From IMG/VR virus record IMGVR_UViG_2579778660_000001: a stretch of DNA of 64,000 bases. One strand, 5' to 3'. The stretch comes from a virus (taxonomy: Duplodnaviria > Heunggongvirae > Uroviricota > Caudoviricetes). Below are positions 1 through 64,000 of the stretch, piece after piece. A model generated the notes under the pieces. It did no database searches and was not told the DNA's origin. It saw nothing but the letters and a program-made list of their open reading frames with translations. Numbering within the stretch: position 1 is the first letter of the stretch; each line of letters opens with the position of its first letter. The translations under genes were made by a program, and so were the position numbers.

Positions 1-1
1 C

Positions 2-2509
2 GATGGTAGTGCCAATATCGACCTGCCGGGCGTGAATAAAGCAGGTAATCAGAGCACTACCGGTAATGCTGCAACCGCTACAAAACTGCAAACAGCCCGC
101 ACAATCAACGGTGTTAAGTTTGATGGTTCTGCGAACATTTCGATACCAACAATCACGTCCAGAGGGCGTGTTACTGCGCTCACCGATACAACACAAGGTG
201 CTGCTACTGGATTGCAGATGTATGAGGCGTACAACAATAGCTACCCGACCGCGTATGGCAACGTATTGCACATGAAAGGTGCGAGTGCTGCTGGTGAGGG
301 CGAGTTGCTTATTGGCTGGAGTGGTACGAGCGGTGCACATGCGCCGGTTTTCATTCGCTCCCGAAGAGATTACGCTGATGCGGCATGGTCAGCGTGGGCG
401 CAGGTATATACATCAAGGGACTCCATTCCTGGTGTGAATGCCACTGGCAATCAGAATACAACTGGCAATGCAGCAACTGCTACAAAACTACAGACGGCAA
501 GAACTATCGGCGGAGTTAGCTTTGATGGTACTGCGAATATTAATTTACCTGGTGTTAACGTTGCGGGTAATCAGAATACATCCGGTAACGCGGCTACAGC
601 GACCAAGTTACAAACCGCGAGAACTATAAATGGGGTGTCGTTTGACGGTTCTAAAAACATTGAGCTAACTCCAAGGTCTATAGGCACGATCAACTCAACA
701 ACAATGTCTTTTAGTGGTGGTGCTGGATGGTTCAAGCTGGCAACTGTAACCATGCCACAGGCCAGTTCTATGGTTTACATAAGCCTGATTGGTGGTGCTG
801 GATATAATGTTAACTCCCCTATGCAGGCTGGTATATCTGAACTTGTTCTTCGTGCGGGAAATGGGAATCCAAAAGGTCTTACCGGTGCGTTATGGCGACG
901 GACATCGGTTGGATTTACTAATTTTGCATGGGTGAATACATCCGGTGATACCTATGATGTTTATGTTGAAATAGGTAATTACGCCACGGGTGTAAATATC
1001 CAGTGGGATTATACCAGGAACGCCAGCGTAACGATTCATACATCACCATCTTATACAGCGGATAAACCAACAGGCCTGACAGATGGAACTGTATATGTCA
1101 TTTACAGTTCGCACATTAAACCGACCGCCACGGATGTCGGCGCATTCCCAATAACCGGAGGAAATCTCAAAGGCGGTTTAACGGCTACTGGTGAGATCAT
1201 TTCAAAATCGGCGAATGGTCAGCGCATTGCCTACGGAAACTACGGATTCTTTATCCGAAACGATGGTTCACACACATTTTTCATGTTGACCGATTCGGGT
1301 AACAGCCTGGGAACCTATAATAATTTAAGGCCGCTTATTATTAACAACGCCAATGGTACTGTTACGATCGGTAATGGACTCAATGTTACTGGCGGCATCA
1401 ATGGTAGTTTGAACGGTAATGCTGCAACTGCAACAAAACTGCAAACAGCACGCACAATCGGCGGAGTGTCATTCGATGGTAGTGCCAATATCGACCTGCC
1501 GGGCGTGAATAAAGCAGGTAATCAGAGCACTACCGGTAATGCCGCAACCGCAACGAAACTACAGACTGCACGCACAATCGGCGGCGTGTCGTTCGATGGT
1601 AGTGCCAATATCGACCTGCCGGGCGTGAATAAAGCAGGTAATCAGAGCACTACCGGCAATGCTGCAACTGCAACAAAACTGCAAACAGCACGCACAATAG
1701 GCGGAGTGTCATTCGATGGTAGTGCCAATATCGACCTGCCGGGCGTGAATAAAGCAGGTAATCAGAGCACTACCGGTAATGCCGCAACCGCAACGAAACT
1801 ACAGACTGCACGCACTATCAACGGTGTTAAGTTTGATGGTTCTGCAAATATTACTTTAACTGCTGCTAACCTTGGCCTGAGCGATTCAAGCGGATATGTT
1901 GGGCGTTTGGTGAATACCCAGGTTTTCACTTCATCAGGTACGTATACCCCAACCCCAGGAACAAAACGGATCAGGGTCACAATAACGGGCGGCGGTGGCG
2001 GAGGGGGCGGCTGCAAGGCATACTCGAACAGCGAGACGTTTTTCGGTGCTGGCGGTGGGGCCGGTGGGACAATAATTTCAATAATGACCCCGACACAGAA
2101 TAGTTATCCAGTCACTATCGGCGCAGGTGGGGCCGGTGGTGTTAGTGCGACGAACGGCACCAGTGGCGGGAAAAGCGTATTCGCATCGTTAATTGCTCCT
2201 GGTGGCTCAGGCGGCGGAAAGTCAGGAGTCACAAACACAAACGGTGGTAACGGAGGTGTGCCGAGTACTGGCGATATCCGCATCACTGGTGGATATGGAG
2301 GCGACGGTCAGTCCGGAAATATCGGCGTCAGCGGTGAAGGCGGAACATCGTACTGGGGCGGCGGTGGACGTGCAGGCGCTGGCGGTGGTGTTATCGGTAA
2401 AGCATATGGTTCAGGCGGAGGTGGCGCATACGATGCCGGTTATAGCGGAACCAGTATGACGGGCGGGAAAGGCGCTTCAGGGATTTGTATTATCGAGGAG
2501 TTTGCATAA
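2..2509 (+). CDS. tail fibre protein, 5' partial (reading frame is open from the first bases of the window)
   Basis: Reiterated 40-aa motif GNAATATKLQTARTI(G/N)GV(S/K)FDGSANI typical of enterobacterial phage tail fibres; Gly-rich C-terminus; followed by an overlapping assembly-chaperone gene. The track start at 32 is GTG but the frame continues upstream. Confidence 0.85.
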   Translation, partial: DGSANIDLPGVNKAGNQSTTGNAATATKLQTARTINGVKFDGSANISIPTITSRGRVTALTDTTQGAATGLQMYEAYNNSYPTAYGNVLHMKGASAAGEGELLIGWSGTSGAHAPVFIRSRRDYADAAWSAWAQVYTSRDSIPGVNATGNQNTTGNAATATKLQTARTIGGVSFDGTANINLPGVNVAGNQNTSGNAATATKLQTARTINGVSFDGSKNIELTPRSIGTINSTTMSFSGGAGWFKLATVTMPQASSMVYISLIGGAGYNVNSPMQAGISELVLRAGNGNPKGLTGALWRRTSVGFTNFAWVNTSGDTYDVYVEIGNYATGVNIQWDYTRNASVTIHTSPSYTADKPTGLTDGTVYVIYSSHIKPTATDVGAFPITGGNLKGGLTATGEIISKSANGQRIAYGNYGFFIRNDGSHTFFMLTDSGNSLGTYNNLRPLIINNANGTVTIGNGLNVTGGINGSLNGNAATATKLQTARTIGGVSFDGSANIDLPGVNKAGNQSTTGNAATATKLQTARTIGGVSFDGSANIDLPGVNKAGNQSTTGNAATATKLQTARTIGGVSFDGSANIDLPGVNKAGNQSTTGNAATATKLQTARTINGVKFDGSANITLTAANLGLSDSSGYVGRLVNTQVFTSSGTYTPTPGTKRIRVTITGGGGGGGGCKAYSNSETFFGAGGGAGGTIISIMTPTQNSYPVTIGAGGAGGVSATNGTSGGKSVFASLIAPGGSGGGKSGVTNTNGGNGGVPSTGDIRITGGYGGDGQSGNIGVSGEGGTSYWGGGGRAGAGGGVIGKAYGSGGGGAYDAGYSGTSMTGGKGASGICIIEEFA
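1410..1850 (+). repeat. tandem 120-bp in-frame repeats (about 3.7 copies, near-identical) inside the tail fibre gene
   Basis: Direct reading: the unit aacggtaatgctgcaactgcaacaaaactgcaaacagcacgcacaatcggcgg...ccggt recurs at 120-bp period; degenerate copies at 1-120 and 430-660. Confidence 0.85.
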
Positions 2510-2919
2510 TGAATACGTCATATGCAGTTATTGAAAATGGGATGGTTGTGAATGTCATTGTCTGGGATGGCGAGGCTGAATTCACAGTGCCGGATAATCA
2601 GCAGCTCATTAATATTTCTGATATCAGTGAGCAGCCCGGAATCGGCTGGGTGTATTCAGACGGGGGATTTACTGCGCCACCCACTCCGGAACGTTCTCAT
2701 GATGAACTGGTAGCTGACGCTGAACAGAAAAAACAGTCGCTGATTGATACCGCAATGGCTTCCATTAGTCTTATTCAACTGAAATTACAGGCCGGACGGA
2801 ATCTTACGCATGCTGAAACCACCCGTCTTAACGCTGTGTTGGATTATATCGATGCGGTGACCGCAACGGATACCAGCACTGCACCAGATGTCAATTGGCC
2901 AGCGTTCCCGGAGGCGTAG
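2509..2919 (+). CDS. tail fibre assembly / chaperone protein (U-like)
   Basis: ATG overlaps the tail-fibre stop (TAATG) with GGAG 12 nt upstream; C-terminus ...DTSTAPDVNWPAFPEA resembles Tfa-family chaperones; position immediately 3' of the fibre gene. Confidence 0.6.
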   Translation: MNTSYAVIENGMVVNVIVWDGEAEFTVPDNQQLINISDISEQPGIGWVYSDGGFTAPPTPERSHDELVADAEQKKQSLIDTAMASISLIQLKLQAGRNLTHAETTRLNAVLDYIDAVTATDTSTAPDVNWPAFPEA

Positions 2920-3314
2920 TCCATTTAATGAAATATCTGGATCGCTGGAAGCATCGACTGGTTCCAGTGCATCCAGATAAGATGATTACTGTTCATGCTT
3001 CAAGAGCGAGCGCATACTGCATCCAGGCCAATCTAACTTTCATTCGACCAGAGTGTCACCTCTCAAAAGCATTTTTTGACTCTGGTCGTTCAGCCTTTTT
3101 GCCGCTCGCCTTATCCTCAAAAATTAGCTCACATCCTGCGCTTTCAAGGGCATTTCGTTGCAAAGCGGTGTTTTGGTCATTTGTTGATATGCGAATGTAT
3201 CCAATAAGCATATGTCTCCCTTGTATGCTAAGGATACGATTCTAGAAGATGTCCTGTAAGGAAATAACAAACTGACTAAGTTAGTGGCGCATTAGATGTT
3301 ATTTCTGGAGGGGT

Positions 3315-3641
3315 ATGTTTGCAGATTATGAAAATCTGGCTGTAGTAGTCATAACATCCCTACTAAGTGGAACCGGCGTATTCCTTCTCGGAGTCAGAGA
3401 CGGGCGCATTTCTGCGTCCCTGCTCAATCTTGCGAGTGAATTGTTTACTGCGGTAACAGCCGGGCTTGCGGGGTATGGGGTGGCGGTTAGCCAAGAATGG
3501 CCTGAAGGTATCATTTTCTGCGTTGTTCTGATTGCCAGTAACAACGGAAGAGAAATTTTACAGGGCTTGAAGTCCAGAGCTAGTAACGTCTTGAATCTCT
3601 TAAGCGTAATAGCGAATGGGGGAAAAGGTGGAGAGAAATAA
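3315..3641 (+). CDS. putative holin (LydA-like), 108 aa, predicted membrane helices
   Basis: GGAGGGG RBS; hydrophobic segments; size and position match the first gene of the P1 darA/lyd operon (recalled gene order, not searched). Confidence 0.45.
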   Translation: MFADYENLAVVVITSLLSGTGVFLLGVRDGRISASLLNLASELFTAVTAGLAGYGVAVSQEWPEGIIFCVVLIASNNGREILQGLKSRASNVLNLLSVIANGGKGGEK

Positions 3642-4087
3642 TGGGTAACTTTGGGAATTATTTCATTTTTATCATGGCATTTGTTGCCATCATTGACCGT
3701 TTCATTTTTCGTCGCAAGAGTGTTGAGATTTTGAGTATTGGTGACGCTGTAGTGAAAGAATCCGCTATAGCATTTCCTGTTTCGCTACGTGTTAAGCGAA
3801 GCTGGGTCAGCAATGCTCAAATCGAATATTGGTTGCAAGACCTGAAAAATCCATCTGTGGTTATTTCAGGGAAAACGCGACCAGTTGACGCCTCAAAACG
3901 CGGTGAGAGAGAAGAGTATTTGCTCATCGATACGAAATATCTTGAGCCAACGAAGTGGGATCTGAAAGTCACATTGACTAACGGTAACTGCCGACTGAAT
4001 CCGCTTTATCGCATTTTCCCTATCAATGACTGCATAGAGCGCCAGTTTACGATCGAAAAGCGTGAAGGAGACTGGGATGTCAAATAA
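3641..4087 (+). CDS. putative antiholin / lysis-associated protein (LydB-like), 148 aa
   Basis: TAATG overlap with the upstream gene; N-terminal transmembrane helix; size consistent with LydB. Confidence 0.35.
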   Translation: MGNFGNYFIFIMAFVAIIDRFIFRRKSVEILSIGDAVVKESAIAFPVSLRVKRSWVSNAQIEYWLQDLKNPSVVISGKTRPVDASKRGEREEYLLIDTKYLEPTKWDLKVTLTNGNCRLNPLYRIFPINDCIERQFTIEKREGDWDVK

Positions 4088-4697
4088 GAATAATTATGTT
4101 CTTCTTAATTATGATGAGTTAAACGAAAAGGGGCTGGCAAAACTCGTCAAAGAAATCAGCAAAGGTGGTTACAAGATAGCGAGGGTGATCCCTGCAAGTA
4201 ATGGCAGGAAGAAAGATGGGATCATGACGCGCACGTTTACCCTTATTGGTCTTGATGAACAGACAATGGAAGTTCAGGTTAACGATACCGGTGATATATC
4301 TGGGATCAAACTGAATGGTAAAACAGTACCGTTCAAGCCAGTAAAAACAATGTCGGCTTTGGGGCAATCTCTTGCGGCTTTATTTAATCGCGGAGCAACT
4401 TCTTTCCAGAAGTCATTAGCTCGAAAACTTGCTCGTGCAGCAAAAAATATTGATGACGAAAATAAGAAGCGGCAGGGAGTTAAATCCAACGCTCAGAAAT
4501 TAGCTGAAGCGAAAGAATCACGTGATGCACTCCGTGAAGATATCGCTAATGCTAACGACAAACTGTCTAAACTCCAGAGCAAGTCAGACAAAGTAATGCA
4601 AGATACGGGTAACGTTAAAGCTGCCTTGTCTCAGGAAGTAGCTAAGACACGTGCTCTTAAAGAAGAAATCGCGCGCCTGGAGGATGAGCATGATTAA
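4077..4697 (+). CDS. Hdf-like coiled-coil virion protein
   Basis: AAGGAG RBS 6 nt before ATG at 4077 (track start 4062 is less likely); Lys/Glu-rich coiled-coil C-terminus; sits immediately 5' of the DarA-like gene. Confidence 0.35.
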   Translation: MSNKNNYVLLNYDELNEKGLAKLVKEISKGGYKIARVIPASNGRKKDGIMTRTFTLIGLDEQTMEVQVNDTGDISGIKLNGKTVPFKPVKTMSALGQSLAALFNRGATSFQKSLARKLARAAKNIDDENKKRQGVKSNAQKLAEAKESRDALREDIANANDKLSKLQSKSDKVMQDTGNVKAALSQEVAKTRALKEEIARLEDEHD

Positions 4698-6615
4698 CAA
4701 TCCTTTACGAATTAATATTCAGTCTACTTTTGCTGATACGATCCCCGGCTATATGCCAGGTCGCTGGTCTTCAGAAGAATTAAGCGAAGATGACCTGATT
4801 TTTGAGGCGGCGACCTTAGAAGATATTGAGCTTGCCTATATGGGCAATGAAATTCTGGTTGTGTCTGACGAAGCTATGTTTGAGTCCATAACTACAACCA
4901 GAATTCGGTTAGCTCAAACAATGCGAGCTTTCGTCCGTGCGCTGAATCGTGGCCTGAATGGTACGAATATTATGGCAGGGACTGATGAAGCCGGGACCGA
5001 TGAAAATGGACGTAATTGTATTGGTGGTGCGATTATCGGTCGTGTACGTCGGGTAGCTAATATCCCTGTTTTGACCGCGCAGATACCGCTTACTGACGGG
5101 CAGAGTACAAGCATAATTTTCCACTCTCCAACAGCTGACGGGGCAAAAATAAAGAGTAACGACGAGCTTGTTGCATTTCAGTTTTTACTTAATAAGCGTA
5201 ACGTAACTCACGTTGTCGCCCCGATTGGCGGGAGAGATGTTTCTTTAAGCCAGGTATGCCAGGCGCTATCTAATTTGATTGAGCGTAACAGCGAAAAATT
5301 TAAGAAAGCAAAAGAGCGCCAGGACAAAATGAAGGCAGATATTGAGAGTTATCTCAATGAAGCAGATAAACTGGCAGAAGAACGGTCAATAACAATTGAT
5401 CAGGTGGACGTTGCGCAACGTGGGCTGACTGAAAAGCGTGCTGCTCTTACGGAGATGCAAAAAAAACTTGATGCCCAGAAAGCCATCAACGAGGAATTAC
5501 AAGAAAAACGCGATAAATTGTTGTCTGCTAAAGGTGAAAAAACGAAGGAGCGAGCGTTTAGTGACCAGCTGCGACATGTAAAACATAATCTTGCCATTGA
5601 CGGAAAAACAGTGCTGGATAATGGCGCTGAAGTTAATTATGTCACGTCCGGCAGTGACAATTTCGTTACGATAGTAGCACCTGAAGGTAAATTCAGTATT
5701 GATGCCAGTGCTGTCAAAGGAGGCAGTTTGGCAGATGCTGCAACCAAATTACTTAAAGCCTACCGAGAGCATAACGCAGATAAATATAAAGTTGATGTGT
5801 TACCAGGCCAGCAGGAAGACTCCGAACCACCACAGACAGCCCCCGAGACGAACCCAGTATCACAACCAGAGAGCCAAGATGTAGGTAAATACCACTATGC
5901 ACTTCAATCTCGCCCGGCTGGTGTTGGTGCTGTGCCGGATGGGAATAAAGCCGTGCTTGATCGTCCTGACCAGGCTGATCAGTATTACGGATATGCTCGT
6001 CACGGTATCATTACGTATGACCGTAAACTGACAGATGAAGAAGTCAGCCAGTACGAGTTGCTCTATCTTCCTGATGAAGATGAGCTGAAAGATTTTGCAG
6101 GCCAATTGGTTGTGTCCAGCATGTCTAAACATATTGATGGCTATGTGGACCTGTTTGGCAGTGACCTGAAAACATTCAAGGCGCAAGTGAAAATTCTTTT
6201 CCGCAAAGCGTTTCCAAACGTGGCGTATCCACTTGGTGATGGGGAGAACCTTTTCATTATGGACGTGTATAACGCCCTTCAAAATTATTCAAGCGAAGTA
6301 AAAACAGAGCATGTGGTTGAGCCAGAATCACAACCACAACCAGCACCAGAACAGGAGCCGGAGCCAGAAGAAGCGGGTGAATCAGCAAGTGAAGCTGATC
6401 AGGAGGCAGATAAAGCGCTGGAGTACCTGAAATCCGTGCCGGAGCAGTTTACATCCCGCGATCTGACGGTCATCAGTACTGAACTTGATCATGTACAGGA
6501 AGCAGCAAATGCTCTAATCAGTGCAGGTCGATACGACGAGAACGAAGCCACTGTGGGTGCAGCAGTTGACTACCTGATCAACATTCTGGCTGAAATTCAG
6601 CAGGGAGGTGCTTAA
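4690..6615 (+). CDS. DarA-like internal head protein (defence against restriction), 641 aa
   Basis: GGAGGA RBS with ATG at 4690 overlapping the upstream stop; size close to P1 DarA; coiled-coil and Pro/Glu-rich acidic linker; operon context with a DarB-like gene elsewhere in the window. Confidence 0.45.
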   Translation: MINNPLRINIQSTFADTIPGYMPGRWSSEELSEDDLIFEAATLEDIELAYMGNEILVVSDEAMFESITTTRIRLAQTMRAFVRALNRGLNGTNIMAGTDEAGTDENGRNCIGGAIIGRVRRVANIPVLTAQIPLTDGQSTSIIFHSPTADGAKIKSNDELVAFQFLLNKRNVTHVVAPIGGRDVSLSQVCQALSNLIERNSEKFKKAKERQDKMKADIESYLNEADKLAEERSITIDQVDVAQRGLTEKRAALTEMQKKLDAQKAINEELQEKRDKLLSAKGEKTKERAFSDQLRHVKHNLAIDGKTVLDNGAEVNYVTSGSDNFVTIVAPEGKFSIDASAVKGGSLADAATKLLKAYREHNADKYKVDVLPGQQEDSEPPQTAPETNPVSQPESQDVGKYHYALQSRPAGVGAVPDGNKAVLDRPDQADQYYGYARHGIITYDRKLTDEEVSQYELLYLPDEDELKDFAGQLVVSSMSKHIDGYVDLFGSDLKTFKAQVKILFRKAFPNVAYPLGDGENLFIMDVYNALQNYSSEVKTEHVVEPESQPQPAPEQEPEPEEAGESASEADQEADKALEYLKSVPEQFTSRDLTVISTELDHVQEAANALISAGRYDENEATVGAAVDYLINILAEIQQGGA

Positions 6616-6983
6616 TGACCATCTCTGTTTTAGACCGCCTGAAATTAGGTAAAGAGCTATCAGATCTAATGCAGGCGCAGAAAACTGCGCCAGTATTGCA
6701 ACGCGTCACCATTGGTAAGCAGATTGTTGATGTGATGCTGAAATTGGGCCTGGGGACTGCCGCGCAACCGGCAGCGGAACCGCAACAACAGACTGATCCT
6801 GTTGTAGATGAAGTCCCTAAGATAGTGACTGACTTCCTGGGCGGTGTGTTCACAAAGTCCACACAAATGGAATTTATTGATGCGCTGCGTGGGATCTCAA
6901 ACTATGTTGGCGAGTTCCTTACGTTGGAGCAGGCTAAAGTACAGACCATAAGCTGGGTGAAAGCCAACGGTTATGCCGGGTAA
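6615..6983 (+). CDS. DdrA-like small protein, 122 aa
   Basis: TAATG overlap with the DarA-like gene; size matches the P1 ddrA position; followed by a terminator. Confidence 0.35.
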   Translation: MTISVLDRLKLGKELSDLMQAQKTAPVLQRVTIGKQIVDVMLKLGLGTAAQPAAEPQQQTDPVVDEVPKIVTDFLGGVFTKSTQMEFIDALRGISNYVGEFLTLEQAKVQTISWVKANGYAG

Positions 6984-6986
6984 TCA

Positions 6987-7012
6987 AAAGGGGGTGAAAT
7001 CCCCCTTTCACT
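6987..7012 (+). terminator. intrinsic terminator-like hairpin (aaaggggg-tgaaat-ccccctttc)
   Basis: GC stem followed by a T-rich stretch directly after the stop at 6983. Confidence 0.5.
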
Positions 7013-7065
7013 TCTCTGTTCTCACATAAATCACACTCTTTTTACACTCACAGCTTTCTCTATAG

Positions 7066-8463
7066 TTGGAGTGTATTTTGAACAAATCAGTTACTTCTGC
7101 GCTTTCCGAGGCCGCAGATATTAACAGCGTCATTGCTCTGGTTTCTTCATTAGAGAGGAAAGAAACACGCATGGGGCGAAGTAGCTACGTAGTCACCAGC
7201 AAAGGCGCAGAGGTAAAGACGGCTTTTAAGGTCGTTGATGCCAGCAGTCTAATCATTTCGAACAACCTTGACGGTACGATTAACCCGGCCTTCCCGGAAG
7301 AACTCCAACCACGAGATCGTACCCGGCTATCCAGCAAACTCCAGGTTAACCGTATTGCCTCCGATTTACGCCCGGCACAATTAACGGATTCCGGTATGAG
7401 CAGCCACGGAGCGCCGATAGTTGGTGCGGACAACGTTGTTGAATCCGGCAACGGAAGGAGTATGGGTATCTGGCGTGCCTATGAGCAAGGACAGGCGGAT
7501 GAGTATCGCCAGTACCTGATCGACCATGCGAAAGAGTTTGGTCTGAATCCTGACGAAATTTCGCAAATGTCTATGCCCGTACTGGTGCGAGAAAGACTCA
7601 CAGATGTAGACCGCGCTCAATTTGCCCGCGATTCAAACATTAGCGATCTGCAAGAGATGGCAGCAAGTGAAAAAGCGTATGCGGATGCGCAATTTCTCAC
7701 TGAGAGCGTCATGGCGCTATTTAATCCTTCAGATGATGGAAATCTGCTGGCGCGGTCCAATGATGCGTTTATTCGTGCGTTTTTGCGCGAAATTGGCGAT
7801 ACAGCGACGGCAGGCTTGCTTACTGCCGATGGGCGTCCCACGAAACAGCTTATCGATCGCATCCAGAATGCAATTTTTGCCAAAGCGTACAAGGATGAAA
7901 GGCTTGTTCGGCTGGTGTCGGAAGAGCCAGATCCGGAAATGCGTAATATCCTGACCGCATTAAATACGGCAGCCAGCGATTTTGCGCAAATGCAGTCGCT
8001 GTCTGGCGACGCTCACCATGACGCAGTAACAGGCTTAGTGGACGGTATAGAGCAGGTTAATGGCCTGGATACACAGGCGATAGCAGCACTCCAGGAAGCA
8101 ATCAATCTTGTACGTGAAGCCAAAGACAACGGTCAGGCCGTTGAAGAAGTGATCGCCCAAAGGGGGTTATTCGGTGACAGTACACCGGAAGCTGAGGCAT
8201 TGGCGCTATTCATCGTAGCAAATAATCGCAGTGCGAAGCGTATGGGGGCAGCATTCAAAAAAATGGCGCAAAAAATCAACGACGAGCTGACTCATAAACA
8301 ACAGGCATTGGGCGATATGTTCGGCGGTGGCGATGTTGATCTGCGTCGTATTTTGTCTGCTGTATCTGATGAAATTGAGGGTGAATTTGGCGAAGGGAAA
8401 GGTCTGAACTTTGCTATGTTTGAAAATTCTACAGTTCTAAATAATTGCCGTATGGGAAACTAA
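7066..8463 (+). CDS. hypothetical virion/morphogenesis-associated protein, 465 aa
   Basis: Long ORF with TTG start (uncertain) and no recognisable motif; lies between the Dar-like operon and the portal-like gene. Confidence 0.45.
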   Translation: MECILNKSVTSALSEAADINSVIALVSSLERKETRMGRSSYVVTSKGAEVKTAFKVVDASSLIISNNLDGTINPAFPEELQPRDRTRLSSKLQVNRIASDLRPAQLTDSGMSSHGAPIVGADNVVESGNGRSMGIWRAYEQGQADEYRQYLIDHAKEFGLNPDEISQMSMPVLVRERLTDVDRAQFARDSNISDLQEMAASEKAYADAQFLTESVMALFNPSDDGNLLARSNDAFIRAFLREIGDTATAGLLTADGRPTKQLIDRIQNAIFAKAYKDERLVRLVSEEPDPEMRNILTALNTAASDFAQMQSLSGDAHHDAVTGLVDGIEQVNGLDTQAIAALQEAINLVREAKDNGQAVEEVIAQRGLFGDSTPEAEALALFIVANNRSAKRMGAAFKKMAQKINDELTHKQQALGDMFGGGDVDLRRILSAVSDEIEGEFGEGKGLNFAMFENSTVLNNCRMGN

Positions 8464-8527
8464 ACCAACCGCTGAAATCACATACTGATTATGCTGCCGC
8501 AAAACTGGAAACAATTTGCGGTGATTC

Positions 8528-10210
8528 ATGGCAACGAAAGACAAAAATAAAGGCTTTCTGTCAGCATTGAAGAAAGCCTTCAACGGTGGTGATGTTACGC
8601 CCGCCGATCCGGTCGTTTTTACGAGCGGACATAGTGTCGTTGCTCGTTCCGGCCTGTCTGCTTTACGTCCAGGCATCCTGGGGAGCAATAGCGATGGCAT
8701 GACGAGTGAGGCAGATTCAATTTCTTTATCCGCTGAACTGCCCGGCGAGCGCCTGCAAAAGTACAACATCCTGGAAACGATGGCTAAAAGCCCGACTATC
8801 TCGACGGCTTTAAACATTCACATTGCACATGCGCTTGCGCCTTCAAAAAAAACCGGACAGGCATTCATCCTTTCGCCAAAGGATGGTTCCGATGCCGAGG
8901 CAGTAAGTAGATGTGAAGAGTTAACCGCTGATTTGGGGGCGATGATTAATGACGGACTTCCTTCATGGGCCATGATCATGGCGATCTTTGGGGTGTCTTA
9001 TGTCCGACCTTATGCTGAACAGGGCAGGGGGATAACAGGCATTGAGTCCAGTTATTACACTCTGCCACATTTCGTCCAGGAATTTTATCGCGGTAGCCAG
9101 CTGGTTGGATTCAGTGGTGATTACATCCTGGATACGCATAGTTTGCGCAGAGTAATAACCGAACCGTGGAATCTGGTTTCCATGAAAAATCCCTATTGGA
9201 CGCCACAGCATAAAGTTATTCCGGTTAGCTACGGCACAAAAGGGTACTCACTGTTAAGTGATCAGGCTGATAAGCCGTTAATGGAGACGCAGAATTACGG
9301 AACTTCATTCCTGGAATACAGCTATGAACCTTACCTTAATTTATGTGCTTCGCTCGCCGCGCTGAAATCAACGCGAAATAATGCAGCCAAAATTGACCGC
9401 CTGATTGCTCTTACGACGAACACACTGGACCCGGTTAATGCGGCGAACTATACGCGTGGCGTCAGCCAGGCATTGAAGCGTCATAGTGACCTGGTGGCGC
9501 AAAGGTCGATTAATGCTAACGCTATTCCGACTGTGCTTAACCATCTGATACCTGTTATGGGGGACGGGAAGAACGGCATCACCATTGATACGCAATCTAT
9601 ACCCGCAGATATCAGTGGTATCGAAGACGTTATGTTTCACCTCCGGCAGCTTGCTGCAAGCCTCGGCATTGACGCAACAATGCTTGGCTGGGCGGATCAG
9701 ATGAGCGGAGGGCTTGGAGAAGGCGGCTGGCAGCAAACTGCTATCCAGGCTGCATTGCGTGCGAACTGGATCAGACAGGCCGCCCAGCGAACTATTTATC
9801 GGCTTCTGGACATTCACCTCGCTTATAAATACGGCAAGGTTTACACCGAAACAAACCGCCCTTATGACGTGCAATTCAACTCAATGAACACTGCTATTCA
9901 GGAAGAGGAAAACCGGGAACTGGATGCACGCGCTAACTTTGTTGCTGTCATCTCGCAAATAATGGACCAGATCCAGAACAACCCGAAACTGGCTGGTAGT
10001 GACGCGTTTATGCGTTATCTGTTCACCGAGCAGTTGCACATCGACGATGACACTCTCAACACCATGATCAAAGAGTTTAAGGCGAATGAATCAGAGCAAA
10101 ACAACGAGCATGGTATGTACGAATCCGCGCCGTTGTCGTCCGGTGACGATCCGGAAAACTGGACGCCAGAACAGTTAATAAACTTTGCAAAATTTGTGAT
10201 GAGCAATTAA
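8528..10210 (+). CDS. portal (head-tail connector) protein, 560 aa
   Basis: Central segment NYGTSFLEYSYEPYLNLCASL resembles the YGRSYIEEYLGDLRSLENL region of T7-type portals (recalled); followed by a scaffold/protease-like gene. Confidence 0.5.
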   Translation: MATKDKNKGFLSALKKAFNGGDVTPADPVVFTSGHSVVARSGLSALRPGILGSNSDGMTSEADSISLSAELPGERLQKYNILETMAKSPTISTALNIHIAHALAPSKKTGQAFILSPKDGSDAEAVSRCEELTADLGAMINDGLPSWAMIMAIFGVSYVRPYAEQGRGITGIESSYYTLPHFVQEFYRGSQLVGFSGDYILDTHSLRRVITEPWNLVSMKNPYWTPQHKVIPVSYGTKGYSLLSDQADKPLMETQNYGTSFLEYSYEPYLNLCASLAALKSTRNNAAKIDRLIALTTNTLDPVNAANYTRGVSQALKRHSDLVAQRSINANAIPTVLNHLIPVMGDGKNGITIDTQSIPADISGIEDVMFHLRQLAASLGIDATMLGWADQMSGGLGEGGWQQTAIQAALRANWIRQAAQRTIYRLLDIHLAYKYGKVYTETNRPYDVQFNSMNTAIQEEENRELDARANFVAVISQIMDQIQNNPKLAGSDAFMRYLFTEQLHIDDDTLNTMIKEFKANESEQNNEHGMYESAPLSSGDDPENWTPEQLINFAKFVMSN

Positions 10211-10223
10211 CCGGAGGGAAATA

Positions 10224-11222
10224 ATGCAATCACTGAATACTGTTACGGATCGCTTCTCCCTGGTAGAGAAAATCCGCAAACACACACCGCAGAACAACCG
10301 AAATTACGTCATTCAGTCGGTACGAGACACATTCAACTCGCCAGAAACAAAAGAGCGTATCGCGCTGGGTGAGATGTATGGTTATTACGGTCATGGTCGC
10401 CGGGCGATGCACTATAACAAAACGAAAAGCCTGAACTTGCCGGAAGTCTCTGTTGTGATGGTAGATGGGAAGGCTGTTGTATTGGAGAACGTGCCGTCAA
10501 ACAGGACTATCGACATTTCGATTGACGACAACGGCATTGTTACTCATACGCAGGAAATACTGGATACAGACACCGGGCGTATTGTTCAGGGCATGATTAA
10601 TTCTGGTGCTGGTGGTTGGTCGTGGGCTACATCTGGTCCAGATTCATCGGTATCCCTGGTAAAGTCTTTCCACGGCTTTGATTACGTAACTGTGCCTAAC
10701 TATATCAGCCTCGACAAGAAAAGCCTGATGCTTGAAGCAGCAGAAGAGCGCGATGCGGCTATTCATGCAGCACTTATCGAACAAGGTTTTACCGATAACG
10801 CTGCTACGGATCTGGTTCACCACTTTTCAGCAATGAAAAACCAGCAAGCCATGCTCGAATCTGCACATCGTGAAGCCCTGGAATCAGAATTGATGCTCCT
10901 TGAAGTGGAAAACATACAGCTTCGAGATAAGCTGCGCGCTCAAACAGCGATGATGGAAAGCCAGGGGGAAAATGCAAAGCAATGCCGCCGGATTTTGCGT
11001 GACGCTATCCAGGAAATGCCTGTTTTTATCAGCGCAGAACAGCGCCGGGCGCTCTGCCGTATGCAGTCTGAAGATGATGCCCGCATAGTGGCTGCGATGC
11101 TTGAATCTCTTGGGGCAAATGCTACTTATGGCTTACCGGTATCAGGCAAGAAAGAACCAGAGTTATCACCGAAGGAGAACAAAAACACCACCCCGTTACT
11201 CTTCGTTTCGCGACGGGCATAA
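10224..11222 (+). CDS. head scaffolding / prohead protease-like protein, 332 aa
   Basis: GGAGGG RBS; coiled-coil C-terminal half; position immediately after the portal gene. Confidence 0.4.
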   Translation: MQSLNTVTDRFSLVEKIRKHTPQNNRNYVIQSVRDTFNSPETKERIALGEMYGYYGHGRRAMHYNKTKSLNLPEVSVVMVDGKAVVLENVPSNRTIDISIDDNGIVTHTQEILDTDTGRIVQGMINSGAGGWSWATSGPDSSVSLVKSFHGFDYVTVPNYISLDKKSLMLEAAEERDAAIHAALIEQGFTDNAATDLVHHFSAMKNQQAMLESAHREALESELMLLEVENIQLRDKLRAQTAMMESQGENAKQCRRILRDAIQEMPVFISAEQRRALCRMQSEDDARIVAAMLESLGANATYGLPVSGKKEPELSPKENKNTTPLLFVSRRA

Positions 11223-11233
11223 CCGTCGAATGA

Positions 11234-11250
11234 AATCAAATTTCTAACAT
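11234..11250 (-). promoter_or_regulatory. operator-like site (ATGTTAGAAATTTG on the minus strand)
   Basis: One of about 12 copies of the ATGTTAGAAAACTAATT-type motif; adjacent 18-bp palindrome AGTGTATTTATATACACT. Confidence 0.5.
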
Positions 11251-11337
11251 AGTGTATTTATATACACTGTTGATTCTGTCCGATGTGATCGAGTAGGATC
11301 GCGGTCACTGCTCCGGTAGCGACTGCCAAAAAAAGCA

Positions 11338-11362
11338 AAAGCCGCTGAGAAGCGGCTTTTTG
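11338..11362 (+). terminator. intrinsic terminator (agccgctgagaagcggct + T run)
   Basis: Perfect GC hairpin followed by TTTTT. Confidence 0.75.
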
Positions 11363-11422
11363 GTGTATAAATCCACTGGCATAGATTTATACGGTAGATA
11401 GATTTTTTCACGGAACTATCTG

Positions 11423-12385
11423 GTGAATATTTTAAATTCAGTTTCAGTAACTTTCAACACTTCTGAGTATAAAAACAACACTGAATACCACAAAAAAATC
11501 AAAGGTCATCAGTTGAGTTTTTTTGCTCGTCATATCGGTCTTCTTTCCCCTTCACATAGCGCCATTATTGCCGAGTTCGCCAACCTGGCAGGGGCTACCG
11601 ATGAATACATGATCCGTCGCTCATATGCTGATATGTCCGAGATTACAGGACGCAGTATTTCTACTGTACGCCGGGCATTTGCTGAAGCGACGAAGTGCGG
11701 AATGCTTGTTAGGCAACATCAGGTAGCGAATAACAATGCCCAGGTGTGTAACGTATATCGGTTTACGACACAATTTCTCCACTTCATTCATGTAGCAATG
11801 GAGATAGGGGGTAAGCAGGGCATCAAATTTGCCAACGCCACAAAACTGGTTAAGCAGTTGATTTCAAAGGTTCGTTATTTTTTTGAAACTGGGAACCCCC
11901 TGTTCAAATTGAACAAGTCCCCCCATGTTCAAAATGAACAGCCAATAGAAAATAAGAGTCACTCTATAGCAAAAAGAAGAGAAAGATCATGCGCGGTTCA
12001 GCCAAAGGCTTCACCAGCAGATAGTTCTCAAGCGGATAATGGGGTGCTGGATAAAAAACCAGTGATCAGGGAAGAACATACCAACCGCTGCCTGGCGGCG
12101 GCAAAAGCGAGAGCTGCAAAGCGTCGTTCAGACGAGGGGCACGCAAAACGGCAGGCTCTGTATCGTACCGCTGAAAAGTTGGCAAAAAAATTTGCATGGA
12201 TACGTAGTGCCGCTACCGCAGTGAATAAGCCTAAACAATCCAGCGCCCTGGATTTCTCAATGGATTATTCTGGCTCCCAGGGGTGTGCAACCATTGGTGA
12301 AGCCTTTGACCTGATGAAACAGCGTGGCTATCGGTCTGAATTTGACCGGGAGGATTGGTCAATCCCTGCGGGATTCAGGGGATGA
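11423..12385 (+). CDS. helix-turn-helix DNA-binding protein (possible replication or immunity regulator), 320 aa
   Basis: Winged-helix-like segment ITGRSISTVRRAFAEATKCGML; basic C-terminal half; GTG start without a clear RBS, so the true start may be internal. Confidence 0.45.
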   Translation: MNILNSVSVTFNTSEYKNNTEYHKKIKGHQLSFFARHIGLLSPSHSAIIAEFANLAGATDEYMIRRSYADMSEITGRSISTVRRAFAEATKCGMLVRQHQVANNNAQVCNVYRFTTQFLHFIHVAMEIGGKQGIKFANATKLVKQLISKVRYFFETGNPLFKLNKSPHVQNEQPIENKSHSIAKRRERSCAVQPKASPADSSQADNGVLDKKPVIREEHTNRCLAAAKARAAKRRSDEGHAKRQALYRTAEKLAKKFAWIRSAATAVNKPKQSSALDFSMDYSGSQGCATIGEAFDLMKQRGYRSEFDREDWSIPAGFRG

Positions 12386-12524
12386 CCTGTGTGCCTACAA
12401 AACATCCCAATGATCGGCAAATGCTCGCTCGATGATTTGTATTAGAAAATTAATTTGCTGTTTCTAAATCGGAATGTATGATCTGCATCATCGACTGAAG
12501 TCATCCATTGCTGAAATTTTTAGT

Positions 12525-12553
12525 TGATCTTCCATGTTTTCAGGCTTATATTC
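12525..12553 (+). promoter_or_regulatory. candidate sigma70 promoter (TTGATC - 17 bp - TATATT) driving the c4/icd-like region
   Basis: Good -35/-10 hexamers with 17-bp spacing upstream of a 240-bp non-coding structured segment. Confidence 0.4.
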
Positions 12554-12559
12554 ATGCCG

Positions 12560-12790
12560 TCGTAGCAAATTCTGCGACCAGGTTTGACAGCCTGAATGTT
12601 AGTGCGGACAACCGCAGATTTCCGATATTGCGGTATTTTTGTGTCCGTAAACCGCGTTACGCCCGAATTATGGTGGGGCGTGATGGGGAGGCTTCGGCCT
12701 GCTGGTTTCACTAACGCCAGTCTGTCAACCCTGTCACGTCCTGCCACCTGTTTGACAGCGGGTAGCAGGTTGTTAAACCTGTTAGTGAGG
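12560..12790 (+). ncRNA. candidate c4-like antisense regulatory RNA region
   Basis: No credible ORF; direct repeats gtttgacagc at 12572 and 12751 with complementary ctgtcaac at 12721; a UUCG tetraloop hairpin (aggcttcggcct); immediately 5' of an Icd-like ORF, as in the P1 immI arrangement. Confidence 0.35.
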
Positions 12791-12798
12791 CCGTAACT

Positions 12799-13023
12799 AT
12801 GGTTAATGCCAATCCTTGCTCACGTCCAGAATTCATCTGGCGTTTCCACTCCCTGCAAAAACACTGCGATCACTTCGCAATTGCCGCAACCGAAAAAGAA
12901 GCCCGTTCTCTGATCCCTGATCAGCATGGTGTTCTTACTGGTCGTTTCTCTACTTCCCCACAACCAAACACTAATCCCTGGTATCGCAATATTACCAATC
13001 CCAGCATTGCGGAGGCACACTGA
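12799..13023 (+). CDS. Icd-like small protein (cell-division-inhibitor family), 74 aa
   Basis: Motif PEFIWRFHSLQKH...AATEKEARS; a diverged paralogue at 51993-52190; translationally chained (TGATG) to downstream small ORFs. Confidence 0.4.
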   Translation: MVNANPCSRPEFIWRFHSLQKHCDHFAIAATEKEARSLIPDQHGVLTGRFSTSPQPNTNPWYRNITNPSIAEAH

Positions 13024-13142
13024 TGGATATCTGCCTTCATGAATGCTTTTAACCGGATGATGTCGGAGGCTGAGCACCGAGGAAAACGCTGGTATCACCC
13101 CAAAATGGGGCAATTCCAGGTGATCGGTTGGGGAGGTGAGTG

Positions 13143-13340
13143 ATGGACATCATGCAGGCGGTAAAAAAAATCAGGGAAGAACAGGCTGAAGTGTGCCGCC
13201 GTAAAGCATGGAGTGTTGGTGTATGGGCCTGGCCTGATAATTACTCTACTACCGGATGGTTTTGTATTAATGGACTCCAGATCCGGGAAGTTGATTTATC
13301 GACGGCTGATATAGTCGGTAATGATTGGTTCGTGACTTGA
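13143..13340 (+). CDS. DUF2829-like small protein, 65 aa
   Basis: GGAGGTGAG RBS with ATG at 13143; motifs A.VCRRKAW and C-terminal GNDWFV; occupies the slot where an antirepressor would be expected. Confidence 0.4.
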   Translation: MDIMQAVKKIREEQAEVCRRKAWSVGVWAWPDNYSTTGWFCINGLQIREVDLSTADIVGNDWFVT

Positions 13341-13348
13341 AGCGTGAT

Positions 13349-13373
13349 GCCCCGGCCTGGTCGGGGCTTTTTT
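13349..13373 (+). terminator. intrinsic terminator (gccccg-gcctggt-cggggc + TTTTTT)
   Basis: Strong GC hairpin and T run between convergent genes. Confidence 0.75.
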
Positions 13374-13858
13374 CATGCCTCATTAGTTGAGGTTGCTGCG
13401 TCTCCGACTGGTAACAGAGCGGTATTGCGTGGTTCGCCAGCAGGCCAGCGATAGCCAGACACTCTTGATGTTGGGAATGCGCGAATATTAACCGCATCCC
13501 CCTGGTTCCCACCCAGGACAAGCAGATCGCCATTGGCGCGGCGTCCGACAACGAAGCCTACGTGCCCACCGCCTACGCGGGTAAATACAACGATACATCC
13601 GTATGCCGGTGTATCTAATTTCTCGCCCCAATCCAGATAGGATTTTGCCGACTCAAATCTTGTTGAGCGGATGCCTACACGTTCCAGCATTGCACCGACA
13701 AATGCTGCGCACCACGGCGTTTCATCGTCTTTAATTCCGCCGCGCTTGATGTCGCGCCAAAACTGAACGATTTCAGGGTTGTGTTTAGCGCCTTTTATTT
13801 CAGTCAGGCCAATGTGCTTACGTGCTTCAATTAGCCAGCGAGGTTCAATGTTTGCCAT
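13373..13858 (-). CDS. CHAP-domain peptidoglycan hydrolase (Cys/His peptidase), 161 aa
   Basis: Catalytic-type motifs PWCAAFV (Cys) and GGHVGFVV (His); divergent from the DarB-like gene. Confidence 0.55.
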   Translation of the reverse strand: MANIEPRWLIEARKHIGLTEIKGAKHNPEIVQFWRDIKRGGIKDDETPWCAAFVGAMLERVGIRSTRFESAKSYLDWGEKLDTPAYGCIVVFTRVGGGHVGFVVGRRANGDLLVLGGNQGDAVNIRAFPTSRVSGYRWPAGEPRNTALLPVGDAATSTNEA

Positions 13859-13932
13859 ATTTTTTTCCGGTCATGGGTTAATAAGTAGGCAAACTATGGG
13901 GGGTATGTGATTTTGACGGTAGTATCGTCCCC

Positions 13933-16900
13933 GTGAAAATAACATTCTCCATACCCTCTCAACCGTACCGCATAGCGGATTTTTTACGGTTTAGAGGGGG
14001 TAATCCTTTGGATAAACTACTTCATTCAATCAGTGAAGCTTCCAGCTTAGGCGAACTGATTGAAATTGTTAGTCGGTTGCATAAATTACGTGCTGTTGCG
14101 ACCTTTGGCGTTAAGAAAGTCGATGGTGTCAGCATTCAAAAAACACGGCGGGCAGCAAACAACGCCGCAGTAGAGCTTCTTAATTCCCTTCCGCCCGGCT
14201 TCGATGGGGCGAAATTAACTGACGAACAGCGTCAGATTCTTGCCGGGTATACCGGTGAAGGCGGCCTGACAGATGGTGAGGGCAGCCAATACGAATACTA
14301 CACGCCACAGTTTATGGCTGAAGGTATATGGGATCTGTTTGCTGACTACGGTATTGATGGCGGGCACGTACTGGAACCATCAGCGGGCACAGGTATTTTC
14401 CAGGAGACAAAACGACAGGGCATGATAATGACCAGCGCCGAACTGTCTCCGATTTCCGGTCGAATAAACCAGCTTTTGCACCCGGAAGACGATGTGAATA
14501 TCGGGGCGTTTGAGGCGCTGGCGGCGAAAGACGCAATGTATGATCACGCTGTTGGTAACGTACCGTTTGGTGAAGGGCGTTCCGGTGTCGCCGGGCTTGA
14601 TCCGGCATATGCAAACGAGAAGAACGTTGGCAATTACTTTGTGCTGCGCACGATCGACAAGGTTAAGCCTGGTGGGCTTATCGTATTGGTGGTGCCGAAT
14701 GGCATGACCGATGGTACGAAATATAAAAAATTGCGCGATAAAGTCAGCCGTAAAGCGGAATTTTTGGGCGCACATCGTATGCCTTCCGGTACGTTCAGCG
14801 AATCCGGTACAGATACCGTGGTGGACGTATGGGTATTGCGTAAACACCCGGAAACCTTCCTGGAGATGATCCCCGACACGGATGATTCAACACTCAAATC
14901 GGCAAACGTCCTTTGGGATACCTTCCTCAAAGGAAAATGGTTTACAACCGAAGGGAAGCGATTTGTTTACGGCGACATGGAACGTACCAGCTTCCGCAAT
15001 ACCCTGGTGGTGAAAAAGGACGGTCGTGTATCCAATGAGTCGATGAAAACCGCGCTATCTCGTCGCTTTGATAGTCGCATCAATTGGGATTTGCTCGGCG
15101 TAACTACTCAGGCATGGCAGGGCGCGAAAGTGGGCGATAAACGCCTAGTAGGCGGCATCTGGCATGAGTTTGATGGCCTGAAATGGGTCAAGGACACGAC
15201 AACCAAATCCTCCGCGCTTGATGTAAGTCGATATGGTGTTTCGACATTCGGTGATCTGCAAACAACGTTCCAATCAACAAACGGCATTCTGGCTCTGTCA
15301 TGGGGGCAGATATCCGCGATCGCTTCCGACTATCCATCGGTTATCAGTGATGAAGTAGCGGCAATGATTCGCTTTGCTGGGAAACAACGCGAAAAAGACC
15401 GTGAGCGCATTATGCGCGGTGCGCTGATCGGGCAACTTATCAATAAAGCGCTGGATAAGCGTAACCTTGGTGAAAACGTCGATGATGAACTGGCTGATGC
15501 CGCACGTCTGACGGCTGCCGAAGTTGCTAAATATGGCCCACCACACGCCATTAAGCTAAACGACATTACCGAAGCGGGCGCGAAGAACTGGCTGACATTC
15601 ACCGGGAACGTCAATCAGGACGGTGAAGCATCCGATCTGCTGTCCGGACGGCTTGATGTTAGCAAAGGGGCTGCTGGTATTGATTTCACTCGTCCGGAAC
15701 AGGTTGTGACACACCTTTTCAGCGATGTTGCCCTTAATCCTATCAATCTTGATGACTTCCGCGAGGCGTTTAAAGGCGAACTGCCAGAAGACGACGATCA
15801 AGCACTGGAATACCTGGCGAAATTCGACGATATCGCTATTGATGGATATGGTTGCCTGCTACCGATGGGCCGTGCCACTAGCGGTGATATTAAATCAAAA
15901 GTGGCACTGCTGGTGGGCTGGCGAGACGCGTCCACAGGAGAGCGGAAGGCCAACTTTGAGCGCCAGCTTTCAAAAATCGAAGAGAAACGCACGTTTACAC
16001 CGCTGAACAAAGTCACGGTAAACCTTAACGCACGGTGGTTGGATCGCCGCCTGATAAAAGAGTTCCTGGCAGAGCAGGGCTATGACGAGTTTAAGTATAC
16101 AGAACCCGACCTTAAGGTTGAGAACGGCATTCTGGTATCCCCGGACGATTACGAAGGTAAGGACGGGGTATTTACTGGCTACCAGCTACGAACCGTAAAC
16201 GGCAAAAACGGGAACGAGTTCAAGAAAGCGAATAACAAAGATGGCTTCCTGAATCAGCTTGAGAACTACCTGAACGGTGTTAAACCGCGCGGACAGAACG
16301 CTAACGAGTACCTGGACAAAATCGCCCAGCTTGAGACGAGTTTTAACGACTGGTTAAGAACTCACCCGCAGGCAGACCAGATCGCCCGCGATTATAACGA
16401 CGCCTTTAACGGTTATATTCCATTTACCCATTCAGACGCACCCCTGGGGCTTGAAGGCATCAGCGGGAAACGTATACCGCTTTCTTACCAGAACGAAGAA
16501 GTTCGTCGTCTGTCGGAAGATGGGCGCGGGATTATGGGATTCGGAACTGGTTTGGGTAAAACGACGACCGCGCTGGCACTGGAAGCCTATAACTTTGAAA
16601 CCGGGCGAACCAAACGTACCTGTATCGTTGTTCCAAAGGCCGTATACCAGAACTGGTATCACGAGGCACAGAGCTTCTACAGTGCAGATGCCTTCGCCAA
16701 TATGATGTTTATCGGTCTGGACGAAGTGCGCGATGGTGACGGAAATATTCAGACTGCCCCAGTGCTCGACCAGGACGGCACCCCGCGACTTGATAACGAC
16801 GGCAATCCGATCACCCGTAATGTTGTTAAAGAATCCGCCAGTGCCGTTATCGCTCAACGCATGAACATGATCCCATCGTCGAACTGGCGAACGGTCATCA

Positions 16901-19900
16901 TGACAAAAGAGCAGTTCGCATCTATCCCGTTGCGCGATGAAACCATCGGAGAAAACTCACAGCAGGCTGTCTTTAATGCCGCCGAAATGGGGCGTCTTGA
17001 CCTGGCGTCAGGCAAGCACCGTGATGCGCAGAAGAAGAACAAGATTAAGGACCAGGCCGCGAATACCGGTACAGCGAAGAAGCAGAATATCCCGTACTTT
17101 GAGGATATGAACTTCGATAGCGTAATTGCCGACGAAGGGCACAACTACCGCAACTCCTTTGGTGCCGGGCGTGAAGCGGGGCAACTGGCATATTTACCTA
17201 ATCCGGCGGTATCCAAAATGGCCCGTGACATGGCTGTAAAAGCTGCGTACATGATGAAACGTCACAATGGGCGCGGCGTCGTAATGCTGACAGCAACTCC
17301 GCTGGTTAATAGCCCTATTGACGCCTTCAACATGCTGTCAACGGTGATCCCTCAGCACGAGTGGATGCACATGGGGATTATTACCCCTGACGACTTTGTC
17401 CGAGTGTTCGGTAAAACAGCCACTGTTCAGGTCCAGAAAATTTCTGGCGAAGTGGAAGAGAAACAGGGGCTGGTGGGCTTCCAGAACCTTGATGGTCTGC
17501 GTGGCATTTTCCACCGCTGGACAACGCTTAAAACGGCTTCCGATGTTGGTGCAACGGTAAAAATCCCGGATATCGTCGAAAACACCTTGCAGATCCCAAT
17601 GACTCCAGAGCAGCAAGCAGCTTATGAAGAGCTTCGTAAACGCGCGCAGGAGTTAAGTCGTGGTGATGACGTCACTGTCGATGATGAAGGCAATATCACT
17701 CGCGGGAAACCGGATGATTTCATTTTCTCTATCATTCGCGACATGGATAAGGTCGCTATCGACCCGGATCTTTACGCCAGCGCTATCACATTCCAGTTCC
17801 CTGTAGAACTTACTGAACAGGTGAAGTCTATAGCTAATAACCTACCAAAAGTGGCTGGTGGGAAAGCGGCAGACGATGCAGAAGAAGCAGAGGAGGATGC
17901 GACCGGAGGCCTGGTCAGTACCCGTACCAGCAAGGTTGTAGCTACAACATTTAGTGAGCATCCAAATCACGTCGAATTGCGTGCCAGCATTGACCTGGAG
18001 GCTGAAATACTCAAGGCAATTGCTGATGCAGGCATCGACATGAAACAGGTGTCACACCCGATCCCGCCTAAGTATGCCGCACTTATCGAGAACCTTCGTG
18101 AAGGGCTTAAGAACGGTAAGCAAATTATCTTTATCGACGAGAAAGCCCAGCACCAGAAACTACGTCGCATCATTGCCAGTGCGTTGCAAATGCCAGAGCA
18201 GGAGATAGGCATTATCAATGCTACGACTGTTAGCCAGGCTGGTGGTGTTAAGCTGAAAAAGGTCAAAAAACCGACCGAACCGACGCCAAACAAAGACGGT
18301 GAATACAAAGAAGGCGCATGGGAAACCTACTACAGTAAACTGGCCCAATATGAGGATTATCTCTCTGCTAAAAATGATGCTGGCCTTGAGGGGATGGAAG
18401 GTATTGCTGCCGACTATAACGAAGGGCGCACGCAAATCATTATCTGTAACAAGAAAGCCGAAGTAGGTATCAACCTGCATATTGGAACGACCGATATTCA
18501 CCACCTGACACTACCCTGGACTCCTGCCAGTATCGACCAACGAAATGGGCGCGGTGCGCGCGTAGGTTCTCCGCAAGAGAAGGTTAATGTTCACTATTAT
18601 TGTGGCAAAGGCACATTCGATGACTTCCGTCTGGATACGCTTAAACGTAAGAAAGACTGGATCAAGATGGTGATGACCTCCGATATGTCAGAGATCGCCA
18701 ATGGTGATGCGGATGACGCTGATGAACGCGCCATTATGCTGGCGGCAAATCCGGAAGAACGACGCGCAATTATGGCTCGTCAGTCGAAAGAACGTGAGGA
18801 ACGCCTGCGACTTAAAGCGCAACGCGAAGCCAATAATGCTCTCGATAACTACCTGAAAGCGGCGAATGCTGCCGGGAAGGATATCGGCATGATGGAGGCA
18901 GAACTGAAAAGCGCGATGGAGCAGGCGCAACGATACCAGAGTGATCTGGATGGACTGATTAAGAGCGGCATCAACAAAAACGGACAGAAATATACGCTTT
19001 CAGCACTAAGCAAAGCTAAAAAAAGAGTGCGTGAATTGCGATTTGCAATCACCAGGGCGAAGGACGCGGATACTGTTATGAAACGCTCTCGTGGTGATGT
19101 GGAGCGTGCTATTAAGTCTGGTGTGCTGGATATCAGTATCGATGTTATTCAGAACCCGCAGGAGTATATGCGCACTGGCAAGAACATCCTGTTGCATAAA
19201 GGTAGTTACTACCGTGCAGTCATTGATGCTGAATACGAGACAACGGCGATTGTACGCGTGACACAAATTGAGGGCGAAAAAGCGCAATACACCTGCCGCG
19301 TCGCCTGGCTGGATAGAGCAAGTCGCAACTCTCGTTCTCCTGGCTCAACCATGACATTACCGTTTGACTCAGTGGTTGAAGCGGTAACATTTGAAGAGGG
19401 GGTGGCTGAATCACGAGAAATAGCGGCACGTGGTGTTCAAAGCCACCAGCTTTCAACCTCTCTTTCTCGCGATCAATTCTATGACGCTATTCGTAGCGGT
19501 GTTATGCGGGTAACTGGGAAAGATCGTGGCGGTTGGCAAGGAGCACCGGATGTAAACTATTGGGCTTATCGTAACGCCAATGGTCAGATTCAAATGGCCT
19601 TTACCTATGGCGGGATGATTGGTCAAAAAATTAGCGCATCTGGAAGTGACGAGATAGCACCTGAACAATGGATTTATCCTGATGTAAACGACGAAGCATT
19701 AAAACGCGAAGTCGCGAAAATCCAGACAGGTGATAACCCACTTCGTATTTCAGAGGCAGAAGGTTTTCTCCGTGCATTGTTTGGCTTCGATTATGAGCAA
19801 GGTATGGAAGCATGGGGCGCTCAGGCCACTATGGATGATGTGGTCAAGGCGTTCGATGGCTGGATGGCAGGGCGCGATCTCTCCGGGCGTTCACTTGAAA

Positions 19901-20850
19901 AAGTGACTCAGGAAGATGTCCGCAGCTTGTTCCGCAAGCCAAATGGAGAAGGCCTGGAAACGTACTGGCGAGGCGTGCTTTCTTTCCGCGATTTCCAGGG
20001 GCGCATGAAAGCCTTCACCAATGGTTCGGAGATTTCGCAGATGTTCGAACAACTGCGAACGTCCAAAATCATAACCAAAATTGAGAAAACACGCATGGCG
20101 CTAAATGCATGGCGTGATGCGCTGTTTGATCAGTACAAAATGCAAAGTGATGCAGATGGTTGGGCGTCACTTGCCTCGTTGGCAGATCAGTCAGTTTACA
20201 GTGCGCAACTAAGCATTTCTAATGCCGATAATCCGCTTGAAACATCTGCAACAGTCTGGATTAAAGCGGGGGCGTTAATTCATGCATTTGAGGATAAAAG
20301 CATTACCCGTGATGATTTCGCAGATGCAGATAGCTTGAATCGTCTTGTCGGGATGGCTATACGCCATGCTAACGCCTTAAAAGCGGGCGGGTATGTGGAA
20401 GAGTTGCCTGATGCTCTGAAATCTGCAACGTGGGATGACTTTGTGTCGCTTAAAAATAGTGGCGCTACGGAGTCAGAGATTGCTGAACGTCTTGCGGCGG
20501 CTAAGACTGAACGGGAAGAACAGGCTGATGCTGCTGAGAACAAGGCTGACGAGGCAGCAAATGATGATTACATTATCGTGGTAAACGATAAGCCTATTCG
20601 CGCCAAAGCACGTGTCCGCGGTCGCTGGTGGAGCGTAAGTGAAGACGCTGGTGCTGTTTATCTCATTGCAGATATGCCCGGATCTTCATCTATTCGCAAC
20701 GCAAAAGATGCCATCAAGAAAATCGGTGGGCGTTTCTGGAACTTCGAAGTTAACCCGGTTGCCGATGTGGACTTTGACCGTCCGGCCTGGATGGTATCGA
20801 CGCGCTATTCAATTGATGAAGTGCGTAAAATCATTGAAGCGGCGGCTTAA
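13933..20850 (+). CDS. DarB-like giant antirestriction protein: N6-adenine methyltransferase fused to an SF2 helicase, 2305 aa
   Basis: SAM-binding motif VLEPSAGTGIF and NPPY-like GNVPFG in the N-terminal part; Walker A GFGTGLGKTTTALA, DEAH-like VIADEGHNY and motif VI QRNGRGAR in the middle. Start codon uncertain (GTG at 13933 or TTG near 14006). Confidence 0.7.
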   Translation: MKITFSIPSQPYRIADFLRFRGGNPLDKLLHSISEASSLGELIEIVSRLHKLRAVATFGVKKVDGVSIQKTRRAANNAAVELLNSLPPGFDGAKLTDEQRQILAGYTGEGGLTDGEGSQYEYYTPQFMAEGIWDLFADYGIDGGHVLEPSAGTGIFQETKRQGMIMTSAELSPISGRINQLLHPEDDVNIGAFEALAAKDAMYDHAVGNVPFGEGRSGVAGLDPAYANEKNVGNYFVLRTIDKVKPGGLIVLVVPNGMTDGTKYKKLRDKVSRKAEFLGAHRMPSGTFSESGTDTVVDVWVLRKHPETFLEMIPDTDDSTLKSANVLWDTFLKGKWFTTEGKRFVYGDMERTSFRNTLVVKKDGRVSNESMKTALSRRFDSRINWDLLGVTTQAWQGAKVGDKRLVGGIWHEFDGLKWVKDTTTKSSALDVSRYGVSTFGDLQTTFQSTNGILALSWGQISAIASDYPSVISDEVAAMIRFAGKQREKDRERIMRGALIGQLINKALDKRNLGENVDDELADAARLTAAEVAKYGPPHAIKLNDITEAGAKNWLTFTGNVNQDGEASDLLSGRLDVSKGAAGIDFTRPEQVVTHLFSDVALNPINLDDFREAFKGELPEDDDQALEYLAKFDDIAIDGYGCLLPMGRATSGDIKSKVALLVGWRDASTGERKANFERQLSKIEEKRTFTPLNKVTVNLNARWLDRRLIKEFLAEQGYDEFKYTEPDLKVENGILVSPDDYEGKDGVFTGYQLRTVNGKNGNEFKKANNKDGFLNQLENYLNGVKPRGQNANEYLDKIAQLETSFNDWLRTHPQADQIARDYNDAFNGYIPFTHSDAPLGLEGISGKRIPLSYQNEEVRRLSEDGRGIMGFGTGLGKTTTALALEAYNFETGRTKRTCIVVPKAVYQNWYHEAQSFYSADAFANMMFIGLDEVRDGDGNIQTAPVLDQDGTPRLDNDGNPITRNVVKESASAVIAQRMNMIPSSNWRTVIMTKEQFASIPLRDETIGENSQQAVFNAAEMGRLDLASGKHRDAQKKNKIKDQAANTGTAKKQNIPYFEDMNFDSVIADEGHNYRNSFGAGREAGQLAYLPNPAVSKMARDMAVKAAYMMKRHNGRGVVMLTATPLVNSPIDAFNMLSTVIPQHEWMHMGIITPDDFVRVFGKTATVQVQKISGEVEEKQGLVGFQNLDGLRGIFHRWTTLKTASDVGATVKIPDIVENTLQIPMTPEQQAAYEELRKRAQELSRGDDVTVDDEGNITRGKPDDFIFSIIRDMDKVAIDPDLYASAITFQFPVELTEQVKSIANNLPKVAGGKAADDAEEAEEDATGGLVSTRTSKVVATTFSEHPNHVELRASIDLEAEILKAIADAGIDMKQVSHPIPPKYAALIENLREGLKNGKQIIFIDEKAQHQKLRRIIASALQMPEQEIGIINATTVSQAGGVKLKKVKKPTEPTPNKDGEYKEGAWETYYSKLAQYEDYLSAKNDAGLEGMEGIAADYNEGRTQIIICNKKAEVGINLHIGTTDIHHLTLPWTPASIDQRNGRGARVGSPQEKVNVHYYCGKGTFDDFRLDTLKRKKDWIKMVMTSDMSEIANGDADDADERAIMLAANPEERRAIMARQSKEREERLRLKAQREANNALDNYLKAANAAGKDIGMMEAELKSAMEQAQRYQSDLDGLIKSGINKNGQKYTLSALSKAKKRVRELRFAITRAKDADTVMKRSRGDVERAIKSGVLDISIDVIQNPQEYMRTGKNILLHKGSYYRAVIDAEYETTAIVRVTQIEGEKAQYTCRVAWLDRASRNSRSPGSTMTLPFDSVVEAVTFEEGVAESREIAARGVQSHQLSTSLSRDQFYDAIRSGVMRVTGKDRGGWQGAPDVNYWAYRNANGQIQMAFTYGGMIGQKISASGSDEIAPEQWIYPDVNDEALKREVAKIQTGDNPLRISEAEGFLRALFGFDYEQGMEAWGAQATMDDVVKAFDGWMAGRDLSGRSLEKVTQEDVRSLFRKPNGEGLETYWRGVLSFRDFQGRMKAFTNGSEISQMFEQLRTSKIITKIEKTRMALNAWRDALFDQYKMQSDADGWASLASLADQSVYSAQLSISNADNPLETSATVWIKAGALIHAFEDKSITRDDFADADSLNRLVGMAIRHANALKAGGYVEELPDALKSATWDDFVSLKNSGATESEIAERLAAAKTEREEQADAAENKADEAANDDYIIVVNDKPIRAKARVRGRWWSVSEDAGAVYLIADMPGSSSIRNAKDAIKKIGGRFWNFEVNPVADVDFDRPAWMVSTRYSIDEVRKIIEAAA

Positions 20851-20886
20851 CAGATATGGAGCGGCCTCGAAAGAGGCCGAATTAAA

Positions 20887-21321
20887 ATGACAACATTGAT
20901 CGACACAGTAAAACCAACGGAATCCTACCTTGAGGACATTTTGCCGCAGGCGCTCAATGGCAGGAGTGAAGAGGCATTTCTGGATGCATATCTGAATGGC
21001 ATGGTGGAAAGGCTGAAACGAGATCCACAGCTTTATCACCTTTATGGGCCGTGGTGGCCTGCGCTTAAAACGTTATTGCTGGAGCGCGGCGACATATCAT
21101 TTGGACAAGTTGTAGATAGTGATGTGGCAGAGATCTACAAAATGAGTCGCCCGGCGCTTACGGTTTTGGCTGGGCATCTGTATTCGAGCGATCGCCTGGA
21201 AAATGACGCGGTATACAATCCTGTTCATGCTCTGGAAGTCGCGCTTTATGCTGATGATACAGAGCCATACGTATACACAAGTTACGACGAGTCTATAGAG
21301 AAATATCGAATCGTGGAGTAG
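20887..21321 (+). CDS. hypothetical protein, 144 aa (darB operon partner)
   Basis: Tightly linked 37 nt after the darB stop; acidic; no recognisable motif. Confidence 0.45.
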   Translation: MTTLIDTVKPTESYLEDILPQALNGRSEEAFLDAYLNGMVERLKRDPQLYHLYGPWWPALKTLLLERGDISFGQVVDSDVAEIYKMSRPALTVLAGHLYSSDRLENDAVYNPVHALEVALYADDTEPYVYTSYDESIEKYRIVE

Positions 21322-21323
21322 CC

Positions 21324-21563
21324 ATGCGAAAGAATCGTAGGTTTACGATCGACGACTTAAAAGCGTACTCACAAGGGAAGGGATACGCCCTTGAATACCA
21401 CCGTTATAAGCGAGTATTTACCCTGCGGCATATAGAAAACCCTTCGAAATGGGGATGGATTTATTTTCCGCACACTGACGATAAGCTGGTGGGGCTTGTT
21501 GATGATTTATCCTATGAAGGATGGATGATTGCTATCGACAAGGCGGTTACGGAAATTAACTAA
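21324..21563 (+). CDS. hypothetical protein, 79 aa
   Basis: Starts 3 nt after the upstream stop; Trp/Tyr-rich. Confidence 0.4.
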   Translation: MRKNRRFTIDDLKAYSQGKGYALEYHRYKRVFTLRHIENPSKWGWIYFPHTDDKLVGLVDDLSYEGWMIAIDKAVTEIN

Positions 21564-21758
21564 CCGGATAAAGTAAACCATTAAAAATAACAAGTTGGGT
21601 AAATGACATACAATTTACCCGGCTTGTTGACCCGCATCACCATTTATTCTAAAAACAAGTCCGACCTGTTGCATTCGCCTATCTCTTTAGTAGTATTCCC
21701 CTCGATTTTGATAAAGCTAACGATCTTGTTATTATCGTGTTCATGATTTAAGGAATTT

Positions 21759-21775
21759 TGTGTTAGAAAATTGAT
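21759..21775 (+). promoter_or_regulatory. operator-like site TGTGTTAGAAAATTGAT overlapping the start of the VRR-NUC gene
   Basis: Motif copy. Confidence 0.5.
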
Positions 21776-22217
21776 GCGAAGACGCAGGCATCATAGTGCG
21801 TATTCTGAAATATCCCCGCACGCTGCTGCACTGAGAGAGTTAGAAAGAAATCCTGACTTATTAAAACGGAATTACGAACATTACGAACAGGTTCGCGTTC
21901 TGGATTGGCTGTATCGCAACATGCGATACGTGTATGAGCACACACACTCAACACCGAACGGCGGCCTGAGAGGCAAAAGGACAGCCATTAAGATGGTGGC
22001 AGAAGGTCAGAAGAAGGGCTATCCGGACCTTTCTATTGACCTTGCTCGTGGTGGGTATCACGGAATGCGCATTGAGATGAAGCACGGGAGAAACCGTCTG
22101 ACTCCCGAACAGCTCGTCTGGATGACTCGCCTCACGGAAGCAGGCTATTACTGCTTTGAGGCGCGCAGTGCCGATGAAGCCATAAAAGCTATCACGGAAT
22201 ATGTAAATCTTGATTAA
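21774..22217 (+). CDS. VRR-NUC family nuclease, 147 aa
   Basis: PD-(D/E)xK-type motifs GYPDLSI and IEMK; ATG at 21774 (track start at TTG 21771). Confidence 0.6.
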   Translation: MRRRRHHSAYSEISPHAAALRELERNPDLLKRNYEHYEQVRVLDWLYRNMRYVYEHTHSTPNGGLRGKRTAIKMVAEGQKKGYPDLSIDLARGGYHGMRIEMKHGRNRLTPEQLVWMTRLTEAGYYCFEARSADEAIKAITEYVNLD

Positions 22218-22231
22218 ACGGAGAAATCGTT

Positions 22232-22432
22232 TTGCGTTTACTTAACGTGGCTGAACTTATCCCTGCAGGAACTAATGCTATCGCTCGGCGTCGCTCATGG
22301 CAGCAGGCTCTATGTATTGAGATCTCGAAACGTATCAATGGAAGTTTTGAAGCTCGCAATATTGTTACTGGCGATAAGGTTCACATAACCCCGGAAAGTG
22401 CAAGCGCTGATGATTGGGAGTTTGTACATTGA
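22232..22432 (+). CDS. DUF2829-like small protein, 66 aa
   Basis: Motifs AIARRRSW and C-terminal ADDWEFV. Confidence 0.4.
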   Translation: MRLLNVAELIPAGTNAIARRRSWQQALCIEISKRINGSFEARNIVTGDKVHITPESASADDWEFVH

Positions 22433-22445
22433 GCAAAAAATATTA

Positions 22446-22728
22446 TGTGAGTCTGGCGTTCGCTGACGATGCGGGGAGGACGCGGAGTATCACGTTGAGC
22501 ACACCGGTTAAGGCTGTGACAGCGCCGTTAATCCGTGAAGCTCTCAGAGAGCTGGAATTGGGTGAAAACTCGGCACTGTTGTCGGTTAGTTGGTTAGGGA
22601 AAATGTCAGAGAAACAATACGTGGATGGAGTTACCCCAATAACAGTAATGAGGCTACTTTCATTGCTGCAATGGGCCATCGTACCTGTATTTATCGCGTA
22701 TCTTATTTATGAGGTTGCAACACAGTAA
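22446..22728 (+). CDS. small membrane-anchored protein, about 94-99 aa
   Basis: C-terminal transmembrane helix; start ambiguous (TTG 22429 or GTG 22446); followed by a terminator. Confidence 0.4.
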
Positions 22729-22745
22729 TTGCATAAAAACCCGCC

Positions 22746-22773
22746 AATTAGCGGGTTTTTTGTTTACTGCATC
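22746..22773 (+). terminator. intrinsic terminator (aaacccgc-caatta-gcgggttt + T run)
   Basis: Hairpin plus TTTTTT. Confidence 0.75.
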
Positions 22774-22802
22774 TTCCGATACCGTCATCAAACTAATAAA
22801 AT

Positions 22803-22819
22803 ATGTTAGAAAACTAATT
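22803..22819 (+). promoter_or_regulatory. operator-like site ATGTTAGAAAACTAATT (consensus copy)
   Basis: About 25 bp upstream of the ATG at 22842. Confidence 0.55.
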
Positions 22820-22841
22820 TAGCAAAGTGACGGGAACAGCA

Positions 22842-24050
22842 ATGAGTCAACACACTGATACTTCTAATCTGGAAATTATCTCGACAGCAATTGAAACGCT
22901 GCGCACACAAATCGCTCTTATACAGAAACGGAATCCGGGTGATGACCTGTCAAAGCGACTGCACGAGAGTGTCATTGCCACTACAGATAACCTGGTGGCG
23001 GAAATCAACAAGCTGCTTGATGATGGGGCAGTTGATTACAATAAGCTGGTGGATCAGTTTGAGGAATACCAACAAGCCGTTAATGATGGCTTGAGCCGTT
23101 TTTCGCAAGTCACAGGCGTATCAGCGACAGTTGAAAGCCTGGGTGATGCAGTTAATCAATTTGCCGCGAATATGCGTAATGAGATCGGCAATCTGGAAGC
23201 GCGTCTTGAACAGGCAAATACACTGCGTAAATCTGCCGAAGCCGATTTGAACCGTTACAAAAAAGACTATCCGCCCAGCCTGACAAAGCGGCTGGATGTT
23301 GCGGAGAAGGATAACCGCACGCTGAAAAGAGAGCGCCGGGAACTAAAAGAGCGTTTAACCAGGCTCAATCAGCAATGCATTGATTATCAAGGCGAAGGCG
23401 TCACACTGCGTAAAAAGTTGGCTACAGCGCAGAGCATTATCGAAACATTAAAGCGAGAGTGCTCACAGCTTGGTCACGATCTGAACCGTGCTTGTGGCAT
23501 GGGACAAAGACCAGAGACATTTCCACTTATGTATGATGGGCGGGATGCCATTGCCTACATCCATGAGTATCCGCACGGCCTGGTTGCGGAAACTGGGCAG
23601 CGTGGCGAAGCACTGCTGACGGCTAATTACCATCAACAAATCAGAACCAATCGCCTGTTAACGATGGATGTGATCCCATCGGTGTGGGGAACGCCGCTTT
23701 ACTATCGCCTGCCGGGCTTCGAAAAGGACTGGAATACCGACATAGACGAATGTCTCGCAGATAAAATTATGGCGTACCTGGAGACGGATTTTCCGCGCTT
23801 ATATCGCCGGATTATGGACTCTAAGGATGCGCCAATCGATGAATTAAAAATGCGTCCGGAGACGCTGGAGGCAATCAAGCAGACGGAGTTTGATACTGTA
23901 TTCAGTGTGGCCTGCATTCCAAGCTGTTTCCATGAAAGCATTCCGTTCATGCAAGGAGATCGTCGTCAGGAAATCATTGACGCTTGCCGGGTATGGGCGA
24001 ACGAATGGGATAAGAAGAATGGGGGTGTAGAAGATCTTTACGGGAAATAA
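22842..24050 (+). CDS. hypothetical coiled-coil protein, 402 aa
   Basis: ATG at 22842 (track start is an upstream GTG); long ORF with coiled-coil N-terminal half. Confidence 0.5.
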   Translation: MSQHTDTSNLEIISTAIETLRTQIALIQKRNPGDDLSKRLHESVIATTDNLVAEINKLLDDGAVDYNKLVDQFEEYQQAVNDGLSRFSQVTGVSATVESLGDAVNQFAANMRNEIGNLEARLEQANTLRKSAEADLNRYKKDYPPSLTKRLDVAEKDNRTLKRERRELKERLTRLNQQCIDYQGEGVTLRKKLATAQSIIETLKRECSQLGHDLNRACGMGQRPETFPLMYDGRDAIAYIHEYPHGLVAETGQRGEALLTANYHQQIRTNRLLTMDVIPSVWGTPLYYRLPGFEKDWNTDIDECLADKIMAYLETDFPRLYRRIMDSKDAPIDELKMRPETLEAIKQTEFDTVFSVACIPSCFHESIPFMQGDRRQEIIDACRVWANEWDKKNGGVEDLYGK

Positions 24051-24069
24051 TGTGTTAGAAATCTAAAAT
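24051..24069 (+). promoter_or_regulatory. operator-like site TGTGTTAGAAATCTAAAAT
   Basis: Immediately after the stop at 24050, at the head of a 1.2-kb non-coding region. Confidence 0.45.
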
Positions 24070-24699
24070 TACGATTCGAATGTATTGATTGTGAAGGTAA
24101 CTTAACATAGAATTTTCCTTGCTGGTGGGCGGCACCCACGTTTCGCTTGCTGGGCTTGATAGTCACTTATTGGTTATTGTTCGCCCACCAGCATTTAACA
24201 AATTAAAGCGTTAGAAAAGTATAGTAACGCAAGAGCACGCTTTGGCACCGTGCAGGCCAAAGTTCAGCAGGTTTAGTGCGGAAAGTGGTTTCAGAGAGAG
24301 CACTTTGCGGAGTAAACGACAGTACATGTTGAGCCACGGAAGGTCTTTTTAAGGTGTTCATTGATGATGGTCCGGCAGAGAGTAACGGTACATGCTGCAT
24401 CTAATCATCAATGCACATCTTCAACATTAAGGAGGCATAGGGATTTTTGTGGCGGTTACCTTTTGCCCTGAGTCTCCTTAATGTTGCGGTAATGCACCTA
24501 TGCGGATGTGGCCTTGCATTGTGTCTTGAAAGAATGGGGTAAGGCCGGGGACATCCCCAGGGGGAGGCACCCCCGCTGCAACGAACAGCCACAGACGGCA
24601 GTCGAGTGATGGGAACGTGCAAAGACTTTAAACCTCGTTATGGCTGGCGTGGCAAACGCGACAACCGAGACAGAGCGGTGACGGGCGGAGAGAGTGCCG

Positions 24700-24825
24700 C
24701 ATCAAGAAAGAAGCCGACTTGTGATCCCTTTCAGCGGGCATTTGAAAGTGAATCCAGTTCAGGCAGTCGGCTTCTTTCTTGTGTGAGATGTAGCGTATTT
24801 GCCCATCTTCGGGTGGGCTTTTTTA
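24700..24825 (+). ncRNA. candidate structured small RNA ending in an intrinsic terminator
   Basis: 12-14-bp inverted repeat gaaagaagccgact / agtcggcttctttc followed by hairpin gccca-tcttcg-tgggc and a TTTTTT run at 24801-24825; no ORF with an RBS. Confidence 0.3.
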
Positions 24826-25284
24826 GGGTTTTCGTCATGGTTAGCGACTTTGCGGCGGTTTAGAACCCGACCATTAAAGTAAATGCAAACGATGATCTGA
24901 TGATGGTAGCGGCCTAAGAAGCCTGACGCCACGGGGTATGAGTCGTCCCCCGTCAAAAAATCGACCGCAGAGTGTCCCCGTCTGTGTATTAGGGAACGGG
25001 GAGGCATAACAGGCAAGGGCGCTGGTGTGATTAACCAGATGAATGAGAAGGGTCAGGTCTTTCTGGTCAGCGCCCTTACCTGTTACGTCCCTCCCGCGTA
25101 ACAGCCATTGCTTGATGGTATATGGGAAAGTTTGTTGGTTACGGGTATATCCCGTCATGCTGAAGGCGCTAATCACGCTGGAAGCCAGGGTTATGCATCC
25201 CCTGTTACTGAATTGCAGCCAGGGCGCGGTGCGCCGAAAAGCATACGGAGGTGGAAGCCCTCGCCGGAGACGTACCCGGCAAGT

Positions 25285-25360
25285 GATGGTGTAGCTCAGC
25301 GGTTAGAGCGGTTGACTGTTAATCAACGGGTCGATGGTTCAAATCCATCCACCATCGCCA
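25285..25360 (+). tRNA. tRNA-Asn (anticodon GUU)
   Basis: Cloverleaf folded by hand: acceptor gatggtg/caccatc, D arm gctc/gagc, anticodon loop CUGUUAA, T loop TTCAAAT, encoded CCA. Confidence 0.85.
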
Positions 25361-25362
25361 AT

Positions 25363-25438
25363 GCCGGTTTAGCTCAGTTGGTAGAGCGCCTGCCTTGTAA
25401 GCAGGATGTCAGCGGTTCGAGTCCGTTAACCGGCACCA
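25363..25438 (+). tRNA. tRNA-Thr (anticodon UGU)
   Basis: Acceptor gccggtt/aaccggc, anticodon loop CUUGUAA, T loop TTCGAGT, encoded CCA; 2 nt after tRNA-Asn. Confidence 0.85.
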
Positions 25439-25903
25439 ACACAACAGGTAAGGGTATTTTGCGACGTCGGAGATCGCCGTGCTTGGCAGAGGGTTCGAAT
25501 CCCTACGAAGTACCCTTACCGTTGTGATGAAGTGCAGCTCTTTGAAGCAACCAGAAGATAAGCATCTGGCTTCACAACATAAACCGCAGGAACGACCAAT
25601 AAACGGTAGTCCGTATGGAGAACACCCCGTTGAGGAAGAGGCCTGGCCGGAACCGTAACCGGCACCACAACGTTGAGAACATTGGCGTAACGGGATCATA
25701 TCCCAATCTATGAATAAATGTCGCGAGGCAGCGTGACAACCAGTGTTCTCAACGTTGTGGTGGATTCGCAGACTGATGCGATAGCTTTCTTGGATGTTAG
25801 GGAAATGCGGCCGCAAATCTTCCCTTTCGCGAGCGGTGATCGTCCGTAGTCCTAATTGGCTGCACCGTATGCCGGAGATTCAGTACCGGCCACCACAACG
25901 GCC

Positions 25904-25990
25904 GGAGAGTAGGGAGCATGGTGCTCAAGCGGTCTTGAAAACCGTCCCATTGCGCAAGCGATGATGGTTCGATTCCATTACTCTCCGCCA
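25904..25990 (+). tRNA. putative class-II tRNA, Ser-like (anticodon UGA), possibly a pseudo-tRNA
   Basis: Acceptor ggagagt/actctcc, anticodon arm gcggt-CUUGAAA-accgt, long variable arm, T arm gatgg-TTCGATT-ccatt, discriminator G and CCA; but A at position 8 and an atypical D arm. Confidence 0.4.
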
Positions 25991-26253
25991 GCGCAACGTT
26001 AAGAGTATTTGGCTAATTAAGCGAATGCCGGAAGCAGAACCGGATCACCAAATGCGTACAGGCGTCATCGCCGCCCAGCCAGCCAAGTGCTCTTACCATT
26101 GCGGTGAATGCGGCTAAGCGCACGCGGAACAGTTAAAACAATCCTTATTAGTGGTTAAATCAAACATCCCGGCGTTAATTGTTAACTGGTTAACGTCACC
26201 TGGAGGCACCAGGCACCGCAGCTTTTTTATTCGTTAAATAATGGAGTGAGAGG

Positions 26254-26472
26254 ATGCAGAACAATCCGAACAAATGTCGAACGCTATGGGTGCGGCTATA
26301 TATTTATGTCGTCCTCTGTTTGATTGTGTCACTGGTTCTGTATGTTTGGCTTTTGCCAAATATGATCTCATCTGACAGCACAATACTTGTATTGTTGGGA
26401 GTCCTTCTCGCGCTCATTTACCCGGCTTTTGCAGTAGTCTTTTTTCGCAAAAAAATCCAGGAAATTGATTAA
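26254..26472 (+). CDS. small integral membrane protein, 72 aa
   Basis: GGAGTGAGAGG RBS; two predicted membrane helices; TGATTAATG coupling to the downstream lipoprotein gene. Confidence 0.5.
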   Translation: MQNNPNKCRTLWVRLYIYVVLCLIVSLVLYVWLLPNMISSDSTILVLLGVLLALIYPAFAVVFFRKKIQEID

Positions 26473-27299
26473 TGAAAAAAACGTTGATTAGTGCAGCGAT
26501 TATTTTTGGTTCTTTATGTCTGACCGGATGCGACCGGGTAGAACCAGGCAATGTAGGGATCAAAGTAAATAAGCTGGGGGATGATAAAGGTGTCGGCGAA
26601 GTAGTTGGCGTTGGTCGCTACTGGACAGGCTGGAACACAGAAGTTTATATCTTCCCGACCTTTAAGCAAATGAAGACCTATGATGATCCGTTCAGCTTCC
26701 AAATGAGCGACGGGACAACAATTGGTTACCACATTGGTGTAGCTTACAAGGTTGATCCGGCAAAAGTCACAACTGTATTTCAGACCTACCGCAAAGGCGT
26801 GGATGACATTACCGACACCGACCTGCGCCAGAAGATTGCCGACGCACTTAACCGACTGGCCAGCAAAATGACCACCGACAAATTTATCGACGGTGGCAAG
26901 TCTGAACTGCTGGATGCAGCTCTTAAAGACATCCAGGAAGAAATGACGCCCATCGGTATTCAGGTAATGAGCCTCTCATATGTGGGCAAGCCGGAGTACC
27001 CGCCAACCGTTATCGACAGCATTAATGCCAAAGTCACGGCGAACCAGAAAACTCTGCAACGCGAGCAGGAAGTCAAGCAACGCGAAGCAGAAGCCAACAT
27101 GCTGCGCGCAGAAGCTGCCGGACAGGCCGATGCCATTCGCACAAAAGCCCAGGCTGAAGCTGATGCCATTCGTTTACGCGGTGAGGCTCTGCGCCAGAAC
27201 CCCGGCGTTATGGAGTTGGAAGCGATCAACAAATGGAACGGAACGCTACCGCAGTATATGACCAGTAATACCGCTGTTCCGTTTGTTCCGGTGAAATAA
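26472..27299 (+). CDS. SPFH/band-7 domain lipoprotein (Plp-like), 275 aa
   Basis: Lipobox LCLTGC after a signal peptide; SPFH-like core; Ala/Glu/Gln-rich coiled-coil tail. Confidence 0.6.
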   Translation: MKKTLISAAIIFGSLCLTGCDRVEPGNVGIKVNKLGDDKGVGEVVGVGRYWTGWNTEVYIFPTFKQMKTYDDPFSFQMSDGTTIGYHIGVAYKVDPAKVTTVFQTYRKGVDDITDTDLRQKIADALNRLASKMTTDKFIDGGKSELLDAALKDIQEEMTPIGIQVMSLSYVGKPEYPPTVIDSINAKVTANQKTLQREQEVKQREAEANMLRAEAAGQADAIRTKAQAEADAIRLRGEALRQNPGVMELEAINKWNGTLPQYMTSNTAVPFVPVK

Positions 27300-27312
27300 C
27301 CAAATAGAGAAC

Positions 27313-27444
27313 ATGATGGAATTTTGGACGTTTGCCGACAAGAACCCTTGGTGGACATTTTTATTTCTGCTGGTGGTTGCATATGGGGTCGAGCAAGCAG
27401 CAAAAGCCTTACGCGGTCCTGGCAAAAAGCGTAAGCGGAATTAA
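27313..27444 (+). CDS. possible small membrane protein, 43 aa
   Basis: ORF MMEFWTFADKNPWWTFLFLLVVAYGV... directly after the lipoprotein gene; weak RBS; below the track threshold. Confidence 0.25.
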   Translation: MMEFWTFADKNPWWTFLFLLVVAYGVEQAAKALRGPGKKRKRN

Positions 27445-27452
27445 CAGTAATC

Positions 27453-27528
27453 TGGCCCTTTAGCTCAGTGGTTAGAGCTGGCGACTCATAATCGCACGGT
27501 CACCGGTTCAAGTCCGGTAGGGGCCACC
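27453..27528 (+). tRNA. tRNA with anticodon CAU, ileX-like (tRNA-Ile2, lysidine type)
   Basis: Sequence ggccctttagctcagtggttagagc...gactcataatcgc...ggttcaagtcc...ggggccacca closely resembles E. coli ileX (recalled); clean cloverleaf. Confidence 0.8.
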
Positions 27529-27983
27529 ATATTTGGTTGTAACACGGCGTATGGCACATGCGTCGTTAGCGGTCTGGTGACGTTAAAGGGGTTATCTTTT
27601 CCCCTAGCTCAGGCAACAAACCAGGTAGCCGGAATGTGCAAGCCCCGTTCATATCGTCGGACCGAGGACTCACCATCCTGGCGATTCGGTGTGACAGCCG
27701 GAAGAGTACGGCGCACAACAGGAAAAGGCGTTTAATTAACGCGAGCGCCGTTTCCGTTGTGGTAATTGCGGCTATGCGCTCGTGGCGAAGCCATTTTCAT
27801 TCATTGAGGTTCTGATAAGTGTCGTCGCCGGGCGTGGCTGACCTGGCAGGTGGAGGCACCACCGCCACAACTCCTTTCAATTCATCATATAGCCGCTCAG
27901 GCTGTAACCCTTAATTAATACGAAGTTTCGACATCTCTATCGGTTTAACCGAGAGATGGTCGCGCGTGTAAAAAGGAGACGTT

Positions 27984-28559
27984 ATGTTAATGGCGAACGA
28001 TAACGCATATGCAGAAGAAGATCTCATTTTGAGTGACTTCATAGGGAAGCAGGAACGCTGGACCCAAAAGCGAGAGGAACTTTACGCCTCATTAGTTCGC
28101 AAAGGCGTCAATATCGAAACCGCACAGAGCGGCGATATGACAGTGGTAAGCGTTGGATTGCACGGTGTAAGCGTGTCAGCAATCAATCATGAGCCATACG
28201 TTGCGTTATCCGAGTCAATGGTAAGGTTAGTTAAGTTCCTGAAGTACACAGAAGCGAATAATGTAATCATTGGCAAAAAGAATATCCCTTTTTCCTCGGC
28301 TTTTTACTGGATGATGAAAGGGCTTGATGCCAGGCGGACATCATGGCCTAAAGGGAGCTATATATCGATGTTCCGTGGCAGCATTGGCAGCAAAGAAAAG
28401 CTCTTCGAATTCTTGCCGGAAGAGGCATTCGATATTGTGGAAGGGTGCGATGTGATGGTGATGCCTCGCCTGGTAATGATGAATGGTGATTTACAGGCGC
28501 AGACAGACTGGTTTGCAACTGGTGTGGATATTATCGCGACTGACTGGGAGGCTTTCTGA
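27984..28559 (+). CDS. hypothetical protein, 191 aa
   Basis: AAAAGGAGA RBS; long ORF. Confidence 0.5.
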   Translation: MLMANDNAYAEEDLILSDFIGKQERWTQKREELYASLVRKGVNIETAQSGDMTVVSVGLHGVSVSAINHEPYVALSESMVRLVKFLKYTEANNVIIGKKNIPFSSAFYWMMKGLDARRTSWPKGSYISMFRGSIGSKEKLFEFLPEEAFDIVEGCDVMVMPRLVMMNGDLQAQTDWFATGVDIIATDWEAF

Positions 28560-28951
28560 TGTACGGGACTACCAAATTAAGCACTCAACAGGCCACCAAT
28601 ATGGAGTGGTCTATCGCTAACTGTAAGATCGTGTCATGCAATGCCACGCGTACTGATGTGGGCCATAAAAGCACTATAACAGGCTATCTGGTAATGACCA
28701 CCAGGGGGATGAGGGTTAGATTTCGCTGGAAAGCAGAGCAAGTAACGCCATTCAGAGAGCCATCAATGCCGCTGCAGGTTGAGCAGGATTATCTATGTTT
28801 ACCAGAAATAGATGGCGGAATGCTGGTGGAGTCTGATGGTAGTAAGGCTGATTTTGAAGCCAATTTGAAGCTGGCACAGGCCGTAATCAATAGTTATCGC
28901 GGACAGTGGATCGCAAAAGTGAAACATGTTGTTCGTTTGTCTCGCTGGTAG
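28559..28951 (+). CDS. hypothetical protein, 130 aa
   Basis: TGATG coupling to the upstream gene. Confidence 0.45.
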   Translation: MYGTTKLSTQQATNMEWSIANCKIVSCNATRTDVGHKSTITGYLVMTTRGMRVRFRWKAEQVTPFREPSMPLQVEQDYLCLPEIDGGMLVESDGSKADFEANLKLAQAVINSYRGQWIAKVKHVVRLSRW

Positions 28952-29059
28952 CATTAGATATTTAGTATTAATTTTCTAATACAATCATCTTTTTGCCAGT
29001 CTATACAGTTTTAACATTCTCATTATCATCCCCTCGGTCATTTCCTGCCCGGGGGATTA

Positions 29060-29452
29060 ATGGAACAAATCAGCAGCGCAGAAATTGCGGATATCATGAT
29101 TAGGGCTGACTGCTATCTGACAGTCACTGAAATTACCATTCTCGCCAAAGAAAAATACCCTCATCTCCATGTTTCACGGGTAAGTGTAACTAACATCATT
29201 CGTCATTTTGTTCGTTCAAGCAGGGCAATCTGTGAGCTTGATGATCGCGTTTACCCACGAAAATACTGGTTGCATGGCCTGAACGGATATCAGTTCAAGG
29301 TGCGTGGGCGAACCCCTGAATACGGCAGTTTACTGGTTAAAAACTGTAGCAGGAAATCAGTCGAACAGGCGCGAAAAGAGCAACGAGAGCTGGTGGACAT
29401 GGCGAATAAGCTGTGGAATGCCGCCGTTAAAAAGCGTGGTGTTGCTTTATGA
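29060..29452 (+). CDS. hypothetical basic protein, possibly a late-promoter activator (Lpa-like position)
   Basis: Immediately 5' of pacA and overlapping its start; functional call by position only. Confidence 0.3.
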   Translation: MEQISSAEIADIMIRADCYLTVTEITILAKEKYPHLHVSRVSVTNIIRHFVRSSRAICELDDRVYPRKYWLHGLNGYQFKVRGRTPEYGSLLVKNCSRKSVEQARKEQRELVDMANKLWNAAVKKRGVAL

Positions 29453-30813
29453 GTCTGGTTAATTGGGAGGAGCACCGCGCCCGCTTTATAGCGTTGCGTG
29501 AAGAAAAAGGGATCACTGTAAAGGAATACTGTGAGGAGCATGGCCTTAGCTTCAATACAGCCAGAAAGCATCTCAATATGAAAAAAAATGAGGTGCGGTC
29601 GCAGGTAAAGACAACAAAAAAAAGCACCAAATCACCTGAAAAAAAACGGGCAGGAAGAGCAACAAAAAAGCAGGAAGAGGGTGCAGGAAAAACAAAATTT
29701 ACAGAAATTGACAATTCGCAGGGCGCAGGTTCTTTCCGAAGTATGCCGAGAAAGAAAACTTCGGATCATGAAAATAATTCAAATAATAACAATGAGATAA
29801 AAGAATCCGTCAGGAGATCATTACGCGAAAAAATGGCGAAAATGATCCCCGAAGAAGATAAAAGCGCCCCAAAAATTGAGGGATCTTCTGCAATGATCCC
29901 TGACGGTGCTGTGCAGCGTGCCACATTGCCAACTACGAATGTAGCTCGCGATATGATGAAGAACGGCGCAGAAGAACACCTGCGGTTAGCAATTCAAATG
30001 GCGCAAGAGCGCGCACTTCAGTATCAAAGCATTGTTGATCAGGAGGCCGAACGTCTACAGGCGGAAATAGACACCCTGGGCGATAAAGAGCCAGAAGGAA
30101 TGCACCCTGGGCAGCGCCTTCTCGGTCTAATCAGTGACGCGGCCTACTACATGAATGATTTTATCAGTAGGTTGGCAGCTATTTATCAGTCCGAACAAAA
30201 GCTGCGACAGGGGGATGAAAAGCTTCGTCAGAGCGCTCGCCAGCAAGCATTCAAAGAGGCTGAGGCCAGAGAAAAACTCGAATTAGCACGCCTACAGGCC
30301 GAACAGCGTGGCAAAGAGATTGAATATCGCATTGGCGCTGACGCACGCGCAGCCAGAGTTATCGCCGCCGCTATACGTATGCGTGAGCGCGAGGAACTGG
30401 ATGATATCGGTGTTGCTGAATACATCGAGCGCCAGGGTGTCAGCGTCCCGGCTATCCTCGCGGCGCGCGCGGCGAAAGCTATCACTCTTCTCGAACCACC
30501 TGTTTCTGACGTCAATGATGTTGATGATGAACAGCTGGACAAAGAGGCAAGGGAGTTTGCAACGCTTCAGGCTAACCATCCGCAATGGCTGGCAGAGCGC
30601 CGGGCGGATGTGGCAACCATTGTTGAAGAATTGGGGTGCGGAGATTACGACCGCAATGGCGAGCGTAAAGCTGGAGAATTCGAGGCCAACGACGAAGAGC
30701 TGGATATTGACCCTTCGGCAACGGCTGAAATTTACGGTGATTATGATGCATCTGATGCAGGGTATGACGCCGGAGATGATGATATCGCGATAGAACCGCC
30801 GGAGGATGATTAA
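29449..30813 (+). CDS. pacA: terminase small subunit / pac-recognition protein (PacA-like), 454 aa
   Basis: ATGA overlap with the upstream gene; basic N-terminal region and highly acidic C-terminus; directly precedes the terminase ATPase; GATC-rich segment inside the gene. Confidence 0.6.
   Translation: MSLVNWEEHRARFIALREEKGITVKEYCEEHGLSFNTARKHLNMKKNEVRSQVKTTKKSTKSPEKKRAGRATKKQEEGAGKTKFTEIDNSQGAGSFRSMPRKKTSDHENNSNNNNEIKESVRRSLREKMAKMIPEEDKSAPKIEGSSAMIPDGAVQRATLPTTNVARDMMKNGAEEHLRLAIQMAQERALQYQSIVDQEAERLQAEIDTLGDKEPEGMHPGQRLLGLISDAAYYMNDFISRLAAIYQSEQKLRQGDEKLRQSARQQAFKEAEAREKLELARLQAEQRGKEIEYRIGADARAARVIAAAIRMREREELDDIGVAEYIERQGVSVPAILAARAAKAITLLEPPVSDVNDVDDEQLDKEAREFATLQANHPQWLAERRADVATIVEELGCGDYDRNGERKAGEFEANDEELDIDPSATAEIYGDYDASDAGYDAGDDDIAIEPPEDD
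29760..29900 (+). promoter_or_regulatory. candidate pac cleavage region (GATC cluster)
   Basis: Five GATC sites (29764, 29816, 29844, 29882, 29895) within about 135 bp inside pacA, as hexamers of the form NGATCN; P1 pac is a Dam-methylated hexamer cluster inside pacA. Confidence 0.35.
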
Positions 30814-32321
30814 TGGCTGGCAGGCGCAAGGTTAAATGCGTCACCAGAGATCCACGCTGGCGCGATATGGTAATCAAATACCGCTACAACTTTACCCAGG
30901 CTGTTGTCGATATTTTTGGGATGTTCCCCTCCCACCAGCAGCAGCAGATCATTCAGTCCGTACAGGAAACGGGGAGTAGGACTACCGTCACGTCCGGACA
31001 CGGAACGGGGAAGTCGTCCCTTACCGCGATGTTGCTGTTGATTTTTATGATCCTGTTCCCCGATGCCCGTGTCATCATTGTTGCTAACAAGATAGGCCAG
31101 GTAAAAACAGGCGTATTCAAATACGTTAAACAGTATTGGGCGAATGCAGTTAAGCGTCATGGGTGGTTGCAGACCTATTTTGTCCTCTCTGACACCATGT
31201 TTTATGAGCGCTCCCGTAAGGGGATTTGGGAAGTTCTCTGCAAAGGTTATCGACTCGGCAACGAAGAAGCGCTGGCGGGGGAACACGCGGCACATTTGCT
31301 TCTAATTCTGGATGAAGCATCTGGTATATCTGATAAGGCGATCGGCGTAATGACCGGTGCTCTTACTGAAGAAGATAACCGGATGTTGATGCTATCCCAG
31401 CCAACAAGGCCAAGTGGTTATTTCTACGATTCGCACCATTCTCGAGCAAAAACCCCAGACAACCCGAAAGGGATCTGGACAGCAATTGTTCTTAACTCGG
31501 AAGAATCACCGTTCGTCACACCACAATTCATCAAGGAGAAGCTTCTGGAATATGGCGGGCGCGATTCTATTGAGTACATGGTCAAGGTGCTTGGTCAGTT
31601 CCCACGAGAAATTAACGGCTATTTGCTTGGTCGTGATGAATGCGATCGCGCTGCTCGCCGCAAGGTGTTGTTGGAGAAAAACTGGGGATGGGTGGCAACG
31701 GCTGACGTTGGTAATGGGCGAGATAAGTCGGTCCTCAACATCTGCAAGGTATCAGGTCACAGGGATAAGCGGCGCGTTGTTAACTTTAAGGTAATGGAGA
31801 TGCCTGGCACTATGGACCCATTGGCCTTTGCTGACTTCATATATAACGAATGTACGCCGGAAAAATACCCGAATATAACAATCGCGGTTGATGCTGATGG
31901 TTTTGGTTCTGATACGTGTGCGCAGTTGGTGCGTCGTGGTGCGAACCCGGTACGTATTCGGTGGGGAAAACCCATGTTTGCGAACAAAGACAGGGAGCGA
32001 TTTGTTAATCAGCGAGCCTACGCAAATATTATGGCGCGTGATGCCATAAAGTCAGGGCGTATGCGGATAGACAGTGACTCTAAAACGGCAGAGCAAGCGT
32101 CAAAAATCCCCTTTTTACTGAATGAAGAAGGGAAAATGGCGATGATGCGCAAAGAGCACATGCGGCAAAAGCTAAACATCAAATCGCCTGACCGATGGGA
32201 TACCTACTGCTTCACTATGCTGGTGGACTATGTGCCTGCTAATGAAGATATTGGTGCCGAAATGGCAACTTTCCGAGATCAGGTTCTGGCGGATATCGAA
32301 ATGCCGGATCTGGATATATAA
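30813..32321 (+). CDS. pacB: terminase large subunit (PacB-like), 502 aa
   Basis: Walker A GHGTGKSS and Walker B LLLILDEASG; TAATG overlap with pacA; size close to P1 PacB. Confidence 0.75.
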   Translation: MAGRRKVKCVTRDPRWRDMVIKYRYNFTQAVVDIFGMFPSHQQQQIIQSVQETGSRTTVTSGHGTGKSSLTAMLLLIFMILFPDARVIIVANKIGQVKTGVFKYVKQYWANAVKRHGWLQTYFVLSDTMFYERSRKGIWEVLCKGYRLGNEEALAGEHAAHLLLILDEASGISDKAIGVMTGALTEEDNRMLMLSQPTRPSGYFYDSHHSRAKTPDNPKGIWTAIVLNSEESPFVTPQFIKEKLLEYGGRDSIEYMVKVLGQFPREINGYLLGRDECDRAARRKVLLEKNWGWVATADVGNGRDKSVLNICKVSGHRDKRRVVNFKVMEMPGTMDPLAFADFIYNECTPEKYPNITIAVDADGFGSDTCAQLVRRGANPVRIRWGKPMFANKDRERFVNQRAYANIMARDAIKSGRMRIDSDSKTAEQASKIPFLLNEEGKMAMMRKEHMRQKLNIKSPDRWDTYCFTMLVDYVPANEDIGAEMATFRDQVLADIEMPDLDI

Positions 32322-32323
32322 AA

Positions 32324-32340
32324 GCCCCGCAGTGCGGGGC
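32324..32340. terminator. bidirectional terminator-like hairpin (gccccgc-agt-gcggggc) between convergent genes
   Basis: Perfect 7-bp GC stem; weak T run. Confidence 0.4.
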
Positions 32341-32349
32341 CGGTGGTGA

Positions 32350-33387
32350 TTACCAGAGCTTTGCGGCGCGCTGCGTTTGGGGGAATGTGTATCCGTAACG
32401 TTCTTCGATTGCTTTGCCGTATTTTTTACGCGCTTCATTCAGTTTGATGCCGGTCAGGTCGTCTCCAGAGGCCATCATTACGTCTAACAATTCCAGATCC
32501 ATTTTATCCAGCCTTGCCATTGCTTCACGCGATGTACGAATCTTACGTTCAATGATATGGCGAATAGCCGGATCGGCATCCTCCAGCATCTTAGCTGATT
32601 TCTGCTTAAGGTTTTCGTTGCGGATATCGATGTTCCTTAAGATATACGACTTCGCAACGTAGCTTGGCTGATGTTTTTCCAGGTCACGAACACGATATAA
32701 GCTAAAGTCGCCGAGAAGGCTGCAAGGCACCGATTCGACGCCAGAATAAATTGTAATGCTACGGCGTTCACCAACATTATTGACAACGGGGATCGTTGTC
32801 TTCGGTAGTTTTGCGAAAACGAATGCGCCATGTGCGCCAACTCTAAAGCGAGAAAGGGCATTGCTGCCTTCGATGTTTGTTGTCAGCACAACATCTGTAT
32901 ATGCCTCTTTACGCGCCCGGTAGACCTCGCCTTCAGGCTCAGCTTCAAAGAAGCGCTGTTCTTCTTCAAGAGCACCTACGATTTGAGAAAAAACCCTATT
33001 TTTCAGGCTTTTCTTTATGATTTTGTCGTATTTTTTGAGCAATTGTTCACGTGTAAATGTACGTGTTGTTGTAGCGCTTTGCACAACAACATGCGTGCTT
33101 TGATTGGTGTCCTCAATGATGAATGGGATCGGAGAATATACAGACTCAACAATGTTAGACGCTTTGCCGTCAGCATTACGGCACAAGTCAACAAAGGCTT
33201 TCCATTCTGCGAGGCACTTTTCAGCTTCTTCTAGTACATTTTGGTCGTGTGTTAGTGCAACGTGGCGGAATTCCTCGCCAGCATAACTGGTATCATGGAA
33301 AACAGAGTTTGCGACCACCAGCTCTTTCCACCGTTCAGCGGTTTGCAGGAACCGTTTGTACTCTTTCTCGATCGACTTCTTACTCAT
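32350..33387 (-). CDS. candidate C1-type immunity repressor by position (c1 slot between pacB and the rox-dre unit), 345 aa
   Basis: Position matches c1 in the P1-family pac-c1-lox arrangement; an operator-like motif lies in its own upstream region; no motif-level identification possible. Confidence 0.4.
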   Translation of the reverse strand: MSKKSIEKEYKRFLQTAERWKELVVANSVFHDTSYAGEEFRHVALTHDQNVLEEAEKCLAEWKAFVDLCRNADGKASNIVESVYSPIPFIIEDTNQSTHVVVQSATTTRTFTREQLLKKYDKIIKKSLKNRVFSQIVGALEEEQRFFEAEPEGEVYRARKEAYTDVVLTTNIEGSNALSRFRVGAHGAFVFAKLPKTTIPVVNNVGERRSITIYSGVESVPCSLLGDFSLYRVRDLEKHQPSYVAKSYILRNIDIRNENLKQKSAKMLEDADPAIRHIIERKIRTSREAMARLDKMDLELLDVMMASGDDLTGIKLNEARKKYGKAIEERYGYTFPQTQRAAKLW

Positions 33388-33410
33388 TATTCCTACTCGA
33401 TTTAGTTTTC

Positions 33411-33427
33411 TAACATAAAATCCCTAT
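33411..33427 (-). promoter_or_regulatory. operator-like site ATGTTAGAAAACTAAAT upstream of the c1-slot gene
   Basis: Motif copy 24 bp upstream of the start at 33387. Confidence 0.55.
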
Positions 33428-33600
33428 GACAAATCTATGTCGAATAACAGAGTGAGTAAAGGATCGAACTATGATTTTTTTGTCATCAACTTTAGAAAAC
33501 CAACCGTTGAAACCACACTTCGCAAATTAAAGACCATGAAGGCAACGTGTTACTGTCCATCATCAATCTATGATGGATTACAAAAAAAATCGGCATTTTA

Positions 33601-33634
33601 TAACTTTAAATAATGGGGATTATTTAAAGTTAGG
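33601..33634 (+). other. rox-type (lox-like) site-specific recombination site
   Basis: TAACTTTAAATAAT-GGGG-ATTATTTAAAGTTA: 14-bp perfect inverted arms around a 4-bp spacer. The arms match the rox site of the Dre recombinase as I recall it (spacer GCCA there), and share ATAACTT...ATA with loxP arms. Confidence 0.8.
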
Positions 33635-33784
33635 CTATAATCATGTGTAGATGAACAGTATTGACATCACTGAAAATACGTGCCTCGAATCAAAGGCTTG
33701 TATTTTGAAAATTAACTTATAGCTACCCTGTCATTTTTATATTTTTCGCGTAGCGTCATATGTATATAGAGGCGAAATAGTTTC

Positions 33785-34813
33785 ATGGGAGAATTAATTA
33801 TCTCTGGCAGTTCCGGTGGTTTTCTGCGCAACATTGGCAAAGAGTACCAGGAAGCCGCAGAAAACTTTATGCGGTTCATGAATGACCAGGGGGCTTATGC
33901 GCCGAATACTCTGCGCGACCTCCGGTTGGTGTTTCATTCCTGGGCGCGCTGGTGTCACGCTCGCCAGCTCGCCTGGTTCCCGATCTCACCAGAAATGGCC
34001 CGCGAGTATTTTCTTCAGCTGCATGATGCCGATCTGGCTTCGACCACCATTGATAAGCACTACGCCATGCTGAACATGCTGCTTTCGCATTGTGGCCTTC
34101 CGCCACTTTCGGATGATAAAAGTGTTTCTCTGGCTATGCGGCGCATCCGGCGCGAAGCGGCAACTGAAAAAGGCGAACGAACAGGCCAGGCTATACCGCT
34201 GCGGTGGGACGATCTGAAACTGCTCGACGTCCTGTTGTCCAGGTCAGAACGGCTGGTGGACCTGCGCAACCGGGCTTTTCTCTTTGTTGCATACAATACG
34301 CTGATGCGTATGTCGGAAATCTCGCGTATTCGTGTAGGAGATCTGGACCAAACAGGTGACACTGTCACGCTACATATTTCACACACGAAGACAATAACGA
34401 CCGCCGCCGGGCTTGATAAGGTGCTTTCCCGTCGCACTACCGCTGTGCTGAATGACTGGCTGGATGTTTCCGGGCTTCGCGAACATCGTGACGCAGTGCT
34501 GTTCCCGCCGATACACCGTAGCAATAAGGCCAGGATCACGACAACGCCCCTTACTGCACCTGCAATGGAGAAAATATTCAGCGACGCCTGGGTGTTGCTG
34601 AATAAAAGAGATGCTACGCCAAACAAAGGGAGATACCGGACGTGGACCGGGCATAGTGCACGCGTCGGGGCCGCTATTGATATGGCTGAAAAGCAGGTGT
34701 CTATGGTGGAGATCATGCAGGAAGGAACCTGGAAGAAACCGGAAACACTTATGCGGTATCTGCGCCGTGGCGGTGTGTCTGTGGGGGCTAATAGCCGCCT
34801 GATGGATTCGTAA
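33785..34813 (+). CDS. dre: Dre-like tyrosine site-specific recombinase (Cre homologue), 342 aa
   Basis: Extended colinearity with P1 Cre (WARWC..WFP, LNMLLS..GLP..SD..VSLAMRRIRRE, AYNTLMRMSEISRIRV, GHSARVGAA..MA, W...LMRYLR), catalytic R/H-x-x-R/W/Y in place; rox-type site 150 bp upstream. Confidence 0.9.
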   Translation: MGELIISGSSGGFLRNIGKEYQEAAENFMRFMNDQGAYAPNTLRDLRLVFHSWARWCHARQLAWFPISPEMAREYFLQLHDADLASTTIDKHYAMLNMLLSHCGLPPLSDDKSVSLAMRRIRREAATEKGERTGQAIPLRWDDLKLLDVLLSRSERLVDLRNRAFLFVAYNTLMRMSEISRIRVGDLDQTGDTVTLHISHTKTITTAAGLDKVLSRRTTAVLNDWLDVSGLREHRDAVLFPPIHRSNKARITTTPLTAPAMEKIFSDAWVLLNKRDATPNKGRYRTWTGHSARVGAAIDMAEKQVSMVEIMQEGTWKKPETLMRYLRRGGVSVGANSRLMDS

Positions 34814-34814
34814 A

Positions 34815-34831
34815 TTAAATTTCTAACACAT
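34815..34831 (-). promoter_or_regulatory. operator-like site ATGTGTTAGAAATTT
   Basis: Between the dre stop and the next operon. Confidence 0.45.
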
Positions 34832-34886
34832 CTTTTTAGATTAACGCCTTTGATGTAAAGTACCCTCGCCTATTTAGGAGGGTGCT

Positions 34887-35231
34887 TTGCAGAGTCAAAT
34901 CACGGAATCAAGACGCTTCAAGGTGGATGGTTACACCGTAACCTTCGCTGCTGGTGTTAAGAACAGTCATGCTGTCGTTGTGTTCGGCATCATGACCGGG
35001 CTTGAGGCCGTCCCTGTGTTTACCCTCGAAAAAAACTGGCGAAATCTGGAGGAAGCAGAAAGCTACGTCCGGAAAGTAACCATCATTGCCGCCGAAAAAC
35101 TCCTGGCCCACTATCAGGAAAATTATCGCACTATGGTCGAGAAGATTAATCTCGCTTTCACTCGCCCCACTACCGGCTTTATTGCACCGGATACTAATGC
35201 AGGTCGCTATCCTGCAAGGGGGCGTCGGTGA
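34887..35231 (+). CDS. hypothetical protein, 114 aa
   Basis: GGAGGG RBS with TTG start. Confidence 0.4.
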   Translation: MQSQITESRRFKVDGYTVTFAAGVKNSHAVVVFGIMTGLEAVPVFTLEKNWRNLEEAESYVRKVTIIAAEKLLAHYQENYRTMVEKINLAFTRPTTGFIAPDTNAGRYPARGRR

Positions 35232-35704
35232 AAACTTATTACACATCTCTGAATTGTTACCCGTCTTCCTATCCAGAATTATCCGGGAAGCTGTTAGCTC
35301 TATTAGCTAAAGCACCTACGGAATGGTTTAAGCCAGTCGTTATCAATCCACACTTCCTGGATTACGGATCTGTTCGCACTCGTAACGAACTCAAAAACCT
35401 ACTGGCGCATGGATTCATTCGACACCGTGCCGCGAAAGGCTATCAGTTAGCGATTGCGCCAGAAGAGGCTGTGCGGCTATTCGCATATCGTGACAGCCAG
35501 ACAAAAGCTCGGGTAATAGCTCAAATACTTCATAACGGCAGCACCTATGCCCGCCAGTTTGGCGGCGACACGTCGCAGTTCTTGCGGGCGGTGCGATCGC
35601 TGGAGGAGCAAGGAGTTATTGAAAGTTCCTGTCTTCCTGTTCCTACCGTTCCACATATCAAACGTCGGGTTTACACCTTCACGCAGAGAGCTAAAAAACA
35701 ATGA
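35228..35704 (+). CDS. hypothetical protein, 158 aa
   Basis: Overlaps the neighbouring genes at both ends (operon). Confidence 0.45.
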   Translation: MKTYYTSLNCYPSSYPELSGKLLALLAKAPTEWFKPVVINPHFLDYGSVRTRNELKNLLAHGFIRHRAAKGYQLAIAPEEAVRLFAYRDSQTKARVIAQILHNGSTYARQFGGDTSQFLRAVRSLEEQGVIESSCLPVPTVPHIKRRVYTFTQRAKKQ

Positions 35705-36195
35705 TTTACGTAAAAGTGAAACGCCTACATCCGGCAGCAAAACTTCCAGCTTATGCCACCTCCGGATCGGCGGCGATGGATTTTGAGGCTGTTGAAATAA
35801 AACCATGCGTCGATAGCAATGGTGCAATTTCCTCAAGCTGGTGGGTGTATACCGGACTGGCTATGGAGATCCCGCCCGGCTGGTGTCTGAAACTCTATCC
35901 GCGATCCGGATTGGGCTGCAAAAAACATACTCGCCTGGCTAACTGCGTAGGAATTATCGACTCCGATTATCGCGGCGAAATCATGGCAAAACTGATTACT
36001 GATCCCGGCGGGGAAGGCGTTTGTCTCAAGCCTGGAATGGCTGTCATGCAAGGAATTTTTGAACGTGTTGAACAAGTCTCACTAGTCGAGGTTGAGGAAC
36101 TCAACGAAACGGAACGTGGTGCTGGTGGCTTTGGTAGCACATCGGAAGGCCACTTTGAAATTAAGCGTTCACCGCTTCAGTACGAAAAGTTATAA
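35701..36195 (+). CDS. dut: dUTP diphosphatase (trimeric dUTPase)
   Basis: Motifs PRSGLG, GIIDSDYRGE and C-terminal RGAGGFGSTS. Confidence 0.8.
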   Translation: MIYVKVKRLHPAAKLPAYATSGSAAMDFEAVEIKPCVDSNGAISSSWWVYTGLAMEIPPGWCLKLYPRSGLGCKKHTRLANCVGIIDSDYRGEIMAKLITDPGGEGVCLKPGMAVMQGIFERVEQVSLVEVEELNETERGAGGFGSTSEGHFEIKRSPLQYEKL

Positions 36196-36209
36196 GCAGA
36201 GAAAAGACT

Positions 36210-36911
36210 ATGAATAACATGGCAACGAAAGAGCTTTTTAAGTTCCTTCCCAAATACAAAGCTCACAAAAACGTTAGTGCATCGAAAATCAAAAATGTTG
36301 TTATTTTCGGAGTAACTGATGCCCCACTTTGGGGCAGCATCGAACTCGTTGAACCAAAAGGGGCAACAGTTTGTGTTGACGCAATGTTTTTACAAAAACA
36401 CCGACCAAAAACTGGCGGGTATCTGATCGTTTATGAAAACGGTTATCTGTTCTATGCCCCGGAGAAACCATTTGAGGAACGCTATGGCCTGGTTAACGAC
36501 GTCTCCAAAAATGGAACCACGGTCATCATTACGGATGACAACGGCGAGATGATTAATCTTACCGGGAGCGTAACTATTTCTGCTGGTGGCATCACCACCC
36601 AGCAAGAAGAAATCGACCTTGAAGCAGCCGACTTTTCTGACGCGCTGATGTGGCTGAAGGATGGCAAGAAAGTTGCCCGGCGCGGGTGGAACGGCGAAAA
36701 CCAATTCTGCTGGCTGGTTCCAGACAAACACGGCGCTTCAAGACTAACCCCTATAAAACATGCCATCAATGGAGAGCTTGAAATCAATTTCGACTCTCCT
36801 CTTGCTCCTTATGGTACGCATTTCGCTTTGAAAAATGCACAAGGTGTAGTTGTTCCGTGGGTGCCTTCTGTAGGCGACTTACTGGCATGTGACTGGTTTG
36901 TAGTGGAGTGA
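36210..36911 (+). CDS. two-domain protein with C-terminal DUF2829-like domain, 233 aa
   Basis: C-terminal segment FSDALMWLKDGKKVARRGWNGENQFCWLV...PWVPSVGDLLACDWFVVE matches the DUF2829 pattern. Confidence 0.45.
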   Translation: MNNMATKELFKFLPKYKAHKNVSASKIKNVVIFGVTDAPLWGSIELVEPKGATVCVDAMFLQKHRPKTGGYLIVYENGYLFYAPEKPFEERYGLVNDVSKNGTTVIITDDNGEMINLTGSVTISAGGITTQQEEIDLEAADFSDALMWLKDGKKVARRGWNGENQFCWLVPDKHGASRLTPIKHAINGELEINFDSPLAPYGTHFALKNAQGVVVPWVPSVGDLLACDWFVVE

Positions 36912-36917
36912 TTTAAC

Positions 36918-37718
36918 GTGGAAAATACTAAAGCAATTCAATACCGCTTGCGTAATGGCCTGCTGGTGGCTGTTAACGCCGACATGTCACTGCCGTTTGA
37001 CACGATTGAACGTACTATCATGACGTATCTCGGCTTTAATGAAGAGCTGAATGAAGAGCATGGCGTAGCTATATGGAGTGATGCAGGAAGCGGCGTTCAT
37101 CGTTACATCACCGCCAGGGGCAAAGACTACTCTCTGGAAGAACTGTTTACCCTTGCACAGTCTTTCGAATGTGTAGCATTAGACATGTTTAATGATCCTG
37201 CTATAGCGCAACGACTTATACGCGAGCTTGGGCTATCCGTTACACCAATTATCTTTAAGAATGGCAGCCTGACTGGCACATGGCGCGTAGAACGCATCTC
37301 AAACTACCTTCCATATAACCGACAGTTAAATGGAGTAATCTCCGGCGTTAATCAGCCCGTAGCGTGTGAAAATGTAAACCTGGTTGCCGCTGTTTTGGCA
37401 ACCGCATGTCGTGTTATCGGTTTGGCTAAACAGGCTTTTATTCATTTCCCAAATGGTGCAGAAGGTAGCGCAGAGATTATCGCGTGTGATTTCGAATTTA
37501 CCTGGATGCTACGCGAATATCTGGACCAAACAGTGTTCCGCGCCGAAGAACTGGATATGTATATCACGTCAACGATTCCTGATGATGTACGTGCTGAAGC
37601 AATCGCCACAGCAAGGGCCAAATGCCGTGCGGCGATTGCAGAGCAGGCCAAAGAAGAACCGTCCGATGAAGCCGTGGCTGATGTTGAAGCAGAGGTAGCG
37701 GAGGATGCTGACGCCTAA
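36918..37718 (+). CDS. hypothetical protein with acidic C-terminus, 266 aa
   Basis: GTG start with GGAGTGA RBS; long ORF. Confidence 0.45.
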   Translation: MENTKAIQYRLRNGLLVAVNADMSLPFDTIERTIMTYLGFNEELNEEHGVAIWSDAGSGVHRYITARGKDYSLEELFTLAQSFECVALDMFNDPAIAQRLIRELGLSVTPIIFKNGSLTGTWRVERISNYLPYNRQLNGVISGVNQPVACENVNLVAAVLATACRVIGLAKQAFIHFPNGAEGSAEIIACDFEFTWMLREYLDQTVFRAEELDMYITSTIPDDVRAEAIATARAKCRAAIAEQAKEEPSDEAVADVEAEVAEDADA

Positions 37719-37773
37719 AAACATCACCGAATTAGCTGGCTGACAGCAGAAAAAATCATTGAGTGATAGTAGG

Positions 37774-37804
37774 AAGCCCGCCTGGTTGAGCGGGCTTCTT
37801 TTCA
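37774..37804 (+). terminator. terminator hairpin (gaagcccgc-ctggttga-gcgggcttc + TTTT) between convergent operons
   Basis: 9-bp GC stem with T run. Confidence 0.65.
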
Positions 37805-38182
37805 AATATTGGGACCAAATAATTCACGTAGTTTTTCCGCTACTGAAGATACGGGGATTTCACCAGTTGCGGCCCCCACCGCTAGTTCCACCAGCACGGG
37901 AGAATCATATACCTGTATGCCGTTACGGCGTAGAAATAGCAGCGCACTGTTTAGCGCGGTACGCTTATTGGCATCATTGAATATATGCCCTCTCGCCGTA
38001 GCTACCAGGTAGGTGGCGGAGACTTCGAAAAGGTCGGTGATCTCTTCGTAGGCAACTCTGGCCTGAACTCTACCGATAATGGCCTCTGCCCTACCCGGAT
38101 CTGACATTCCCGGCAGGCCGCCGTAGCGGCTTATATTCGCATCATGAAGCGCAATAAGTTCTTCCGGTGATATATGCCTCAT
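37802..38182 (-). CDS. doc: Doc toxin (death on curing; Fic-fold kinase), 126 aa
   Basis: Near-identical to P1 Doc as recalled ([39 protein letters not shown]...); overlaps the phd stop. Confidence 0.95.
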
Positions 38183-38403
38183 TATCGGTTAACCAGTTCC
38201 TTGTTGGTGGAGTCCAGGGTGTCAAACAGGGATGCAAATTCAGCATCCAGCGCCGCTTTTTTGTAGGCTTCAAAAGTAGCCTTGCTGACAATTACTGCTG
38301 GCTCTCGGCCTCTGCGGGTGATTTCAACCTCTTCCCCGGCTTCAACATTGTTGAGCACTTCAGAAAGGTTGCCGCGCGCGGTACGGAAGTTAATGGATTG
38401 CAT
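38182..38403 (-). CDS. phd: Phd antitoxin (prevent host death), 73 aa
   Basis: Near-identical to P1 Phd ([49 protein letters not shown]...); true start is the ATG at 38403 (track start is 2 codons upstream). Confidence 0.95.
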
Positions 38404-38475
38404 AAACACCTCATGTACTCGTTATGTGTACACAACTATAAACTTCACAGGTATAAAGCACCAGCACTTTGCAGC

Positions 38476-38865
38476 TTAAATCACCGGACAATCGTCAAAT
38501 TCCCCACTTCGGACATCATTGATGACATGAGTGATCACACCAAAAACAGCATTACTCCCCGTGCATCCATCGTCATCCACTGGTAACGCCTCTTTCCTCC
38601 CGGTGCTTAAATCCTCCAGGTGCTGGCGCGGATACTTCCTGTATCTCTTTATGCGATATTCACCCTCCATAGCGCACACAAGCAGAGAACCATCAACCGG
38701 AGTAAGCGAGGAATCAACCACCAGCAAAGCACCCTGCAATATTCCCTCACGGTGATGGCTATCAGCTGCCCGCATGAAGTAGGTTGCTGATGGATGCCTG
38801 ATTAGTTGCTGATCAAGAGAAATTCGGCTTTCAACATAATCCGCCGCAGGAGAAGGGAAGCCCAT
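38476..38865 (-). CDS. humD: HumD (UmuD'-like S24 peptidase-fold mutagenesis protein), 129 aa
   Basis: GFPSPAADYVE...HPSATYF... aligns with UmuD; humD-phd-doc order as in P1. Confidence 0.8.
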   Translation of the reverse strand: MGFPSPAADYVESRISLDQQLIRHPSATYFMRAADSHHREGILQGALLVVDSSLTPVDGSLLVCAMEGEYRIKRYRKYPRQHLEDLSTGRKEALPVDDDGCTGSNAVFGVITHVINDVRSGEFDDCPVI

Positions 38866-38963
38866 AGCGTTTTACCTCAATGATACTGTTTATTCATACA
38901 GTATACATTAAAGATGCTTGAAGTGTGCAATAGCGCGATGCTTTGCGCTCGCCTGGTGGTGCG

Positions 38964-39215
38964 TTATTTTTTGGCTATATCTTCTTTCTGATACACCGGA
39001 TCGCTCCCTTTTGGCAACTGGAGGCTTAACTGCCGGTAGTGCCGTAGCCGTTCCATGAAATAGGCGCGCAGGTTTTCCGGTTGCTCACGGGCCACCTGCT
39101 CTGCAATCACAGGTATATTCAGCCGTTCTTTGTAAGCAACGCCGCTGGCGGCAAGGTCTACGTTCACCTTGTCTCGCTCTTCCTGGCTTTTAGCTGCTAT
39201 ATTTCGATCTGACAC
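38964..39215 (-). CDS. hot: Hot (homologue of DNA polymerase III theta subunit, HolE-like), 83 aa
   Basis: [43 protein letters not shown] parallels E. coli theta (recalled). Confidence 0.75.
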
Positions 39216-39247
39216 AAGAAACCTCCAGGAGTTAGTGGATCAGGCAC

Positions 39248-39598
39248 ATGCACAACAACGTTCTCAATGTTAGCCGTTCAATTCAGACAATCAGAGACTG
39301 CACCAGTGTGGTGGCATCAATCCCATTGCGAAACAGCATAGACGAACTGCAAATTCGTGTATTGAATCTGAATCAGGCTAATAAGCAATTGCGCTTTATT
39401 TTGACGCTGAAAAGTGAAACAGAGGGGATAAAGCACAGCGTAAAAGTATTTTCTGAGGCCATTCTGCTTAATGAGAAGCTCCGGCATCTGGTAAGGCCAG
39501 AACGTCAATATCCTGACGTCCTGGCGCGTGAAAAAGACCTTCTTTCTGAAGTTCAGGATAGGGTGATCGATTTCGTCAAATGCTATCCCCTGCATTGA
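39248..39598 (+). CDS. hypothetical protein, 116 aa
   Basis: Isolated plus-strand ORF; AGGAG 14 nt upstream. Confidence 0.35.
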   Translation: MHNNVLNVSRSIQTIRDCTSVVASIPLRNSIDELQIRVLNLNQANKQLRFILTLKSETEGIKHSVKVFSEAILLNEKLRHLVRPERQYPDVLAREKDLLSEVQDRVIDFVKCYPLH

Positions 39599-39867
39599 GG
39601 GCAGGTGTTCCCTTCCGCAAAGTAGGGAAAACTGCTATCAAGTTCATCACACCATCTGCGATGGTCGTAGCACCAAAACGCCTCCCACGGTGCACGGAAA
39701 TACTTCATCCACCAGGACACTCGATCAGGTATATCTGCTGGTGGCAGTTCTTCTGGCAATAATTTGCCTGATAATTCCCTTTCCGCCCGCGACAGCATTT
39801 TTTTGAGGCTCGCGTTCTCTTTTTCAAGCTCATCTACGCGCACCTGTAATTCAGCTTTCGTTGGCAT
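39583..39867 (-). CDS. hypothetical protein with C-terminal Cys cluster, 94 aa
   Basis: Start re-assigned to MPTKAEL (GAGG RBS; overlaps the upstream stop); CPQC-type zinc-ribbon-like end. Confidence 0.4.
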   Translation of the reverse strand: MPTKAELQVRVDELEKENASLKKMLSRAERELSGKLLPEELPPADIPDRVSWWMKYFRAPWEAFWCYDHRRWCDELDSSFPYFAEGNTCPQCRG

Positions 39868-40789
39868 GGCCCGCCTCATGCTTTTCAGCCACCAGCGGCA
39901 ATAAAGCCCTGGCCATCTTATGAACCAATAGTGCATCAATAATGCCAAGCGTATGCCCCGGCTTAATGTTTAATGCCGCCTCAAGGTGACACCTTTCCAG
40001 GCCACTTTTCTCGGCTTGTTTATGATGATCTGGTGTAATAACGTCGCCCAAAACACGGCTAATTCTTTCTCGTAATTGCTGGGTGCCAGCACACTTGATC
40101 GCTGTATCGTGGAGACGGTTAACCAGTTCGCGATAAACATGCGGCTTAATTCGGATACGTTCACCGGTGACGCCCTTTCCTGGCGCTGGCACCGAACTAT
40201 CCGGAATATCCGGATAGTTGCCAGCCTCGTAAGCTACCCGCAGCCAGTGCATGAATGTTTCAGTGGACACACAACCACAGTCCACATCGATTTTCCCGCG
40301 TTGCTGTTCCAGCCATTGCCCAAAATCCAACCTGTAAGTCTTACTTTCAAGTTCATCACCATTGAACTCGACTTTCTGCGACGCTATGAGAGCTGATTCG
40401 TATTGTTCGCGAGTGACAACTGACTGGTATTCATCGCTATCAAGGTCACCAATTGGAAGCTCAATCTCACAACAAAAATTGCGCCCAAAGAAAGTGTCTT
40501 TTTTGTGGTCTGAGCCAAAAGCAAAAGTCGCGCATGGTGCCATTAAATTGACACTGGGTAGGTAACAATAACTCATTCCATCAGGCCACCCGCCGCACTT
40601 AGGCAGCTCCTTCACTAACAAGTCGATAAGCTTCATTTTTTTATCATCTTTGCAAGCCGCCAAAGCCATTTGGGCAAGTGCCAATACTTCATCTGCCGTA
40701 TATCCAGCACCGTGACCATACATTTCGATACGGGAAATAATCTCTGATATACGCTCTTCAGTGATTCTGGTCATTTCTTTTTGCGCCAT
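39851..40789 (-). CDS. hypothetical protein, 312 aa
   Basis: Shares the ...YRELVN.L.D.A...GT.QLRER... segment with the C-terminus of the DUF4406-like protein (49930-50541). Confidence 0.5.
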   Translation of the reverse strand: MAQKEMTRITEERISEIISRIEMYGHGAGYTADEVLALAQMALAACKDDKKMKLIDLLVKELPKCGGWPDGMSYCYLPSVNLMAPCATFAFGSDHKKDTFFGRNFCCEIELPIGDLDSDEYQSVVTREQYESALIASQKVEFNGDELESKTYRLDFGQWLEQQRGKIDVDCGCVSTETFMHWLRVAYEAGNYPDIPDSSVPAPGKGVTGERIRIKPHVYRELVNRLHDTAIKCAGTQQLRERISRVLGDVITPDHHKQAEKSGLERCHLEAALNIKPGHTLGIIDALLVHKMARALLPLVAEKHEAGHANES

Positions 40790-41145
40790 TTCTTTTCACA
40801 TTCCTTAGTCCATTTTTCAATGTTCATTTTGGCAATATCAGTCATTCCATCACCTAAGAAATACTTTCTCCGGTATGTCTTGCACTTAAACCACACTACA
40901 ACAGCCACCAGCCAGAAAATAAAAGGCCATACAGCAATACCAACGACAGCCGCGATAAAGCCCAATATCCATAAATGAAGCTCTCCAACTTCTGTTTCCG
41001 GCAATATTCTTAAAGAATTAAACAGCAGGCTGAACGAATGGTCGTATGCATTGGCAGTATAAGACATGCAATCCATATAATTAAAGTCATAGCCTGCGGC
41101 TGCCGCCCATAATGGGCGGTCAAGAAAATGTTTTAGTGTCATCAT
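40771..41145 (-). CDS. membrane protein, 124 aa
   Basis: Two hydrophobic helices and a basic C-terminus. Confidence 0.45.
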   Translation of the reverse strand: MMTLKHFLDRPLWAAAAGYDFNYMDCMSYTANAYDHSFSLLFNSLRILPETEVGELHLWILGFIAAVVGIAVWPFIFWLVAVVVWFKCKTYRRKYFLGDGMTDIAKMNIEKWTKECEKKWRKKK

Positions 41146-41151
41146 ATTAAT

Positions 41152-41541
41152 TTAAGGTTCAGACCAGTTATCTTCAATAGCAATGCTTAATCTTTGTAGC
41201 CATTCTGCTAATTTCAGCATTGCTTCTCTTTCGCTTAAACCACGAGGAAAATCATCAAGCGATATTGTTGGCTTGAAGCCCCCGTAATTATCCATTTCAA
41301 CGGTCAGATTTTGCTCCAGTACGGTATTCCTTACGCGGCTATTGTGGCGAAGCAAATATACTGAACGTGATTTATTGGTTTTGTGGTCGAGCTGATGTTC
41401 GGTAAGTATCATCTGGCTTTTGCCATGACTATTACCTCTCCACATACTTACCTCACTTAATAAAACAACTCCATACGTAGTTGATGATTTTTTCCCACGT
41501 AATATAAATCTGCACTCCGGCAGTAAAACCAAAGCCAACAA
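41152..41541 (-). CDS. hypothetical protein (start may be internal)
   Basis: ORF in the operon; no motif. Confidence 0.35.
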   Translation of the reverse strand: MLALVLLPECRFILRGKKSSTTYGVVLLSEVSMWRGNSHGKSQMILTEHQLDHKTNKSRSVYLLRHNSRVRNTVLEQNLTVEMDNYGGFKPTISLDDFPRGLSEREAMLKLAEWLQRLSIAIEDNWSEP

Positions 41542-41623
41542 TTGCTGAAAAAATCAAAACATTTACTTTTGACATTATAAATTTTCTCTCGGTGTCGTAG
41601 GTGATAGCACCATAATTGATAAT

Positions 41624-41875
41624 TTAGTGAGTTAGCAGTTCCATTTTTTGGATGATTTCCGCATGAGCATCATCGTTATCAACACTTAACTCGTTTAATG
41701 CCTCTCGCACCACATCAACTTCTTCTGGTTGGAAGAAATCATCTCGGTAGTCACCAAATAGAACCGAAACAAGCCTGCCACCAGCAACATCAAGATTGGC
41801 GCTAACAGGTGGCTCTTTACCATCCTCAAATTCGACTACAAAAGTTATTTTTCCCATCGTTACCACCAGCGACAA
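41624..41875 (-). CDS. hypothetical small acidic protein
   Basis: Operon context. Confidence 0.35.
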   Translation of the reverse strand: MSLVVTMGKITFVVEFEDGKEPPVSANLDVAGGRLVSVLFGDYRDDFFQPEEVDVVREALNELSVDNDDAHAEIIQKMELLTH

Positions 41876-41939
41876 ATTGAATACAAACCCAGTGCTGCCG
41901 CCATCACAATTCCTACCGTGGTGAATGCTTCAGGCCAGC

Positions 41940-42782
41940 TCATTGATTCACCTCCTGCGGCGGTTCTGGTAGCGGCATCCAGTGGGTTACCTCTTTGAGA
42001 TGCAGGTCTTCGCCGTCGCCGTCATCCCACGTTGGATTGCCATCATCAAACCAGTCGCCATATACGCCAACCTGAGTGTTTGGTATGTTGGGCCAATAGT
42101 TATTTTTGAAATCAGCAGCTAATACATAGCGCTGCTTTTCACCCATTTCCGGCATCCGCTCGCTTACCGGAATCCATTTACCCGGCACGGTAGCGGGTTC
42201 ACTGCCGGGTAGTTGCGGCGCGGCTGCGAGCATGGCCTCGGTTTCCGCAATCAGGTTGTGAGGTAGTTGGCATCCTGCATTTTGCATGCCGTGGCCAAAT
42301 GCCAGCCAGCGCCGAAGCATGTCCGCTGAACCATCCGGAATTACCGGAGAGTTGCCAGCCAGCGCGTTCAACTTGTAAGCCTGGCTTACAGGTTCGGCAC
42401 TATGAAGCATGGCAGCTCGGCAGGCGTTCCAGCCAGATGTTCGCCCAAGCGCGTAAACTTCAGATGGCTCAAGATAATCAATGTCATGCCCGTCCTCATC
42501 GTCGTTCTCAGGTAATGCAGCAGGTACTACCGGTACTGGCGGGGCGGCATAAACAGGAATAACGTCCGATTGCTCTTTATTGCTTTCATCCGTTAAAGCC
42601 CAGAATAATTTTCCAGCCGGATGTTTGAAAATATAAGCAACTGGTTCTGCTTCCAGCGATGCCAGAGCAATTCGTGCCAGTTCTTCCGCTTCTTCTGCTG
42701 GCAGTACAACGTTGCTACCAGGTCCGTATGTTTCGCGCCACTGCTTGATTGTCAGCAGTCGCTCTTTGGTAATAGTGGTCAT
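41940..42782 (-). CDS. DUF551-like phage protein, 280 aa
   Basis: C-terminal ...THWMPLPEPP, the characteristic DUF551 ending (recalled). Confidence 0.45.
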   Translation of the reverse strand: MTTITKERLLTIKQWRETYGPGSNVVLPAEEAEELARIALASLEAEPVAYIFKHPAGKLFWALTDESNKEQSDVIPVYAAPPVPVVPAALPENDDEDGHDIDYLEPSEVYALGRTSGWNACRAAMLHSAEPVSQAYKLNALAGNSPVIPDGSADMLRRWLAFGHGMQNAGCQLPHNLIAETEAMLAAAPQLPGSEPATVPGKWIPVSERMPEMGEKQRYVLAADFKNNYWPNIPNTQVGVYGDWFDDGNPTWDDGDGEDLHLKEVTHWMPLPEPPQEVNQ

Positions 42783-43120
42783 TTGTTAATCCTCAAAACT
42801 TTATGCCCGGGCGCAAAAGCACGCGTTTTGTCTTTGCTTATTCGCCAGCCATCCTTGCGCGCCTCTTTTGCACAGCCAGCCCATGACGTACCTATATACT
42901 CACCGAAGTCTGGCGACTTATATTTGCCATCTGTACACTGGAGGCAGTCACAATAGAGATGCATGGTGTAACTTGCGGCAATAGCCATATCACTCTCCTT
43001 TAGTGCGCAAATGGTTTTTTCCAGCGGTTTTGCGCCGCGCTGGGCTTTTTGCAAAAACCACAATCCATCATCCCGTAATATTTCATCAACCCCATCCGTC
43101 GGTTGCTGAGTCTCACCCAC
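42779..43120 (-). CDS. hypothetical Cys-rich protein (alternative: two coupled small genes, with the distal one starting at the internal ATG after AAGGAGAGTGAT)
   Basis: GTG start without RBS; an internal copy of the junction motif TAAAGGAGAGTGATATGG suggests the real gene is the 69-aa C-terminal part (MAIAASYTMHLYCDCLQC...). Confidence 0.35.
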   Translation of the reverse strand: MGETQQPTDGVDEILRDDGLWFLQKAQRGAKPLEKTICALKESDMAIAASYTMHLYCDCLQCTDGKYKSPDFGEYIGTSWAGCAKEARKDGWRISKDKTRAFAPGHKVLRINK

Positions 43121-43351
43121 TGCCAGACGCCAGGAGCGTTTCTACGAACTAACAGAATCTTTGCTTTACGGTTTTTCATCGCTTTGCTCTCCTGCGTCTC
43201 TTTGCTGCTCGTCGTGCCGCTGCAATACCGGTATGGCGGCGCTTTGGTGCCGGGATGATGTTGTCAGCCATCAGGACATGTGGCTTTGCAATTAGCGCAG
43301 AAGCCCAAAAACGAGTCGGGTACGGTAACAAGCCGATACATGCCACACGCA

Positions 43352-43609
43352 TTACTCACCTCCTTTAATGCGAATGCCAGCGGCGCGGATGGCGTCAGCG
43401 CAATAATCGATAGCGCAGTTGTGTCCTTTGCCGAAATCATCCTCAGCCATCACTTTGTCATCGAGTTTTATCTCGATAGCTGCGCGAGATGCCTGCCATG
43501 CCCTCCATGCCATTTCCGTGGATGAATAAACATACCCGCAATCACCATATACAAGGCTTAAATTTTGCTTTTTCGCGAACTCCAAAAACTGCTTTCTTGA
43601 TTCGTCCAT
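43352..43609 (-). CDS. hypothetical protein, 85 aa, ending ...GIRIKGGE
   Basis: Start re-assigned to MDESRKQ (ATG 2 nt after the upstream stop, RBS GGAGAG embedded in the upstream C-terminal codons). Confidence 0.45.
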   Translation of the reverse strand: MDESRKQFLEFAKKQNLSLVYGDCGYVYSSTEMAWRAWQASRAAIEIKLDDKVMAEDDFGKGHNCAIDYCADAIRAAGIRIKGGE

Positions 43610-43610
43610 A

Positions 43611-44513
43611 TCACTCTCCTTTGATGCGAATACCAGCAAGCCAGTTTCTTATGCCGATATATTCAGCATTCCTGAAACCGCTTTTTACATATATAAATGG
43701 CAAGCGAAGATTGTGACCATTGGCTGCCAGGTAGTCTTTACAACCCTGTTCGGTGAAACAGCAGGTAACGAATTCATCAATATCTTTCACAGCAACGCGC
43801 CGCCATTTTTCTGGTGGCTCTCGAAAGTTTTCGTGAAGTAGTTCGAGACGACGACTTTGGCGTTTATTGGCTTCATTGCCATCTTCATCAACCCAGACAA
43901 TCCGGTCATAGTCATAATCAGCATCAACAACGATTTCGCGCTTTTGATACACACAAAACATAGGGTCTGACGTTATTCGATTATCCTGTGTTCGAATATT
44001 TTCACCGATGATGCCAAACGAATCTGGTGCAGATTTTGTCTGCAACTCTTCGATACGTTCAGCCATCGCAGCACACTCTTCAAAGTTGCTTAATGCTTTT
44101 CGCTCCGATTCAGCGCATTGTTTTTCCAGTTCTGCTATGCGCTTACCTCCATCCGCGATTACTCCCTCGTAATGCTCGCGCTGCTCGTTGAGTTTTGATT
44201 TTGCCGACTCCAGTTGTTTTGTTAGTTCCACAATACGGCAAACATCGTTGATACGCGTTTCCTCTAATGCGTTGATCTCATCCAGTAGTGCCAGTGCAAC
44301 TTTTGGTGGGATAGCCGCGATATAACGGGCATTGGCACTAGCGTTCCTCTGTCCATCAATGCCAGGCCAGTCAATAAAGTATCCGCAATGCCTACCCTCA
44401 GACGTGCGCGCAGGATAAATGCCGTTATGTCCCGGCAAAATATATGCTACCCATTCATCTTGCGTTGCCTGCTCCGCTGCCTCGCGCAACTCCTGATAGT
44501 TAGTTTCACTCAC
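43611..44513 (-). CDS. Ead/Ea22-like protein, 300 aa, ending ...GIRIKGE
   Basis: N-terminus MSETNYQELREAAEQ and coiled coil paralogous to 48635-49120; the C-terminal IKGE codons carry the RBS for the next gene. Confidence 0.5.
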   Translation of the reverse strand: MSETNYQELREAAEQATQDEWVAYILPGHNGIYPARTSEGRHCGYFIDWPGIDGQRNASANARYIAAIPPKVALALLDEINALEETRINDVCRIVELTKQLESAKSKLNEQREHYEGVIADGGKRIAELEKQCAESERKALSNFEECAAMAERIEELQTKSAPDSFGIIGENIRTQDNRITSDPMFCVYQKREIVVDADYDYDRIVWVDEDGNEANKRQSRRLELLHENFREPPEKWRRVAVKDIDEFVTCCFTEQGCKDYLAANGHNLRLPFIYVKSGFRNAEYIGIRNWLAGIRIKGE

Positions 44514-44700
44514 TATCTGCTCCTTCCGCTTTCTCTGCTTTATCCGCCATGATTTCCAGCTTTTGTGCTGCTGATGCCGCTAACATTTGAAATTCTTCAT
44601 CTGTTTCAACTGGAATTGGTACAAACCTGACTCCAATTTGAGCAAGGCTATGCGCCATCTCTAGACTTGCTCTTAACTCTGCTGGTGAGGCTTTATTCAT
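44506..44700 (-). CDS. hypothetical small protein, 64 aa
   Basis: Overlaps the downstream start. Confidence 0.35.
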   Translation of the reverse strand: MNKASPAELRASLEMAHSLAQIGVRFVPIPVETDEEFQMLAASAAQKLEIMADKAEKAEGADSE

Positions 44701-44796
44701 TTGGCTTCCTCCTTCCGATACATCATGATTGCCAGACCTCCCTTTGTAGTAATGCGGATGGTGCTGCCTGGCTCCATGCTCATGCCTTTATCCCAA

Positions 44797-45792
44797 TCAG
44801 TTATTAAACGTGATTACTCCGCGCTCGATGGCGAAGTCAAAAAGCTGGTTAGCGGCTACGTAAAGGCGTATGCCATGTGCTTTTTCCCATGCCCGGACAT
44901 CGTTTTCTGCGCTTCTGGCGCAGTCATCGCAAAGAGGAACAGCCCAGCGGTCGTGTTCGTTTAACGAGCGGGCGCGGTACATGAACGGGTGGTTAACTTT
45001 GCCACCGCATCCGATGCACGGACGAGAAACCACAAACCGGAGATAAGCCGGGCTTTTACCGAGGACCGCTTTTGGTCGGCGCATATAAAGCAGGCCGGAA
45101 TCCTCATCTACAGACAGGTTGACGATCTGCTCTGCGGTTATGTCCACCAGCTCGCGGGTACTGTGCTCCCAGGTGATATCTGATTCTTTCAGCGTACCGG
45201 TAGGGATTTCAGTTTTTGGCTGACAAAATGCAATGCGACCGGCTTCATCTGGCAGCTCATCTTTCAGATTCCGGCGAATGGCCCAAAAAGTGAGTTCAAC
45301 CATACTCAGATCGCGTTCTGGCGGTAGTTTTAACTCGCTCGCAGCCCAGTTCATAACCCAGTTGGCACGATTCAGGGATAACTGGTCGTCCAGCTTGCTG
45401 TACCCCTTCATCATGTATTCCGCATCATGCTTCCAGCACAGGCGAACGGCAGAGCCGTTATAGAAATGAGTGGTTAGCTGGTGGCTGCAATCGCGCTTAT
45501 CGTGCGCCTGGCAATCGTGGATATTGGAACTTACCCAATGAACAAGCGAATCTTCACCGCCCAACGCGTTAAATACGCGCTCGCTTTGAAAAAACGGTTT
45601 CAGAGACTGGTTGGCAACCAGCGAATAATTCAGATCCACTACGCCATCTGGAGTGTTTTCAGCCTGTTCACGCGGAAGTGGGGAGATAATGAAACGGCGA
45701 CCTGCGCCAATGTAGTTACTGGTGGGCTTGTCTACCGGAAAGACAGCCACACCAGCTCCGTTTACGAAATGAGGTGTGATTATTGCACTCAT
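44797..45792 (-). CDS. hypothetical protein with C-terminal Cys4 cluster (CxxC...C..C), 331 aa
   Basis: Long ORF; an operator-like site in its upstream region. Confidence 0.5.
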   Translation of the reverse strand: MSAIITPHFVNGAGVAVFPVDKPTSNYIGAGRRFIISPLPREQAENTPDGVVDLNYSLVANQSLKPFFQSERVFNALGGEDSLVHWVSSNIHDCQAHDKRDCSHQLTTHFYNGSAVRLCWKHDAEYMMKGYSKLDDQLSLNRANWVMNWAASELKLPPERDLSMVELTFWAIRRNLKDELPDEAGRIAFCQPKTEIPTGTLKESDITWEHSTRELVDITAEQIVNLSVDEDSGLLYMRRPKAVLGKSPAYLRFVVSRPCIGCGGKVNHPFMYRARSLNEHDRWAVPLCDDCARSAENDVRAWEKAHGIRLYVAANQLFDFAIERGVITFNN

Positions 45793-45833
45793 AATGTATA
45801 CCGACTCTGTTTTGTTCCGAGCGGTAAAATAAT

Positions 45834-45866
45834 ATGTTAGAAAACTAAAATCAACGTTCTAACGTA
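45834..45866 (+). promoter_or_regulatory. operator-like pair (ATGTTAGAAAACTAAAA plus inverted half-site CGTTCTAACG)
   Basis: Motif copy with partner forming GTTAGAA-N15-TTCTAAC. Confidence 0.5.
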
Positions 45867-45890
45867 ATTTTGAGTGCGTAAATGATTTGA

Positions 45891-46583
45891 TCAGACTTTA
45901 AGCTGCCCTCCCTTCACCTGCATTAGCGTCAGATTTCCGCAAAAAACCGCGCCCGTGTCTATGTAGTGCTGATTCCAGTATGCTTTTGGTCTTCGTACCG
46001 GTGTGTGCCCAAAGATAAAGCGATCTGCGCCTGTGATTTCTCCACCAATGCCATCTATCGAATCACCGACGCGACTGCGCGACCAGACAACATCAAAAAG
46101 CGACACATCCTTACCGAACTGGTACTCTCCACCTGGATAGTCGGCATGGGCTATAACGATAGTTTCATGCCCGGTGTTCAGCTCAATGATATAGGGCAGA
46201 CGCTTTACCAGCTCCACCAGCGCCCAGGCTAATATTTCCTGATCAGTGTCCAGCATGAAGAACCATTGTCCGCCATTCATTAGCCAGTTATTCACGTTGC
46301 CATCAGGACTTAACGCATCAAGCATCAACCGCTCATGGTTCCCCATTACTGCCCTGAACCAGGGCATCTGCAATAGTTCCAGACATTCGACATTTTCAGT
46401 ACCGCGATCGATAAGGTCGCCAACCGATATCAGTAAATCCTGCGCCGGGTCAAAATCCACACGATGGAGTTCGGACATCAGTCTGGTGTAGCAACCATGC
46501 AGATCACCAACAACCCATATGTTTCTATAGCCAGAACCATCAATACGGCTATATAAATTCACTTCATGCAGAGCCTGGGTCAT
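45891..46583 (-). CDS. Ser/Thr protein phosphatase (lambda-PPase-type calcineurin-like metallophosphatase)
   Basis: Motifs GDLHG, GDLIDRG and GNHE. Confidence 0.8.
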
Positions 46584-46891
46584 GCGGCAACCTTCTCACG
46601 CAGCCAGATACAAACCGGACCATCTTCAGTGTCATGAATAGAGCCAACAAACCAGCCTTCACCCTCTGGTCGCTCCGGTTCCCAGGCGGCAATATCGGGA
46701 CCAGCTGCGTCCAGATCAAAATCATCTTCATCCATACTGCGAATAGTCCACTGAAGATTATTTTCCTTCATCCAGGCGTCAAATTCCTCAGTGGAAATAT
46801 ATTCACGGCCTGCGCAAAACTTTTCATACTCCGGATGTGTCCAGCAGCCATATTCATCACGTTCTACCGGCATTTCTTTAATTGTGCTCAC
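46580..46891 (-). CDS. hypothetical acidic protein, 103 aa
   Basis: ATGA-type overlap. Confidence 0.4.
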
Positions 46892-47112
46892 TCTTCATCC
46901 TCCAAGTCGGCAACGGCCTCCATCACATCAGAACCGCGAATAAACTCAAAAGCACGGCAAGCCATTTCAAACACCTGTTGTTCTTGCGGATGCGGTGACT
47001 CCCAATACTTAAAACCAGGTCGATGCTCGTAACCCATCATGGAATAAAAATCGCCAGCAAGTTCAATCGCGGCATCAACAAGTTCGCGATTTGTCATCGT
47101 TTGTTCTGTCAT
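46888..47112 (-). CDS. hypothetical small protein, 74 aa
   Basis: Operon context. Confidence 0.35.
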   Translation of the reverse strand: MTEQTMTNRELVDAAIELAGDFYSMMGYEHRPGFKYWESPHPQEQQVFEMACRAFEFIRGSDVMEAVADLEDEE

Positions 47113-47417
47113 TTTGTTTTCTCCTGTCTGAACATCACTATCATCAGGTCGCCTTTTGTCGCTATCCTCGCTGTTGTGCCTGGTTCAATGCTGCCAAGTT
47201 CAAATGCGTCATAGAACGCTTCTAATGCCTTCTGGCGTAGTTCCTGTTTGCGCCGTTTTTTCCACTGTTTCAGGAAAATGGAACCCAGCCATCGCCATGT
47301 ACGGGACATGATGAAAAACCAACCGAGAAGTGCCAGACCGGTATTCAGGAGCGTATCGATCGTTATTGTCGTGTCGATATTCACTGGCTGCTTCCGTTGC
47401 GAATCTGTTCCGCCCAT
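47109..47417 (-). CDS. small membrane protein, 102 aa
   Basis: Hydrophobic helix; overlaps neighbours. Confidence 0.35.
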   Translation of the reverse strand: MGGTDSQRKQPVNIDTTITIDTLLNTGLALLGWFFIMSRTWRWLGSIFLKQWKKRRKQELRQKALEAFYDAFELGSIEPGTTARIATKGDLMIVMFRQEKTK

Positions 47418-48313
47418 TCTTCAAGGGATTTCTCCGCATATTCACCGGACAGGCCATCAAGCGGATGCGGTTCATTAGCCAACTCTTCTTTCGCTGACAA
47501 AATCATGCGTGTAACGTCGAAAACTTCACGCAAAGACTTATTGATAAATCCGTGATTGAACGCAGCAGCAAGACGGCTTGCGGTGTAGTTAATCCCCTCG
47601 TTGCGTGCCTCCGCACGTACTTCAGCCAGGAAAGCGTCGGTTGCTGGGGTGTCGATATTAGGCAGAAGCGCATAATCGCAAATCGTATCGATCGCAGGAT
47701 CACAACAGTCATCCTCGTTGCGTGGTCGTTCGCCAACCTTCGTTGACGATTGCATGATGATTCCCCAGCAAATACTATCGACCTCTTCGCTCCATCCATC
47801 GCAAGCATCACCGCGATAGTCGTCGATTGCAGCCTCAGCCGATTCGATAGCTTCCTCAGCAGTTTTGTGCCATTCGAAATTATGCTCAGAGCCATATGAG
47901 AAATATGAATGTCCCGCCTTCAGCCCCGCATTCTCCGCCGCCAGCGCCGCGCAATTACCCTCCAGCTCTGCAATGCGCTGTTTTGCGGCATCAAGTTCAA
48001 TCGATAATTTTTCCAACTGCTCTTTATGCTTCTTGTATTCCTGATATGCGTGCCAGGACTGACCTTTGCGCACACTATCAGTAATATCAGTAATCTGTTC
48101 TGGTGTTAGCGTGGTCAGTGGCTGTGCTGGGAAAATCAGCACTTTCCCGGAATCCCAATCAAAACCAGCGTGAATTGACTGAACCTCAACTGAAGGTGTT
48201 GAACCAATGCTGCCAGGCGAATGAACAACGATCGTTACATCCATATCGCGACGATGGCTGTGGTTGTTGGACAAAATACGATTCACCAACTCAGAAAATT
48301 TGGAAAATTTCAT
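47381..48313 (-). CDS. Ea22-like protein, about 310 aa
   Basis: Start re-assigned to MKFSKFS (ATGA overlap with the upstream stop); C-terminal domain paralogous to 49117-49626 (TPATD.FL.EV..EAR.EG...). Confidence 0.5.
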
Positions 48314-48633
48314 GCTGATTCCCTTTGATCTTCCTGGATAATGTTGTTGCAATCTTTCACGCACTCGTTGCAGATGAAAGCGTTGTCCCCAGCAATTAAC
48401 TTTTTAACGGTGTGCTGGGATTTGTTGCAGAAGCTGCAATAAAGCGTTGGACTGGCTGATACGGATGGTGCGCCAGATGTCAGCCGCGCGATGTCGTTCT
48501 TGCGACGCAATATCACACGGCTGCACTCAACCAGCATCTCCGGGGATATACCCTCCTCCGTGGCGAGCGCCTCCAGACGTTCGAGCAAGCGAAATACTTT
48601 TTCCTGGGTGATTGCATAATGCGATGTGGTCAT
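48310..48633 (-). CDS. small protein with ClpX-type N-terminal zinc-binding domain (C4 zinc finger), 107 aa
   Basis: [27 protein letters not shown] parallels the ClpX ZBD [27 protein letters not shown] (recalled); start re-assigned to MTTSHY (RBS from the upstream IKGE codons). Confidence 0.55.
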
Positions 48634-48634
48634 C

Positions 48635-49120
48635 TCACTCTCCTTTGATGCGAATGCCTGTTGCAATGCTGTTTATGATGCTGTCAGTGCATGGGGTAGA
48701 AAGCTGGGCATCTCCAGCAATTTTCATGACATCAACATCTGCATATCGAATACCGAGGTGTATCAGACCGGCTATACCTGACTTAAGCCGAGCATTTTCC
48801 ATAAACAGATCCTTTGCCCGCTGTTTTTCTGCCTCAAGCTCAACGCGCAACTTCCCTACCGTTAGCGCAATATCCTCGTTCTCCTGGTCGCGGCGTTTGA
48901 TGTACTGCTGGTTTCTTTCCCGTTCATCCAGTAGTGCCAGCACGGTTTCTGGTCCGGCCAGAAATTTGAAGGCGTTGAGCGCATCAATATCCACACCGTA
49001 ATCTTTAAGTTCCTGTTCACTTAACAAATCATCATCAGCTGGCAACATTAACAGGCGTTCCATTGCTGGAATTGCACGTTCCGCCGCCTCACGCAGTGCC
49101 TGATAATCAATCTTGCTCAT
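48635..49120 (-). CDS. Ead/Ea22-like coiled-coil protein, 161 aa, ending ...GIRIKGE
   Basis: Paralogue of 43611-44513. Confidence 0.45.
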
Positions 49121-49626
49121 TGGATGACTCCTTTACGAAGCTGTTCGGCGATATCTTCGAGAACGCCATCAGAGAATGAGCGGTCAAAATCGCCTTCCGG
49201 CGCATTAGCCATAAACTCAGTAGAGGTAAGAATCATCCGGGCAATATCCGCGGCGTTCTTCGCAGTATCATCAATAAAACCAGCTACCCAGGCAGCCAGC
49301 ATTCTGTTCGCCACAAAGTAAGCGCCCTCCTTGCGTGCTTCAGTCTTCACTTCATCCAGGAAAGTGTCGGTCGCAGGAGTAGTTTTTTGTGGTGATAGGG
49401 CGATACGAATTGTTTCAAGAGCTGGATCTATTTCCACTGTTGGCACCTTGATAAAACCAAGCTGCACGCCATTCATAATGAACGTGCGGCGATCCTCACA
49501 TATCGCCTTCAGTCTCGCATTCTCCGCAGCCAGCGCCGCGCGCTCTTTCTCAAGTCGGGAAATTTCCGTTACATACTCAGCGTTACGCTCTGCCAGTTGT
49601 GCGGGCGTTAAACCTTCAGACTTCAT
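49117..49626 (-). CDS. Ea22-like C-terminal-domain protein, 169 aa
   Basis: Paralogue of the C-terminus of 47381-48313. Confidence 0.45.
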   Translation of the reverse strand: MKSEGLTPAQLAERNAEYVTEISRLEKERAALAAENARLKAICEDRRTFIMNGVQLGFIKVPTVEIDPALETIRIALSPQKTTPATDTFLDEVKTEARKEGAYFVANRMLAAWVAGFIDDTAKNAADIARMILTSTEFMANAPEGDFDRSFSDGVLEDIAEQLRKGVIQ

Positions 49627-49933
49627 ACACTCTCCTTTCGAAATAAACGTACTGATTAATCATGCCCAGGGGCATTTCGAGTTTTTCTGCGATCTCACGG
49701 CGGGGAACACCACACCGATGAAGCTGCCGTGCCAGTTCTATATCGCCCTGCCGGTATTTGGCTGACGGGTGAAAGTCTCCTTTCAGAATCATGCAGATCC
49801 GCAGTTGCCGCGCTTTGGTTCTGACAGCACTACCGGTACGCCCGATCAGCCTCCCAATACTCTCGACTGTCATAGTCCCGGCGCACTGGCGGAGTATCAT
49901 GATTTCTGCCCTTCCCCATCCCCGCCAGCTCAC
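49616..49933 (-). CDS. small helix-turn-helix regulator
   Basis: HTH-like segment TVESIGRLIGRTGSAVRTKARQL; start may be internal (MILRQC). Confidence 0.4.
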   Translation of the reverse strand: MSWRGWGRAEIMILRQCAGTMTVESIGRLIGRTGSAVRTKARQLRICMILKGDFHPSAKYRQGDIELARQLHRCGVPRREIAEKLEMPLGMINQYVYFERRVYEV

Positions 49934-50541
49934 ACAGAACTCCTTCTAACCAAAAGAACGCCATCTTCAGAAACAACGTTGCAGGACTTCAGGTAATTCA
50001 TTGCCTCTTTCGGTAATGGATTCTTTGGATCGGCGTTTGCCAGGGATTTCGATAACCTCATGATAAATTTGATCATTACCTTCTGGCGGAGCTTGTGCTC
50101 ATGAGATAAAGACAGGTAATAGGAAATGGTATGGGCTAAACGCTCACGAAGCTGTTCTGTGCCGTGATATACAGCAGCGATATCACGCAGTGCATTGACC
50201 AGTTCCCGGTAAATATGCGGAGCAACCTGGCATTCAATGTTGGTTGGTGACTCATAAATTACATTCAGCCCCAGCTTTTTAGCCAGCTCGTGCTCTGCAC
50301 GAGCGCCAACTGATTCCTCCCACCCCTTGAGCAAATAGACCGCATTAGCCGAACGCACCATTGCAAGGCAAATATCCATGTATTCGCTCTGGCAGAGGCC
50401 AGCAGGTAACAGCGCCGGATTCATAACAATATGCCCTACCTCCATCAGCTCTTTTGCTTTCGAAAAAAACGCTGTGCGGTTGTAGTCGGGATAACCAGTC
50501 ATCGGACCCGCGATGTAAATTTTCATAATGCGTTTTGACAT
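49930..50541 (-). CDS. DUF4406-like protein (nucleoside 2-deoxyribosyltransferase-like fold), about 203 aa
   Basis: N-terminal KIYIAGPMTGYPDYN...VMNPA; start re-assigned to MSKRIMKIY (TGATG coupling to an upstream 51-aa peptide gene). Confidence 0.5.
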   Translation of the reverse strand: MSKRIMKIYIAGPMTGYPDYNRTAFFSKAKELMEVGHIVMNPALLPAGLCQSEYMDICLAMVRSANAVYLLKGWEESVGARAEHELAKKLGLNVIYESPTNIECQVAPHIYRELVNALRDIAAVYHGTEQLRERLAHTISYYLSLSHEHKLRQKVMIKFIMRLSKSLANADPKNPLPKEAMNYLKSCNVVSEDGVLLVRRSSV

Positions 50542-50696
50542 CAAAGTTTCCCCAGGAACGTTACGCAAAAGTTGATGAGAGCAAAGAGTTCAATGCCCAG
50601 CTCAAACAACGCCAGGACAGTGAAAAACAGGACATATAGCAACCCAATTTCTGTATCGGATTGCTGGTGGATTGCACTAATTGCGACAAGCATCAT
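50541..50696 (-). CDS. possible 51-aa hydrophobic leader peptide (first gene of the leftward early operon)
   Basis: AGGAGG RBS; ORF MMLVAISAIHQQSDTEIGLLYVLFFTVLALFELGIELFALINFCVTFLGKL; below the track size threshold. Confidence 0.3.
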   Translation of the reverse strand: MMLVAISAIHQQSDTEIGLLYVLFFTVLALFELGIELFALINFCVTFLGKL

Positions 50697-50735
50697 GACC
50701 TCCTGATATAGCGTCTGAAAAAAGTATCTTCATTT

Positions 50736-50768
50736 TGTGTTAGAAAATCAATTTTGATTTTCTAACAT
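50736..50768. promoter_or_regulatory. palindromic double operator (GTTAGAAAATCAA-tt-TTGATTTTCTAAC) in the divergent promoter region between ref and the leftward early operon
   Basis: Perfect 13-bp inverted arms; P1 ref is known to be repressor-controlled. Confidence 0.65.
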
Positions 50769-50812
50769 GTTTGATCAACCATAGCGGCTATGTAGACAAA
50801 CCGGGTATTTCT

Positions 50813-51388
50813 ATGAAGCAAAGCTATTGGGAGAAACAGACACAAAAAGCCCTGCAAAAACTGGCTGATCCGAAATGGCGGGAGGAACAAAGGGCAAAGC
50901 GTCTTCAGCAAGCTCAACGCCAGCAGCAGCGTGCGCGAGAAAAAGCCGCATCGCCTGAATATCGGCAAAAGAAAATTGAAAAAGCGAAGCAATATGAACA
51001 GCGAAGAAAAGAGAAGGCCGCTTCTGCTCCTGTCAAAAAAACTCGCGCGTCACGCGGCCTGAAAGGCAGAACACTCACAGCAGATGAGCGCCGGATACAA
51101 ACTGCCATCGGTGCTCTCCCCTGCATTGCCTGCCATATGCACGGACAGCATAGCCCTGTGGTATCCCTGCACCACATCTTCGGAAGAACAGCAGAGAACG
51201 CGCATAAATACGTCCTCCCTTTGTGTAAATGGCACCATCAACACGCAGCGCCAGCAGAGATCCGCGAGCAATACCCCTGGTTGGTTCCTGTTCATGCTGA
51301 TGGAAAAATAGGCGGTAAAGCAGATTTCAGGCGGCACAATGCTGATGAAATGACGTTGTATCAGATGGCGATTGAATTGACGAATTAG
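50813..51388 (+). CDS. ref: Ref (recombination enhancement function; HNH-type RecA-dependent nuclease)
   Basis: Basic N-terminal tail with ADPKWREEQ and C-terminal HNH-like Cys/His core CIACHMHGQH...HHIFGR...LCKWHH; alternative TTG start at 50771. Confidence 0.65.
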   Translation: MKQSYWEKQTQKALQKLADPKWREEQRAKRLQQAQRQQQRAREKAASPEYRQKKIEKAKQYEQRRKEKAASAPVKKTRASRGLKGRTLTADERRIQTAIGALPCIACHMHGQHSPVVSLHHIFGRTAENAHKYVLPLCKWHHQHAAPAEIREQYPWLVPVHADGKIGGKADFRRHNADEMTLYQMAIELTN

Positions 51389-51399
51389 TTTTCTAACAT
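51383..51399 (-). promoter_or_regulatory. operator-like site ATGTTAGAAAACTAATT (exact consensus copy)
   Basis: Immediately after the ref stop. Confidence 0.5.
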
Positions 51400-51719
51400 T
51401 TTAAGTTGAATTATAAATTTCTCCGATGTACATTCACTACCGATTGGCACACCGGTCAACTTTTTGAGACAAACTGTATAGTTTTTCGTATTATTGCCGC
51501 CGCCATACCTATGGCGGTGCAATATAGGTGGCTGAAAAGCCCCCGTTGACTCACGGTGTTCCAGCCTTTATTGCGCCGCCACCAGACCGTGGAACAGTCG
51601 ATGGCGGCTCCGAAAGCAAGGAGTCACTACACTATGAACAGCTACTGTCTTTTCCCGTCACTCGTTGTCCGCCACTCACGCGATAATCTGCATTCTTTAC
51701 TCGCGCTGGGGGTGTCAAA

Positions 51720-51887
51720 ATGACCGTTCGCTACCTCAACTTTCAAATCCAGAACATCACTGGCGGTTGCTATGACTGGTTTGTCACTCTCGGAAAAGAA
51801 GTGATCACCGGGAAGCTGGATGAAGTGAAAGCTAAAGCAATGGCCTACGCCTGCAAGCAAGCCCGGAAGAAATCCGCCAAAGCATAA
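51720..51887 (+). CDS. possible small protein, 55 aa, translationally coupled to a 29-aa upstream leader ORF (51634-51722)
   Basis: AAGGAG RBS before the leader ATG; ATGA overlap between leader and 55-aa ORF; not in the track. Confidence 0.3.
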   Translation: MTVRYLNFQIQNITGGCYDWFVTLGKEVITGKLDEVKAKAMAYACKQARKKSAKA

Positions 51888-51992
51888 AATACTGACTTTT
51901 GCGCCCTGGCATTATCGTGGGGTATATTTCTACGGCACCTTAGAAAAACGGGTGCCGGGATTGGAACCTCACGCGGTAGCTCCTTAACTTAG

Positions 51993-52190
51993 TCAAAGGA
52001 GGCTGCCAATATCGCTACTATCCCCACCCCAACTCATTCTGAATTTATCTGGCGTTTCTATTCCTGCCAAAAACACCTGTATATCTGCGTCATGGCTGCA
52101 ACCGAAGCAGAAGCTCGTTCATACCTTCCCCTGGCGGAACGGGGCGTAATTGGTGATAAACAGATACTGGGAAACAGTGGAACTACATGA
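51993..52190 (+). pseudogene. Icd-like paralogue lacking a canonical start codon
   Basis: Translation SEFIWRFYSCQKH...AATEAEARS parallels 12799-13023; AAGGAGG RBS is followed by an ATC codon, and the first in-frame ATG is at 52092. Confidence 0.3.
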
Positions 52191-52274
52191 GGCGGGAGTA
52201 ATTCGTGACCTGATGGAGAATTCCGTTCCCCGCCGCTATCGTGCAGGGAACGGCATCTCCGTGGTTAAAGGTGT

Positions 52275-52667
52275 TTAAAGCTCACCTGCGCGCTGTTTTT
52301 CAAGCACAGATTTAACATTTGGCGCTTTCCCTTTAAAAGAATGGAAAGTGCCACATTTTTCTGTTTTAACCTCGCGCAGAGCTTCGCCGTCGGCGTTCTG
52401 CCATTGATGGGATAATGTCATATCACCGCGAGAAGGAACATCCAGCGAGTACAGCGTGTAAGTTCCCCCCATCTCCGCATACTCCTGGAACACATAGCTC
52501 ATTACGTCAGATTCAGTTTTTCGGTGTGCGTTATCAACCTTATTCCCATTCAGAAATATGGCATCTGGATAGATTTTTATATCAAACCGACCGCACTTAA
52601 CTTGTAAATCTCCGGCGCTCGCGATCAAAGGGAAAGACGCCAGTAAAGCAATAGCCAATCTTTTCAA
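52275..52667 (-). CDS. secreted protein with signal peptide, 130 aa
   Basis: N-terminal MKRLAIALLASFPLIASA signal peptide. Confidence 0.5.
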   Translation of the reverse strand: MKRLAIALLASFPLIASAGDLQVKCGRFDIKIYPDAIFLNGNKVDNAHRKTESDVMSYVFQEYAEMGGTYTLYSLDVPSRGDMTLSHQWQNADGEALREVKTEKCGTFHSFKGKAPNVKSVLEKQRAGEL

Positions 52668-52687
52668 TTCTGCCTCCGCTGCGTAAC

Positions 52688-53311
52688 TTATTGCCCGTAT
52701 TTTTTACACCATTGCTCTGCCATTTGTTTGGCTAAAGGCCCGGCTACTGCACTGTATTCTGCTGTTTTACTTTGCACACATGAAGCAGATGGTTTTTTAT
52801 TTCGCTGCTCGGTTAGTTTGCGCTCATAAGCCATCATGCTATCGAACCCGGCAATATCACTTTGGCGAAGCATTCCCTTTTTAACCAAAAATTGCTGCCC
52901 CTCTGGCACCAACGCAAGCATAAAAAGAGGTTGCAATAACTCACCTAATCCTTGCTGGCGATACACTTCGAATTGCTGCCATCCCTGACTTAATCTGGAA
53001 AGAGTATCTTTGGTTGAATAACCTGTTTTTGTTATAGCTTTGTCCGTCAGATATGCTGTATATGCAAAAACGCAAAAGTCAGTTTTACCAATAAACTGAG
53101 TTCCAACAGGCCGTAATGGAATGCCCTCCCTCTTGCAAAAGTCCATAATGGCCGCTTGTGAATGAACTCCACCAGCGTTATTCATAACCTGCTGCCCTGC
53201 CCTGAATTGTGCAGGTAACGCAGTTGCATTGGCAGTATTAGCAGATACGCATCCCAACATAGCCGCGAGCGCGGCCCCTAAAGCCCTTAACTTCACTACA
53301 CCATCCTTCAT
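52688..53311 (-). CDS. secreted or periplasmic protein with signal peptide, 207 aa
   Basis: Signal-peptide-like N-terminus; several Cys residues. Confidence 0.5.
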   Translation of the reverse strand: MKDGVVKLRALGAALAAMLGCVSANTANATALPAQFRAGQQVMNNAGGVHSQAAIMDFCKREGIPLRPVGTQFIGKTDFCVFAYTAYLTDKAITKTGYSTKDTLSRLSQGWQQFEVYRQQGLGELLQPLFMLALVPEGQQFLVKKGMLRQSDIAGFDSMMAYERKLTEQRNKKPSASCVQSKTAEYSAVAGPLAKQMAEQWCKKYGQ

Positions 53312-53527
53312 GCAAACAAAATGAAGTTTTATGTTATAAAAACAATTAACTACATAAACATGATTTAGGCCAAATTTCGGTTAAAAAATAAAATCCACCA
53401 AAAGTGGTTGACACTATTTTGGAAATCACAAACTGCACATAATCCATCGCGCTAACGGCTCCCGTTGAAGGTTCTTTTGACGATTAACTTTCAGCCGAAG
53501 CGCGGTAGGGAGTCATAACGCCAAAGC

Positions 53528-53553
53528 AGGCCGCCATGTGCGGCCTTTTTTTG
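53528..53553 (+). terminator. intrinsic terminator / possible attenuator (aggccgc-catgt-gcggcct + T7) immediately 5' of an RBS
   Basis: Strong hairpin and T run 20 nt before the GGAGG RBS of the gene at 53580. Confidence 0.55.
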
Positions 53554-53579
53554 TATCCGTCATCCGTGGAGGAAGGACA

Positions 53580-54233
53580 ATGGAAAAGATCGCAATATTC
53601 AGCCTGACCACCAGCAAGCCTCAAATGCTCACTGCAATACTGAAAGACGGTGCTCTCATTATTAACGAAGTAAAACCCCTTCCCGCGTCAGCATTGGAGC
53701 AAAAGCAAAAAATTCCTCCAGCTATAGCAGCCCTGCGGAAAAGCAAATTTAAGGTACTGGTAGACGAAATTACGCCAACGATCTCCGCTGGCACCGGAGC
53801 AAGCCAGGTGACTCTCAAGACCCGTCATGCCGATGGCAGAGCAGCAATCATCGTCGGGATGGAAAGATACAGAGAGTTAAAACTCCAGAAGCTATTATCC
53901 CTGCCGCAAAATAACAAAGGTGCTTTCGAAATCCCTGACTCCATCGTTGACACCGAATACAACGGTAACGGAGAAGAAGTCTACCGGGTGAACTGGCAGG
54001 ATATCAGGCCGGAGCATATTTTGATGATCCTGTGTTGCTACGCGACCGTATACCACAATGTAGCCAGTGCGGATTACGTAGAGCAGATGACCGGTACAGT
54101 CGAGAAAGAGCAAAAAACAGGCATACTCGCTTCGTTCCTGTCCATTATTGGGCATGAAAAAGTTAAAGCAGGCACCTCCCAGCCAAAGGCACTGACTGGG
54201 AAAGAAGTTGATGAAGATACCGTGATACTTTGA
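53580..54233 (+). CDS. hypothetical protein, 217 aa
   Basis: GGAGGAAGG RBS with ATG at 53580 (track start is further upstream). Confidence 0.5.
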   Translation: MEKIAIFSLTTSKPQMLTAILKDGALIINEVKPLPASALEQKQKIPPAIAALRKSKFKVLVDEITPTISAGTGASQVTLKTRHADGRAAIIVGMERYRELKLQKLLSLPQNNKGAFEIPDSIVDTEYNGNGEEVYRVNWQDIRPEHILMILCCYATVYHNVASADYVEQMTGTVEKEQKTGILASFLSIIGHEKVKAGTSQPKALTGKEVDEDTVIL

Positions 54234-54236
54234 TCA

Positions 54237-54368
54237 CATTAGTAGCTTTGTTAACTCCCTCAATACCAGGTAGAAGAGTAACAAAAATATTGACGCCAGT
54301 ATTTGCGTGGTCAATGAAGCGTTCATAAACAGATCAATTAGCATTAATAATTCGAAGATAACATCCAT
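54237..54368 (-). CDS. possible 44-aa hydrophobic peptide (type-I-toxin-like or holin-like)
   Basis: ORF MDVIFELLMLIDLFMNASLTTQILASIFLLLFYLVLRELTKLLM with GGAG 9 nt upstream; convergent on the previous gene; not in the track. Confidence 0.25.
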
Positions 54369-54561
54369 GTCATTCACTCCGTTTAATTTTTAATCTAATG
54401 CCAGCAAATGAAGCTGGCCCCCGCATAAAGATTAATGAAAGTCACTTGTCACCAGTGAGGGGATTTATGAACCACATCCCCCTGAACTGGTGTCCTGTCT
54501 GTTTCTCGCATTTCACACCCTGCATACAGTTTCCCCCAGGTTATGACTGAGAGGCTTTGTT

Positions 54562-54891
54562 ATGGGCTATAGCAGACTCGACGATAGGTACATTGAAGAC
54601 GATATTTTTCGTGCGCTGTTTCACCAGGAAATGATTAAGCGGGTATCGGAGTATCACTCTGATAATTTCCAGTACACGATAAAGATTGATGAAGTATATC
54701 GTTCAGACCTTGCAGCCTACAGGGCGTATGGCAATGCAGATTTGCGCTGGGTATTCCGGGTGCTGGTGGGCCATGAGTCAGAAATGGAAGAAATGCCCGC
54801 CGGGACCACGTTAACTCTTCCTGATGTGGCATGGCTGAGGAACAAGATCCGTGATTACGCGAGCGCGGAACCGGAGATAGAAAATGCCTGA
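54562..54891 (+). CDS. hypothetical protein, 109 aa
   Basis: Overlaps the downstream start (ATGCCTGA). Confidence 0.45.
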   Translation: MGYSRLDDRYIEDDIFRALFHQEMIKRVSEYHSDNFQYTIKIDEVYRSDLAAYRAYGNADLRWVFRVLVGHESEMEEMPAGTTLTLPDVAWLRNKIRDYASAEPEIENA

Positions 54892-56077
54892 TTTCCTGAA
54901 AAAACAGGACGGGCGCTATATCACTGACGGCCTGTCCTCTAAGGACTTCACGCGTTTATTCGAGATTATCAGGAAAGAACAAACCCGTAAGCGCCGACAA
55001 GCTCACCGGACGCTGACGCCAGGTAGACTGAGGAACAAATCCGCCGAAGATATTCTCAAGTTAGGGAAGAAAAAAGGCGGCACGTTCTTCACGCGAGACG
55101 ACCTGAAAGGTTTCGAAAAGCTACGGAGTAAAACGCGCGAAAAATATGACAGCAAGACGGCTGGCATCACATACGCCCAGCTGGTGGCATCCAGCCAGGC
55201 AATCGATATTAAGCGTGCAAATAACGCCGTGGATGACGGATCTGGTATCAAAAGAGCTACCCCCGTATCTCTTCGCCACAATGTGATTAATATCCGCGTA
55301 GAAGCATCGGATATATCCGTCCACCAGCACCATATCGTCCGGATACGCTTTGAAGAATGGGATCAGATGGTTGATGACATCGCAGAAGACGATAAATCAG
55401 CTCTCAAAATCACTAAATCACTGTGCGCCGGGCGAGTGTCTTTCGATTGTGACTGTGGTCGTCATCAATACTGGTATCGTTACATCGCCACTGCGGGTAA
55501 CTTTGCCCTGGCACCGCCAAAAGAATACGCCTATCCAAAAGTTCGCAACCCGAACCTGCAAGGCGTCGCCTGTAAACACGTGATCCACTCAATGACGCGG
55601 TTACAGTCCGCCAGTTGGCAAATGAGTATTGCTCGTGCGCTACAAAAGGCTGCAACGCAAATTGCATTTGGTGACGATCGCCGCCGTACAACCAAACACT
55701 TCTCAAAAGAAGACGAGAAGGAGTTTAATCGCAATCGTAGCAGTAAAACGAACGTTGAAGCCGCCAAACGCGAATGGAGACTCTATCAGAAGCGCCAGGC
55801 AGCTTTAAGTTCAAAACTGGCAAAGGACAACGGCAAGATCGACAAGCTACGTGACCAATTGACCAGGGCCAGAAAGTTGTCAGACGCACAGAAAAAACGG
55901 GCGGCTGCAAAAGAAGCGGCCTTGCAACGAGAGAAGCAGAAAAACAAGGAGCTTCAGCAACGCCTTGCCGATCAGTTCGCACTGAAGAAGCAGGCGTTCA
56001 TTGATGCGCTTGTCATGGCAGGAACGTCACCTGAGCAAGCTGAAAAAATGTTTATAGAGTACGTGAAAAAAGCATAA
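54884..56077 (+). CDS. SWIM-type zinc-finger protein with basic coiled-coil C-terminus, 397 aa
   Basis: CDCGRHQYWYRY...ACKHV matches the SWIM CxC-x(n)-CxH pattern. Confidence 0.45.
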   Translation: MPDFLKKQDGRYITDGLSSKDFTRLFEIIRKEQTRKRRQAHRTLTPGRLRNKSAEDILKLGKKKGGTFFTRDDLKGFEKLRSKTREKYDSKTAGITYAQLVASSQAIDIKRANNAVDDGSGIKRATPVSLRHNVINIRVEASDISVHQHHIVRIRFEEWDQMVDDIAEDDKSALKITKSLCAGRVSFDCDCGRHQYWYRYIATAGNFALAPPKEYAYPKVRNPNLQGVACKHVIHSMTRLQSASWQMSIARALQKAATQIAFGDDRRRTTKHFSKEDEKEFNRNRSSKTNVEAAKREWRLYQKRQAALSSKLAKDNGKIDKLRDQLTRARKLSDAQKKRAAAKEAALQREKQKNKELQQRLADQFALKKQAFIDALVMAGTSPEQAEKMFIEYVKKA

Positions 56078-56110
56078 ACCACACATAGCCTAGTAGTTTA
56101 TGCTGGGCTT

Positions 56111-56839
56111 TCATTTTTTTGAAAGATCAATTCCAGTATTATCAAATAAACTGGAAATATCAGACACCAATTTATTAAAATGCTTGTCATCATTATAGAA
56201 TGATGTGCTTTTTATAGCGACTATAAAATCACATAAATCTTGCGGAGATTCAATGCTAACACCCTTATTTTTATATAGTTCAATAATACTGCCAACATCA
56301 GTATGCAATAGTTTTATCGCACCACAAATTTCTCGCTGTTTCGTAGCTAGGTCATTAAGTTTATTTTCATTTTCATCTAATATTTGTTTTGAATATTTAG
56401 CGTCATTGGTTGCTTGATTTAACTTTGTTTTCTTTCTTTGCAATTCTATTCTTTTATCATAATCAGCAACTTCATCTAAATATCTTATTTCAGTGTATAA
56501 TTTACTTGTTAGCTTAGATATCGTCAGTGTGAGAATAGGAGCTAATACAGATGCAAATACTCCATAAATAAATGGGATTACAACGTGACAAACCCACGGG
56601 GGTACAATCCAATTATCAAAGAACGGTACATTACCACCAACAAAAACAATAGATAATGTATATAGGATGTCGTCCTTTGACTTTAATATAATTAAAATAT
56701 CCTTCCAGTTAAGGATTAGAAAAGAAATGACAACATATGCAAAAACCTTGTTAAATATTTTATCTTTTATTATTTCAGAAAATGATTTTAGTTCTGTTTC
56801 ATTTATAGACGGATTATCTTTAACTTTTTCTGACATCAT
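56111..56839 (-). CDS. AT-rich membrane protein, candidate abortive-infection / defence effector, 242 aa
   Basis: AGGA RBS; 3-4 predicted transmembrane helices then a coiled-coil cytoplasmic domain; the gene is markedly AT-rich compared with its flanks. Confidence 0.5.
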   Translation of the reverse strand: MMSEKVKDNPSINETELKSFSEIIKDKIFNKVFAYVVISFLILNWKDILIILKSKDDILYTLSIVFVGGNVPFFDNWIVPPWVCHVVIPFIYGVFASVLAPILTLTISKLTSKLYTEIRYLDEVADYDKRIELQRKKTKLNQATNDAKYSKQILDENENKLNDLATKQREICGAIKLLHTDVGSIIELYKNKGVSIESPQDLCDFIVAIKSTSFYNDDKHFNKLVSDISSLFDNTGIDLSKK

Positions 56840-56860
56840 AGCTTATCCTGATTACTTTTA

Positions 56861-57061
56861 TTATGGATAGTTAAAAGATTCAACAGGTGATGGTGGCTGA
56901 ATTGGGTAATGTTTCTTCTCGTACTCCTCAATGAGAAGACTCATAACCTCAAAGAAATCACCTTCCGGAGTATTCATTTCCGGTTCGTTATCGAACATCG
57001 GTTCGACCGCACGCAGTGCGGCCTCATAATCTTGTTCTGTACGGATAGGTTTAATGTTCAT
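56861..57061 (-). CDS. small protein resembling the N-terminal domain of long HigA-type antitoxins, 66 aa
   Basis: Pattern I.TEQDYEAAL..VE...D.EP.....GD.FEVMSLLIEEYE, as in the E. coli YgjM/HigA N-domain (recalled); no clear RBS. Confidence 0.3.
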   Translation of the reverse strand: MNIKPIRTEQDYEAALRAVEPMFDNEPEMNTPEGDFFEVMSLLIEEYEKKHYPIQPPSPVESFNYP

Positions 57062-57074
57062 TAATTACAAAGGA

Positions 57075-57100
57075 AAGCCCACTTGCTAAGTGGGCTTTTT
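57075..57100. terminator. bidirectional terminator hairpin (agcccact-tgcta-agtgggct)
   Basis: 8-bp stem flanked by an A run and a T run. Confidence 0.6.
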
Positions 57101-57117
57101 GTATGTGTTTTACTATA

Positions 57118-57456
57118 TCAGGCTGCTTTTTTATTCATGTTCCGCTGAGAAATAAATTTTTCAGCAGTATTGATACGACTTAACTCTTCCTGAACGCGCA
57201 TATCATTTTCGACTTCCCACAGATCTACTGCGGTCTGAAGATTAATCCAAAAATCTACAGAAGTATCGAATGCTTTTGCCAGGCGATATGCCATATCCAT
57301 CGTTAGCTTACGATTATTATTAACAAGAGCACTTACGGTGTTACGATGAACATGAAGTATTTCTGCTAACTCGTTGATCTTCAGCTCTAACGGCTCCAGG
57401 TATTCGTACAGCAGGATATCACCTACGGTCGTCGGTTTTCTGGTTGCCTGTTTCAT
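57118..57456 (-). CDS. higA: HigA-family antitoxin (XRE helix-turn-helix), 112 aa
   Basis: GDILLYEYLEPLELKINELAEILHVHRNTVSALVNNNRKLTMDMAYRLAKAF...FWINLQ is the canonical HigA HTH pattern. Confidence 0.8.
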   Translation of the reverse strand: MKQATRKPTTVGDILLYEYLEPLELKINELAEILHVHRNTVSALVNNNRKLTMDMAYRLAKAFDTSVDFWINLQTAVDLWEVENDMRVQEELSRINTAEKFISQRNMNKKAA

Positions 57457-57527
57457 TTTTTTGCCCTTACTAGCGTGCGTATTAAGTGGACTCTGGTCAG
57501 AACCCGGTCCGTAACCGGGTATCTGTT

Positions 57528-57830
57528 TTAGTATTTGTGAGGGTCGAGATACAAGTCCTCGGCCTTTCCGTTAACCCACTTAAAAATTAACCTATATTGC
57601 TTATTCACCCTTACTGATGAATAGCCATTTAGCTTCCCTGACAGTTCCTCATACCGATTACCTGGTGGTGATCTTAAATCCTTACAGGTAGTTGCGGCAT
57701 TGATAATGTCCAACTTCCGTGACAATGTCATATGAATATCAGGAGGTATCTTTCTATGTGGTGTTGAAAATTCAAAAAAATCATCAAGCCACGCATCCCT
57801 GAAATCCTTTATGTTAATTTTTTTGGTCAT
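57528..57830 (-). CDS. higB: HigB-family toxin (RelE/ParE-fold mRNA interferase), 100 aa
   Basis: C-terminal YRLIFKWVNGKAEDLYLDPHKY killer-protein motif; toxin-first hig gene order. Confidence 0.75.
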   Translation of the reverse strand: MTKKINIKDFRDAWLDDFFEFSTPHRKIPPDIHMTLSRKLDIINAATTCKDLRSPPGNRYEELSGKLNGYSSVRVNKQYRLIFKWVNGKAEDLYLDPHKY

Positions 57831-57980
57831 TAGTCATTTGATCCTCCGTGATGATTACCGAATGCCATAACTATAGCGCACCGTTGCACTGTGCGCAAGT
57901 GCATTTTATGAATTCCCCCTCCTTCATCCAAAATCACAATCTCCCGAAAATCTTCCTTTCGATACCTGACAGATCGACCT

Positions 57981-58784
57981 TTGAGGATGCTTATGGGCCG
58001 TTTTGACGAATGGTTTGCTGACGATGCAAACCTGGCAAGTAAGGAGTCAGAACATGACAGCACGCAGAGAGAAACGCCAGCGCCGATTGAAGCGAATGCA
58101 GGAGGCGCGCCGGAACATGGCAATACCGGTTCGGATTCATTCAGCATTCTGGAAGAGCAACCCGCCGCCAAAGCTGATAGCCATGATAATTTTGCTGATA
58201 GCAACGGTGGCCTTACTCCGGATGCTGGCGAATCAGATATAGCCATACTTCCACCTTCCCTGGCTGGCAGAGAACCAACTCCACAGCTAAAAGCACGCTA
58301 TAACGGGCATAAAGCCTTTAACGACCAAATCCGCGCAGACTGGATGCTGATTATTGAATCCAGCCCAGACGCGTTTCAGGCTCTCTTATATCGACCAGAT
58401 GTTGGCACATATGGGGTAGTCAGCGACGAAACAGGAGAAGAGTCATTCACTGAACTGGATAACAACCAACGCGAACTGACTTACCAGGAACCTGAAATCG
58501 TTTATGTGCTGGATAACCCTGACGGACGTGACTCTTTCCATGCGATTGACGCAGACGGTGAGCAGGATGGCTTAACCGATGATGTTCTGATTCTGCGTAT
58601 TGCAGCAAATAACGTCCCCGTCGGCTCAATTCTTGAATGGAATGAAGAGATGGTAAACGGCGTAGCCCGCCGCTGGTGGTACGTGCACCGTATTTTTAGC
58701 TACGGCACACAGCATGTTGGTTCGCTTTACTACTGCATACCTGCCAGGAATTTTGATACGACTCAAAACGGAGTGATCGAATGA
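57981..58784 (+). CDS. hypothetical acidic structural protein, 267 aa
   Basis: First gene of a four-gene operon that ends with a baseplate-spike-like protein. Confidence 0.45.
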   Translation: MRMLMGRFDEWFADDANLASKESEHDSTQRETPAPIEANAGGAPEHGNTGSDSFSILEEQPAAKADSHDNFADSNGGLTPDAGESDIAILPPSLAGREPTPQLKARYNGHKAFNDQIRADWMLIIESSPDAFQALLYRPDVGTYGVVSDETGEESFTELDNNQRELTYQEPEIVYVLDNPDGRDSFHAIDADGEQDGLTDDVLILRIAANNVPVGSILEWNEEMVNGVARRWWYVHRIFSYGTQHVGSLYYCIPARNFDTTQNGVIE

Positions 58785-59548
58785 CTTCAAATAAAACCCT
58801 CCTGGCGCGAACAGGTGAATGGCAAACCTCACGCACAGGAAAATTCCAGACCACGGGCTTTGAAAACGTGGATAACGCGTTTGCGACGCTAATCAGCAAC
58901 ATTTTTTCTGATATCTTACTGGTGGCCCCCGCGCCGGAAGAAAAACGCTTTGCGTCATTCCTGAATCGTCCACCAGCAGAGCGTGTCTATGTGGCCCGTT
59001 TCGACAATGCGATCGAGTTTCTTAAAGCAGTTCGTCGCGCAAATGCCGGGCAAGGGAGAAAACCTGAAAACCAGAACATTAACCGGGATGCTCTCCCCCT
59101 GGTCAATATCTCACGCACTATGGATATCAATTATATCAACGATGATCAGCAGATTGACCGCAAAAAAGTAGCCAGTTTTTGCGAACCAGATACCGGAATG
59201 CCTTTAGCAGAACTGGAATACACCCAGGCCATTCTGACGTATGACGTTACGTTAATGGCAACTGATAAAGCGACCATGAGTCTGATGTGTAATTCGCTGG
59301 GCGCACGGCTTCGCCTGATGACAGGTACACAATTTGAAGCAACCACTCACCTTGTTCGTGTCCCGGTCCCGCTGATTTGCTCGATACAGGATGCCAAAGA
59401 AGTCGGCTTTACGGATGTTTCAGCACCAATTGGAGAAGAGCGTATTTATGCCACACAAGCGCCGATAAGTGTGATTGCAGACGTGATCACAGCATGGGAG
59501 TTGGACGCAAAACGTATTATTACCGAAACCTCGATATCTATGGGGTGA
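58781..59548 (+). CDS. putative baseplate/tail component, 255 aa
   Basis: ATGA overlap; operon context. Confidence 0.4.
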   Translation: MTSNKTLLARTGEWQTSRTGKFQTTGFENVDNAFATLISNIFSDILLVAPAPEEKRFASFLNRPPAERVYVARFDNAIEFLKAVRRANAGQGRKPENQNINRDALPLVNISRTMDINYINDDQQIDRKKVASFCEPDTGMPLAELEYTQAILTYDVTLMATDKATMSLMCNSLGARLRLMTGTQFEATTHLVRVPVPLICSIQDAKEVGFTDVSAPIGEERIYATQAPISVIADVITAWELDAKRIITETSISMG

Positions 59549-59551
59549 TAA

Positions 59552-60532
59552 GTGGCCCAGGAGTTACAACAATATTTTCTACAGTCAGTGCTCATTAACG
59601 ATAACAAAGTGCCACGAGACTGGATTTTTACCGCAGTATATGTAGAAAAAACCAGCCTCAAAGCCCCTTTGCTAAAACTGGAAATTCATGACGCTACCGG
59701 CACCGTAATTGATGACTGGAAAGCCAAATACGGTGCATCGCTGGTGGCTGAAATGGGCGATCCAAACGGTAATGCAGGCACTTTTAAAACAGATTTCTTT
59801 GTTACGTCTGCAATGCTGGCTGGTGATGTTGTTACCGTTATTGCTGTCAGTGAAGACGTGCGCAGGTTTAAGATCCCCTCCCCGCGCACAAATTTACATA
59901 CCAACAAAACACCAGACGCTATATTCAAGGCATATTCCGGCAAACTTAAAATTACCAGCAGCGTGCTAAAACGCGCAGTTACATATCATCTGAATGCTGG
60001 TGACAAACCGTCAAAAATGCTTTCGGAGATAGCGCGAGACAAAGGTGCATTGTGTTGGGTATGTCGGGGGGAATTTAACTTTTACACCCTGGCTGATCTG
60101 ATGAAGCAAACGCCATCATTTACCTACGAGGGGAATAACCCTAAAGCAGAATACACTTTGTCCAAAATGCGCCTACTCCAACAGGAACATGCGACAACAG
60201 CAAAGAATCAATATCGTTTTGTTGGGTATTCCATGACCGATGGCTACGTCGAATATGGCGATAGCTCACTCCCAGTGCGTTATATATCCGACTCTGATAT
60301 GGAAACTCTTCGCAATATGCAGCTGTCTCTCGTCCCCAAAATGGATATAGAAGTCGCAGGCAATCCTGATATAAAACCGGGGATGGTAATAGAGATTATC
60401 GTATACCGCTATGACCAGGAAAACCGCATTGATGAATCAATGCCCCGTAAGCTGATAGTAAAAAATGTTGCGCACTTTGAGGACCGCGTAGGCTACACAA
60501 CACGAATGATATTGGGAGTGCCTAACAAATGA
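59552..60532 (+). CDS. putative baseplate/tail component, 326 aa
   Basis: Operon context. Confidence 0.4.
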   Translation: MAQELQQYFLQSVLINDNKVPRDWIFTAVYVEKTSLKAPLLKLEIHDATGTVIDDWKAKYGASLVAEMGDPNGNAGTFKTDFFVTSAMLAGDVVTVIAVSEDVRRFKIPSPRTNLHTNKTPDAIFKAYSGKLKITSSVLKRAVTYHLNAGDKPSKMLSEIARDKGALCWVCRGEFNFYTLADLMKQTPSFTYEGNNPKAEYTLSKMRLLQQEHATTAKNQYRFVGYSMTDGYVEYGDSSLPVRYISDSDMETLRNMQLSLVPKMDIEVAGNPDIKPGMVIEIIVYRYDQENRIDESMPRKLIVKNVAHFEDRVGYTTRMILGVPNK

Positions 60533-61182
60533 AGCGTAGAGCGCAAATTGTTGGAACTGTGCACCCGGCAGGGCTTATGCGTGCTCAAGTCCGTGTTTTA
60601 CCTGACTGGAATGGCGTTCCTGATGACGATCTACCCTGGGCGGAATACCAGTTACCCATCGGGAACGCTTTTGTACCTACAGTCAAAGGTGACCTGGTCT
60701 GGGTAGAGTTTCCTTATTTAGATGTTAACGGTCGAATAGACACCAGACGCCCAATGATAGTTGGTGCCGCTCAGGATGCGCCAGGCGGAGTTCCAAACGT
60801 CGCGCCGGAGGCGTCAGGCAATGGTAGCGGCTGGACGCCGCCTGAAGTAGACGGAGCGCCTCCCCGCCCGCAATTTTCGGCGACAAAAGATTTCGTTATT
60901 CACCGCAATAATGTGCTAGAAGTGCGAACGGCTGGCGGTGGATATGAAATAGCCAATACGGCAGCAGGTTCAAGGATTGGCATGAATGAGTCCGGGCAGA
61001 TATATATCATTGGTCCGGCTGATGTAATCGTGAATGCAGGAGGGAGTGTTAACGTCAAATCAGCCAACAACATCAATGTTAATGGGGAAAATATTGCTGT
61101 CACCGCTAACGGGGACATAGCTTTCAAGGCAGGGGGAACCTTTCAGGCCACTGCTGGCAACTTCGATTTCAAGAAAGGATAG
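60529..61182 (+). CDS. baseplate central spike-like protein (gpV-like)
   Basis: N-terminal OB-like region and Gly-rich beta-helix-like C-terminus (...GGYEIANTAAGSRIGMNESGQIYIIGPADVIVNAGGSVNVKSANNINVNGENIAVTANGDIAFKAGG). Confidence 0.45.
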   Translation: MKRRAQIVGTVHPAGLMRAQVRVLPDWNGVPDDDLPWAEYQLPIGNAFVPTVKGDLVWVEFPYLDVNGRIDTRRPMIVGAAQDAPGGVPNVAPEASGNGSGWTPPEVDGAPPRPQFSATKDFVIHRNNVLEVRTAGGGYEIANTAAGSRIGMNESGQIYIIGPADVIVNAGGSVNVKSANNINVNGENIAVTANGDIAFKAGGTFQATAGNFDFKKG

Positions 61183-61212
61183 AAAATGCACCCATTTGTG
61201 TTAGATAATTAA

Positions 61213-61229
61213 CGCGTATTTTCTAACAT
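61213..61229 (-). promoter_or_regulatory. operator-like site ATGTTAGAAAATAC upstream of rdgC-dmt
   Basis: Motif copy about 15 bp before the rdgC start. Confidence 0.5.
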
Positions 61230-61241
61230 AAATGGTGAGAA

Positions 61242-62147
61242 ATGAGATCAGTCGCTTTCAAAAATATCTTCATCTATCGTCTTTCACGCGAAGTTAACTG
61301 GGATACCGCAGAAGTAAATGCAGCCCTTAGCAAGTTTGTGTTTACCCCATGCGGTTCTCAGGATATGGCTAAAGCTGGTTGGACCCCAATTCTTGGCGAC
61401 AACCTCACCCATGAATACCAGGGTTTTCTTCTGATGCAGCATAAACGAGAGGAAAAAATCCTGCCTTCTCAAGTACTCAAAGAAGAGTTACAGAAAAAAA
61501 TCCTGAAACTTGAAGAAGAGCAAGACAGAAAGCTGAAGAAGACCGAAAAAGATTCGCTGAAGGATGAAGTGCTTCACTCTCTTCTTCCTCGCGCTTTCAC
61601 GAGAAAATCAGTCGCTAAAATCCTGATAGACCGAAGCAATCATCTGGTTTTTGTCGAGGCCAGCAGTGCTAAAAAAGCAGAGGATCAGCTGGCTTTGTTA
61701 CGGAAATCGCTTGGCAGCTTGCCCGTTGTCCCCTTCTCTCCGAAAGACCCATTAGAACTGACCATCACTGGCTGGATTAAAGATGGCTTCCCGAACGGTT
61801 TCCGTGCTGGTGAGGAAGCGACTTTAAAAGCATTGCTTGATGATGGCGGCGCGGTCCGCTGCAAAAAAGTGGACCTGCTATCCGACGAGATCATGAGTCA
61901 TATAGAAGCTGGTAAGGTTGCAACCACAGTTGCGGTTAACTGGCAAGACCGTGCATTTTTCAGACTGAATGACGATATGAGTATCAAGGCTTTGTCGTTC
62001 AGCGACGAATTGTACGACCAAAACGACGATATTGATCGAGAGGATGTAGCGCAACGATTTGACGCTGACTTTATCCTGTTTACTGCTGAATTATCAGCCA
62101 TGTTCACTTCGCTAGTGGAGGCCGTTGGTGGTGAAGCAGAACGTTAA
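61242..62147 (+). CDS. rdgC: RdgC recombination-associated protein
   Basis: Long colinear match to E. coli RdgC as recalled ([74 protein letters not shown]). Confidence 0.85.
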
Positions 62148-64000
62148 CCTTAGATATGGTTCTGTTTGCAGTGGAATTGAAGCAGCGAGCATTGCCTGGG
62201 AACCGTTGGGTATGCGTCCGGCGTGGTTTGCTGAAATCGAGCCTTTTCCATCTGCCGTTCTTGCGCACCGCTGGCCCCATGTCGCCAACCTTGGCGATAT
62301 GACAAAACTTGCCAAAAAAGTCCTGGCTGGGGAAATCGAATCCCCTGATGTGCTCGTCGGGGGAACACCTTGTCAGGCATTCAGTATCGCGGGATTACGT
62401 GGTGGGCTTGATGATGAGCGTGGCGCGCTAACTTTAAAGTATGTGGAGCTTGCAAATGCAATTGACGACAAACGGGCTGAGTCATTTCTCAAACCAGCCG
62501 TTATCGTCTGGGAAAATGTCCCAGGAGTCTTGTCATCGGCAGATAACGCCTTCGGATGTTTCCTTGCCGGATTGGCTGGAGAAGATGCGCCATTCGAACC
62601 AGGTGCTCGACCTGAATCACGAAAAAGTAACGCGTTCTGGCGGTGGGATGTCAAAACCAGTTGCCATGCTCCAAAGTGGCCGCAGTGTGGTTGTATTTAT
62701 GGACCGCAGCGAAAAGTGGCCTGGAGAATCCTTGATGCCCAATACTTCGGAGTGGCACAACGACGCCGACGCGTGTTTGTTGTCGCAAGTGCTCGAACAG
62801 ACCTCGATCCCGCAACGATACTTTTTGAGTTCGAAGGCGTGCGCCGGAATATTGCGCCGAGCCGAAAAAAGAAGGAAATCGCTTCCGCCATTATTGCAAA
62901 TGGCGCTGCAATCAGTGGCGAAAGTCTAAATCCATGCCTACACGCTGACATGCCCCCCGGTATGAAATCGACGAAAGCCGTAAACGCTTTCAGGATGGCG
63001 GCATTTGGGGAATATATTGACGATGAAACCGCATCGACAGTAAAGGCAAGAGACTTTAAAGATGCCACTGACCTTGCCGTTTTTAGCAGCACAGGAGCAG
63101 GTTTTTGGTCAGAGGGGCATGGTACATTGCGGGCGCGTGAGCAAGAAAGCCATGAGCATCTTGTTACATTAGCTTTTCCTGAGCATATGAGCGGTACACA
63201 ACATGCTGCAACTAAGAATACTTCACCATCTCTAATGGCTCAAAATCCAACAGCCGTTTGCTATGAAGCAAGAAACGCAAAAGTAGCTGTTCGCCGTCTT
63301 ACCCCTGTCGAATGTGAAAGGCTGCAAGGTTTTCCTGATGGGCATACGTTGATCCCTACGGAAAAGCGTAAAACAATTTCCTCAGATGAACTGGCATACC
63401 TTCGCAATCACTATCCAGATTTAAGCGAAGAAGAGGCCGCGATGCTCGCTGCTGACGGGCCGCGTTACAAAGCGATTGGCAACAGCATGGCAGTTCCTGT
63501 TATGCAATGGATTGGGTGTTGCATTCTTGCGACTGTGGAAGCTAAACAGCCAAAAACAATAAATACCATTACCTACACAAGAATACTCCGGACTCCGGAT
63601 GAATATGAGCGTCCGATCTTCAAATGGGTAGGAGGTAAATTCTCAGAGTTACCTACAGTGCTTGAGCATCTACCACACGGCAAGCGGTTAATAGAACCAT
63701 TCGTTGGTGGCGGTTCCGTATTTACGAATGCAGGATTTCGCCACAACCTGCTTAATGATATTAACGGTGACCTGATTAACTTCTATCAGACATTGCAGCG
63801 AGAAGGACATTCGCTCGTCACGCTGTCATATAGTTTTTTCCAAAATTACAACAACGCTGACGCTTACCTCGAAGTGCGTGAGGCATTTAACAGAGGAAAG
63901 TATGACCAGCTACATCATGCTGCCGCCTTTTTGTACCTTAATCGGCACTGTTTTAATGGCGTAACGCGGTACAACCAAAATGGCGAGTTCAACGTGGGGT
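62128..64000 (+). CDS. dmt: fused DNA methyltransferase (Dmt-like): C5-cytosine MTase domain followed by Dam-type N6-adenine MTase domain; 3' partial, runs off the window
   Basis: Continuous frame with no stop from 62116 to the end. C5-MTase motifs in order: VCSGIEAAS (I), [12 protein letters not shown] (IV), [10 protein letters not shown] (VI), [10 protein letters not shown] (VIII), [18 protein letters not shown] (IX), [10 protein letters not shown] (X); then Dam motifs [10 protein letters not shown] and EPFVGGGSV. Start likely GTG 62128 (GGAGG 6 nt upstream), overlapping the rdgC end. Absent from the ORF track because there is no stop inside the window. Confidence 0.75.

Follow-up and report, generated by a model that had tools for sequence, protein, structure and literature searches.

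Near-identical 120-bp units in a P1/D6-type tail-fibre gene differ in number among related E. coli phage-plasmids and coincide with fibre mosaic junctions

Tandem repeats within a tail-fibre gene raise the question of whether their number is stable and, if it is not, by which route it changes and what this means for the fibre. We addressed this question for a 64,000-nt stretch of viral DNA (IMG/VR record IMGVR_UViG_2579778660_000001; hereafter, the window), which starts within such a gene. An original prediction, made from the sequence without database searches, had described almost identical 120-bp units arranged head to tail in this gene and proposed that they had expanded recently and would be gained and lost by slippage or recombination.

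Modular organization of the tail-fibre gene

The ORF bearing the repeats, which ends with a stop codon at 2509, was identified as a tail-fibre gene S of the P1/D6 type by its Gp34_trimer and Gly_rich_2 domains, its matches to PHROG tail-fibre families, and its location at the position of gene S. Both domains score above the Pfam gathering cut-offs (PF21446, 97.1 bits vs 27; PF21722, 49.3 bits vs 24.3). Positions 1-2509 very probably cover the 3'-terminal 835 codons of gene S in a D6/P1-like E. coli phage-plasmid, whose full fibre would comprise approximately 1,600 aa. The following features were assigned:

1-61 (+): array A, 3' half of its final full unit, which the window start truncates; matches the 3' halves in array C at 100% identity
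62-181 (+): array A, terminal unit (GNAATATKLQTARTINGVKFDGSANISIPTITSRGRVTAL), leading into a knob-like domain; in all relatives, a terminal unit of this type is followed by the same 94-aa domain
182-463 (+): 94-aa inter-array domain, knob-like; length constant in 13/13 relatives
464-703 (+): array B, one diverged full unit (464-583) and a terminal unit (584-703); copy number invariant in all relatives
704-1414 (+): 237-aa domain with a Gp34_trimer-type module (aa 370-447, nt 1109-1342; Pfam PF21446, E 1.2e-27)
1415-1774 (+): array C, three full 120-bp units (starting at 1415, 1535, and 1655) with identical 40-aa peptides; copy number 1-4 in relatives
1775-1894 (+): array C, terminal unit (…NGVKFDGSANITLTAANLGLSDSSG); first ~45 nt unit-like, then tip-specific
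1895-2509 (+): glycine-rich C-terminal tip (204 aa) and stop codon (Gly_rich_2, PF21722, E 8.5e-13, aa 644-832)
2509-2919 (+): U-like tail-fibre assembly protein (136 aa; Pfam Caudo_TAP, E 7.6e-22; PHROG tail fibre assembly families)
3001-3211 (-): relic of the cin DNA invertase gene; the first 74 of 186 codons remain, interrupted by a frameshift and an in-frame stop (Pfam Resolvase, E 3.8e-11)
3315-4087 (+): lysis genes lydA and lydB, end of the former inversion region; DNA 99.4% identical to D6

The ATG of the U-like gene overlaps the stop codon of the fibre gene (TAATG). The gene order in the window (S, U, cin relic, lydA, lydB, a DarA_N protein, and DarA) agrees with the annotation of D6 and P1, gene R being located upstream of the window. 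The window thus shares with the P1/D6 gene S and its Cin/cix C-segment the synteny of S, U, and cin beside lydA, lydB, and darA, and its backbone is 95-99% identical to D6. Within the lysis genes, LydB was readily recognized (Pfam, E 1.1e-24), and the Phage_holin_3_3 match of lydA is weak (E 0.0067, below the curated cut-off). Compared with 940 aa in D6 and 1,150 aa in the P1 record, the fibre of ~1,600 aa is far longer, owing to additional array-plus-domain modules and a glycine-rich tip.

Sequence searches of the whole fibre against the PDB resulted in matches at the Gp34_trimer-like module only, namely to the Mu tail fibre S (5yvq) and T4 gp34 (4uxe); a bona fide Gp34_trimer domain is what the window fibre has in common with the T4 gp34 shaft. 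The 94-aa inter-array domain (182-463) has no Pfam match, and homologous fragments are named "pyocin knob domain-containing protein" by their sources. In a sibling contig (L016) that extends beyond the window edge, array A comprises 2 full units and the terminal unit.

Sequence of the repeat units

Tandem Repeats Finder reported a period of 120 with 3.4 copies at 1414-1819 (90% matches, score 693), and a second repeat search recovered the same 120-bp family with additional copies at 1-139 and 403-661. In frame, array C spans 1415-1894 and consists of three full 120-bp units followed by one terminal unit, with unit starts at 1415, 1535, 1655, and 1775. The 40-aa peptide GNAATATKLQTARTIGGVSFDGSANIDLPGVNKAGNQSTT is identical in units 1, 2, and 3, and their DNA is identical at 118/120 (1 vs 3), 112/120 (1 vs 2), and 110/120 positions (2 vs 3). 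The tandem, near-identical units that had been described in the fibre gene are thus confirmed, with identical peptides and 92-98% DNA identity. The terminal unit (unit 4) resembles the others over only about its first 45 nt (27 aa) and then passes into the tip domain. All variable sites among the full units (10/10) are synonymous third-codon positions, for which the chance under random change is ~1.5e-6; given this exclusively synonymous variation, the array C peptide appears to be under strong purifying selection.

A 61-nt half-unit is 100% identical at 1-61, 1474-1534, 1594-1654, and 1714-1774, with 0 matches in 100 shuffles. Because positions 1-61 are identical to the half-units of array C, the copy at the window start represents a second young array that is cut by the window edge. 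True divergence (64-87/120) is limited to the copies at 464-703. The description of upstream copies as older and diverged is therefore appropriate for array B but not for the copy at the window start.

Copy-number variation among related plasmids

The original prediction stood or fell with variation among relatives, and 1, 2, 3, or 4 full units were found. Across 13 related E. coli plasmids, array C comprises 1-4 and array A 0-2 full units, while array B is constant; all 14 alleles are in frame, and array spans in complete E. coli plasmids differ by multiples of 120 bp. Among the best 60 complete E. coli records, 2 array C units represent the mode, 3 are uncommon, and 4 are the maximum.

That such changes are recent, as predicted, is supported by four plasmid pairs with near-identical flanks that differ by exact units, i.e., by 120 or 240 bp. 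L001 and L003 are 99.87% identical over 16.5 kb and differ in length by 120 bp, corresponding to one exact duplicate unit. L001 and L010, with aligned flanks of 98.2-99.9% identity, are 240 bp apart, and L010 contains three identical copies of a unit that is present singly in L001. Near-identical flanks were also found for L002 and L006 (240 bp apart) as well as for L004 and L008 (120 bp apart). Overall, exact differences of 120 or 240 bp occur between plasmids whose flanks are 99.4-99.9% identical. Spans are identical within clonal isolate sets (EC12/15/18, four EC21Z strains, and three Lacombe pig strains), and the sibling contig L016, which is 100% identical to the window, has the same unit number through the array. 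Since clonal sets keep one copy number, the change is slow and not switch-like.

Could these differences be artefacts of short reads that mis-resolve the 400-bp array, the true number being fixed? Short-read assemblers do fail at these arrays, and fibre fragments from E. coli were found on sub-kb contigs that are bounded inside units (P0109, with 70 members on a 742-nt contig, P0035, P0028, P0040, and P0043). However, the compared plasmid records are "complete genome" assemblies, the same unit numbers recur in independent isolates (e.g., a 781-nt span in 17 records), and every copy-number variant is in frame. Furthermore, specific chimeric units and distinct synonymous haplotypes were observed, which simple collapse would not create. 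We therefore regard artefacts as a very improbable explanation for the variation as a whole, although an individual count, be it that of the window or of any one public record, may result from misassembly. The anticipated difficulty for short-read assembly was borne out as fragmentation rather than as collapse, many E. coli fibre proteins labelled "partial" being encoded on sub-kb contigs whose ends fall within units.

A stable array, in which the differences represent old lineage-specific fibre types and peptide-level selection alone keeps the units near-identical, is very improbable. It would be in line with the strong purifying selection on a peptide that is conserved across very distant phages, and with the invariant unit number of clonal sets. 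Yet peptide selection cannot explain the 100% DNA identity of 61-nt half-units across two arrays, nor can it explain exact duplicate units in otherwise 99.9% identical plasmids. Moreover, the four plasmid pairs already suggest several independent gains or losses of units in shallow clades.

Recombination between units and mosaic fibre tips

Recombination as the route of gain and loss, which had been predicted, is supported by chimeric units. In L004, unit h17 combines parts of h6 and h7 from its relative L008, and in unit 2 of the window as well as in h27 of L011/L012, 41 nt of a terminal-type 5' end are fused to the 3' part of a full unit. These chimeras are best read as marks of in-register unequal recombination. 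The chimeric unit of the window has no exact match in GTDB genomes. Distances between arrays A and C amount to 4-10 nt per 120, compared with 2-10 within array C and 9 between the full units of array A; although 1.4 kb apart, the two arrays thus appear to evolve in concert.

The affinities of the window change along the gene. At 62-463, its nearest relatives are L001/L003/L011/L012 (99.0%), and the same plasmids are 96.6-99.6% identical across 62-1414, while from 1775 on, the nearest relative is L008 (99.0-99.7%). Within array C, the haplotype of the first unit is common to L011 only, and those of the last two are common to L001/L003/L008/L010. Judged by these haplotypes, array C of the window most likely joins the 5' units of one parent to the last two units and the glycine-rich tip of another. 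The a-b-a-b pattern of its units fits such a two-parent junction at least as well as the in-situ expansion that had been proposed, here by a 240-bp duplication.

Junctions of this kind are not restricted to the window. Nearly all partial plasmid matches (30/31) stop at 1698-1852, inside the array C region, and homology to P1, P7, and D6 stops at 541 or 648, in array B. In the relatives, array C is followed by tips of 204 aa (glycine-rich), 333/336 aa (P1-type), or 185 aa. The arrays can therefore be regarded as mosaic junctions, where homology blocks start or stop at the conserved repeat and one shaft is joined to different tips.

Taken together, we have considerable confidence in an explanation in which the fibre is modular, its units serve as recombination substrates, units are gained and lost in frame, and tips are exchanged. 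In this modular fibre, arrays of strongly conserved 40-aa shaft units alternate with globular domains, and each array closes with a half-conserved terminal unit specific to the domain 3' of it. Because the units are nearly identical in DNA within and between arrays, they probably act as substrates for in-register, out-of-phase homologous recombination, with unequal crossing-over, gene conversion, or template slippage as possible routes. The outcome would be that whole 120-bp units are gained or lost, always in frame, and that different distal modules become joined to the same shaft. Each unit would form a segment of a trimeric, beta-structured shaft, so that copy number would set the length and reach of the fibre; based on other trimeric beta-helix and beta-spiral fibres, we estimate a step of roughly 2-4 nm per unit.

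Other factors were also considered. Hairpin-driven slippage was rejected, since a single unit folds no better than shuffled sequences (z -1.48). Mutagenesis of the DGR type was likewise rejected, as the differences are all synonymous third-position changes of mixed type and are not adenine-specific in a variable-repeat copy. Chi sites, as local stimulators of recombination, were absent from the first 10.6 kb.

Mosaic tail-fibre genes that recombine at conserved motifs have reportedly been recognized by Haggard-Ljungquist (1992) and Sandmeier (1994) in comparisons of P2 H, Mu S, P1 S, and lambda Stf, and adhesins of T-even phages are reported to be swapped through motifs in gp37 (Tetart 1998). 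As in the window, short conserved motifs flank variable receptor-binding modules in these genes, and breakpoints fall in the motifs. In contrast, the motif is here a full 40-aa unit in tandem arrays, its number is polymorphic, and unequal-crossover scars can be read directly from close plasmids. Fibre shafts with variable repeat numbers include those with adenovirus pseudo-repeats and the collagen-like repeats of host-specificity proteins from Streptococcus thermophilus phages; in these, related viruses differ in the number of in-frame repeats, which presumably sets length or promotes recombination. The repeats of adenovirus and S. thermophilus phages are unrelated in sequence and length to the 40-aa unit, and what distinguishes the latter is that its copies in a single gene have nearly the same DNA sequence and vary among genomes that are >99% identical.

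A degenerate Cin inversion system

Among D6-like plasmids, divergence has been noted to be greatest in the fibre inversion region (PMC6799933). The original prediction noted the lack of an invertible C-segment and of a cin-type invertase. This is correct with regard to a working invertase and the S'/U' cassette, but the cin gene has left a truncated and frameshifted remnant at 3001-3211 (-). Comparison with D6 Cin (tblastn) aligned aa 1-49 at 88% and aa 50-74 at 60% identity with a stop, and the relic is annotated as a pseudogene in relatives by PGAP. An intact serine invertase Cin (~186 aa) is missing, 74 damaged codons being what remains, and no S'/U' cassette was found between U and the cin relic.

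While D6 and P1 have two cix sites, one was found, inside S, in L001-L010, L013, and the sibling contig, where the sequence is the same as in P1/D6; in the sibling contig, it is located 688 nt upstream of the window start. No cix-like site was found in the 64-kb window (≤6 mismatches to D6 cix, ≤3 to the second site type). The window therefore differs from P1 and D6 in that neither the alternative S'/U' cassette nor a second cix was found within its 64 kb. A cix-like palindrome at 1914-1925 (ATACCCAGGTTT), just 3' of array C, was considered as a relic crossover site and rejected, because it encodes VNTQVF and cannot be aligned with the YLGL-encoding sites of relatives.

A lineage without the Cin/cix switch (a cin relic and no partner cix site), with up to five near-identical units and four 74-aa repeats upstream, might be suspected to use the array as a programmed high-frequency device, i.e., a contingency locus or a replacement for the lost switch that provides fibre-length variants in each burst, but this is hardly credible. 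With units as long as 120 bp and every change in frame, nothing is switched on or off; the unit number is uniform within clonal isolate sets and unchanged in the 100% identical sibling contig; and no dedicated recombinase is intact nearby in the window. Phase-variable contingency loci of simple repeats, on the other hand, consist of short, frame-shifting units and vary at high frequency in clones, in which the spans are identical here.

Distribution and structure of the 40-aa unit

Conservation of the 40-aa unit extends to 1,020 proteins, some of them from marine metagenomes, and units of this type are also part of S in P1 and D6. Searches of Pfam, even at E values of up to 5, gave no relevant match for the array, NCBIfam gave none, and PHROG covers the unit through whole-protein tail-fibre families only. 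A Pfam family "phage tail fibre repeat" that would cover this motif was not borne out in the Pfam and NCBIfam searches. Likewise, the literature offered nothing specific on the motif string or on copy-number variation of fibre repeats.

A profile of the unit resulted in two weak partial matches in the PDB, the C-terminal spike of phage L Dec and the PhiM1 tail fibre, and in no solved structure with a complete 40-aa unit. The match to Dec (6e3c, residues 97-131) has an E value of 8.6e-4 and covers ~28/41 profile positions with a 7-residue insertion. With T4 gp34 as the template, this segment of Dec has been modelled, at low confidence, as a narrow trimeric beta-helix (PMC6449081). An AlphaFold2 single-sequence prediction for a monomer of window positions 1313-2014 was uninformative (mean pLDDT 42), with periodic short strands only. 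As the unit is widespread and is represented by neither a curated family nor a structure, a sequence model and a trimer structure would be worthwhile, if small, contributions.

Implications for fibre evolution and annotation

While these findings do not overturn the current understanding of tail-fibre evolution, they indicate that copy-number change of fibre repeats is an ordinary and cleanly documented way to swap tips and, presumably, to alter fibre length. A further-reaching view, which we consider rather unlikely, is that the unit is a near-universal fibre "adaptor", found from enterobacterial phage-plasmids to marine phages, whose DNA homogeneity is kept so that reach can be retuned in 40-aa steps and foreign receptor-binding modules can be spliced in; this would be the main route to host-range change where, as in this lineage, the Cin switch is lost, and copy number would be adaptive, e.g., to O-antigen or capsule depth, rather than neutral.

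In practical terms, short-read assemblies of a very common E. coli phage-plasmid family, many members of which carry resistance genes, are broken or mis-sized at the arrays, and the fibre gene is often called partial or a pseudogene by automated annotation. Fibre type or host range should therefore be deduced only after a repeat-aware check with long reads. The readable crossover scars suggest that conserved shaft units mediate tip exchange. Furthermore, the related plasmids represent a natural series in which the same glycine-rich tip is carried on 1, 2, 3, or 4 shaft units, which can be used for tests of fibre length versus adsorption.

Tandem repeats in the tail-fibre gene

Within the first 6 kb of the window, Tandem Repeats Finder (TRF) revealed one strong array at 1414-1819 (period 120, 3.4 copies, 90% matches, score 693), and a repeat search identified further copies of the 120-bp family at 1-139 and 403-661. 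The repeats lie within one open frame, which is already open at the left edge of the window and reaches its stop at 2509. The tandem 120-bp repeats originally noted in the tail-fibre gene were confirmed, with the correction that they are exact as protein and 110-118/120 identical as DNA. Units 1-3 of array C (1415-1894) share the same 40 residues, GNAATATKLQTARTIGGVSFDGSANIDLPGVNKAGNQSTT, at DNA identities of 118/120, 112/120, and 110/120. All 10 variable sites fall at third codon positions and leave the amino acid unchanged, which would be expected by chance with a probability of about 1.5e-6, given that approximately 26% of random changes in a unit would be synonymous.

In-frame starts of the array C units
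1415, + strand, unit 1
1535, + strand, unit 2
1655, + strand, unit 3
1775, + strand, unit 4 (first ~45 nt, 27 residues, unit-like; remainder specific for the next domain)

A stretch of 61 nt, forming the 3' half of the unit, recurs with 100% identity at 1-61, 1474, 1594, and 1714 (0 found in 100 shuffles), and the window therefore starts within a second young array, array A (1-181, cut by the edge). The original remark on older diverged copies upstream thus applies to the pair at 464-703 (array B) but not to 1-61.

The fibre protein matches PHROG tail-fibre families. Pfam places a Gp34_trimer module at aa 370-447 and a Gly_rich_2 domain at the C-terminus, and sequence matches to solved structures are confined to the region resembling Gp34_trimer (Mu fibre S, 5yvq; T4 gp34, 4uxe). 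For the complete fibre, the part of S upstream of the window was read from the sibling IMG/VR contig L016 and the glycine-rich tip from the window, since a deletion removes the tip from L016.

Domain order of the complete fibre, from the start of the gene
1, four 74-aa (222-bp) repeats in the constant part
2, cix crossover site, 688 nt upstream of the window start
3, knob-like domain
4, array A: two full units and a terminal unit
5, 94-aa domain
6, array B
7, 237-aa Gp34_trimer domain
8, array C: three full units and a terminal unit
9, glycine-rich tip, end of gene

The constant part of S thus harbors another tandem array (L016 10398-11116), with 222-bp units (3.2 copies, 95% by TRF), whose count varies by exact steps of 74 aa in D6-like relatives (2 in D6 and in plasmids L011 and L012, 3 in L007, and 4 in the present element).

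Copy number in related plasmids

The window was compared with 13 related E. coli plasmids (L001-L013), all of which share its fibre architecture. Copy number had been predicted to vary, with invariance as the refuting outcome; across the 13 relatives, array B is constant, while array A ranges from 0 to 2 and array C from 1 to 4 full units. A glycine-rich tip of one type was found behind 1, 2, 3, and 4 units.

Full units in array C
1 unit: L004, L006, L007
2 units: L001, L003, L005, L008, L013
3 units: window, L002, L009, L011, L012
4 units: L010

Likewise, in the 60 best complete E. coli records, a 901-nt probe across the array covers spans that vary by multiples of 120 bp; in these records, 2 units of array C are common, 3 uncommon, and 4 rare.

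Recent events were traced by per-unit haplotypes and flank comparison. L001 and L003, with 99.87% identity over 16.5 kb, are set apart in array A by a single exact duplicate unit, and a unit that is single in both is present as three identical copies in L010. Differences of 240 bp and 120 bp distinguish L002/L009 from L006 and L004 from L008, respectively. In L004, unit h17 carries the 5' end of h6 and the 3' end of h7, which marks it as the scar of an in-register unequal crossover. Spans are identical within clonal isolate sets, and L016 does not differ from the window anywhere in the array. Copy number therefore changes over the divergence of plasmid lineages and not within outbreaks. The locus does not fit the definition of a contingency locus.

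Trouble in short-read assembly, which had been considered possible, was supported in the form of fragmentation: many NCBI 'partial' E. coli proteins among the homologues derive from contigs of 279-845 nt that start or end inside units. Copy numbers from single records, including the assembly-derived one of the window, should therefore be treated with care.

Concerted evolution and mosaic junctions

Pairwise differences among the five full units in arrays A and C amount to 2-10 nt, and distances between the arrays (4-10) do not exceed those within them (2-10 in C, 9 in A), which indicates concerted evolution of the two arrays. The arrays are also where similarity changes. Partial matches ended at 1698-1852 in 30 of 31 cases in the plasmid collection; the matches of P1, P7, and D6 stop within array B. 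The nearest relatives of the window are L001/L003/L011/L012 at 62-463 (99.0%; the same plasmids show 96.6-99.6% over 62-1414), L008 from 1775 onward (99.7% and 99.0%), and D6, L007, and L012 from lydA onward. The haplotype of the first array C unit (h4.t4) is shared with L011 only, and the last two (h6.t4, h7.t5) also occur in L001/L003/L008/L010. In unit 2, the 5' 41 nt are of the terminal type and are fused to the 3' part of a full unit; h27 of L011/L012 shows the same fusion.

Based on this switch of nearest relatives and on the unit haplotypes, the a-b-a-b pattern of array C is best read as the junction of two parental arrays, while an in-situ 240-bp duplication is a possible alternative origin. 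Under the preferred junction of two arrays, a crossover within the identical half-unit would have set the copy number and installed the tip in a single event. The original interpretation is essentially right. The locus works in the same way as classical mosaic tail-fibre genes, which recombine at conserved motifs, and as the fibre shafts that other viruses build from repeats; the finding is real and represents a well-documented new instance of a known phenomenon.

The 40-aa unit

The array has homologues in 1,020 proteins at E <= 1e-5, including some from the Tara ocean metagenome and one Aliarcobacter protein, with the near-invariant core ARTIGGVSFDGSANIxLPGVNxxGNQxT(T/S). No model in Pfam or NCBIfam covers the unit, no solved structure containing it completely was found, and a monomer AlphaFold model of the array was uninformative. 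A profile of the unit gave weak matches to the C-terminal spike of phage L Dec and to a PhiM1 tail fibre; for the Dec segment, a narrow trimeric beta-helix has been modelled with T4 gp34 as template (PMC6449081). Each unit would be expected to add a fixed length of trimeric shaft, which we estimate by analogy with other fibres at perhaps 2-4 nm.

Relic of the inversion system

By synteny and sequence, the locus belongs to the P1/D6 S-U type, but it lacks the defining features of the active Cin/cix inversion system. The fibre gene is followed by genes for a Caudo_TAP assembly protein, LydA (a weak, sub-threshold Pfam match; DNA 99.4% identical to D6), LydB, a DarA_N protein, and DarA, in that order, on a D6-like backbone (95.4% over 13 kb; 98.6-99.4% in lydAB and darA). 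The order in D6/P1 is R, S (with cix inside), U, U', S', cix, cin (opposite strand), and lydA. In the window, the interval between U and lydA contains nothing but a relic of the serine invertase gene cin (3001-3211, - strand; codons 1-74 of 186). Codons 1-49 are 88% identical to D6 Cin, codons 50-74 follow a frameshift and include a stop, and DNA homology ends at 3011. The relic is present in 13 of 13 related plasmids examined, where it is annotated as a recombinase pseudogene. The claim that no C-segment or cin-type invertase follows the fibre genes is thus correct functionally, but it overlooked this truncated, frameshifted relic. Neither the alternative S'/U' cassette nor a second cix remains, which leaves the fibre fixed in a single orientation, and no cix-like site was found in the 64-kb window. 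The entire fibre portion in the window falls within the formerly invertible part.

The ATG of the U-like gene (2509-2919) overlaps the fibre stop (TAATG). Its counterparts in the relatives are N-terminally truncated pseudogenes according to PGAP; the 136-aa product in the window shows a near-complete Caudo_TAP match, and the gene may therefore be functional.

Some relatives (L011 5272 and 7427; L012 9772 and 14316-14888) have another kind of crossover-like site, TTCTCGCATACCTTGGTTTGGGCG, which encodes LLAYLGLGE and lies approximately 23 codons past array C. They also have extra fibre-tip and assembly cassettes, and L012 encodes an intact 190-aa recombinase. These features suggest that a separate inversion system, acting at the level of the tip, is nested behind the repeat array.

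Other parts of the element

L016 (IMGVR_UViG_2579778873_000001; 73,556 bp) matches window 1-2106 and 21600-28914 at 100% identity and lacks the intervening 19.5 kb (2107-21599), comprising the fibre tip, U, lydAB, the darA operon, and a 2,305-aa ORF. The junction shows a 2-nt (TA) microhomology, and L016 is either a misassembly of the window's element or a defective derivative of it with a deletion. The Chi sequence GCTGGTGG does not occur in the first 10.6 kb of the window and occurs 41 times at 10608-59747 (1.5 expected from shuffles); P1 is unusually Chi-rich. Finally, the size of the 2,305-aa ORF (13933-20850, + strand) and its position downstream of the darA operon suggest a putative DarB-like antirestriction protein.

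Follow-up and report, generated by a model that had tools for sequence, protein, structure and literature searches.

The C1 repressor of phage P1 acts through 22 dispersed, asymmetric 17-bp operators, with targets that include RepL and Lpa (PMC8546580). A second precedent is provided by mycobacteriophage L5 and its Cluster A relatives, for which a monomeric repressor has been described as using asymmetric, multi-copy sites genome-wide, some of them within operons (PMC9283540). The 64-kb stretch of viral DNA analyzed here (the window) comes from a D6-like P1-type phage-plasmid and, along most of its length, is about 98% identical to Escherichia phage D6. It resembles the P1/P7 ImmC system (with its ImmI c4-icd-ant companion) in encoding a homologous repressor between pacB and the lox/rox-recombinase region, in possessing dispersed asymmetric 17-bp operators with a high-information 5' core and an AT-rich tail, in combining monovalent operators with bivalent ones whose tails meet centrally, in often siting them where the preceding gene has its stop codon, and in its target set (c1, lpa, repL, c4, ref, mat, pmgR/S, hrdC-dmt and the isaA operon). 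A one-to-one comparison with the P1 annotation matched nearly all window sites to positions of annotated C1 operators, which bears out the precedent drawn by an earlier sequence-only reading of this DNA, namely that P1 C1 controls many dispersed asymmetric operators, including that of ref. The two elements differ in operator sequence (window TGTTAGAAAAYTAATT against P1 ATTGCTCTAATAAATTT, with no cross-matches), in bivalent geometry (32 bp with the 17-mers overlapping by 2 bp, compared with 28 bp and a 6-bp overlap in P1 Obanab and Oc1ab) and in operator number (13 loci in the 64 kb and about 16 sites across D6 as a whole, compared with 22 in P1). L5 shares with the window the many copies of an asymmetric repressor site, some inside operons, but its repressor belongs to an unrelated protein family. 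Further, its stoperators are described as terminating elongation at many sites, whereas the window sites have no preferred orientation with respect to transcription and mostly lie at promoters. We consider it highly likely that the C1 repressor encoded by the element itself, at 32350-33387, uses the motif as its operator, and that the two together are the D6-type counterpart of the ImmC circuit of P1.

A dispersed motif in intergenic DNA

The motif, (T)RTGTTAGAAAAYTAATT, consists of two parts, a specific core at the 5' end, TGTTAGAAAA, and behind it an AT-rich tail, YTAATT. The sequence-only reading had counted about 12 copies and proposed a genome-wide search with a position weight matrix (PWM). 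Such a search, using 18 positions trained on the window's own sites and a cut-off of at least 15 bits, recovered 15 half-sites at 13 loci, with the best remaining score below 10; hence, the dispersed motif stands while its count is revised. The sites, named by their first position, are 11234(-), 12439(+), 21760(+), 22803(+), 24052(+), 28966(-), 33400(-), 34813(-), 45834(+), 50737(+)/50752(-), 51383(-), 53331(+) and 61198(+)/61213(-), in agreement with the span of 11234-61229 given previously. The presence of the motif is firmly established by the chance expectations of 0.06-0.31 half-sites, the upper value coming from Markov simulations of the whole window and the lower from a second-order Markov model of its intergenic DNA (maximum 1 in 1000 simulations). 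A search with ATGTTAGAAAACTAATT at up to three mismatches likewise gave 9 matches, against 0.20 expected in the shuffled window. In leave-one-out scoring, 14 half-sites reached 15.6-27.6 bits and the weakest, 61213(-), 7.8 bits; this half-site, 53331 and the partner halves at 12454 and 45849 are the weakest of the set and may be non-functional.

The motif had been described as mostly intergenic, and all 15 half-sites (13 loci) indeed fall between genes, in DNA that makes up 12% of the window (binomial P about 1e-12), with none in the 56 kb of coding sequence scanned. Density in coding DNA or in other genomes, which would betray a compositional artefact, is thus zero in the former and close to it in the latter: the P1 genome (94.8 kb) has one weak match to the D6-type PWM at 15 bits or more, and Leclercia pE1_003 (93.5 kb) and a Citrobacter plasmid (48 kb) have none at that cut-off. 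Conversely, the classical P1 consensus, ATTGCTCTAATAAATTT, had been reported as absent, and the whole window has no match to it at up to three mismatches. In D6 itself, the type member of the group (MF356679, AY753669), the motif occurs at the corresponding places, with 16 PWM matches of at least 15 bits, and the GenBank records of D6 have no operators annotated. The two elements differ in that D6 retains two antirepressor genes lost from the window element.

The information in the PWM is concentrated in the asymmetric 5' core. Four operators (12439, 45834, 50737 and 61198) are bivalent, each a 32-bp inverted pair of 17-mers with a 2-bp overlap, in place of the one double site recognized earlier. 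Relative to the gene that follows, the single sites are split between the two orientations, with about 6 in sense and 5 in antisense. A -35-like TTAGAA lies within the motif and a -10-like TAACAT within its complement, and in the bivalent sites the two hexamers are exactly 17 bp apart.

The probable operators and their P1 counterparts

The operator upstream of c1 (33400-33416, minus strand), found with the PWM, lies 12 nt before the start codon and 3' of a candidate promoter from a promoter scan (-35 TTTACT, -10 TAGATT). It is presumed to be the autoregulation site of c1, and its P1 counterparts are Oc1a-e. The c1-upstream block, ATTTTATGTTAGAAAAYTAAWTCGAGTAGGAA, is unchanged in four relatives, while the flanking DNA diverges. 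At 34813-34829 (minus strand), an operator covers the dre stop codon, 57 nt before the operon orf117-orf116-dut-orf114-isaA, and corresponds to P1 Ossb, which heads the ssb-isaA operon; it is kept in pEF-4 and pK91, and Leclercia-type and Citrobacter-type sites are found at the same spot.

The sequence-only reading had named as targets the genes c1, VRR-NUC, ref and rdgC-dmt, the dUTPase operon, the gene following the 22803 site and the leftward early operon. All of these hold, but the list missed repL, c4/icd, lpa, mat and the region 3' of pmgS. The operator of repL, the gene for lytic replication, occupies 11234-11250 (minus strand), 11 nt past the pro stop codon and 172 nt before repL. It is the counterpart of OrepL and is kept in pEF-4, and a Leclercia-type site takes the same spot in Leclercia. 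A bivalent operator (12439-12470, plus strand; strong half 12439-12455, weak inverted half 12454-12470) precedes the immI module, in which the a1b1 target, C4 RNA and icd follow in that order; its P1 counterparts are Oc4 and Orlf, with C4 RNA and a1b1 downstream as in P1. This antisense system (12546-12751, plus strand) consists of the c4-a1b1 target at 12546-12598 and the C4 antisense RNA at 12666-12751, with Rfam matches to RF03163 (54.4 bits) and RF01695 (68.8 bits), both exceeding the gathering score. The late-promoter activator gene lpa (29060-29452) has its operator at 28966-28982 (minus strand), 77 nt upstream, as the counterpart of Olpa; in L013, a bivalent equivalent lies upstream of lpa.

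Three operators on the plus strand are associated with the pmg genes. The first (21760-21776), recovered by the PWM and promoter scans, is at the start of pmgM, the VRR-NUC gene, about 18-34 nt 3' of the start site predicted for a strong extended -10 promoter (21708-21735); in Leclercia, a Leclercia-type operator is likewise found upstream of the VRR-NUC gene. The second (22803-22819), between pmgR and pmgS, abuts a -10-like TAAAAT, has OpmgRa/b as its P1 counterparts and is kept in pEF-4. The third (24052-24068) begins 1 nt past the pmgS stop codon, 5' of a candidate rightward promoter (24085-24113) that points at the tRNA region (tRNAs 25285-25435); by analogy, it is tentatively the counterpart of P1 Obanab or OpmgT.

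Within the leftward operon, a bivalent operator (45834-45865, plus strand; weak half 11.6 bits) separates ppp from pdcB, and its minus strand reads TTAGAA-N17-TAACAT directed to pdcB; it is kept in D6 and pEF-4. The bivalent site between the rightward ref and the approximately 11-kb leftward early operon (50737-50768, plus strand; 26-31 bits in the PWM) is the counterpart of Oref. It had been called a perfect palindrome, which is true of its 14-nt arms (50738-50751 and 50754-50767, 2-nt gap, 100% complementary), but the whole 32-mer is only near-perfect because the two 17-mers carry different bases at their outer ends (G vs A). Its halves supply a -35-like TTAGAA and a -10-like TAACAT, 17 bp apart, and both are strong in pEF-4; D6 has a degenerate right half, where the window has a perfect 14-nt inverted repeat. 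An operator over the ref stop codon at 51388 (51383-51399, minus strand; PWM and promoter scans) provides with its TAACAT end the -10 for a -35 TTGAAT (51372-51377), directed rightward, and shares position and strand relation with P1 Omat (2628-2645, minus strand), which covers the ref stop at 2637. A weaker operator (53331-53347, plus strand; 15.6 bits in leave-one-out scoring) separates a leftward ORF (52688-53311) from mat; it has a D6 equivalent at 72196-72213 and may be compared with P1 Omat, which controls mat. Finally, the bivalent operator between gp5 and hrdC(rdgC)-dcm-dmt (61198-61229, plus strand; an inverted pair in the PWM scan) is the counterpart of Odmt and is also bivalent in D6 and pEF-4, and in the Leclercia and Citrobacter classes, too, rdgC is preceded by a site. 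Some of the window sites have no convincing neighboring promoter; at 61198, the predicted start site would fall within the hrdC ribosome-binding site.

A distant C1 homologue and its probable operators

The minus-strand gene at 32350-33387 encodes a D6-type C1 repressor of 345 aa, identified by homology and profile matches. Its product is 97% identical to D6 gene 1, annotated as 'prophage repressor'. Hence, of the earlier suggestion of an unknown C1 analogue, the C1 relationship stands and the 'unknown' does not, as c1 is annotated in this near relative. In BLASTP the window and P1 proteins align colinearly from the N-terminus with 20% identity over 242 aa (E 5e-8). Both belong to phrog_1678 over their full length (E 1e-167 for the window C1), and the precomputed Pfam assignment of the window C1 is PF27008, Phage_P7_repressor_C1. 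It scores 25.3 bits against NF041318, the NCBIfam C1 equivalog model with a cutoff of 500, and is thus a family member, not an equivalog; for this reason, C1 function is carried over across 20% identity. By these comparisons, the gene in the c1 slot is a true but distant homologue of P1 c1. No Lxc homologue was found, the ORF in the lxc slot (21324-21563) having no similarity to P1 Lxc, and no Coi/ImcAB homologue either, with no conserved ORF 5' of c1 in the place that coi and imcAB occupy in P1. Since neither Lxc nor Coi has a homologue detectable by sequence similarity, the circuit reproduces that of P1 only in part.

The earlier proposal of a C1 relative with a different DNA specificity is supported by this homology, the operator positions and covariation. 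Between the window and pEF-4, the motif is 84% identical and its flanks 67% (P 3e-6). Across seven lineages, the motif covaries with C1 divergence: it is unchanged in relatives with C1 68-71% identical, and at 48-52% the core stays and the tail drifts. In the Leclercia and Citrobacter plasmids, with C1 proteins 29-31% identical to that of the window and 49% to each other, CCTTAGAATTACTAT is found at the same positions, with no cross-matches to the D6-type motif. In P1, at 20% identity, the operator is ATTGCTCTAATAAATTT. Any co-diverging DNA-binding protein would fit this covariation, because whole genomes diverged together; it does not single out C1, and a mosaic element with c1 alone swapped was not found among the compared elements. 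The motif might then be bound by another regulator, such as a Cro-, Lxc- or Coi-like small protein or a host factor, with C1 acting elsewhere, and the many small ORFs of unassigned function would leave room for one. We regard this as improbable, given that the sites coincide in position with C1 operators defined experimentally in P1, that the site abutting c1 is the strongest and the best conserved, and that the pK91 fragment, which keeps only c1, dre, dut and a few neighbors, still has operators at c1 and the dre end. A host factor is further disfavored by the change of motif between plasmids of related enterobacterial hosts.

Somewhat less probable still is that the motif is an early-promoter consensus for sigma-70 RNA polymerase or a phage-specified factor. 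The hexamers TTAGAA and TAACAT, at their 17-bp spacing in the bivalent sites, would suit such a role, but conservation covers 17-18 bp, far past two hexamers, and the single sites take both orientations almost equally. Moreover, several of them (e.g., 21760 and 33400) are 3' of better promoters, and the motif varies by lineage, which host sigma-70 does not. The P1-type late-promoter box, CAAGTGACTT, is unrelated to the motif in sequence and is found elsewhere, at 54439. Promoter and operator roles are themselves compatible, an operator embedded in a promoter being an expected design. That an AT-rich motif at operon boundaries, some bordering regions unlike D6, should be an intergenic artefact or a passive, non-regulatory repeat at mosaic module boundaries is barely credible, as it is better conserved than its flanks and the control genomes lack it, and its composition is ruled out as the cause by the 15 half-sites observed against 0.06 in the intergenic Markov-2 model.

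Returning to the motif as the C1 operator, we propose that in the plasmid-prophage state one C1 molecule would occupy each asymmetric 17-bp site and two would occupy each 32-bp bivalent site, with the tails meeting in the center. The sites would overlap, abut or fall just 3' of sigma-70-like promoters, from which we propose that C1 blocks initiation or early elongation. It would thereby silence repL, the immI antirepressor module (c4-icd), lpa, ref, mat and the hrdC-dcm-dmt methylase operon, along with the dut-isaA operon, pmgM, pmgS, the long leftward early operon and c1 itself. As the D6-type core differs from the P1 core, ATTGCTCTAAT, neither repressor should recognize the operators of the other, and D6-like elements would form a separate immunity group. 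The absence of P1-type operators here and the near-absence of D6-type ones from P1 are as such a group predicts. Physical binding, monomer stoichiometry, repression and heteroimmunity are what we infer from the sequences.

Predicted fold and wider implications

In the predicted structure of the window C1, roughly residues 1-240 form a Tus-like core, followed by some 60-100 aa of C-terminal helical extension, which P1 C1 does not have. The modelled core shows the Tus arrangement of two alpha+beta domains with DNA-gripping beta strands between them, and matches Tus structures. At the sequence level, hhalign gave Tus probabilities of 0.5% (10 sequences) and 1.5% (66 sequences), and Pfam Ter had no match in the window C1 at E values up to 10, nor in distant members of the C1 family, which comprises about 114 clusters at 50% identity. 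The predicted fold would fit a C1 monomer on an asymmetric site. We therefore tentatively suggest, as a possibility approaching an even chance, that P1/D6-like C1 repressors have the Tus fold, one molecule gripping an asymmetric operator as Tus does Ter, and that the family has been re-specialized to at least three or four operator specificities with the regulon positions fixed. A search of the available literature library found no paper connecting Tus and C1. In the Tus-Ter fork trap of E. coli, replication forks are subject to polar arrest by Tus; C1, by contrast, is by homology a transcriptional repressor. If the fold holds, it would supply a structural reason for the asymmetric C1 operators, establish a structural and perhaps an evolutionary tie between the master repressor of these phage-plasmids and the replication terminator of enterobacteria, and possibly make C1-operator complexes orientation-dependent roadblocks.

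As read from its sequence, the system would add one more heteroimmune C1/operator pair to a kind already known. The D6-type C1 very probably reads a different DNA word from that of P1, so that the genes silent in dormancy could be read from the sequence, and the operator consensus would make the lysogeny regulon readable in any D6-like sequence. The C1/operator class would predict mutual immunity, coexistence or superinfection among P1-like elements, and the D6-type, Leclercia-type and P1-type series offers a natural experiment in which one repressor family re-targets a fixed promoter set. The Cre/Dre recombinase pair comes from P1 and D6, and the repressor-operator pairs, probably orthogonal to P1 C1, may be useful beside it. 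E. coli, Salmonella and Shigella commonly harbor D6-like phage-plasmids, and the D6-type C1 is encoded by 149 PLSDB plasmids, some of which carry resistance genes.

Distribution and architecture of the dispersed motif

The window belongs to the D6-like, P1-type phage-plasmids. Its 30000-36000 segment shares 97.8% identity with the pac-c1-dre fragment of Escherichia phage D6 (AY753669) and 99.3% with the E. coli plasmid CP125036, and is matched by 130 PLSDB plasmids. In whole-window BLAST, D6 (MF356679) is colinear in reverse orientation with a few segments replaced: window 1-33614 aligns roughly with D6 36000-3, and 33619-64000 with D6 91157-62054. The gene names used here are those of D6, transferred onto a greedy ORF map. 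The c1-slot gene (32350-33387, minus strand) shares 97% identity with D6 gene 1, which is annotated as 'prophage repressor, similar to P1 C1', and neither D6 record (MF356679, AY753669) carries annotated operators or promoters.

The sequence-only reading had proposed that a dispersed 17-bp motif marks the regulon of this C1 analogue. The 17-mer that it gave has nine matches in the window at up to three mismatches against 0.20 expected, and the core TGTTAGAAAA has 20 at up to one mismatch against 5.5 expected. Aligned with their flanks, the sites define the motif as (T)RTGTTAGAAAAYTAATT, its 17-mer form being ATGTTAGAAAACTAATT; its information content is high across TGTTAGAAAA and lower in an AT-rich tail. 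A search with the resulting position weight matrix (PWM) returned 15 half-sites that reach 15 bits, and none scoring 10-15 bits, where Markov simulations of the whole window predict 0.31 matches and a second-order model trained only on its intergenic DNA predicts 0.06 (maximum 1 in 1000 runs); 14 of the 15 score at least 15.6 bits on leave-one-out. All 15 half-sites, forming 13 loci, are intergenic (intergenic DNA is 12% of the window; P about 1e-12), leaving none in its coding sequence. Among the control genomes, the same matrix at 15 bits or above finds one site in P1 and none in either the Leclercia plasmid pE1_003 or a Citrobacter plasmid, while the P1 operator consensus has no match in the window. 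The motif is non-random and limited to control regions.

Only one bivalent site, with two inverted, overlapping half-sites, had been recognized previously; we find four, at 12439, 45834, 50737, and 61198, all with an identical 16-bp offset and a total length of 32 bp. This offset recurs in D6, in the E. fergusonii plasmid pEF-4, and in a metagenomic locus (L013). The double site upstream of ref (50737-50768) contains a perfect 14-nt inverted repeat, its arms 100% complementary around a 2-nt centre. Both of its halves are strong in pEF-4, and in phage D6 (76590-76680) the right half is degenerate (TTGAATATCTAATCA).

In a simple sigma-70 scan, most sites overlap, abut, or sit just 3' of candidate promoters directed toward the adjacent genes. 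Within the motif lies a -35-like TTAGAA, and a -10-like TAACAT is found on its complement; across the halves of the bivalent sites these hexamers are spaced by exactly 17 bp, so that the double operator is promoter-shaped, with such pairs facing ref (50740-50768) and pdcB (45862-45834). With respect to the gene that follows, single sites are found both ways round, which speaks against the motif being a directional promoter element and nothing more. Under the operator reading, bound C1 would cover both hexamers. A late-promoter origin was discarded, as a P1 late-promoter PWM and CAAGTGACTT gave a single site (54426-54450) unrelated to the motif.

Positional orthology with the P1 operators

Every C1 operator is annotated in the P1 RefSeq record, and the window sites can be paired with them gene for gene. 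The sites upstream of c1 (33400), lpa (28966), and repL (11234) correspond to Oc1a-e, Olpa, and OrepL, respectively; those upstream of ref (50737/50752) and hrdC-dmt (61198/61213) to Oref and Odmt; and that at pmgR-pmgS (22803) to OpmgRa/b. The site at 34813 stands at the head of an operon whose last gene is isaA, as Ossb does for ssb-isaA in P1. A minus-strand site at 51383 lies over the ref stop codon, just as P1 Omat (2628-2645, minus strand) lies over the ref stop at 2637, and a further site (53331) is found upstream of mat. The site at 12439, between repL and the immI module, is the counterpart of Orlf/Oc4; just 3' of it Rfam models locate the c4-a1b1 target (12546-12598) and the C4 antisense RNA (12666-12751), which gives the succession operator, promoters, a1b1, c4, and icd seen in P1.

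A further shared tendency is for operators to fall only a few bases from the preceding gene's stop codon, seen in P1 for Omat, Orlf, OpmgRa, OpmgT, Olpa, and Obanab, and likewise in the window at 11234, 24052, 28966, 34813, 51383, and 61198. At pmgS, the D6-style GTG start (22827) lies only 7 nt past the operator and lacks a visible ribosome-binding site; the ATG at 22842, chosen in the sequence-only reading, may be the real start.

The C1 repressors and their probable operator words

In P1, 22 dispersed asymmetric 17-bp operators are bound by C1, which has RepL and Lpa among its targets and is itself modulated by Coi and Lxc (PMC8546580). The window C1 is colinear with P1 C1 at just 20% identity; both align with phrog_1678 from end to end, and Pfam's precomputed assignment is PF27008 (Phage_P7_repressor_C1), while the window protein falls far short of the NCBIfam C1 equivalog model. 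Residues R157, R159, R182, and G187 of C1 are invariant. The family is small, with only 114 clusters at 50% identity recovered from 1.84 billion proteins in an exhaustive profile search, and sequence searches returned no solved C1 structure. A sequence link between C1 and Tus was sought through Pfam, hhalign with 10- and 66-sequence profiles, and distant family members, all with negative results. The D6-type C1 bears a helical C-terminal extension that is missing from P1 C1 and from the relatives of about 270 aa. We found no homologs of Lxc or Coi in the window, the ORF in the ulx-adjacent slot showing no similarity to Lxc. The D6-type pair belongs in kind to the known P1 C1/operator system, but differs from it in operator word, in bivalent sites of 32 rather than 28 bp, in the extension of C1, and in the apparent lack of Lxc and Coi.

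Comparison with pEF-4, whose C1 is 71% identical, shows the motif at 11 orthologous places with an invariant core; motif positions are 84% identical against 67% for the 45-bp gapped flanks (Fisher P 3e-6). A block upstream of c1, ATTTTATGTTAGAAAAYTAAWTCGAGTAGGAA, shows no change across four elements, whereas about 150 bp of adjoining DNA is scrambled. A second, weak core in the opposite orientation, TTAGAAAA, lies about 95 bp upstream of c1 (33493-33500, plus strand; 10.5 bits in D6). These 8 bp are invariant in four of four aligned relatives amid scrambled DNA, and may serve as an accessory operator directed at dre or as one partner in a loop.

Through tblastn and protein searches, we obtained a graded series of C1 relatives. 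At 68-71% identity (pEF-4 and Salmonella pK91) the motif is unchanged; at 52% and 48% (the metagenomic L012 and L013) TGTTAGAAAA is kept at c1, the dre end, pmgS, and lpa, and the tail drifts. Considered as a divergent whole phage-plasmid, pK91 was set aside, as it holds just a fragment, useful for the c1 and dre-end sites. It is a conjugative multiresistance plasmid of Salmonella Typhi (NZ_CP029871) with a BREX system, whose D6-like portion comprises hot, humD, phd-doc, isaA, the dut operon, dre, c1, and a truncated pacB, and which still has operators at c1 and the dre end.

Leclercia pE1_003 (NZ_CP042508), with a C1 31% identical to that of the window, has no D6-type site. Unbiased 12-mer repeat discovery was dropped for finding operators, its output being dominated by Chi sites. 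We instead took 16-mers from upstream of c1, ref, and rdgC as seeds, a search that returned 19 near-matches to the known operator when validated on P1. Applied to the Leclercia plasmid, it yields about 14 occurrences of AAATCCTTAGAATTACTAT, which precede ref, rdgC, pmgM, pmgS, c1, and dre or lie just after pro, pmgS, and dre. The Citrobacter plasmid (NZ_CP099371), whose C1 is 49% identical to that of Leclercia and 29% to that of the window, has at least nine sites of the Leclercia class at the same places and no D6-type match. These two plasmids define a third C1 operator class, approximately CCTTAGAATTACTAT, at ref, rdgC, pmgM, pmgS, c1, dre, and after pro, which appears to be undescribed. 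P1, whose C1 is 20-24% identical to all the others, uses ATTGCTCTAATAAATTT. TTAGA is present in the D6 motif, the Leclercia motif, and the reverse complement of the P1 operator, but was rejected as a homologous core with P1 since aligning on it makes the bivalent geometries opposite; a same-orientation alignment with the P1 operator (core outward, tail inward) fits better.

Each C1 clade hence has its own word at a conserved set of positions, a covariation drawn from whole genomes that diverged together, with no element found in which c1 alone was exchanged. This pattern is the strongest computational argument that C1 reads the motif. Very probably, the motif constitutes the operators of the D6-type C1. 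The sequence-only reading of a C1 analogue with changed specificity, a distinct immunity group, and a regulon that can be read off the sequence is supported. Full-text searches of the accessible literature gave nothing relevant on the motif string or D6 operators; the D6 consensus may already be in print.

Antirepressor remnants and Chi sites

The Roi-like immI antirepressor (D6 orf18, 235 aa) is reduced to a nine-codon remnant, MDICLHECF* (13023-13052, plus strand), following icd (12799-13023); an in-frame deletion of about 570 bp between short repeats removed the rest, with the C4 RNA and icd left intact beside it. The second icd/antirepressor module of D6 (orf82-83, Rha-like) is missing from 52130-53254, its place being taken by two unrelated leftward ORFs (52275-52667 and 52688-53311). 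Both D6 antirepressors thus appear from the sequence to be lacking in this element, with possible consequences for its inducibility.

Chi (GCTGGTGG) occurs 41 times in the window against 1.5 expected, between 10608 and 59747 for example, with no copy before 10.6 kb and a predominance of plus-strand copies from about 10.6 to 37 kb. Chi-like 12-mers also top the repeat search in P1 and the Leclercia plasmid.

Follow-up and report, generated by a model that had tools for sequence, protein, structure and literature searches.

A c4-type immI operon with a deleted antirepressor gene in a probable D6-like plasmid prophage of Escherichia coli

The immI operons of P1 and D6-like phage-plasmids

The secondary immunity (immI) operon of phage P1 has the order c4-icd-ant1/ant2, and its logic is taken here as summarised in PMC8198154. 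In operons of the P1 type the antirepressor gene is translationally coupled to icd, and P1 Ant1/Ant2 carry the Pfam ANT (KilAC) domain. Among P1-like plasmids immI is a hot-spot of modification (PMC6906374); for example, the natural phage-plasmids pJIE250-3, pSvP1 and pTZ20_1P show gaps, replacements and losses in immI, including ant1/2 (PMC6906374). D6-like plasmids have c4, icd and an antirepressor gene, plus a second c4/icd region (PMC6799933). In D6 itself, immI (NC_050154, 19789-21170) consists of orf19 (icd), orf18 (ant) and orf17, and the order c4-icd-ant-orf17 recurs wherever the locus is present among related PLSDB plasmids (108 of 108) and complete E. coli genomes (95 of 95). The D6-type ant is unrelated to its P1 counterpart: when intact it encodes a 235-aa protein of the Rha/Roi type that matches Phage_pRha/HTH_24 and phrog_63 (PHROG 'anti-repressor Ant'), a putative antirepressor of the Rha/HTH type. 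What is said here of the D6 and P1 genomes follows their GenBank annotation and the papers that cite them.

The locus described here lies in a stretch of 64,000 nucleotides (hereafter the window) and is very likely the immI operon of a phage-D6-like, P1-family E. coli plasmid prophage that has lost its antirepressor gene by deletion. The window is collinear with D6; blastn blocks are mostly 88-98% identical, with three short diverged blocks at 72-77%, and the core genes are full length against D6, ant excepted. Across the immI stretch 12400-13400 the identity to D6 is 96.5%, and nucleotide identity to D6 and pE2863-2 (NZ_AP018804) ranges from 96.5 to 98.9%. D6-like plasmids share the neighbours of the operon, with repL upstream and a convergent TIGR02594/CHAP gene and darB downstream, as well as the terminator and orf17. 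Three differences separate the window from D6: its b sites are of the P1 type (GTTAGTG), as in pE2863-2, whereas D6 and p1_035148 have ACTTACG; the second c4-icd-ant module of D6 is only a remnant; and 587 bp of ant are missing.

P1 immI is about 90% identical at the DNA level over window positions 12539-12954, and the two operons agree in promoter position, a1/b1 leader, a'/b' loops, the placing of b2 on the icd Shine-Dalgarno, and the overlap of the icd stop with the next ATG. Unlike that of P1, the operon in the window is without kilA and stands downstream of repL rather than upstream of kilA-repL; its upstream region, second promoter and operator are not homologous, and it has an extra third gene, orf17. 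pJIE250-3, pSvP1 and pTZ20_1P have P1/P7 backbones and ANT-domain antirepressors, whereas the window has a D6-like backbone and a clean 587-bp deletion inside ant that leaves c4 and icd untouched.

Judged from the sequence, the parts of the operon follow one another as P51b-type promoter, a1/b1 leader, C4 RNA, a2/b2 targets, icd, the two ends of ant, orf17 and terminator:

12438..12454, +: candidate operator for the D6-type C1 repressor, TGTATTAGAAAATTAAT, a copy of a 17-bp motif, 70 bp upstream of the -35 hexamer
12524..12552, +: sigma-70 promoter TTGATC-17-TATATT (consensus scan; alignment to the annotated P1 promoter)
12546..12598, +: leader element c4-a1b1 (Rfam RF03163, 54.4 bits against a gathering score of 46.7)
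12584-12590, +: a1 site TTGACAG (site table)
12598-12605, +: b1 site GTTAGTGC, following a1 (site table)
12666..12751, +: C4 antisense RNA (Rfam RF01695, 68.8 bits against a gathering score of 45, full model covered)
12708-12715, +: C4 loop b' UCACUAAC, identical to P1
12722-12728, +: C4 loop a' CUGUCAA, identical to P1
12752..12790, +: region of the C4 target sites in the icd mRNA; positions agree with the annotated a2 and b2 of P1
12752-12758, +: a2 site TTGACAG, exact 7-nt complementarity to a'
12781-12788, +: b2 site GTTAGTGA, exact 8-nt complementarity to b'; overlaps the icd Shine-Dalgarno GAGG (12787-12790)
12799..13023, +: icd, Icd-like cell-division inhibitor, 74 aa (NCBIfam NF033153, phage_ICD_like, 40.4 bits against a cut-off of 25, E = 2.3e-10)
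13023..13052, +: ant stub of 9 codons, MDICLHECF-stop (alignments to D6 and pE2863-2)
13035..13143, +: the 109 nt left at the 3' end of ant (same alignments as for the stub)
13143..13340, +: orf17 homologue, 65 aa, with its own GGAGG Shine-Dalgarno (13131-13135); 97% identical to D6 orf17
13349..13373, +: intrinsic terminator at the operon end, an 8-bp GC-rich stem (13349-13367) then a T6 run; conserved in D6

Most of the features listed in the first-pass annotation are present where it placed them, beyond chance expectation, and its central reading, a c4/icd antisense-RNA immunity module, is borne out by the Rfam and NCBIfam matches and by loops and targets identical to those of P1. That annotation went further and proposed that the place of ant is held by a different effector, so that the circuit has been re-purposed. 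This proposal is not supported: the slot contains the two ends of a deleted Rha-type ant. Because its antirepressor gene was destroyed by a 587-base deletion, the immI operon in the window is a decayed copy of a known c4 antisense-RNA system and not a new circuit with a new effector.

Transcription signals, C4 RNA and icd

The promoter-like element noticed earlier is confirmed: it matches the annotated P1c4/P51b promoter of P1 base for base and is the positional equivalent of P1c4 (formerly P51b). Upstream of it, the candidate operator belongs to a family of sites. The 17-bp motif TGTGTTAGAAAAYTAAT, with at most three mismatches, occurs at 12 sites in the window against 0.39 expected, and several of these lie upstream of c1, repL, lpa and ref, genes that are C1-controlled in P1; the motif is a putative C1 operator. 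A search with the P1 C1 operator consensus gave 0 matches. Another candidate, 'ATTGCTGAAATTTTTAG' adjoining the -35 hexamer, was discarded as a single copy that is not better than chance. At the other end of the operon, the terminator predicted after the small ORFs is likewise confirmed, in stem and T-run, and sits between orf17 and the convergent TIGR02594/CHAP gene.

Between promoter and icd, a covariance-model search for c4-family RNAs recovers both Rfam families, C4 and c4-a1b1, above their curated thresholds. The counterpart of the mature 77-nt C4 RNA of P1 is 12672-12748, and the fold has a minimum free energy of -42.5 kcal/mol (z = -4.7). The UUCG-tetraloop hairpin reported at first reading turns out to be the inner hairpin of this fold, and the two direct copies of gtttgacagc flanking ctgtcaac are the a1 and a2 sites around the a' loop. 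P1 has exactly the same C4 loops and the same four target sites, and each site shows compensatory three-site covariation across the P1, P7 and D6 types. At least two immI specificities occur on D6-like backbones, a P1-type and a D6-type one, and in both the three-site covariation is perfect. The region of about 240 bp had been described as having c4-type RNA features and no ORF. The first half of this description stands; mechanical ORFs of 66-68 aa are present, but lie across the RNA gene and do not count as genes. The 127-aa members of the 'Icd-like' cluster, considered as fusion alleles, proved to be gene calls extended through the c4 RNA.

The Icd-like ORF, first recognised by a sequence motif, passes the NCBIfam cut-off and has homologues in D6 (orf19, 97% identity) and P1 (Icd, 61%); its protein also matches phrog_1426 (E = 6.6e-39). 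The gene lies directly downstream of the C4 target sites, with b2 covering its ribosome-binding site, and its stop overlaps the ATG of the ant stub. By identity with P1, C4 processing and icd repression can be inferred for the window as well. By analogy with P1 genetics, the C4 RNA would still be transcribed and processed from the operon transcript, and would pair with a2 and b2 and stop icd translation, so that the operon stays shut. Supplied in trans, C4 would also still silence the immI operon of an incoming phage with P1-type specificity.

Remnants of ant and the identity of orf17

What, then, lies behind icd? The window aligns to D6 and pE2863-2, both of which have a 708-bp ant between icd and orf17, on either side of a clean 587-bp gap. 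The deletion removes ant nucleotides 13-599, and 587 is not a multiple of three. What is left at the 5' side is the original ATG and the first 12 nt of ant, which then runs out of frame; the junction falls between 13034 and 13035. At the 3' side, tblastn with D6 Ant1 residues 198-235 finds 95% identity in the remnant. The 34-aa ORF counted among the small ORFs of the operon (13039-13143) corresponds to Ant residues 202-235 and has an internal Met start without a Shine-Dalgarno. It gives only a C-terminal match to phrog_6610 and no Pfam match, and lacks the architecture of about 235 aa with an N-terminal Rha/winged-helix domain and a C-terminal domain. The small ORFs had been thought to be all chained by overlapping stop and start codons. 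Such overlaps do join the icd stop to the ATG of the ant stub and the stop of the 34-aa ORF to the ATG of the 65-aa ORF, but the start of the 34-aa ORF lies outside the chain, at 13039, 15 nt past the icd stop/stub ATG and in another frame.

The imperfect direct repeat TATCTGC / TATCTCC marks the breakpoints, and the gap most likely arose by slipped-strand or microhomology-mediated deletion. The reverse course, insertion of ant into an ancestrally ant-less operon, was rejected because the gene is still represented at its two ends and what is left of it is out of frame. The absence of ant noted at first reading is hence correct in that there is no functional antirepressor gene, and no such gene coupled to icd, whereas both gene ends persist as remnants. 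Queries with P1 Ant1, P1 KilA and the Rha-type Ant in tblastn found no other copy in the 64-kb window, and no conventional ant under c4 control was found elsewhere in it. Another antirepressor gene may lie in the element's approximately 26 kb beyond the window; the corresponding part of D6 has none. The C1 repressor gene is intact in the window. By analogy with P1 genetics, the immunity arm would be kept and the output arm lost, since no antirepressor could be made to inactivate the C1 repressor. If the operon were expressed, its remaining products would be Icd and the orf17 protein.

orf17 matches phrog_7385 over 65 of 65 positions, and in D6 and every intact relative it is a separate third gene downstream of ant. 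Its product is 37% identical to residues 248-312 of D6 Ant2 (E = 9e-16); by this alignment it is a homologue of the C-terminal domain of the second, paralogous antirepressor of D6, which speaks for a connection with Ant and not for a replacement of it. Since it has its own strong Shine-Dalgarno, its translation would no longer need coupling to ant. A word-indexed search for homologues returned 3 proteins and an exhaustive search 5 representatives; one of these, the PKD-repeat protein P0004, was a spurious repeat-amplified match. In some other relatives orf17 is frameshifted or truncated.

The label 'DUF2829-like' given to this ORF fails in Pfam, and what stands of it is a set of weak, converging remote-homology signals. 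The protein in the window has no match to the Pfam Tad2-like family (PF11195) at E <= 10 and does not reach the gathering score. Three of five orf17 relatives give weak matches to that family (best E = 0.012), and hhalign aligns orf17 with Tad2-like end to end (E = 2.3e-4, probability 44%). In a Foldseek search of BFVD the top matches are enriched for Tad2-like proteins (E = 0.007-0.3, from a low-confidence query model with pLDDT 68.6), with probabilities up to 1.0 and TM-scores of about 0.5-0.57. Profile search and Foldseek of the solved structures in the PDB returned noise alone for orf17, with no Tad2 match. orf17 shares with Tad2/DUF2829 an N-terminal helix, R-R-x-x-W and a C-terminal D-x-x-x-x-D-W-x-V; compared with the Tad2-like domain of the DUF2829 protein that the element itself encodes (36210-36911), it lacks about 25-30 residues in length. 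Taken together, the profile and model comparisons suggest that orf17 is possibly a sub-threshold relative of Tad2/DUF2829 with a remote Tad2-like fold. orf17 corresponds, as a protein standing alone, to the domain at the C-terminus of a paralogous antirepressor, and it may be a minimal Tad2-like fold; this offers a testable functional lead.

Spread and meaning of the deletion alleles

The deletion junction is found in 0 of 108 PLSDB plasmids and 0 of 95 complete E. coli genomes, exact junction scans of genome and metagenome contig collections gave no match, and a sample of contigs with the neighbouring CHAP allele has intact ant in 10 of 10. The idea that the deletion is unique to the window was nevertheless overturned. 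An exact-protein look-up showed that 22 contigs carry its orf17 allele, and all nine that were examined have the same junction (at least 9 of the 22). These nine come from independent NCBI isolate, Logan run and ENA metagenome assemblies, show 0-46 SNPs per 5 kb relative to the window and fall into three haplotypes. Because an identical junction stands in at least nine contigs on three haplotypes, this ant deletion (type B) is a genuine E. coli allele, albeit a rare one. In a second allele (type C), on a backbone near-identical to that of type B, the junction reads ATGGA|CTCCAG; ant is cut from almost the same 5' point, and most of orf17 is also absent. Rather than two independent events, B and C may represent consecutive steps of a single lineage.

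Type B junction (window allele): CTGATGGATATCTGCCTTCATG
Type C junction: CACTGATGGACTCCAGATCC

Could the loss of ant be adaptive and not neutral decay, keeping C4, locking in the plasmid-prophage state and preserving P1-type trans-immunity? We consider this unlikely, although several findings are in line with it. The allele persists on three haplotype backgrounds, a second allele cuts ant at almost the same place, the second ant module is also missing in this backbone, and c4, the target sites, icd and c1 are untouched. On the other side, both alleles are rare, as the surveys of plasmids, complete genomes and CHAP-allele contigs show; B and C may reflect one lineage only; and short-repeat deletions are expected as neutral accidents. 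Adaptive loss would mean fewer spontaneous inductions, and none by heteroimmune superinfection.

A broader scheme, still more doubtful, would make the D6-like c4-gated operon an early module with three components: Icd, a Rha-type Ant and a small domain of the Tad2-like kind, either as orf17 or fused in Ant2. The Tad2-like part could act as a ligand-binding domain or sponge, maybe coupling immune-signal sensing or anti-defence to antirepression. Type B and C alleles would then show how immI turned, step by step, from a lysis-lysogeny switch into pure trans-acting RNA immunity (a decoy) in plasmids settling to a plasmid-only life.

Even less probable is a c4 circuit that evolved to work without ant, its antisense RNA now gating the 65-aa DUF2829/Tad2-like protein as an effector, for example an anti-defence sponge on entering a new cell. 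The intact reading frame of orf17 with its GGAGG, its unchanged state in all type-B contigs examined, on three haplotypes, and the convergence of the hhalign, Pfam-relative and BFVD signals would suit such a circuit, and the intact frame is also compatible with retained function. However, D6 has orf17 as its third gene, as do all the intact relatives surveyed, more than 100 of them; nothing was recruited into the ant slot, which is occupied by an ant pseudogene. The homology to the Ant2 C-terminal domain points to an Ant-associated role, type C alleles are without orf17 and some relatives have it broken, and the window protein matches neither the Pfam Tad2-like family nor solved Tad2 structures. 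The value of this result is mostly corrective: what looked like a new c4 circuit, with another effector in place of ant, is a textbook operon that has become pseudogenised, and of the small ORFs behind that impression one is a gene fragment and the other a neighbour catalogued before.

Finally, that the deletion is an assembly or sequencing artefact, a collapse at a short repeat, can be dismissed: the breakpoints do lie in an imperfect direct repeat and the junction is missing from all complete plasmids and genomes, but a 7-bp imperfect repeat cannot collapse an assembly, and nine independently assembled contigs with differing flanking SNPs, all of those examined, have the identical junction. 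With the deletion accepted as real, the window represents a natural, circulating E. coli phage-plasmid lineage that keeps C4 RNA, icd and c1 and has no recognisable antirepressor in the 64 kb seen, and this type-B lineage provides a ready-made test of the part played by the immI antirepressor in induction and stability in the wild.

Layout of the immI operon and loss of ant

The immI region of the window is a known type of operon in pseudogenised form. Reading of positions 12000-13800 with the ORFs listed bore out the layout described in the first-pass annotation, and a covariance-model search for c4-family RNAs, an Rfam scan of the whole window at curated thresholds, placed both a C4 antisense RNA and a c4-a1b1 leader above threshold. 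The C4 RNA folds into a long stem around two hairpins, as expected (-42.5 kcal/mol, z = -4.7), and one of these is the UUCG hairpin noticed earlier. The proposed promoter, TTGATC-17-TATATT, aligns exactly with the annotated P1c4 of P1 (formerly P51b), and the Icd-like ORF passes the NCBIfam model for an Icd-like cell-division inhibitor (E = 2.3e-10), with 61% identity to P1 Icd. The suspected terminator is likewise present as an intrinsic terminator. The neighbours of the operon are exactly those found in D6.

Features of the immI operon and its surroundings
11423-12385, repL, flanking the operon on one side
12524-12552, promoter aligned with P1c4
12546-12598, c4-a1b1 leader (RF03163, 54.4 bits versus 46.7)
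12666-12751, C4 antisense RNA (RF01695, 68.8 bits versus a threshold of 45)
12799-13023, icd (74 aa)
13023 to 13050-13052, ant stub, from the original ATG overlapping the icd stop at 13023 to the new stop (9 codons, MDICLHECF)
13039-13143, 34-aa ORF
13143-13340, orf17 (65 aa)
13349-13373, intrinsic terminator
13373-13858, TIGR02594/CHAP gene, convergent to the operon and followed by darB

In relatives, IS605/TnpB-type insertions adjoin the operon, either between repL and c4 (574-1743 in L007, the plasmid p1_035148) or between darB and the CHAP gene (916-2085 in two assemblies, L033 and L034). Database entries for a 127-aa 'Icd-like' protein result from start codons called further upstream, so that the reading frame runs through the c4 RNA gene.

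Among phage records, blastn matched Escherichia phage D6 at 96.5% identity over the whole query, in two pieces that extend over 1588 bp of D6 versus 1001 bp of the window. In D6, icd (orf19) is followed by a 235-aa 'anti-repressor Ant, similar to HK97 Roi' (orf18) and the 65-aa orf17. In pE2863-2, the closest plasmid at 98.9% identity, these three genes recur, and the annotation of ant is 'Rha family transcriptional regulator'. Intact Ant of the relatives matches Pfam HTH_24 and Phage_pRha and PHROG 63 'anti-repressor Ant', and D6-type Ant has no relationship to Ant1 and KilA of P1, which are ANT-domain proteins. Pairwise alignment and base-level inspection revealed that ant nucleotides 1-12 (ATGGATATCTGC) are joined directly to nucleotides 600-708 in the window. 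At the two ends of the 587 bp lost is an imperfect direct repeat, TATCTGC on the 5' side and TATCTCC on the 3' side (in extended form, TATCTGCaTTCtTGAA versus TATCTcCcTTCaTGAA), which is characteristic of deletion by slippage or through microhomology. The length lost is not divisible by three, so the original ant ATG now opens the 9-codon stub. The 34-aa ORF noticed earlier corresponds to the last 34 residues of Ant, starts at an internal Met without a Shine-Dalgarno sequence, and is by its sequence a gene fragment, whose stop overlapping the next ATG is the former ant-orf17 coupling. The description of an immunity module without an antirepressor was correct, ant being reduced to two end pieces; the proposal of a circuit re-purposed for a new effector is unsupported, as orf17 already follows ant in D6 and pE2863-2.

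C4 pairing specificity and predicted control

The window was aligned with P1, P7, D6 and two D6-like plasmids, and target sites (a1/b1, a2/b2) and C4 loops (a', b') were named according to the P1 annotation. The two 'gtttgacagc' copies reported earlier are a1 and a2, and the complementary 'ctgtcaac' is a'. The icd Shine-Dalgarno GAGG (12787-12790) is overlapped by b2.

C4 loops and target sites in the window
12584-12590, a1, TTGACAG
12598-12605, b1, GTTAGTGC
12708-12715, loop b', UCACUAAC
12722-12728, loop a', CUGUCAA
12752-12758, a2, TTGACAG
12781-12788, b2, GTTAGTGA

One site set is common to the window, pE2863-2 and P1. Unlike the window, D6 and p1_035148 have ACTTACG as b and CGUAAGU as b', whereas P7 has TTAGCAG as a and GATTGTG as b, with matching loops. 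All site changes among P1, P7, D6 and the D6-like plasmids are compensated at all three copies, which is strong comparative evidence that C4-target pairing is functional. Judged by these sites, the window element is in the P1 immI specificity class and its RNA-target system is intact. Specificity is polymorphic on D6-like backbones, P1-type b sites occurring in the window and pE2863-2 (12584-12788 compared with the sequences L001, L003, L004 and L007), and this polymorphism is a lead for specialists; the ACTTACG/CGUAAGU set of D6 and p1_035148 is a third specificity type, distinct from those of P1 and P7.

The operon parts and their complementarity can be read directly from the DNA, and their working can be proposed from the immI logic of P1, summarised in PMC8198154. 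C4 RNA would arise from the operon transcript, pair with a2/b2, mask the icd ribosome-binding site and turn the operon off; in trans, C4 would impose the same shut-off on an infecting phage of matching specificity. Since ant is destroyed, C1 would no longer be inactivated when the operon is derepressed, and the remaining outputs would be Icd and orf17. The loss of ant may be neutral decay or a selected lock-in; P1-like plasmids have been described as often carrying a modified immI (PMC6906374).

A dispersed asymmetric 17-bp motif, TGTGTTAGAAAAYTAAT, counted with up to 3 mismatches, has 12 copies in the window versus 0.39 expected by chance (at 11235, 12438, 21759, 22802, 24051, 28967, 33401, 34814, 45833, 50736, 51384 and 61197). 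Among the genes that have a copy upstream are c1, repL, lpa and ref. The motif differs from the P1 operator consensus, which is absent from the window. It is a good candidate operator for the D6-type C1 repressor, and its copy upstream of c4 (12438-12454) suggests that C1 control of the operon persists, as in P1. The C1 repressor (32350-33387, minus strand, 345 aa) has a full-length match in D6.

Deletion alleles in the population

Matches covering at least 80% of the query numbered 108 in PLSDB and 95 in complete E. coli genomes. The full-length matches listed (the best 60 of each set) span ~1580-1610 bp, so ant is intact in them. A 120-bp query centred on the junction had no contiguous match in PLSDB or complete E. 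coli genomes, and exact junction scans found none in species-representative genomes or JGI metagenomes. The deletion was at first read as unique to the window, a reading overturned by exact-sequence look-up in NCBI isolate assemblies, Logan runs and ENA metagenomes: the window's orf17 allele occurs in 22 contigs, and all nine of those examined have the same junction. In their flanks, these nine contigs show 0, 4-7 or 24-46 SNPs per 5 kb relative to the window. An identical junction on such varied flanks rules out an artefact and indicates that this allele, type B, is real and old enough to occur on three haplotype backgrounds. Its hosts are E. coli according to the sources, and it offers specialists a natural lineage without an antirepressor in the 64 kb seen.

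Exact look-up of the window Icd returned three architectures, namely intact icd-ant-orf17, type B, and a sister allele, type C, in which icd is followed by ATGGA/CTCCAG (about 1725-1830 in the sequences L019, L022 and L024, which have a near-identical plasmid backbone). Compared with the intact operon, type C is shorter by 834 bp, lacks ant and about two-thirds of orf17, and has the microhomology ATGGA common to its breakpoints. Types B and C are nearly identical upstream (0-5 SNPs in 1.7 kb), whereas intact contigs with the same Icd have 41-43 SNPs in the same comparison; the orf17 tail is the ancestral ...DWIVT in type C versus ...DWFVT in type B. Together, the shared haplotype and ancestral tail suggest that type C either arose independently or branched off early from type B. 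The allele of the neighbouring CHAP gene occurs in 11301 indexed blocks of the collection, and 33 contigs were read from the 24 blocks whose contigs are longest. In all 10 contigs shown ant is intact, and deletion alleles are therefore a small minority.

orf17, the second module and the D6 background

The window orf17 is 97% identical to D6 orf17 and matches phrog_7385 along its entire length. Its own GGAGG lies 7 nt 5' of its ATG, so orf17 would be translatable without ant. The family is tiny, with 3 proteins found by word-indexed search and 5 representatives by exhaustive search, 1 of them spurious. A 313-aa relative, whose last 65 residues align end to end with orf17 (37% identity, E = 9e-16), is of the same type as D6 orf82 (Ant2; 24022-24963, minus strand, in the sequence L006), the antirepressor of the second icd-ant module of D6. 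That orf17 is the free-standing form of a domain fused to a paralogous antirepressor argues for an Ant-associated role and suggests that orf17 works with Ant. Compared with window 13143-13340, D6 Ant2 appears as a Rha-type Ant fused to a C-terminal orf17-like domain, making orf17 and Ant2 a split/fused gene pair. In some other elements orf17 is truncated or frameshifted, giving 52-aa and 56-aa variants (among the relatives P0002, P0003, P0052 and P0055).

The earlier label 'DUF2829-like' does not hold at the Pfam level, where the window orf17 has no match even at E <= 10. Three of the five family members match Pfam Tad2-like weakly (best E = 0.012), and hhalign aligned orf17 end to end with relatives of the element's DUF2829 protein (E = 2.3e-4, probability 44%). 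The low-confidence AlphaFold model (pLDDT 68.6) has mostly Tad2-like/DUF2829 proteins as top matches in BFVD (E = 0.007-0.3, TM-scores ~0.5-0.57) and none in PDB. These three weak lines converge, making a remote relationship of orf17 to Tad2-like/DUF2829 plausible but unproven; its link to the C-terminal, possibly Tad2-like, domain of Ant2 is a further lead for specialists. Outside the immI operon, the same element encodes a bona fide family member, a 233-aa protein (36210-36911) with a clear C-terminal Tad2-like/DUF2829 domain; PF11195 was present in 22 of 22 homologues found, and the D6 orthologue matches the model at E = 7.6e-23.

D6-like plasmids have been reported to carry c4, icd and an antirepressor together with a second c4/icd region (PMC6799933). 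In D6, this second module comprises an isrK-like element, a second C4 RNA (76 bits), icd2 and ant2. Its counterpart in the window is a remnant (51507-53311): 184 bp with c4-2 and part of the isrK-like element are missing, the icd2 remnant (~52011-52208) has ATC in place of the D6 ATG and a divergent tail, and ant2 is replaced by two minus-strand ORFs of 130 and 207 aa. The remnant also holds a sub-threshold C4-like RNA (51507-51586, 40.2 bits versus 45) and a 55-aa ORF (51720-51887, phrog_7786). This arrangement is common to p1_035148 and a few other plasmids at 99.7%, several of which have intact ant1. A conventional ant elsewhere had been considered in the first-pass annotation; tblastn with P1 Ant1, P1 KilA and Rha-type Ant found no other antirepressor in the window, and none is annotated in the part of D6 beyond the window's coverage.

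Window and D6 are collinear, in opposite orientations, and most blocks are 88-98% identical. Most D6 proteins tested have full-length matches, including C1, PacA/B, Lpa, DarB, portal, RepL, baseplate proteins and Cre. For about one-third the match is absent or partial; apart from ant, this third consists mostly of accessory or variable genes, plus cin, the S' tail-fibre gene, pmgF and pmgU. No match in the window was found for D6 tciA/tciB, orf23/24, simB-like, orf80, orf99, orf103, orf109 or pdcA. Only the first 49 residues of cin are matched (3065-3211), pmgF and pmgU are matched partially, the tail-fibre region has diverged, and window 1-3300 and scattered accessory regions differ from D6. 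Three tRNA genes (25285-25357, 25363-25435 and 27454-27526) are present, as in D6 and P1-family phages.
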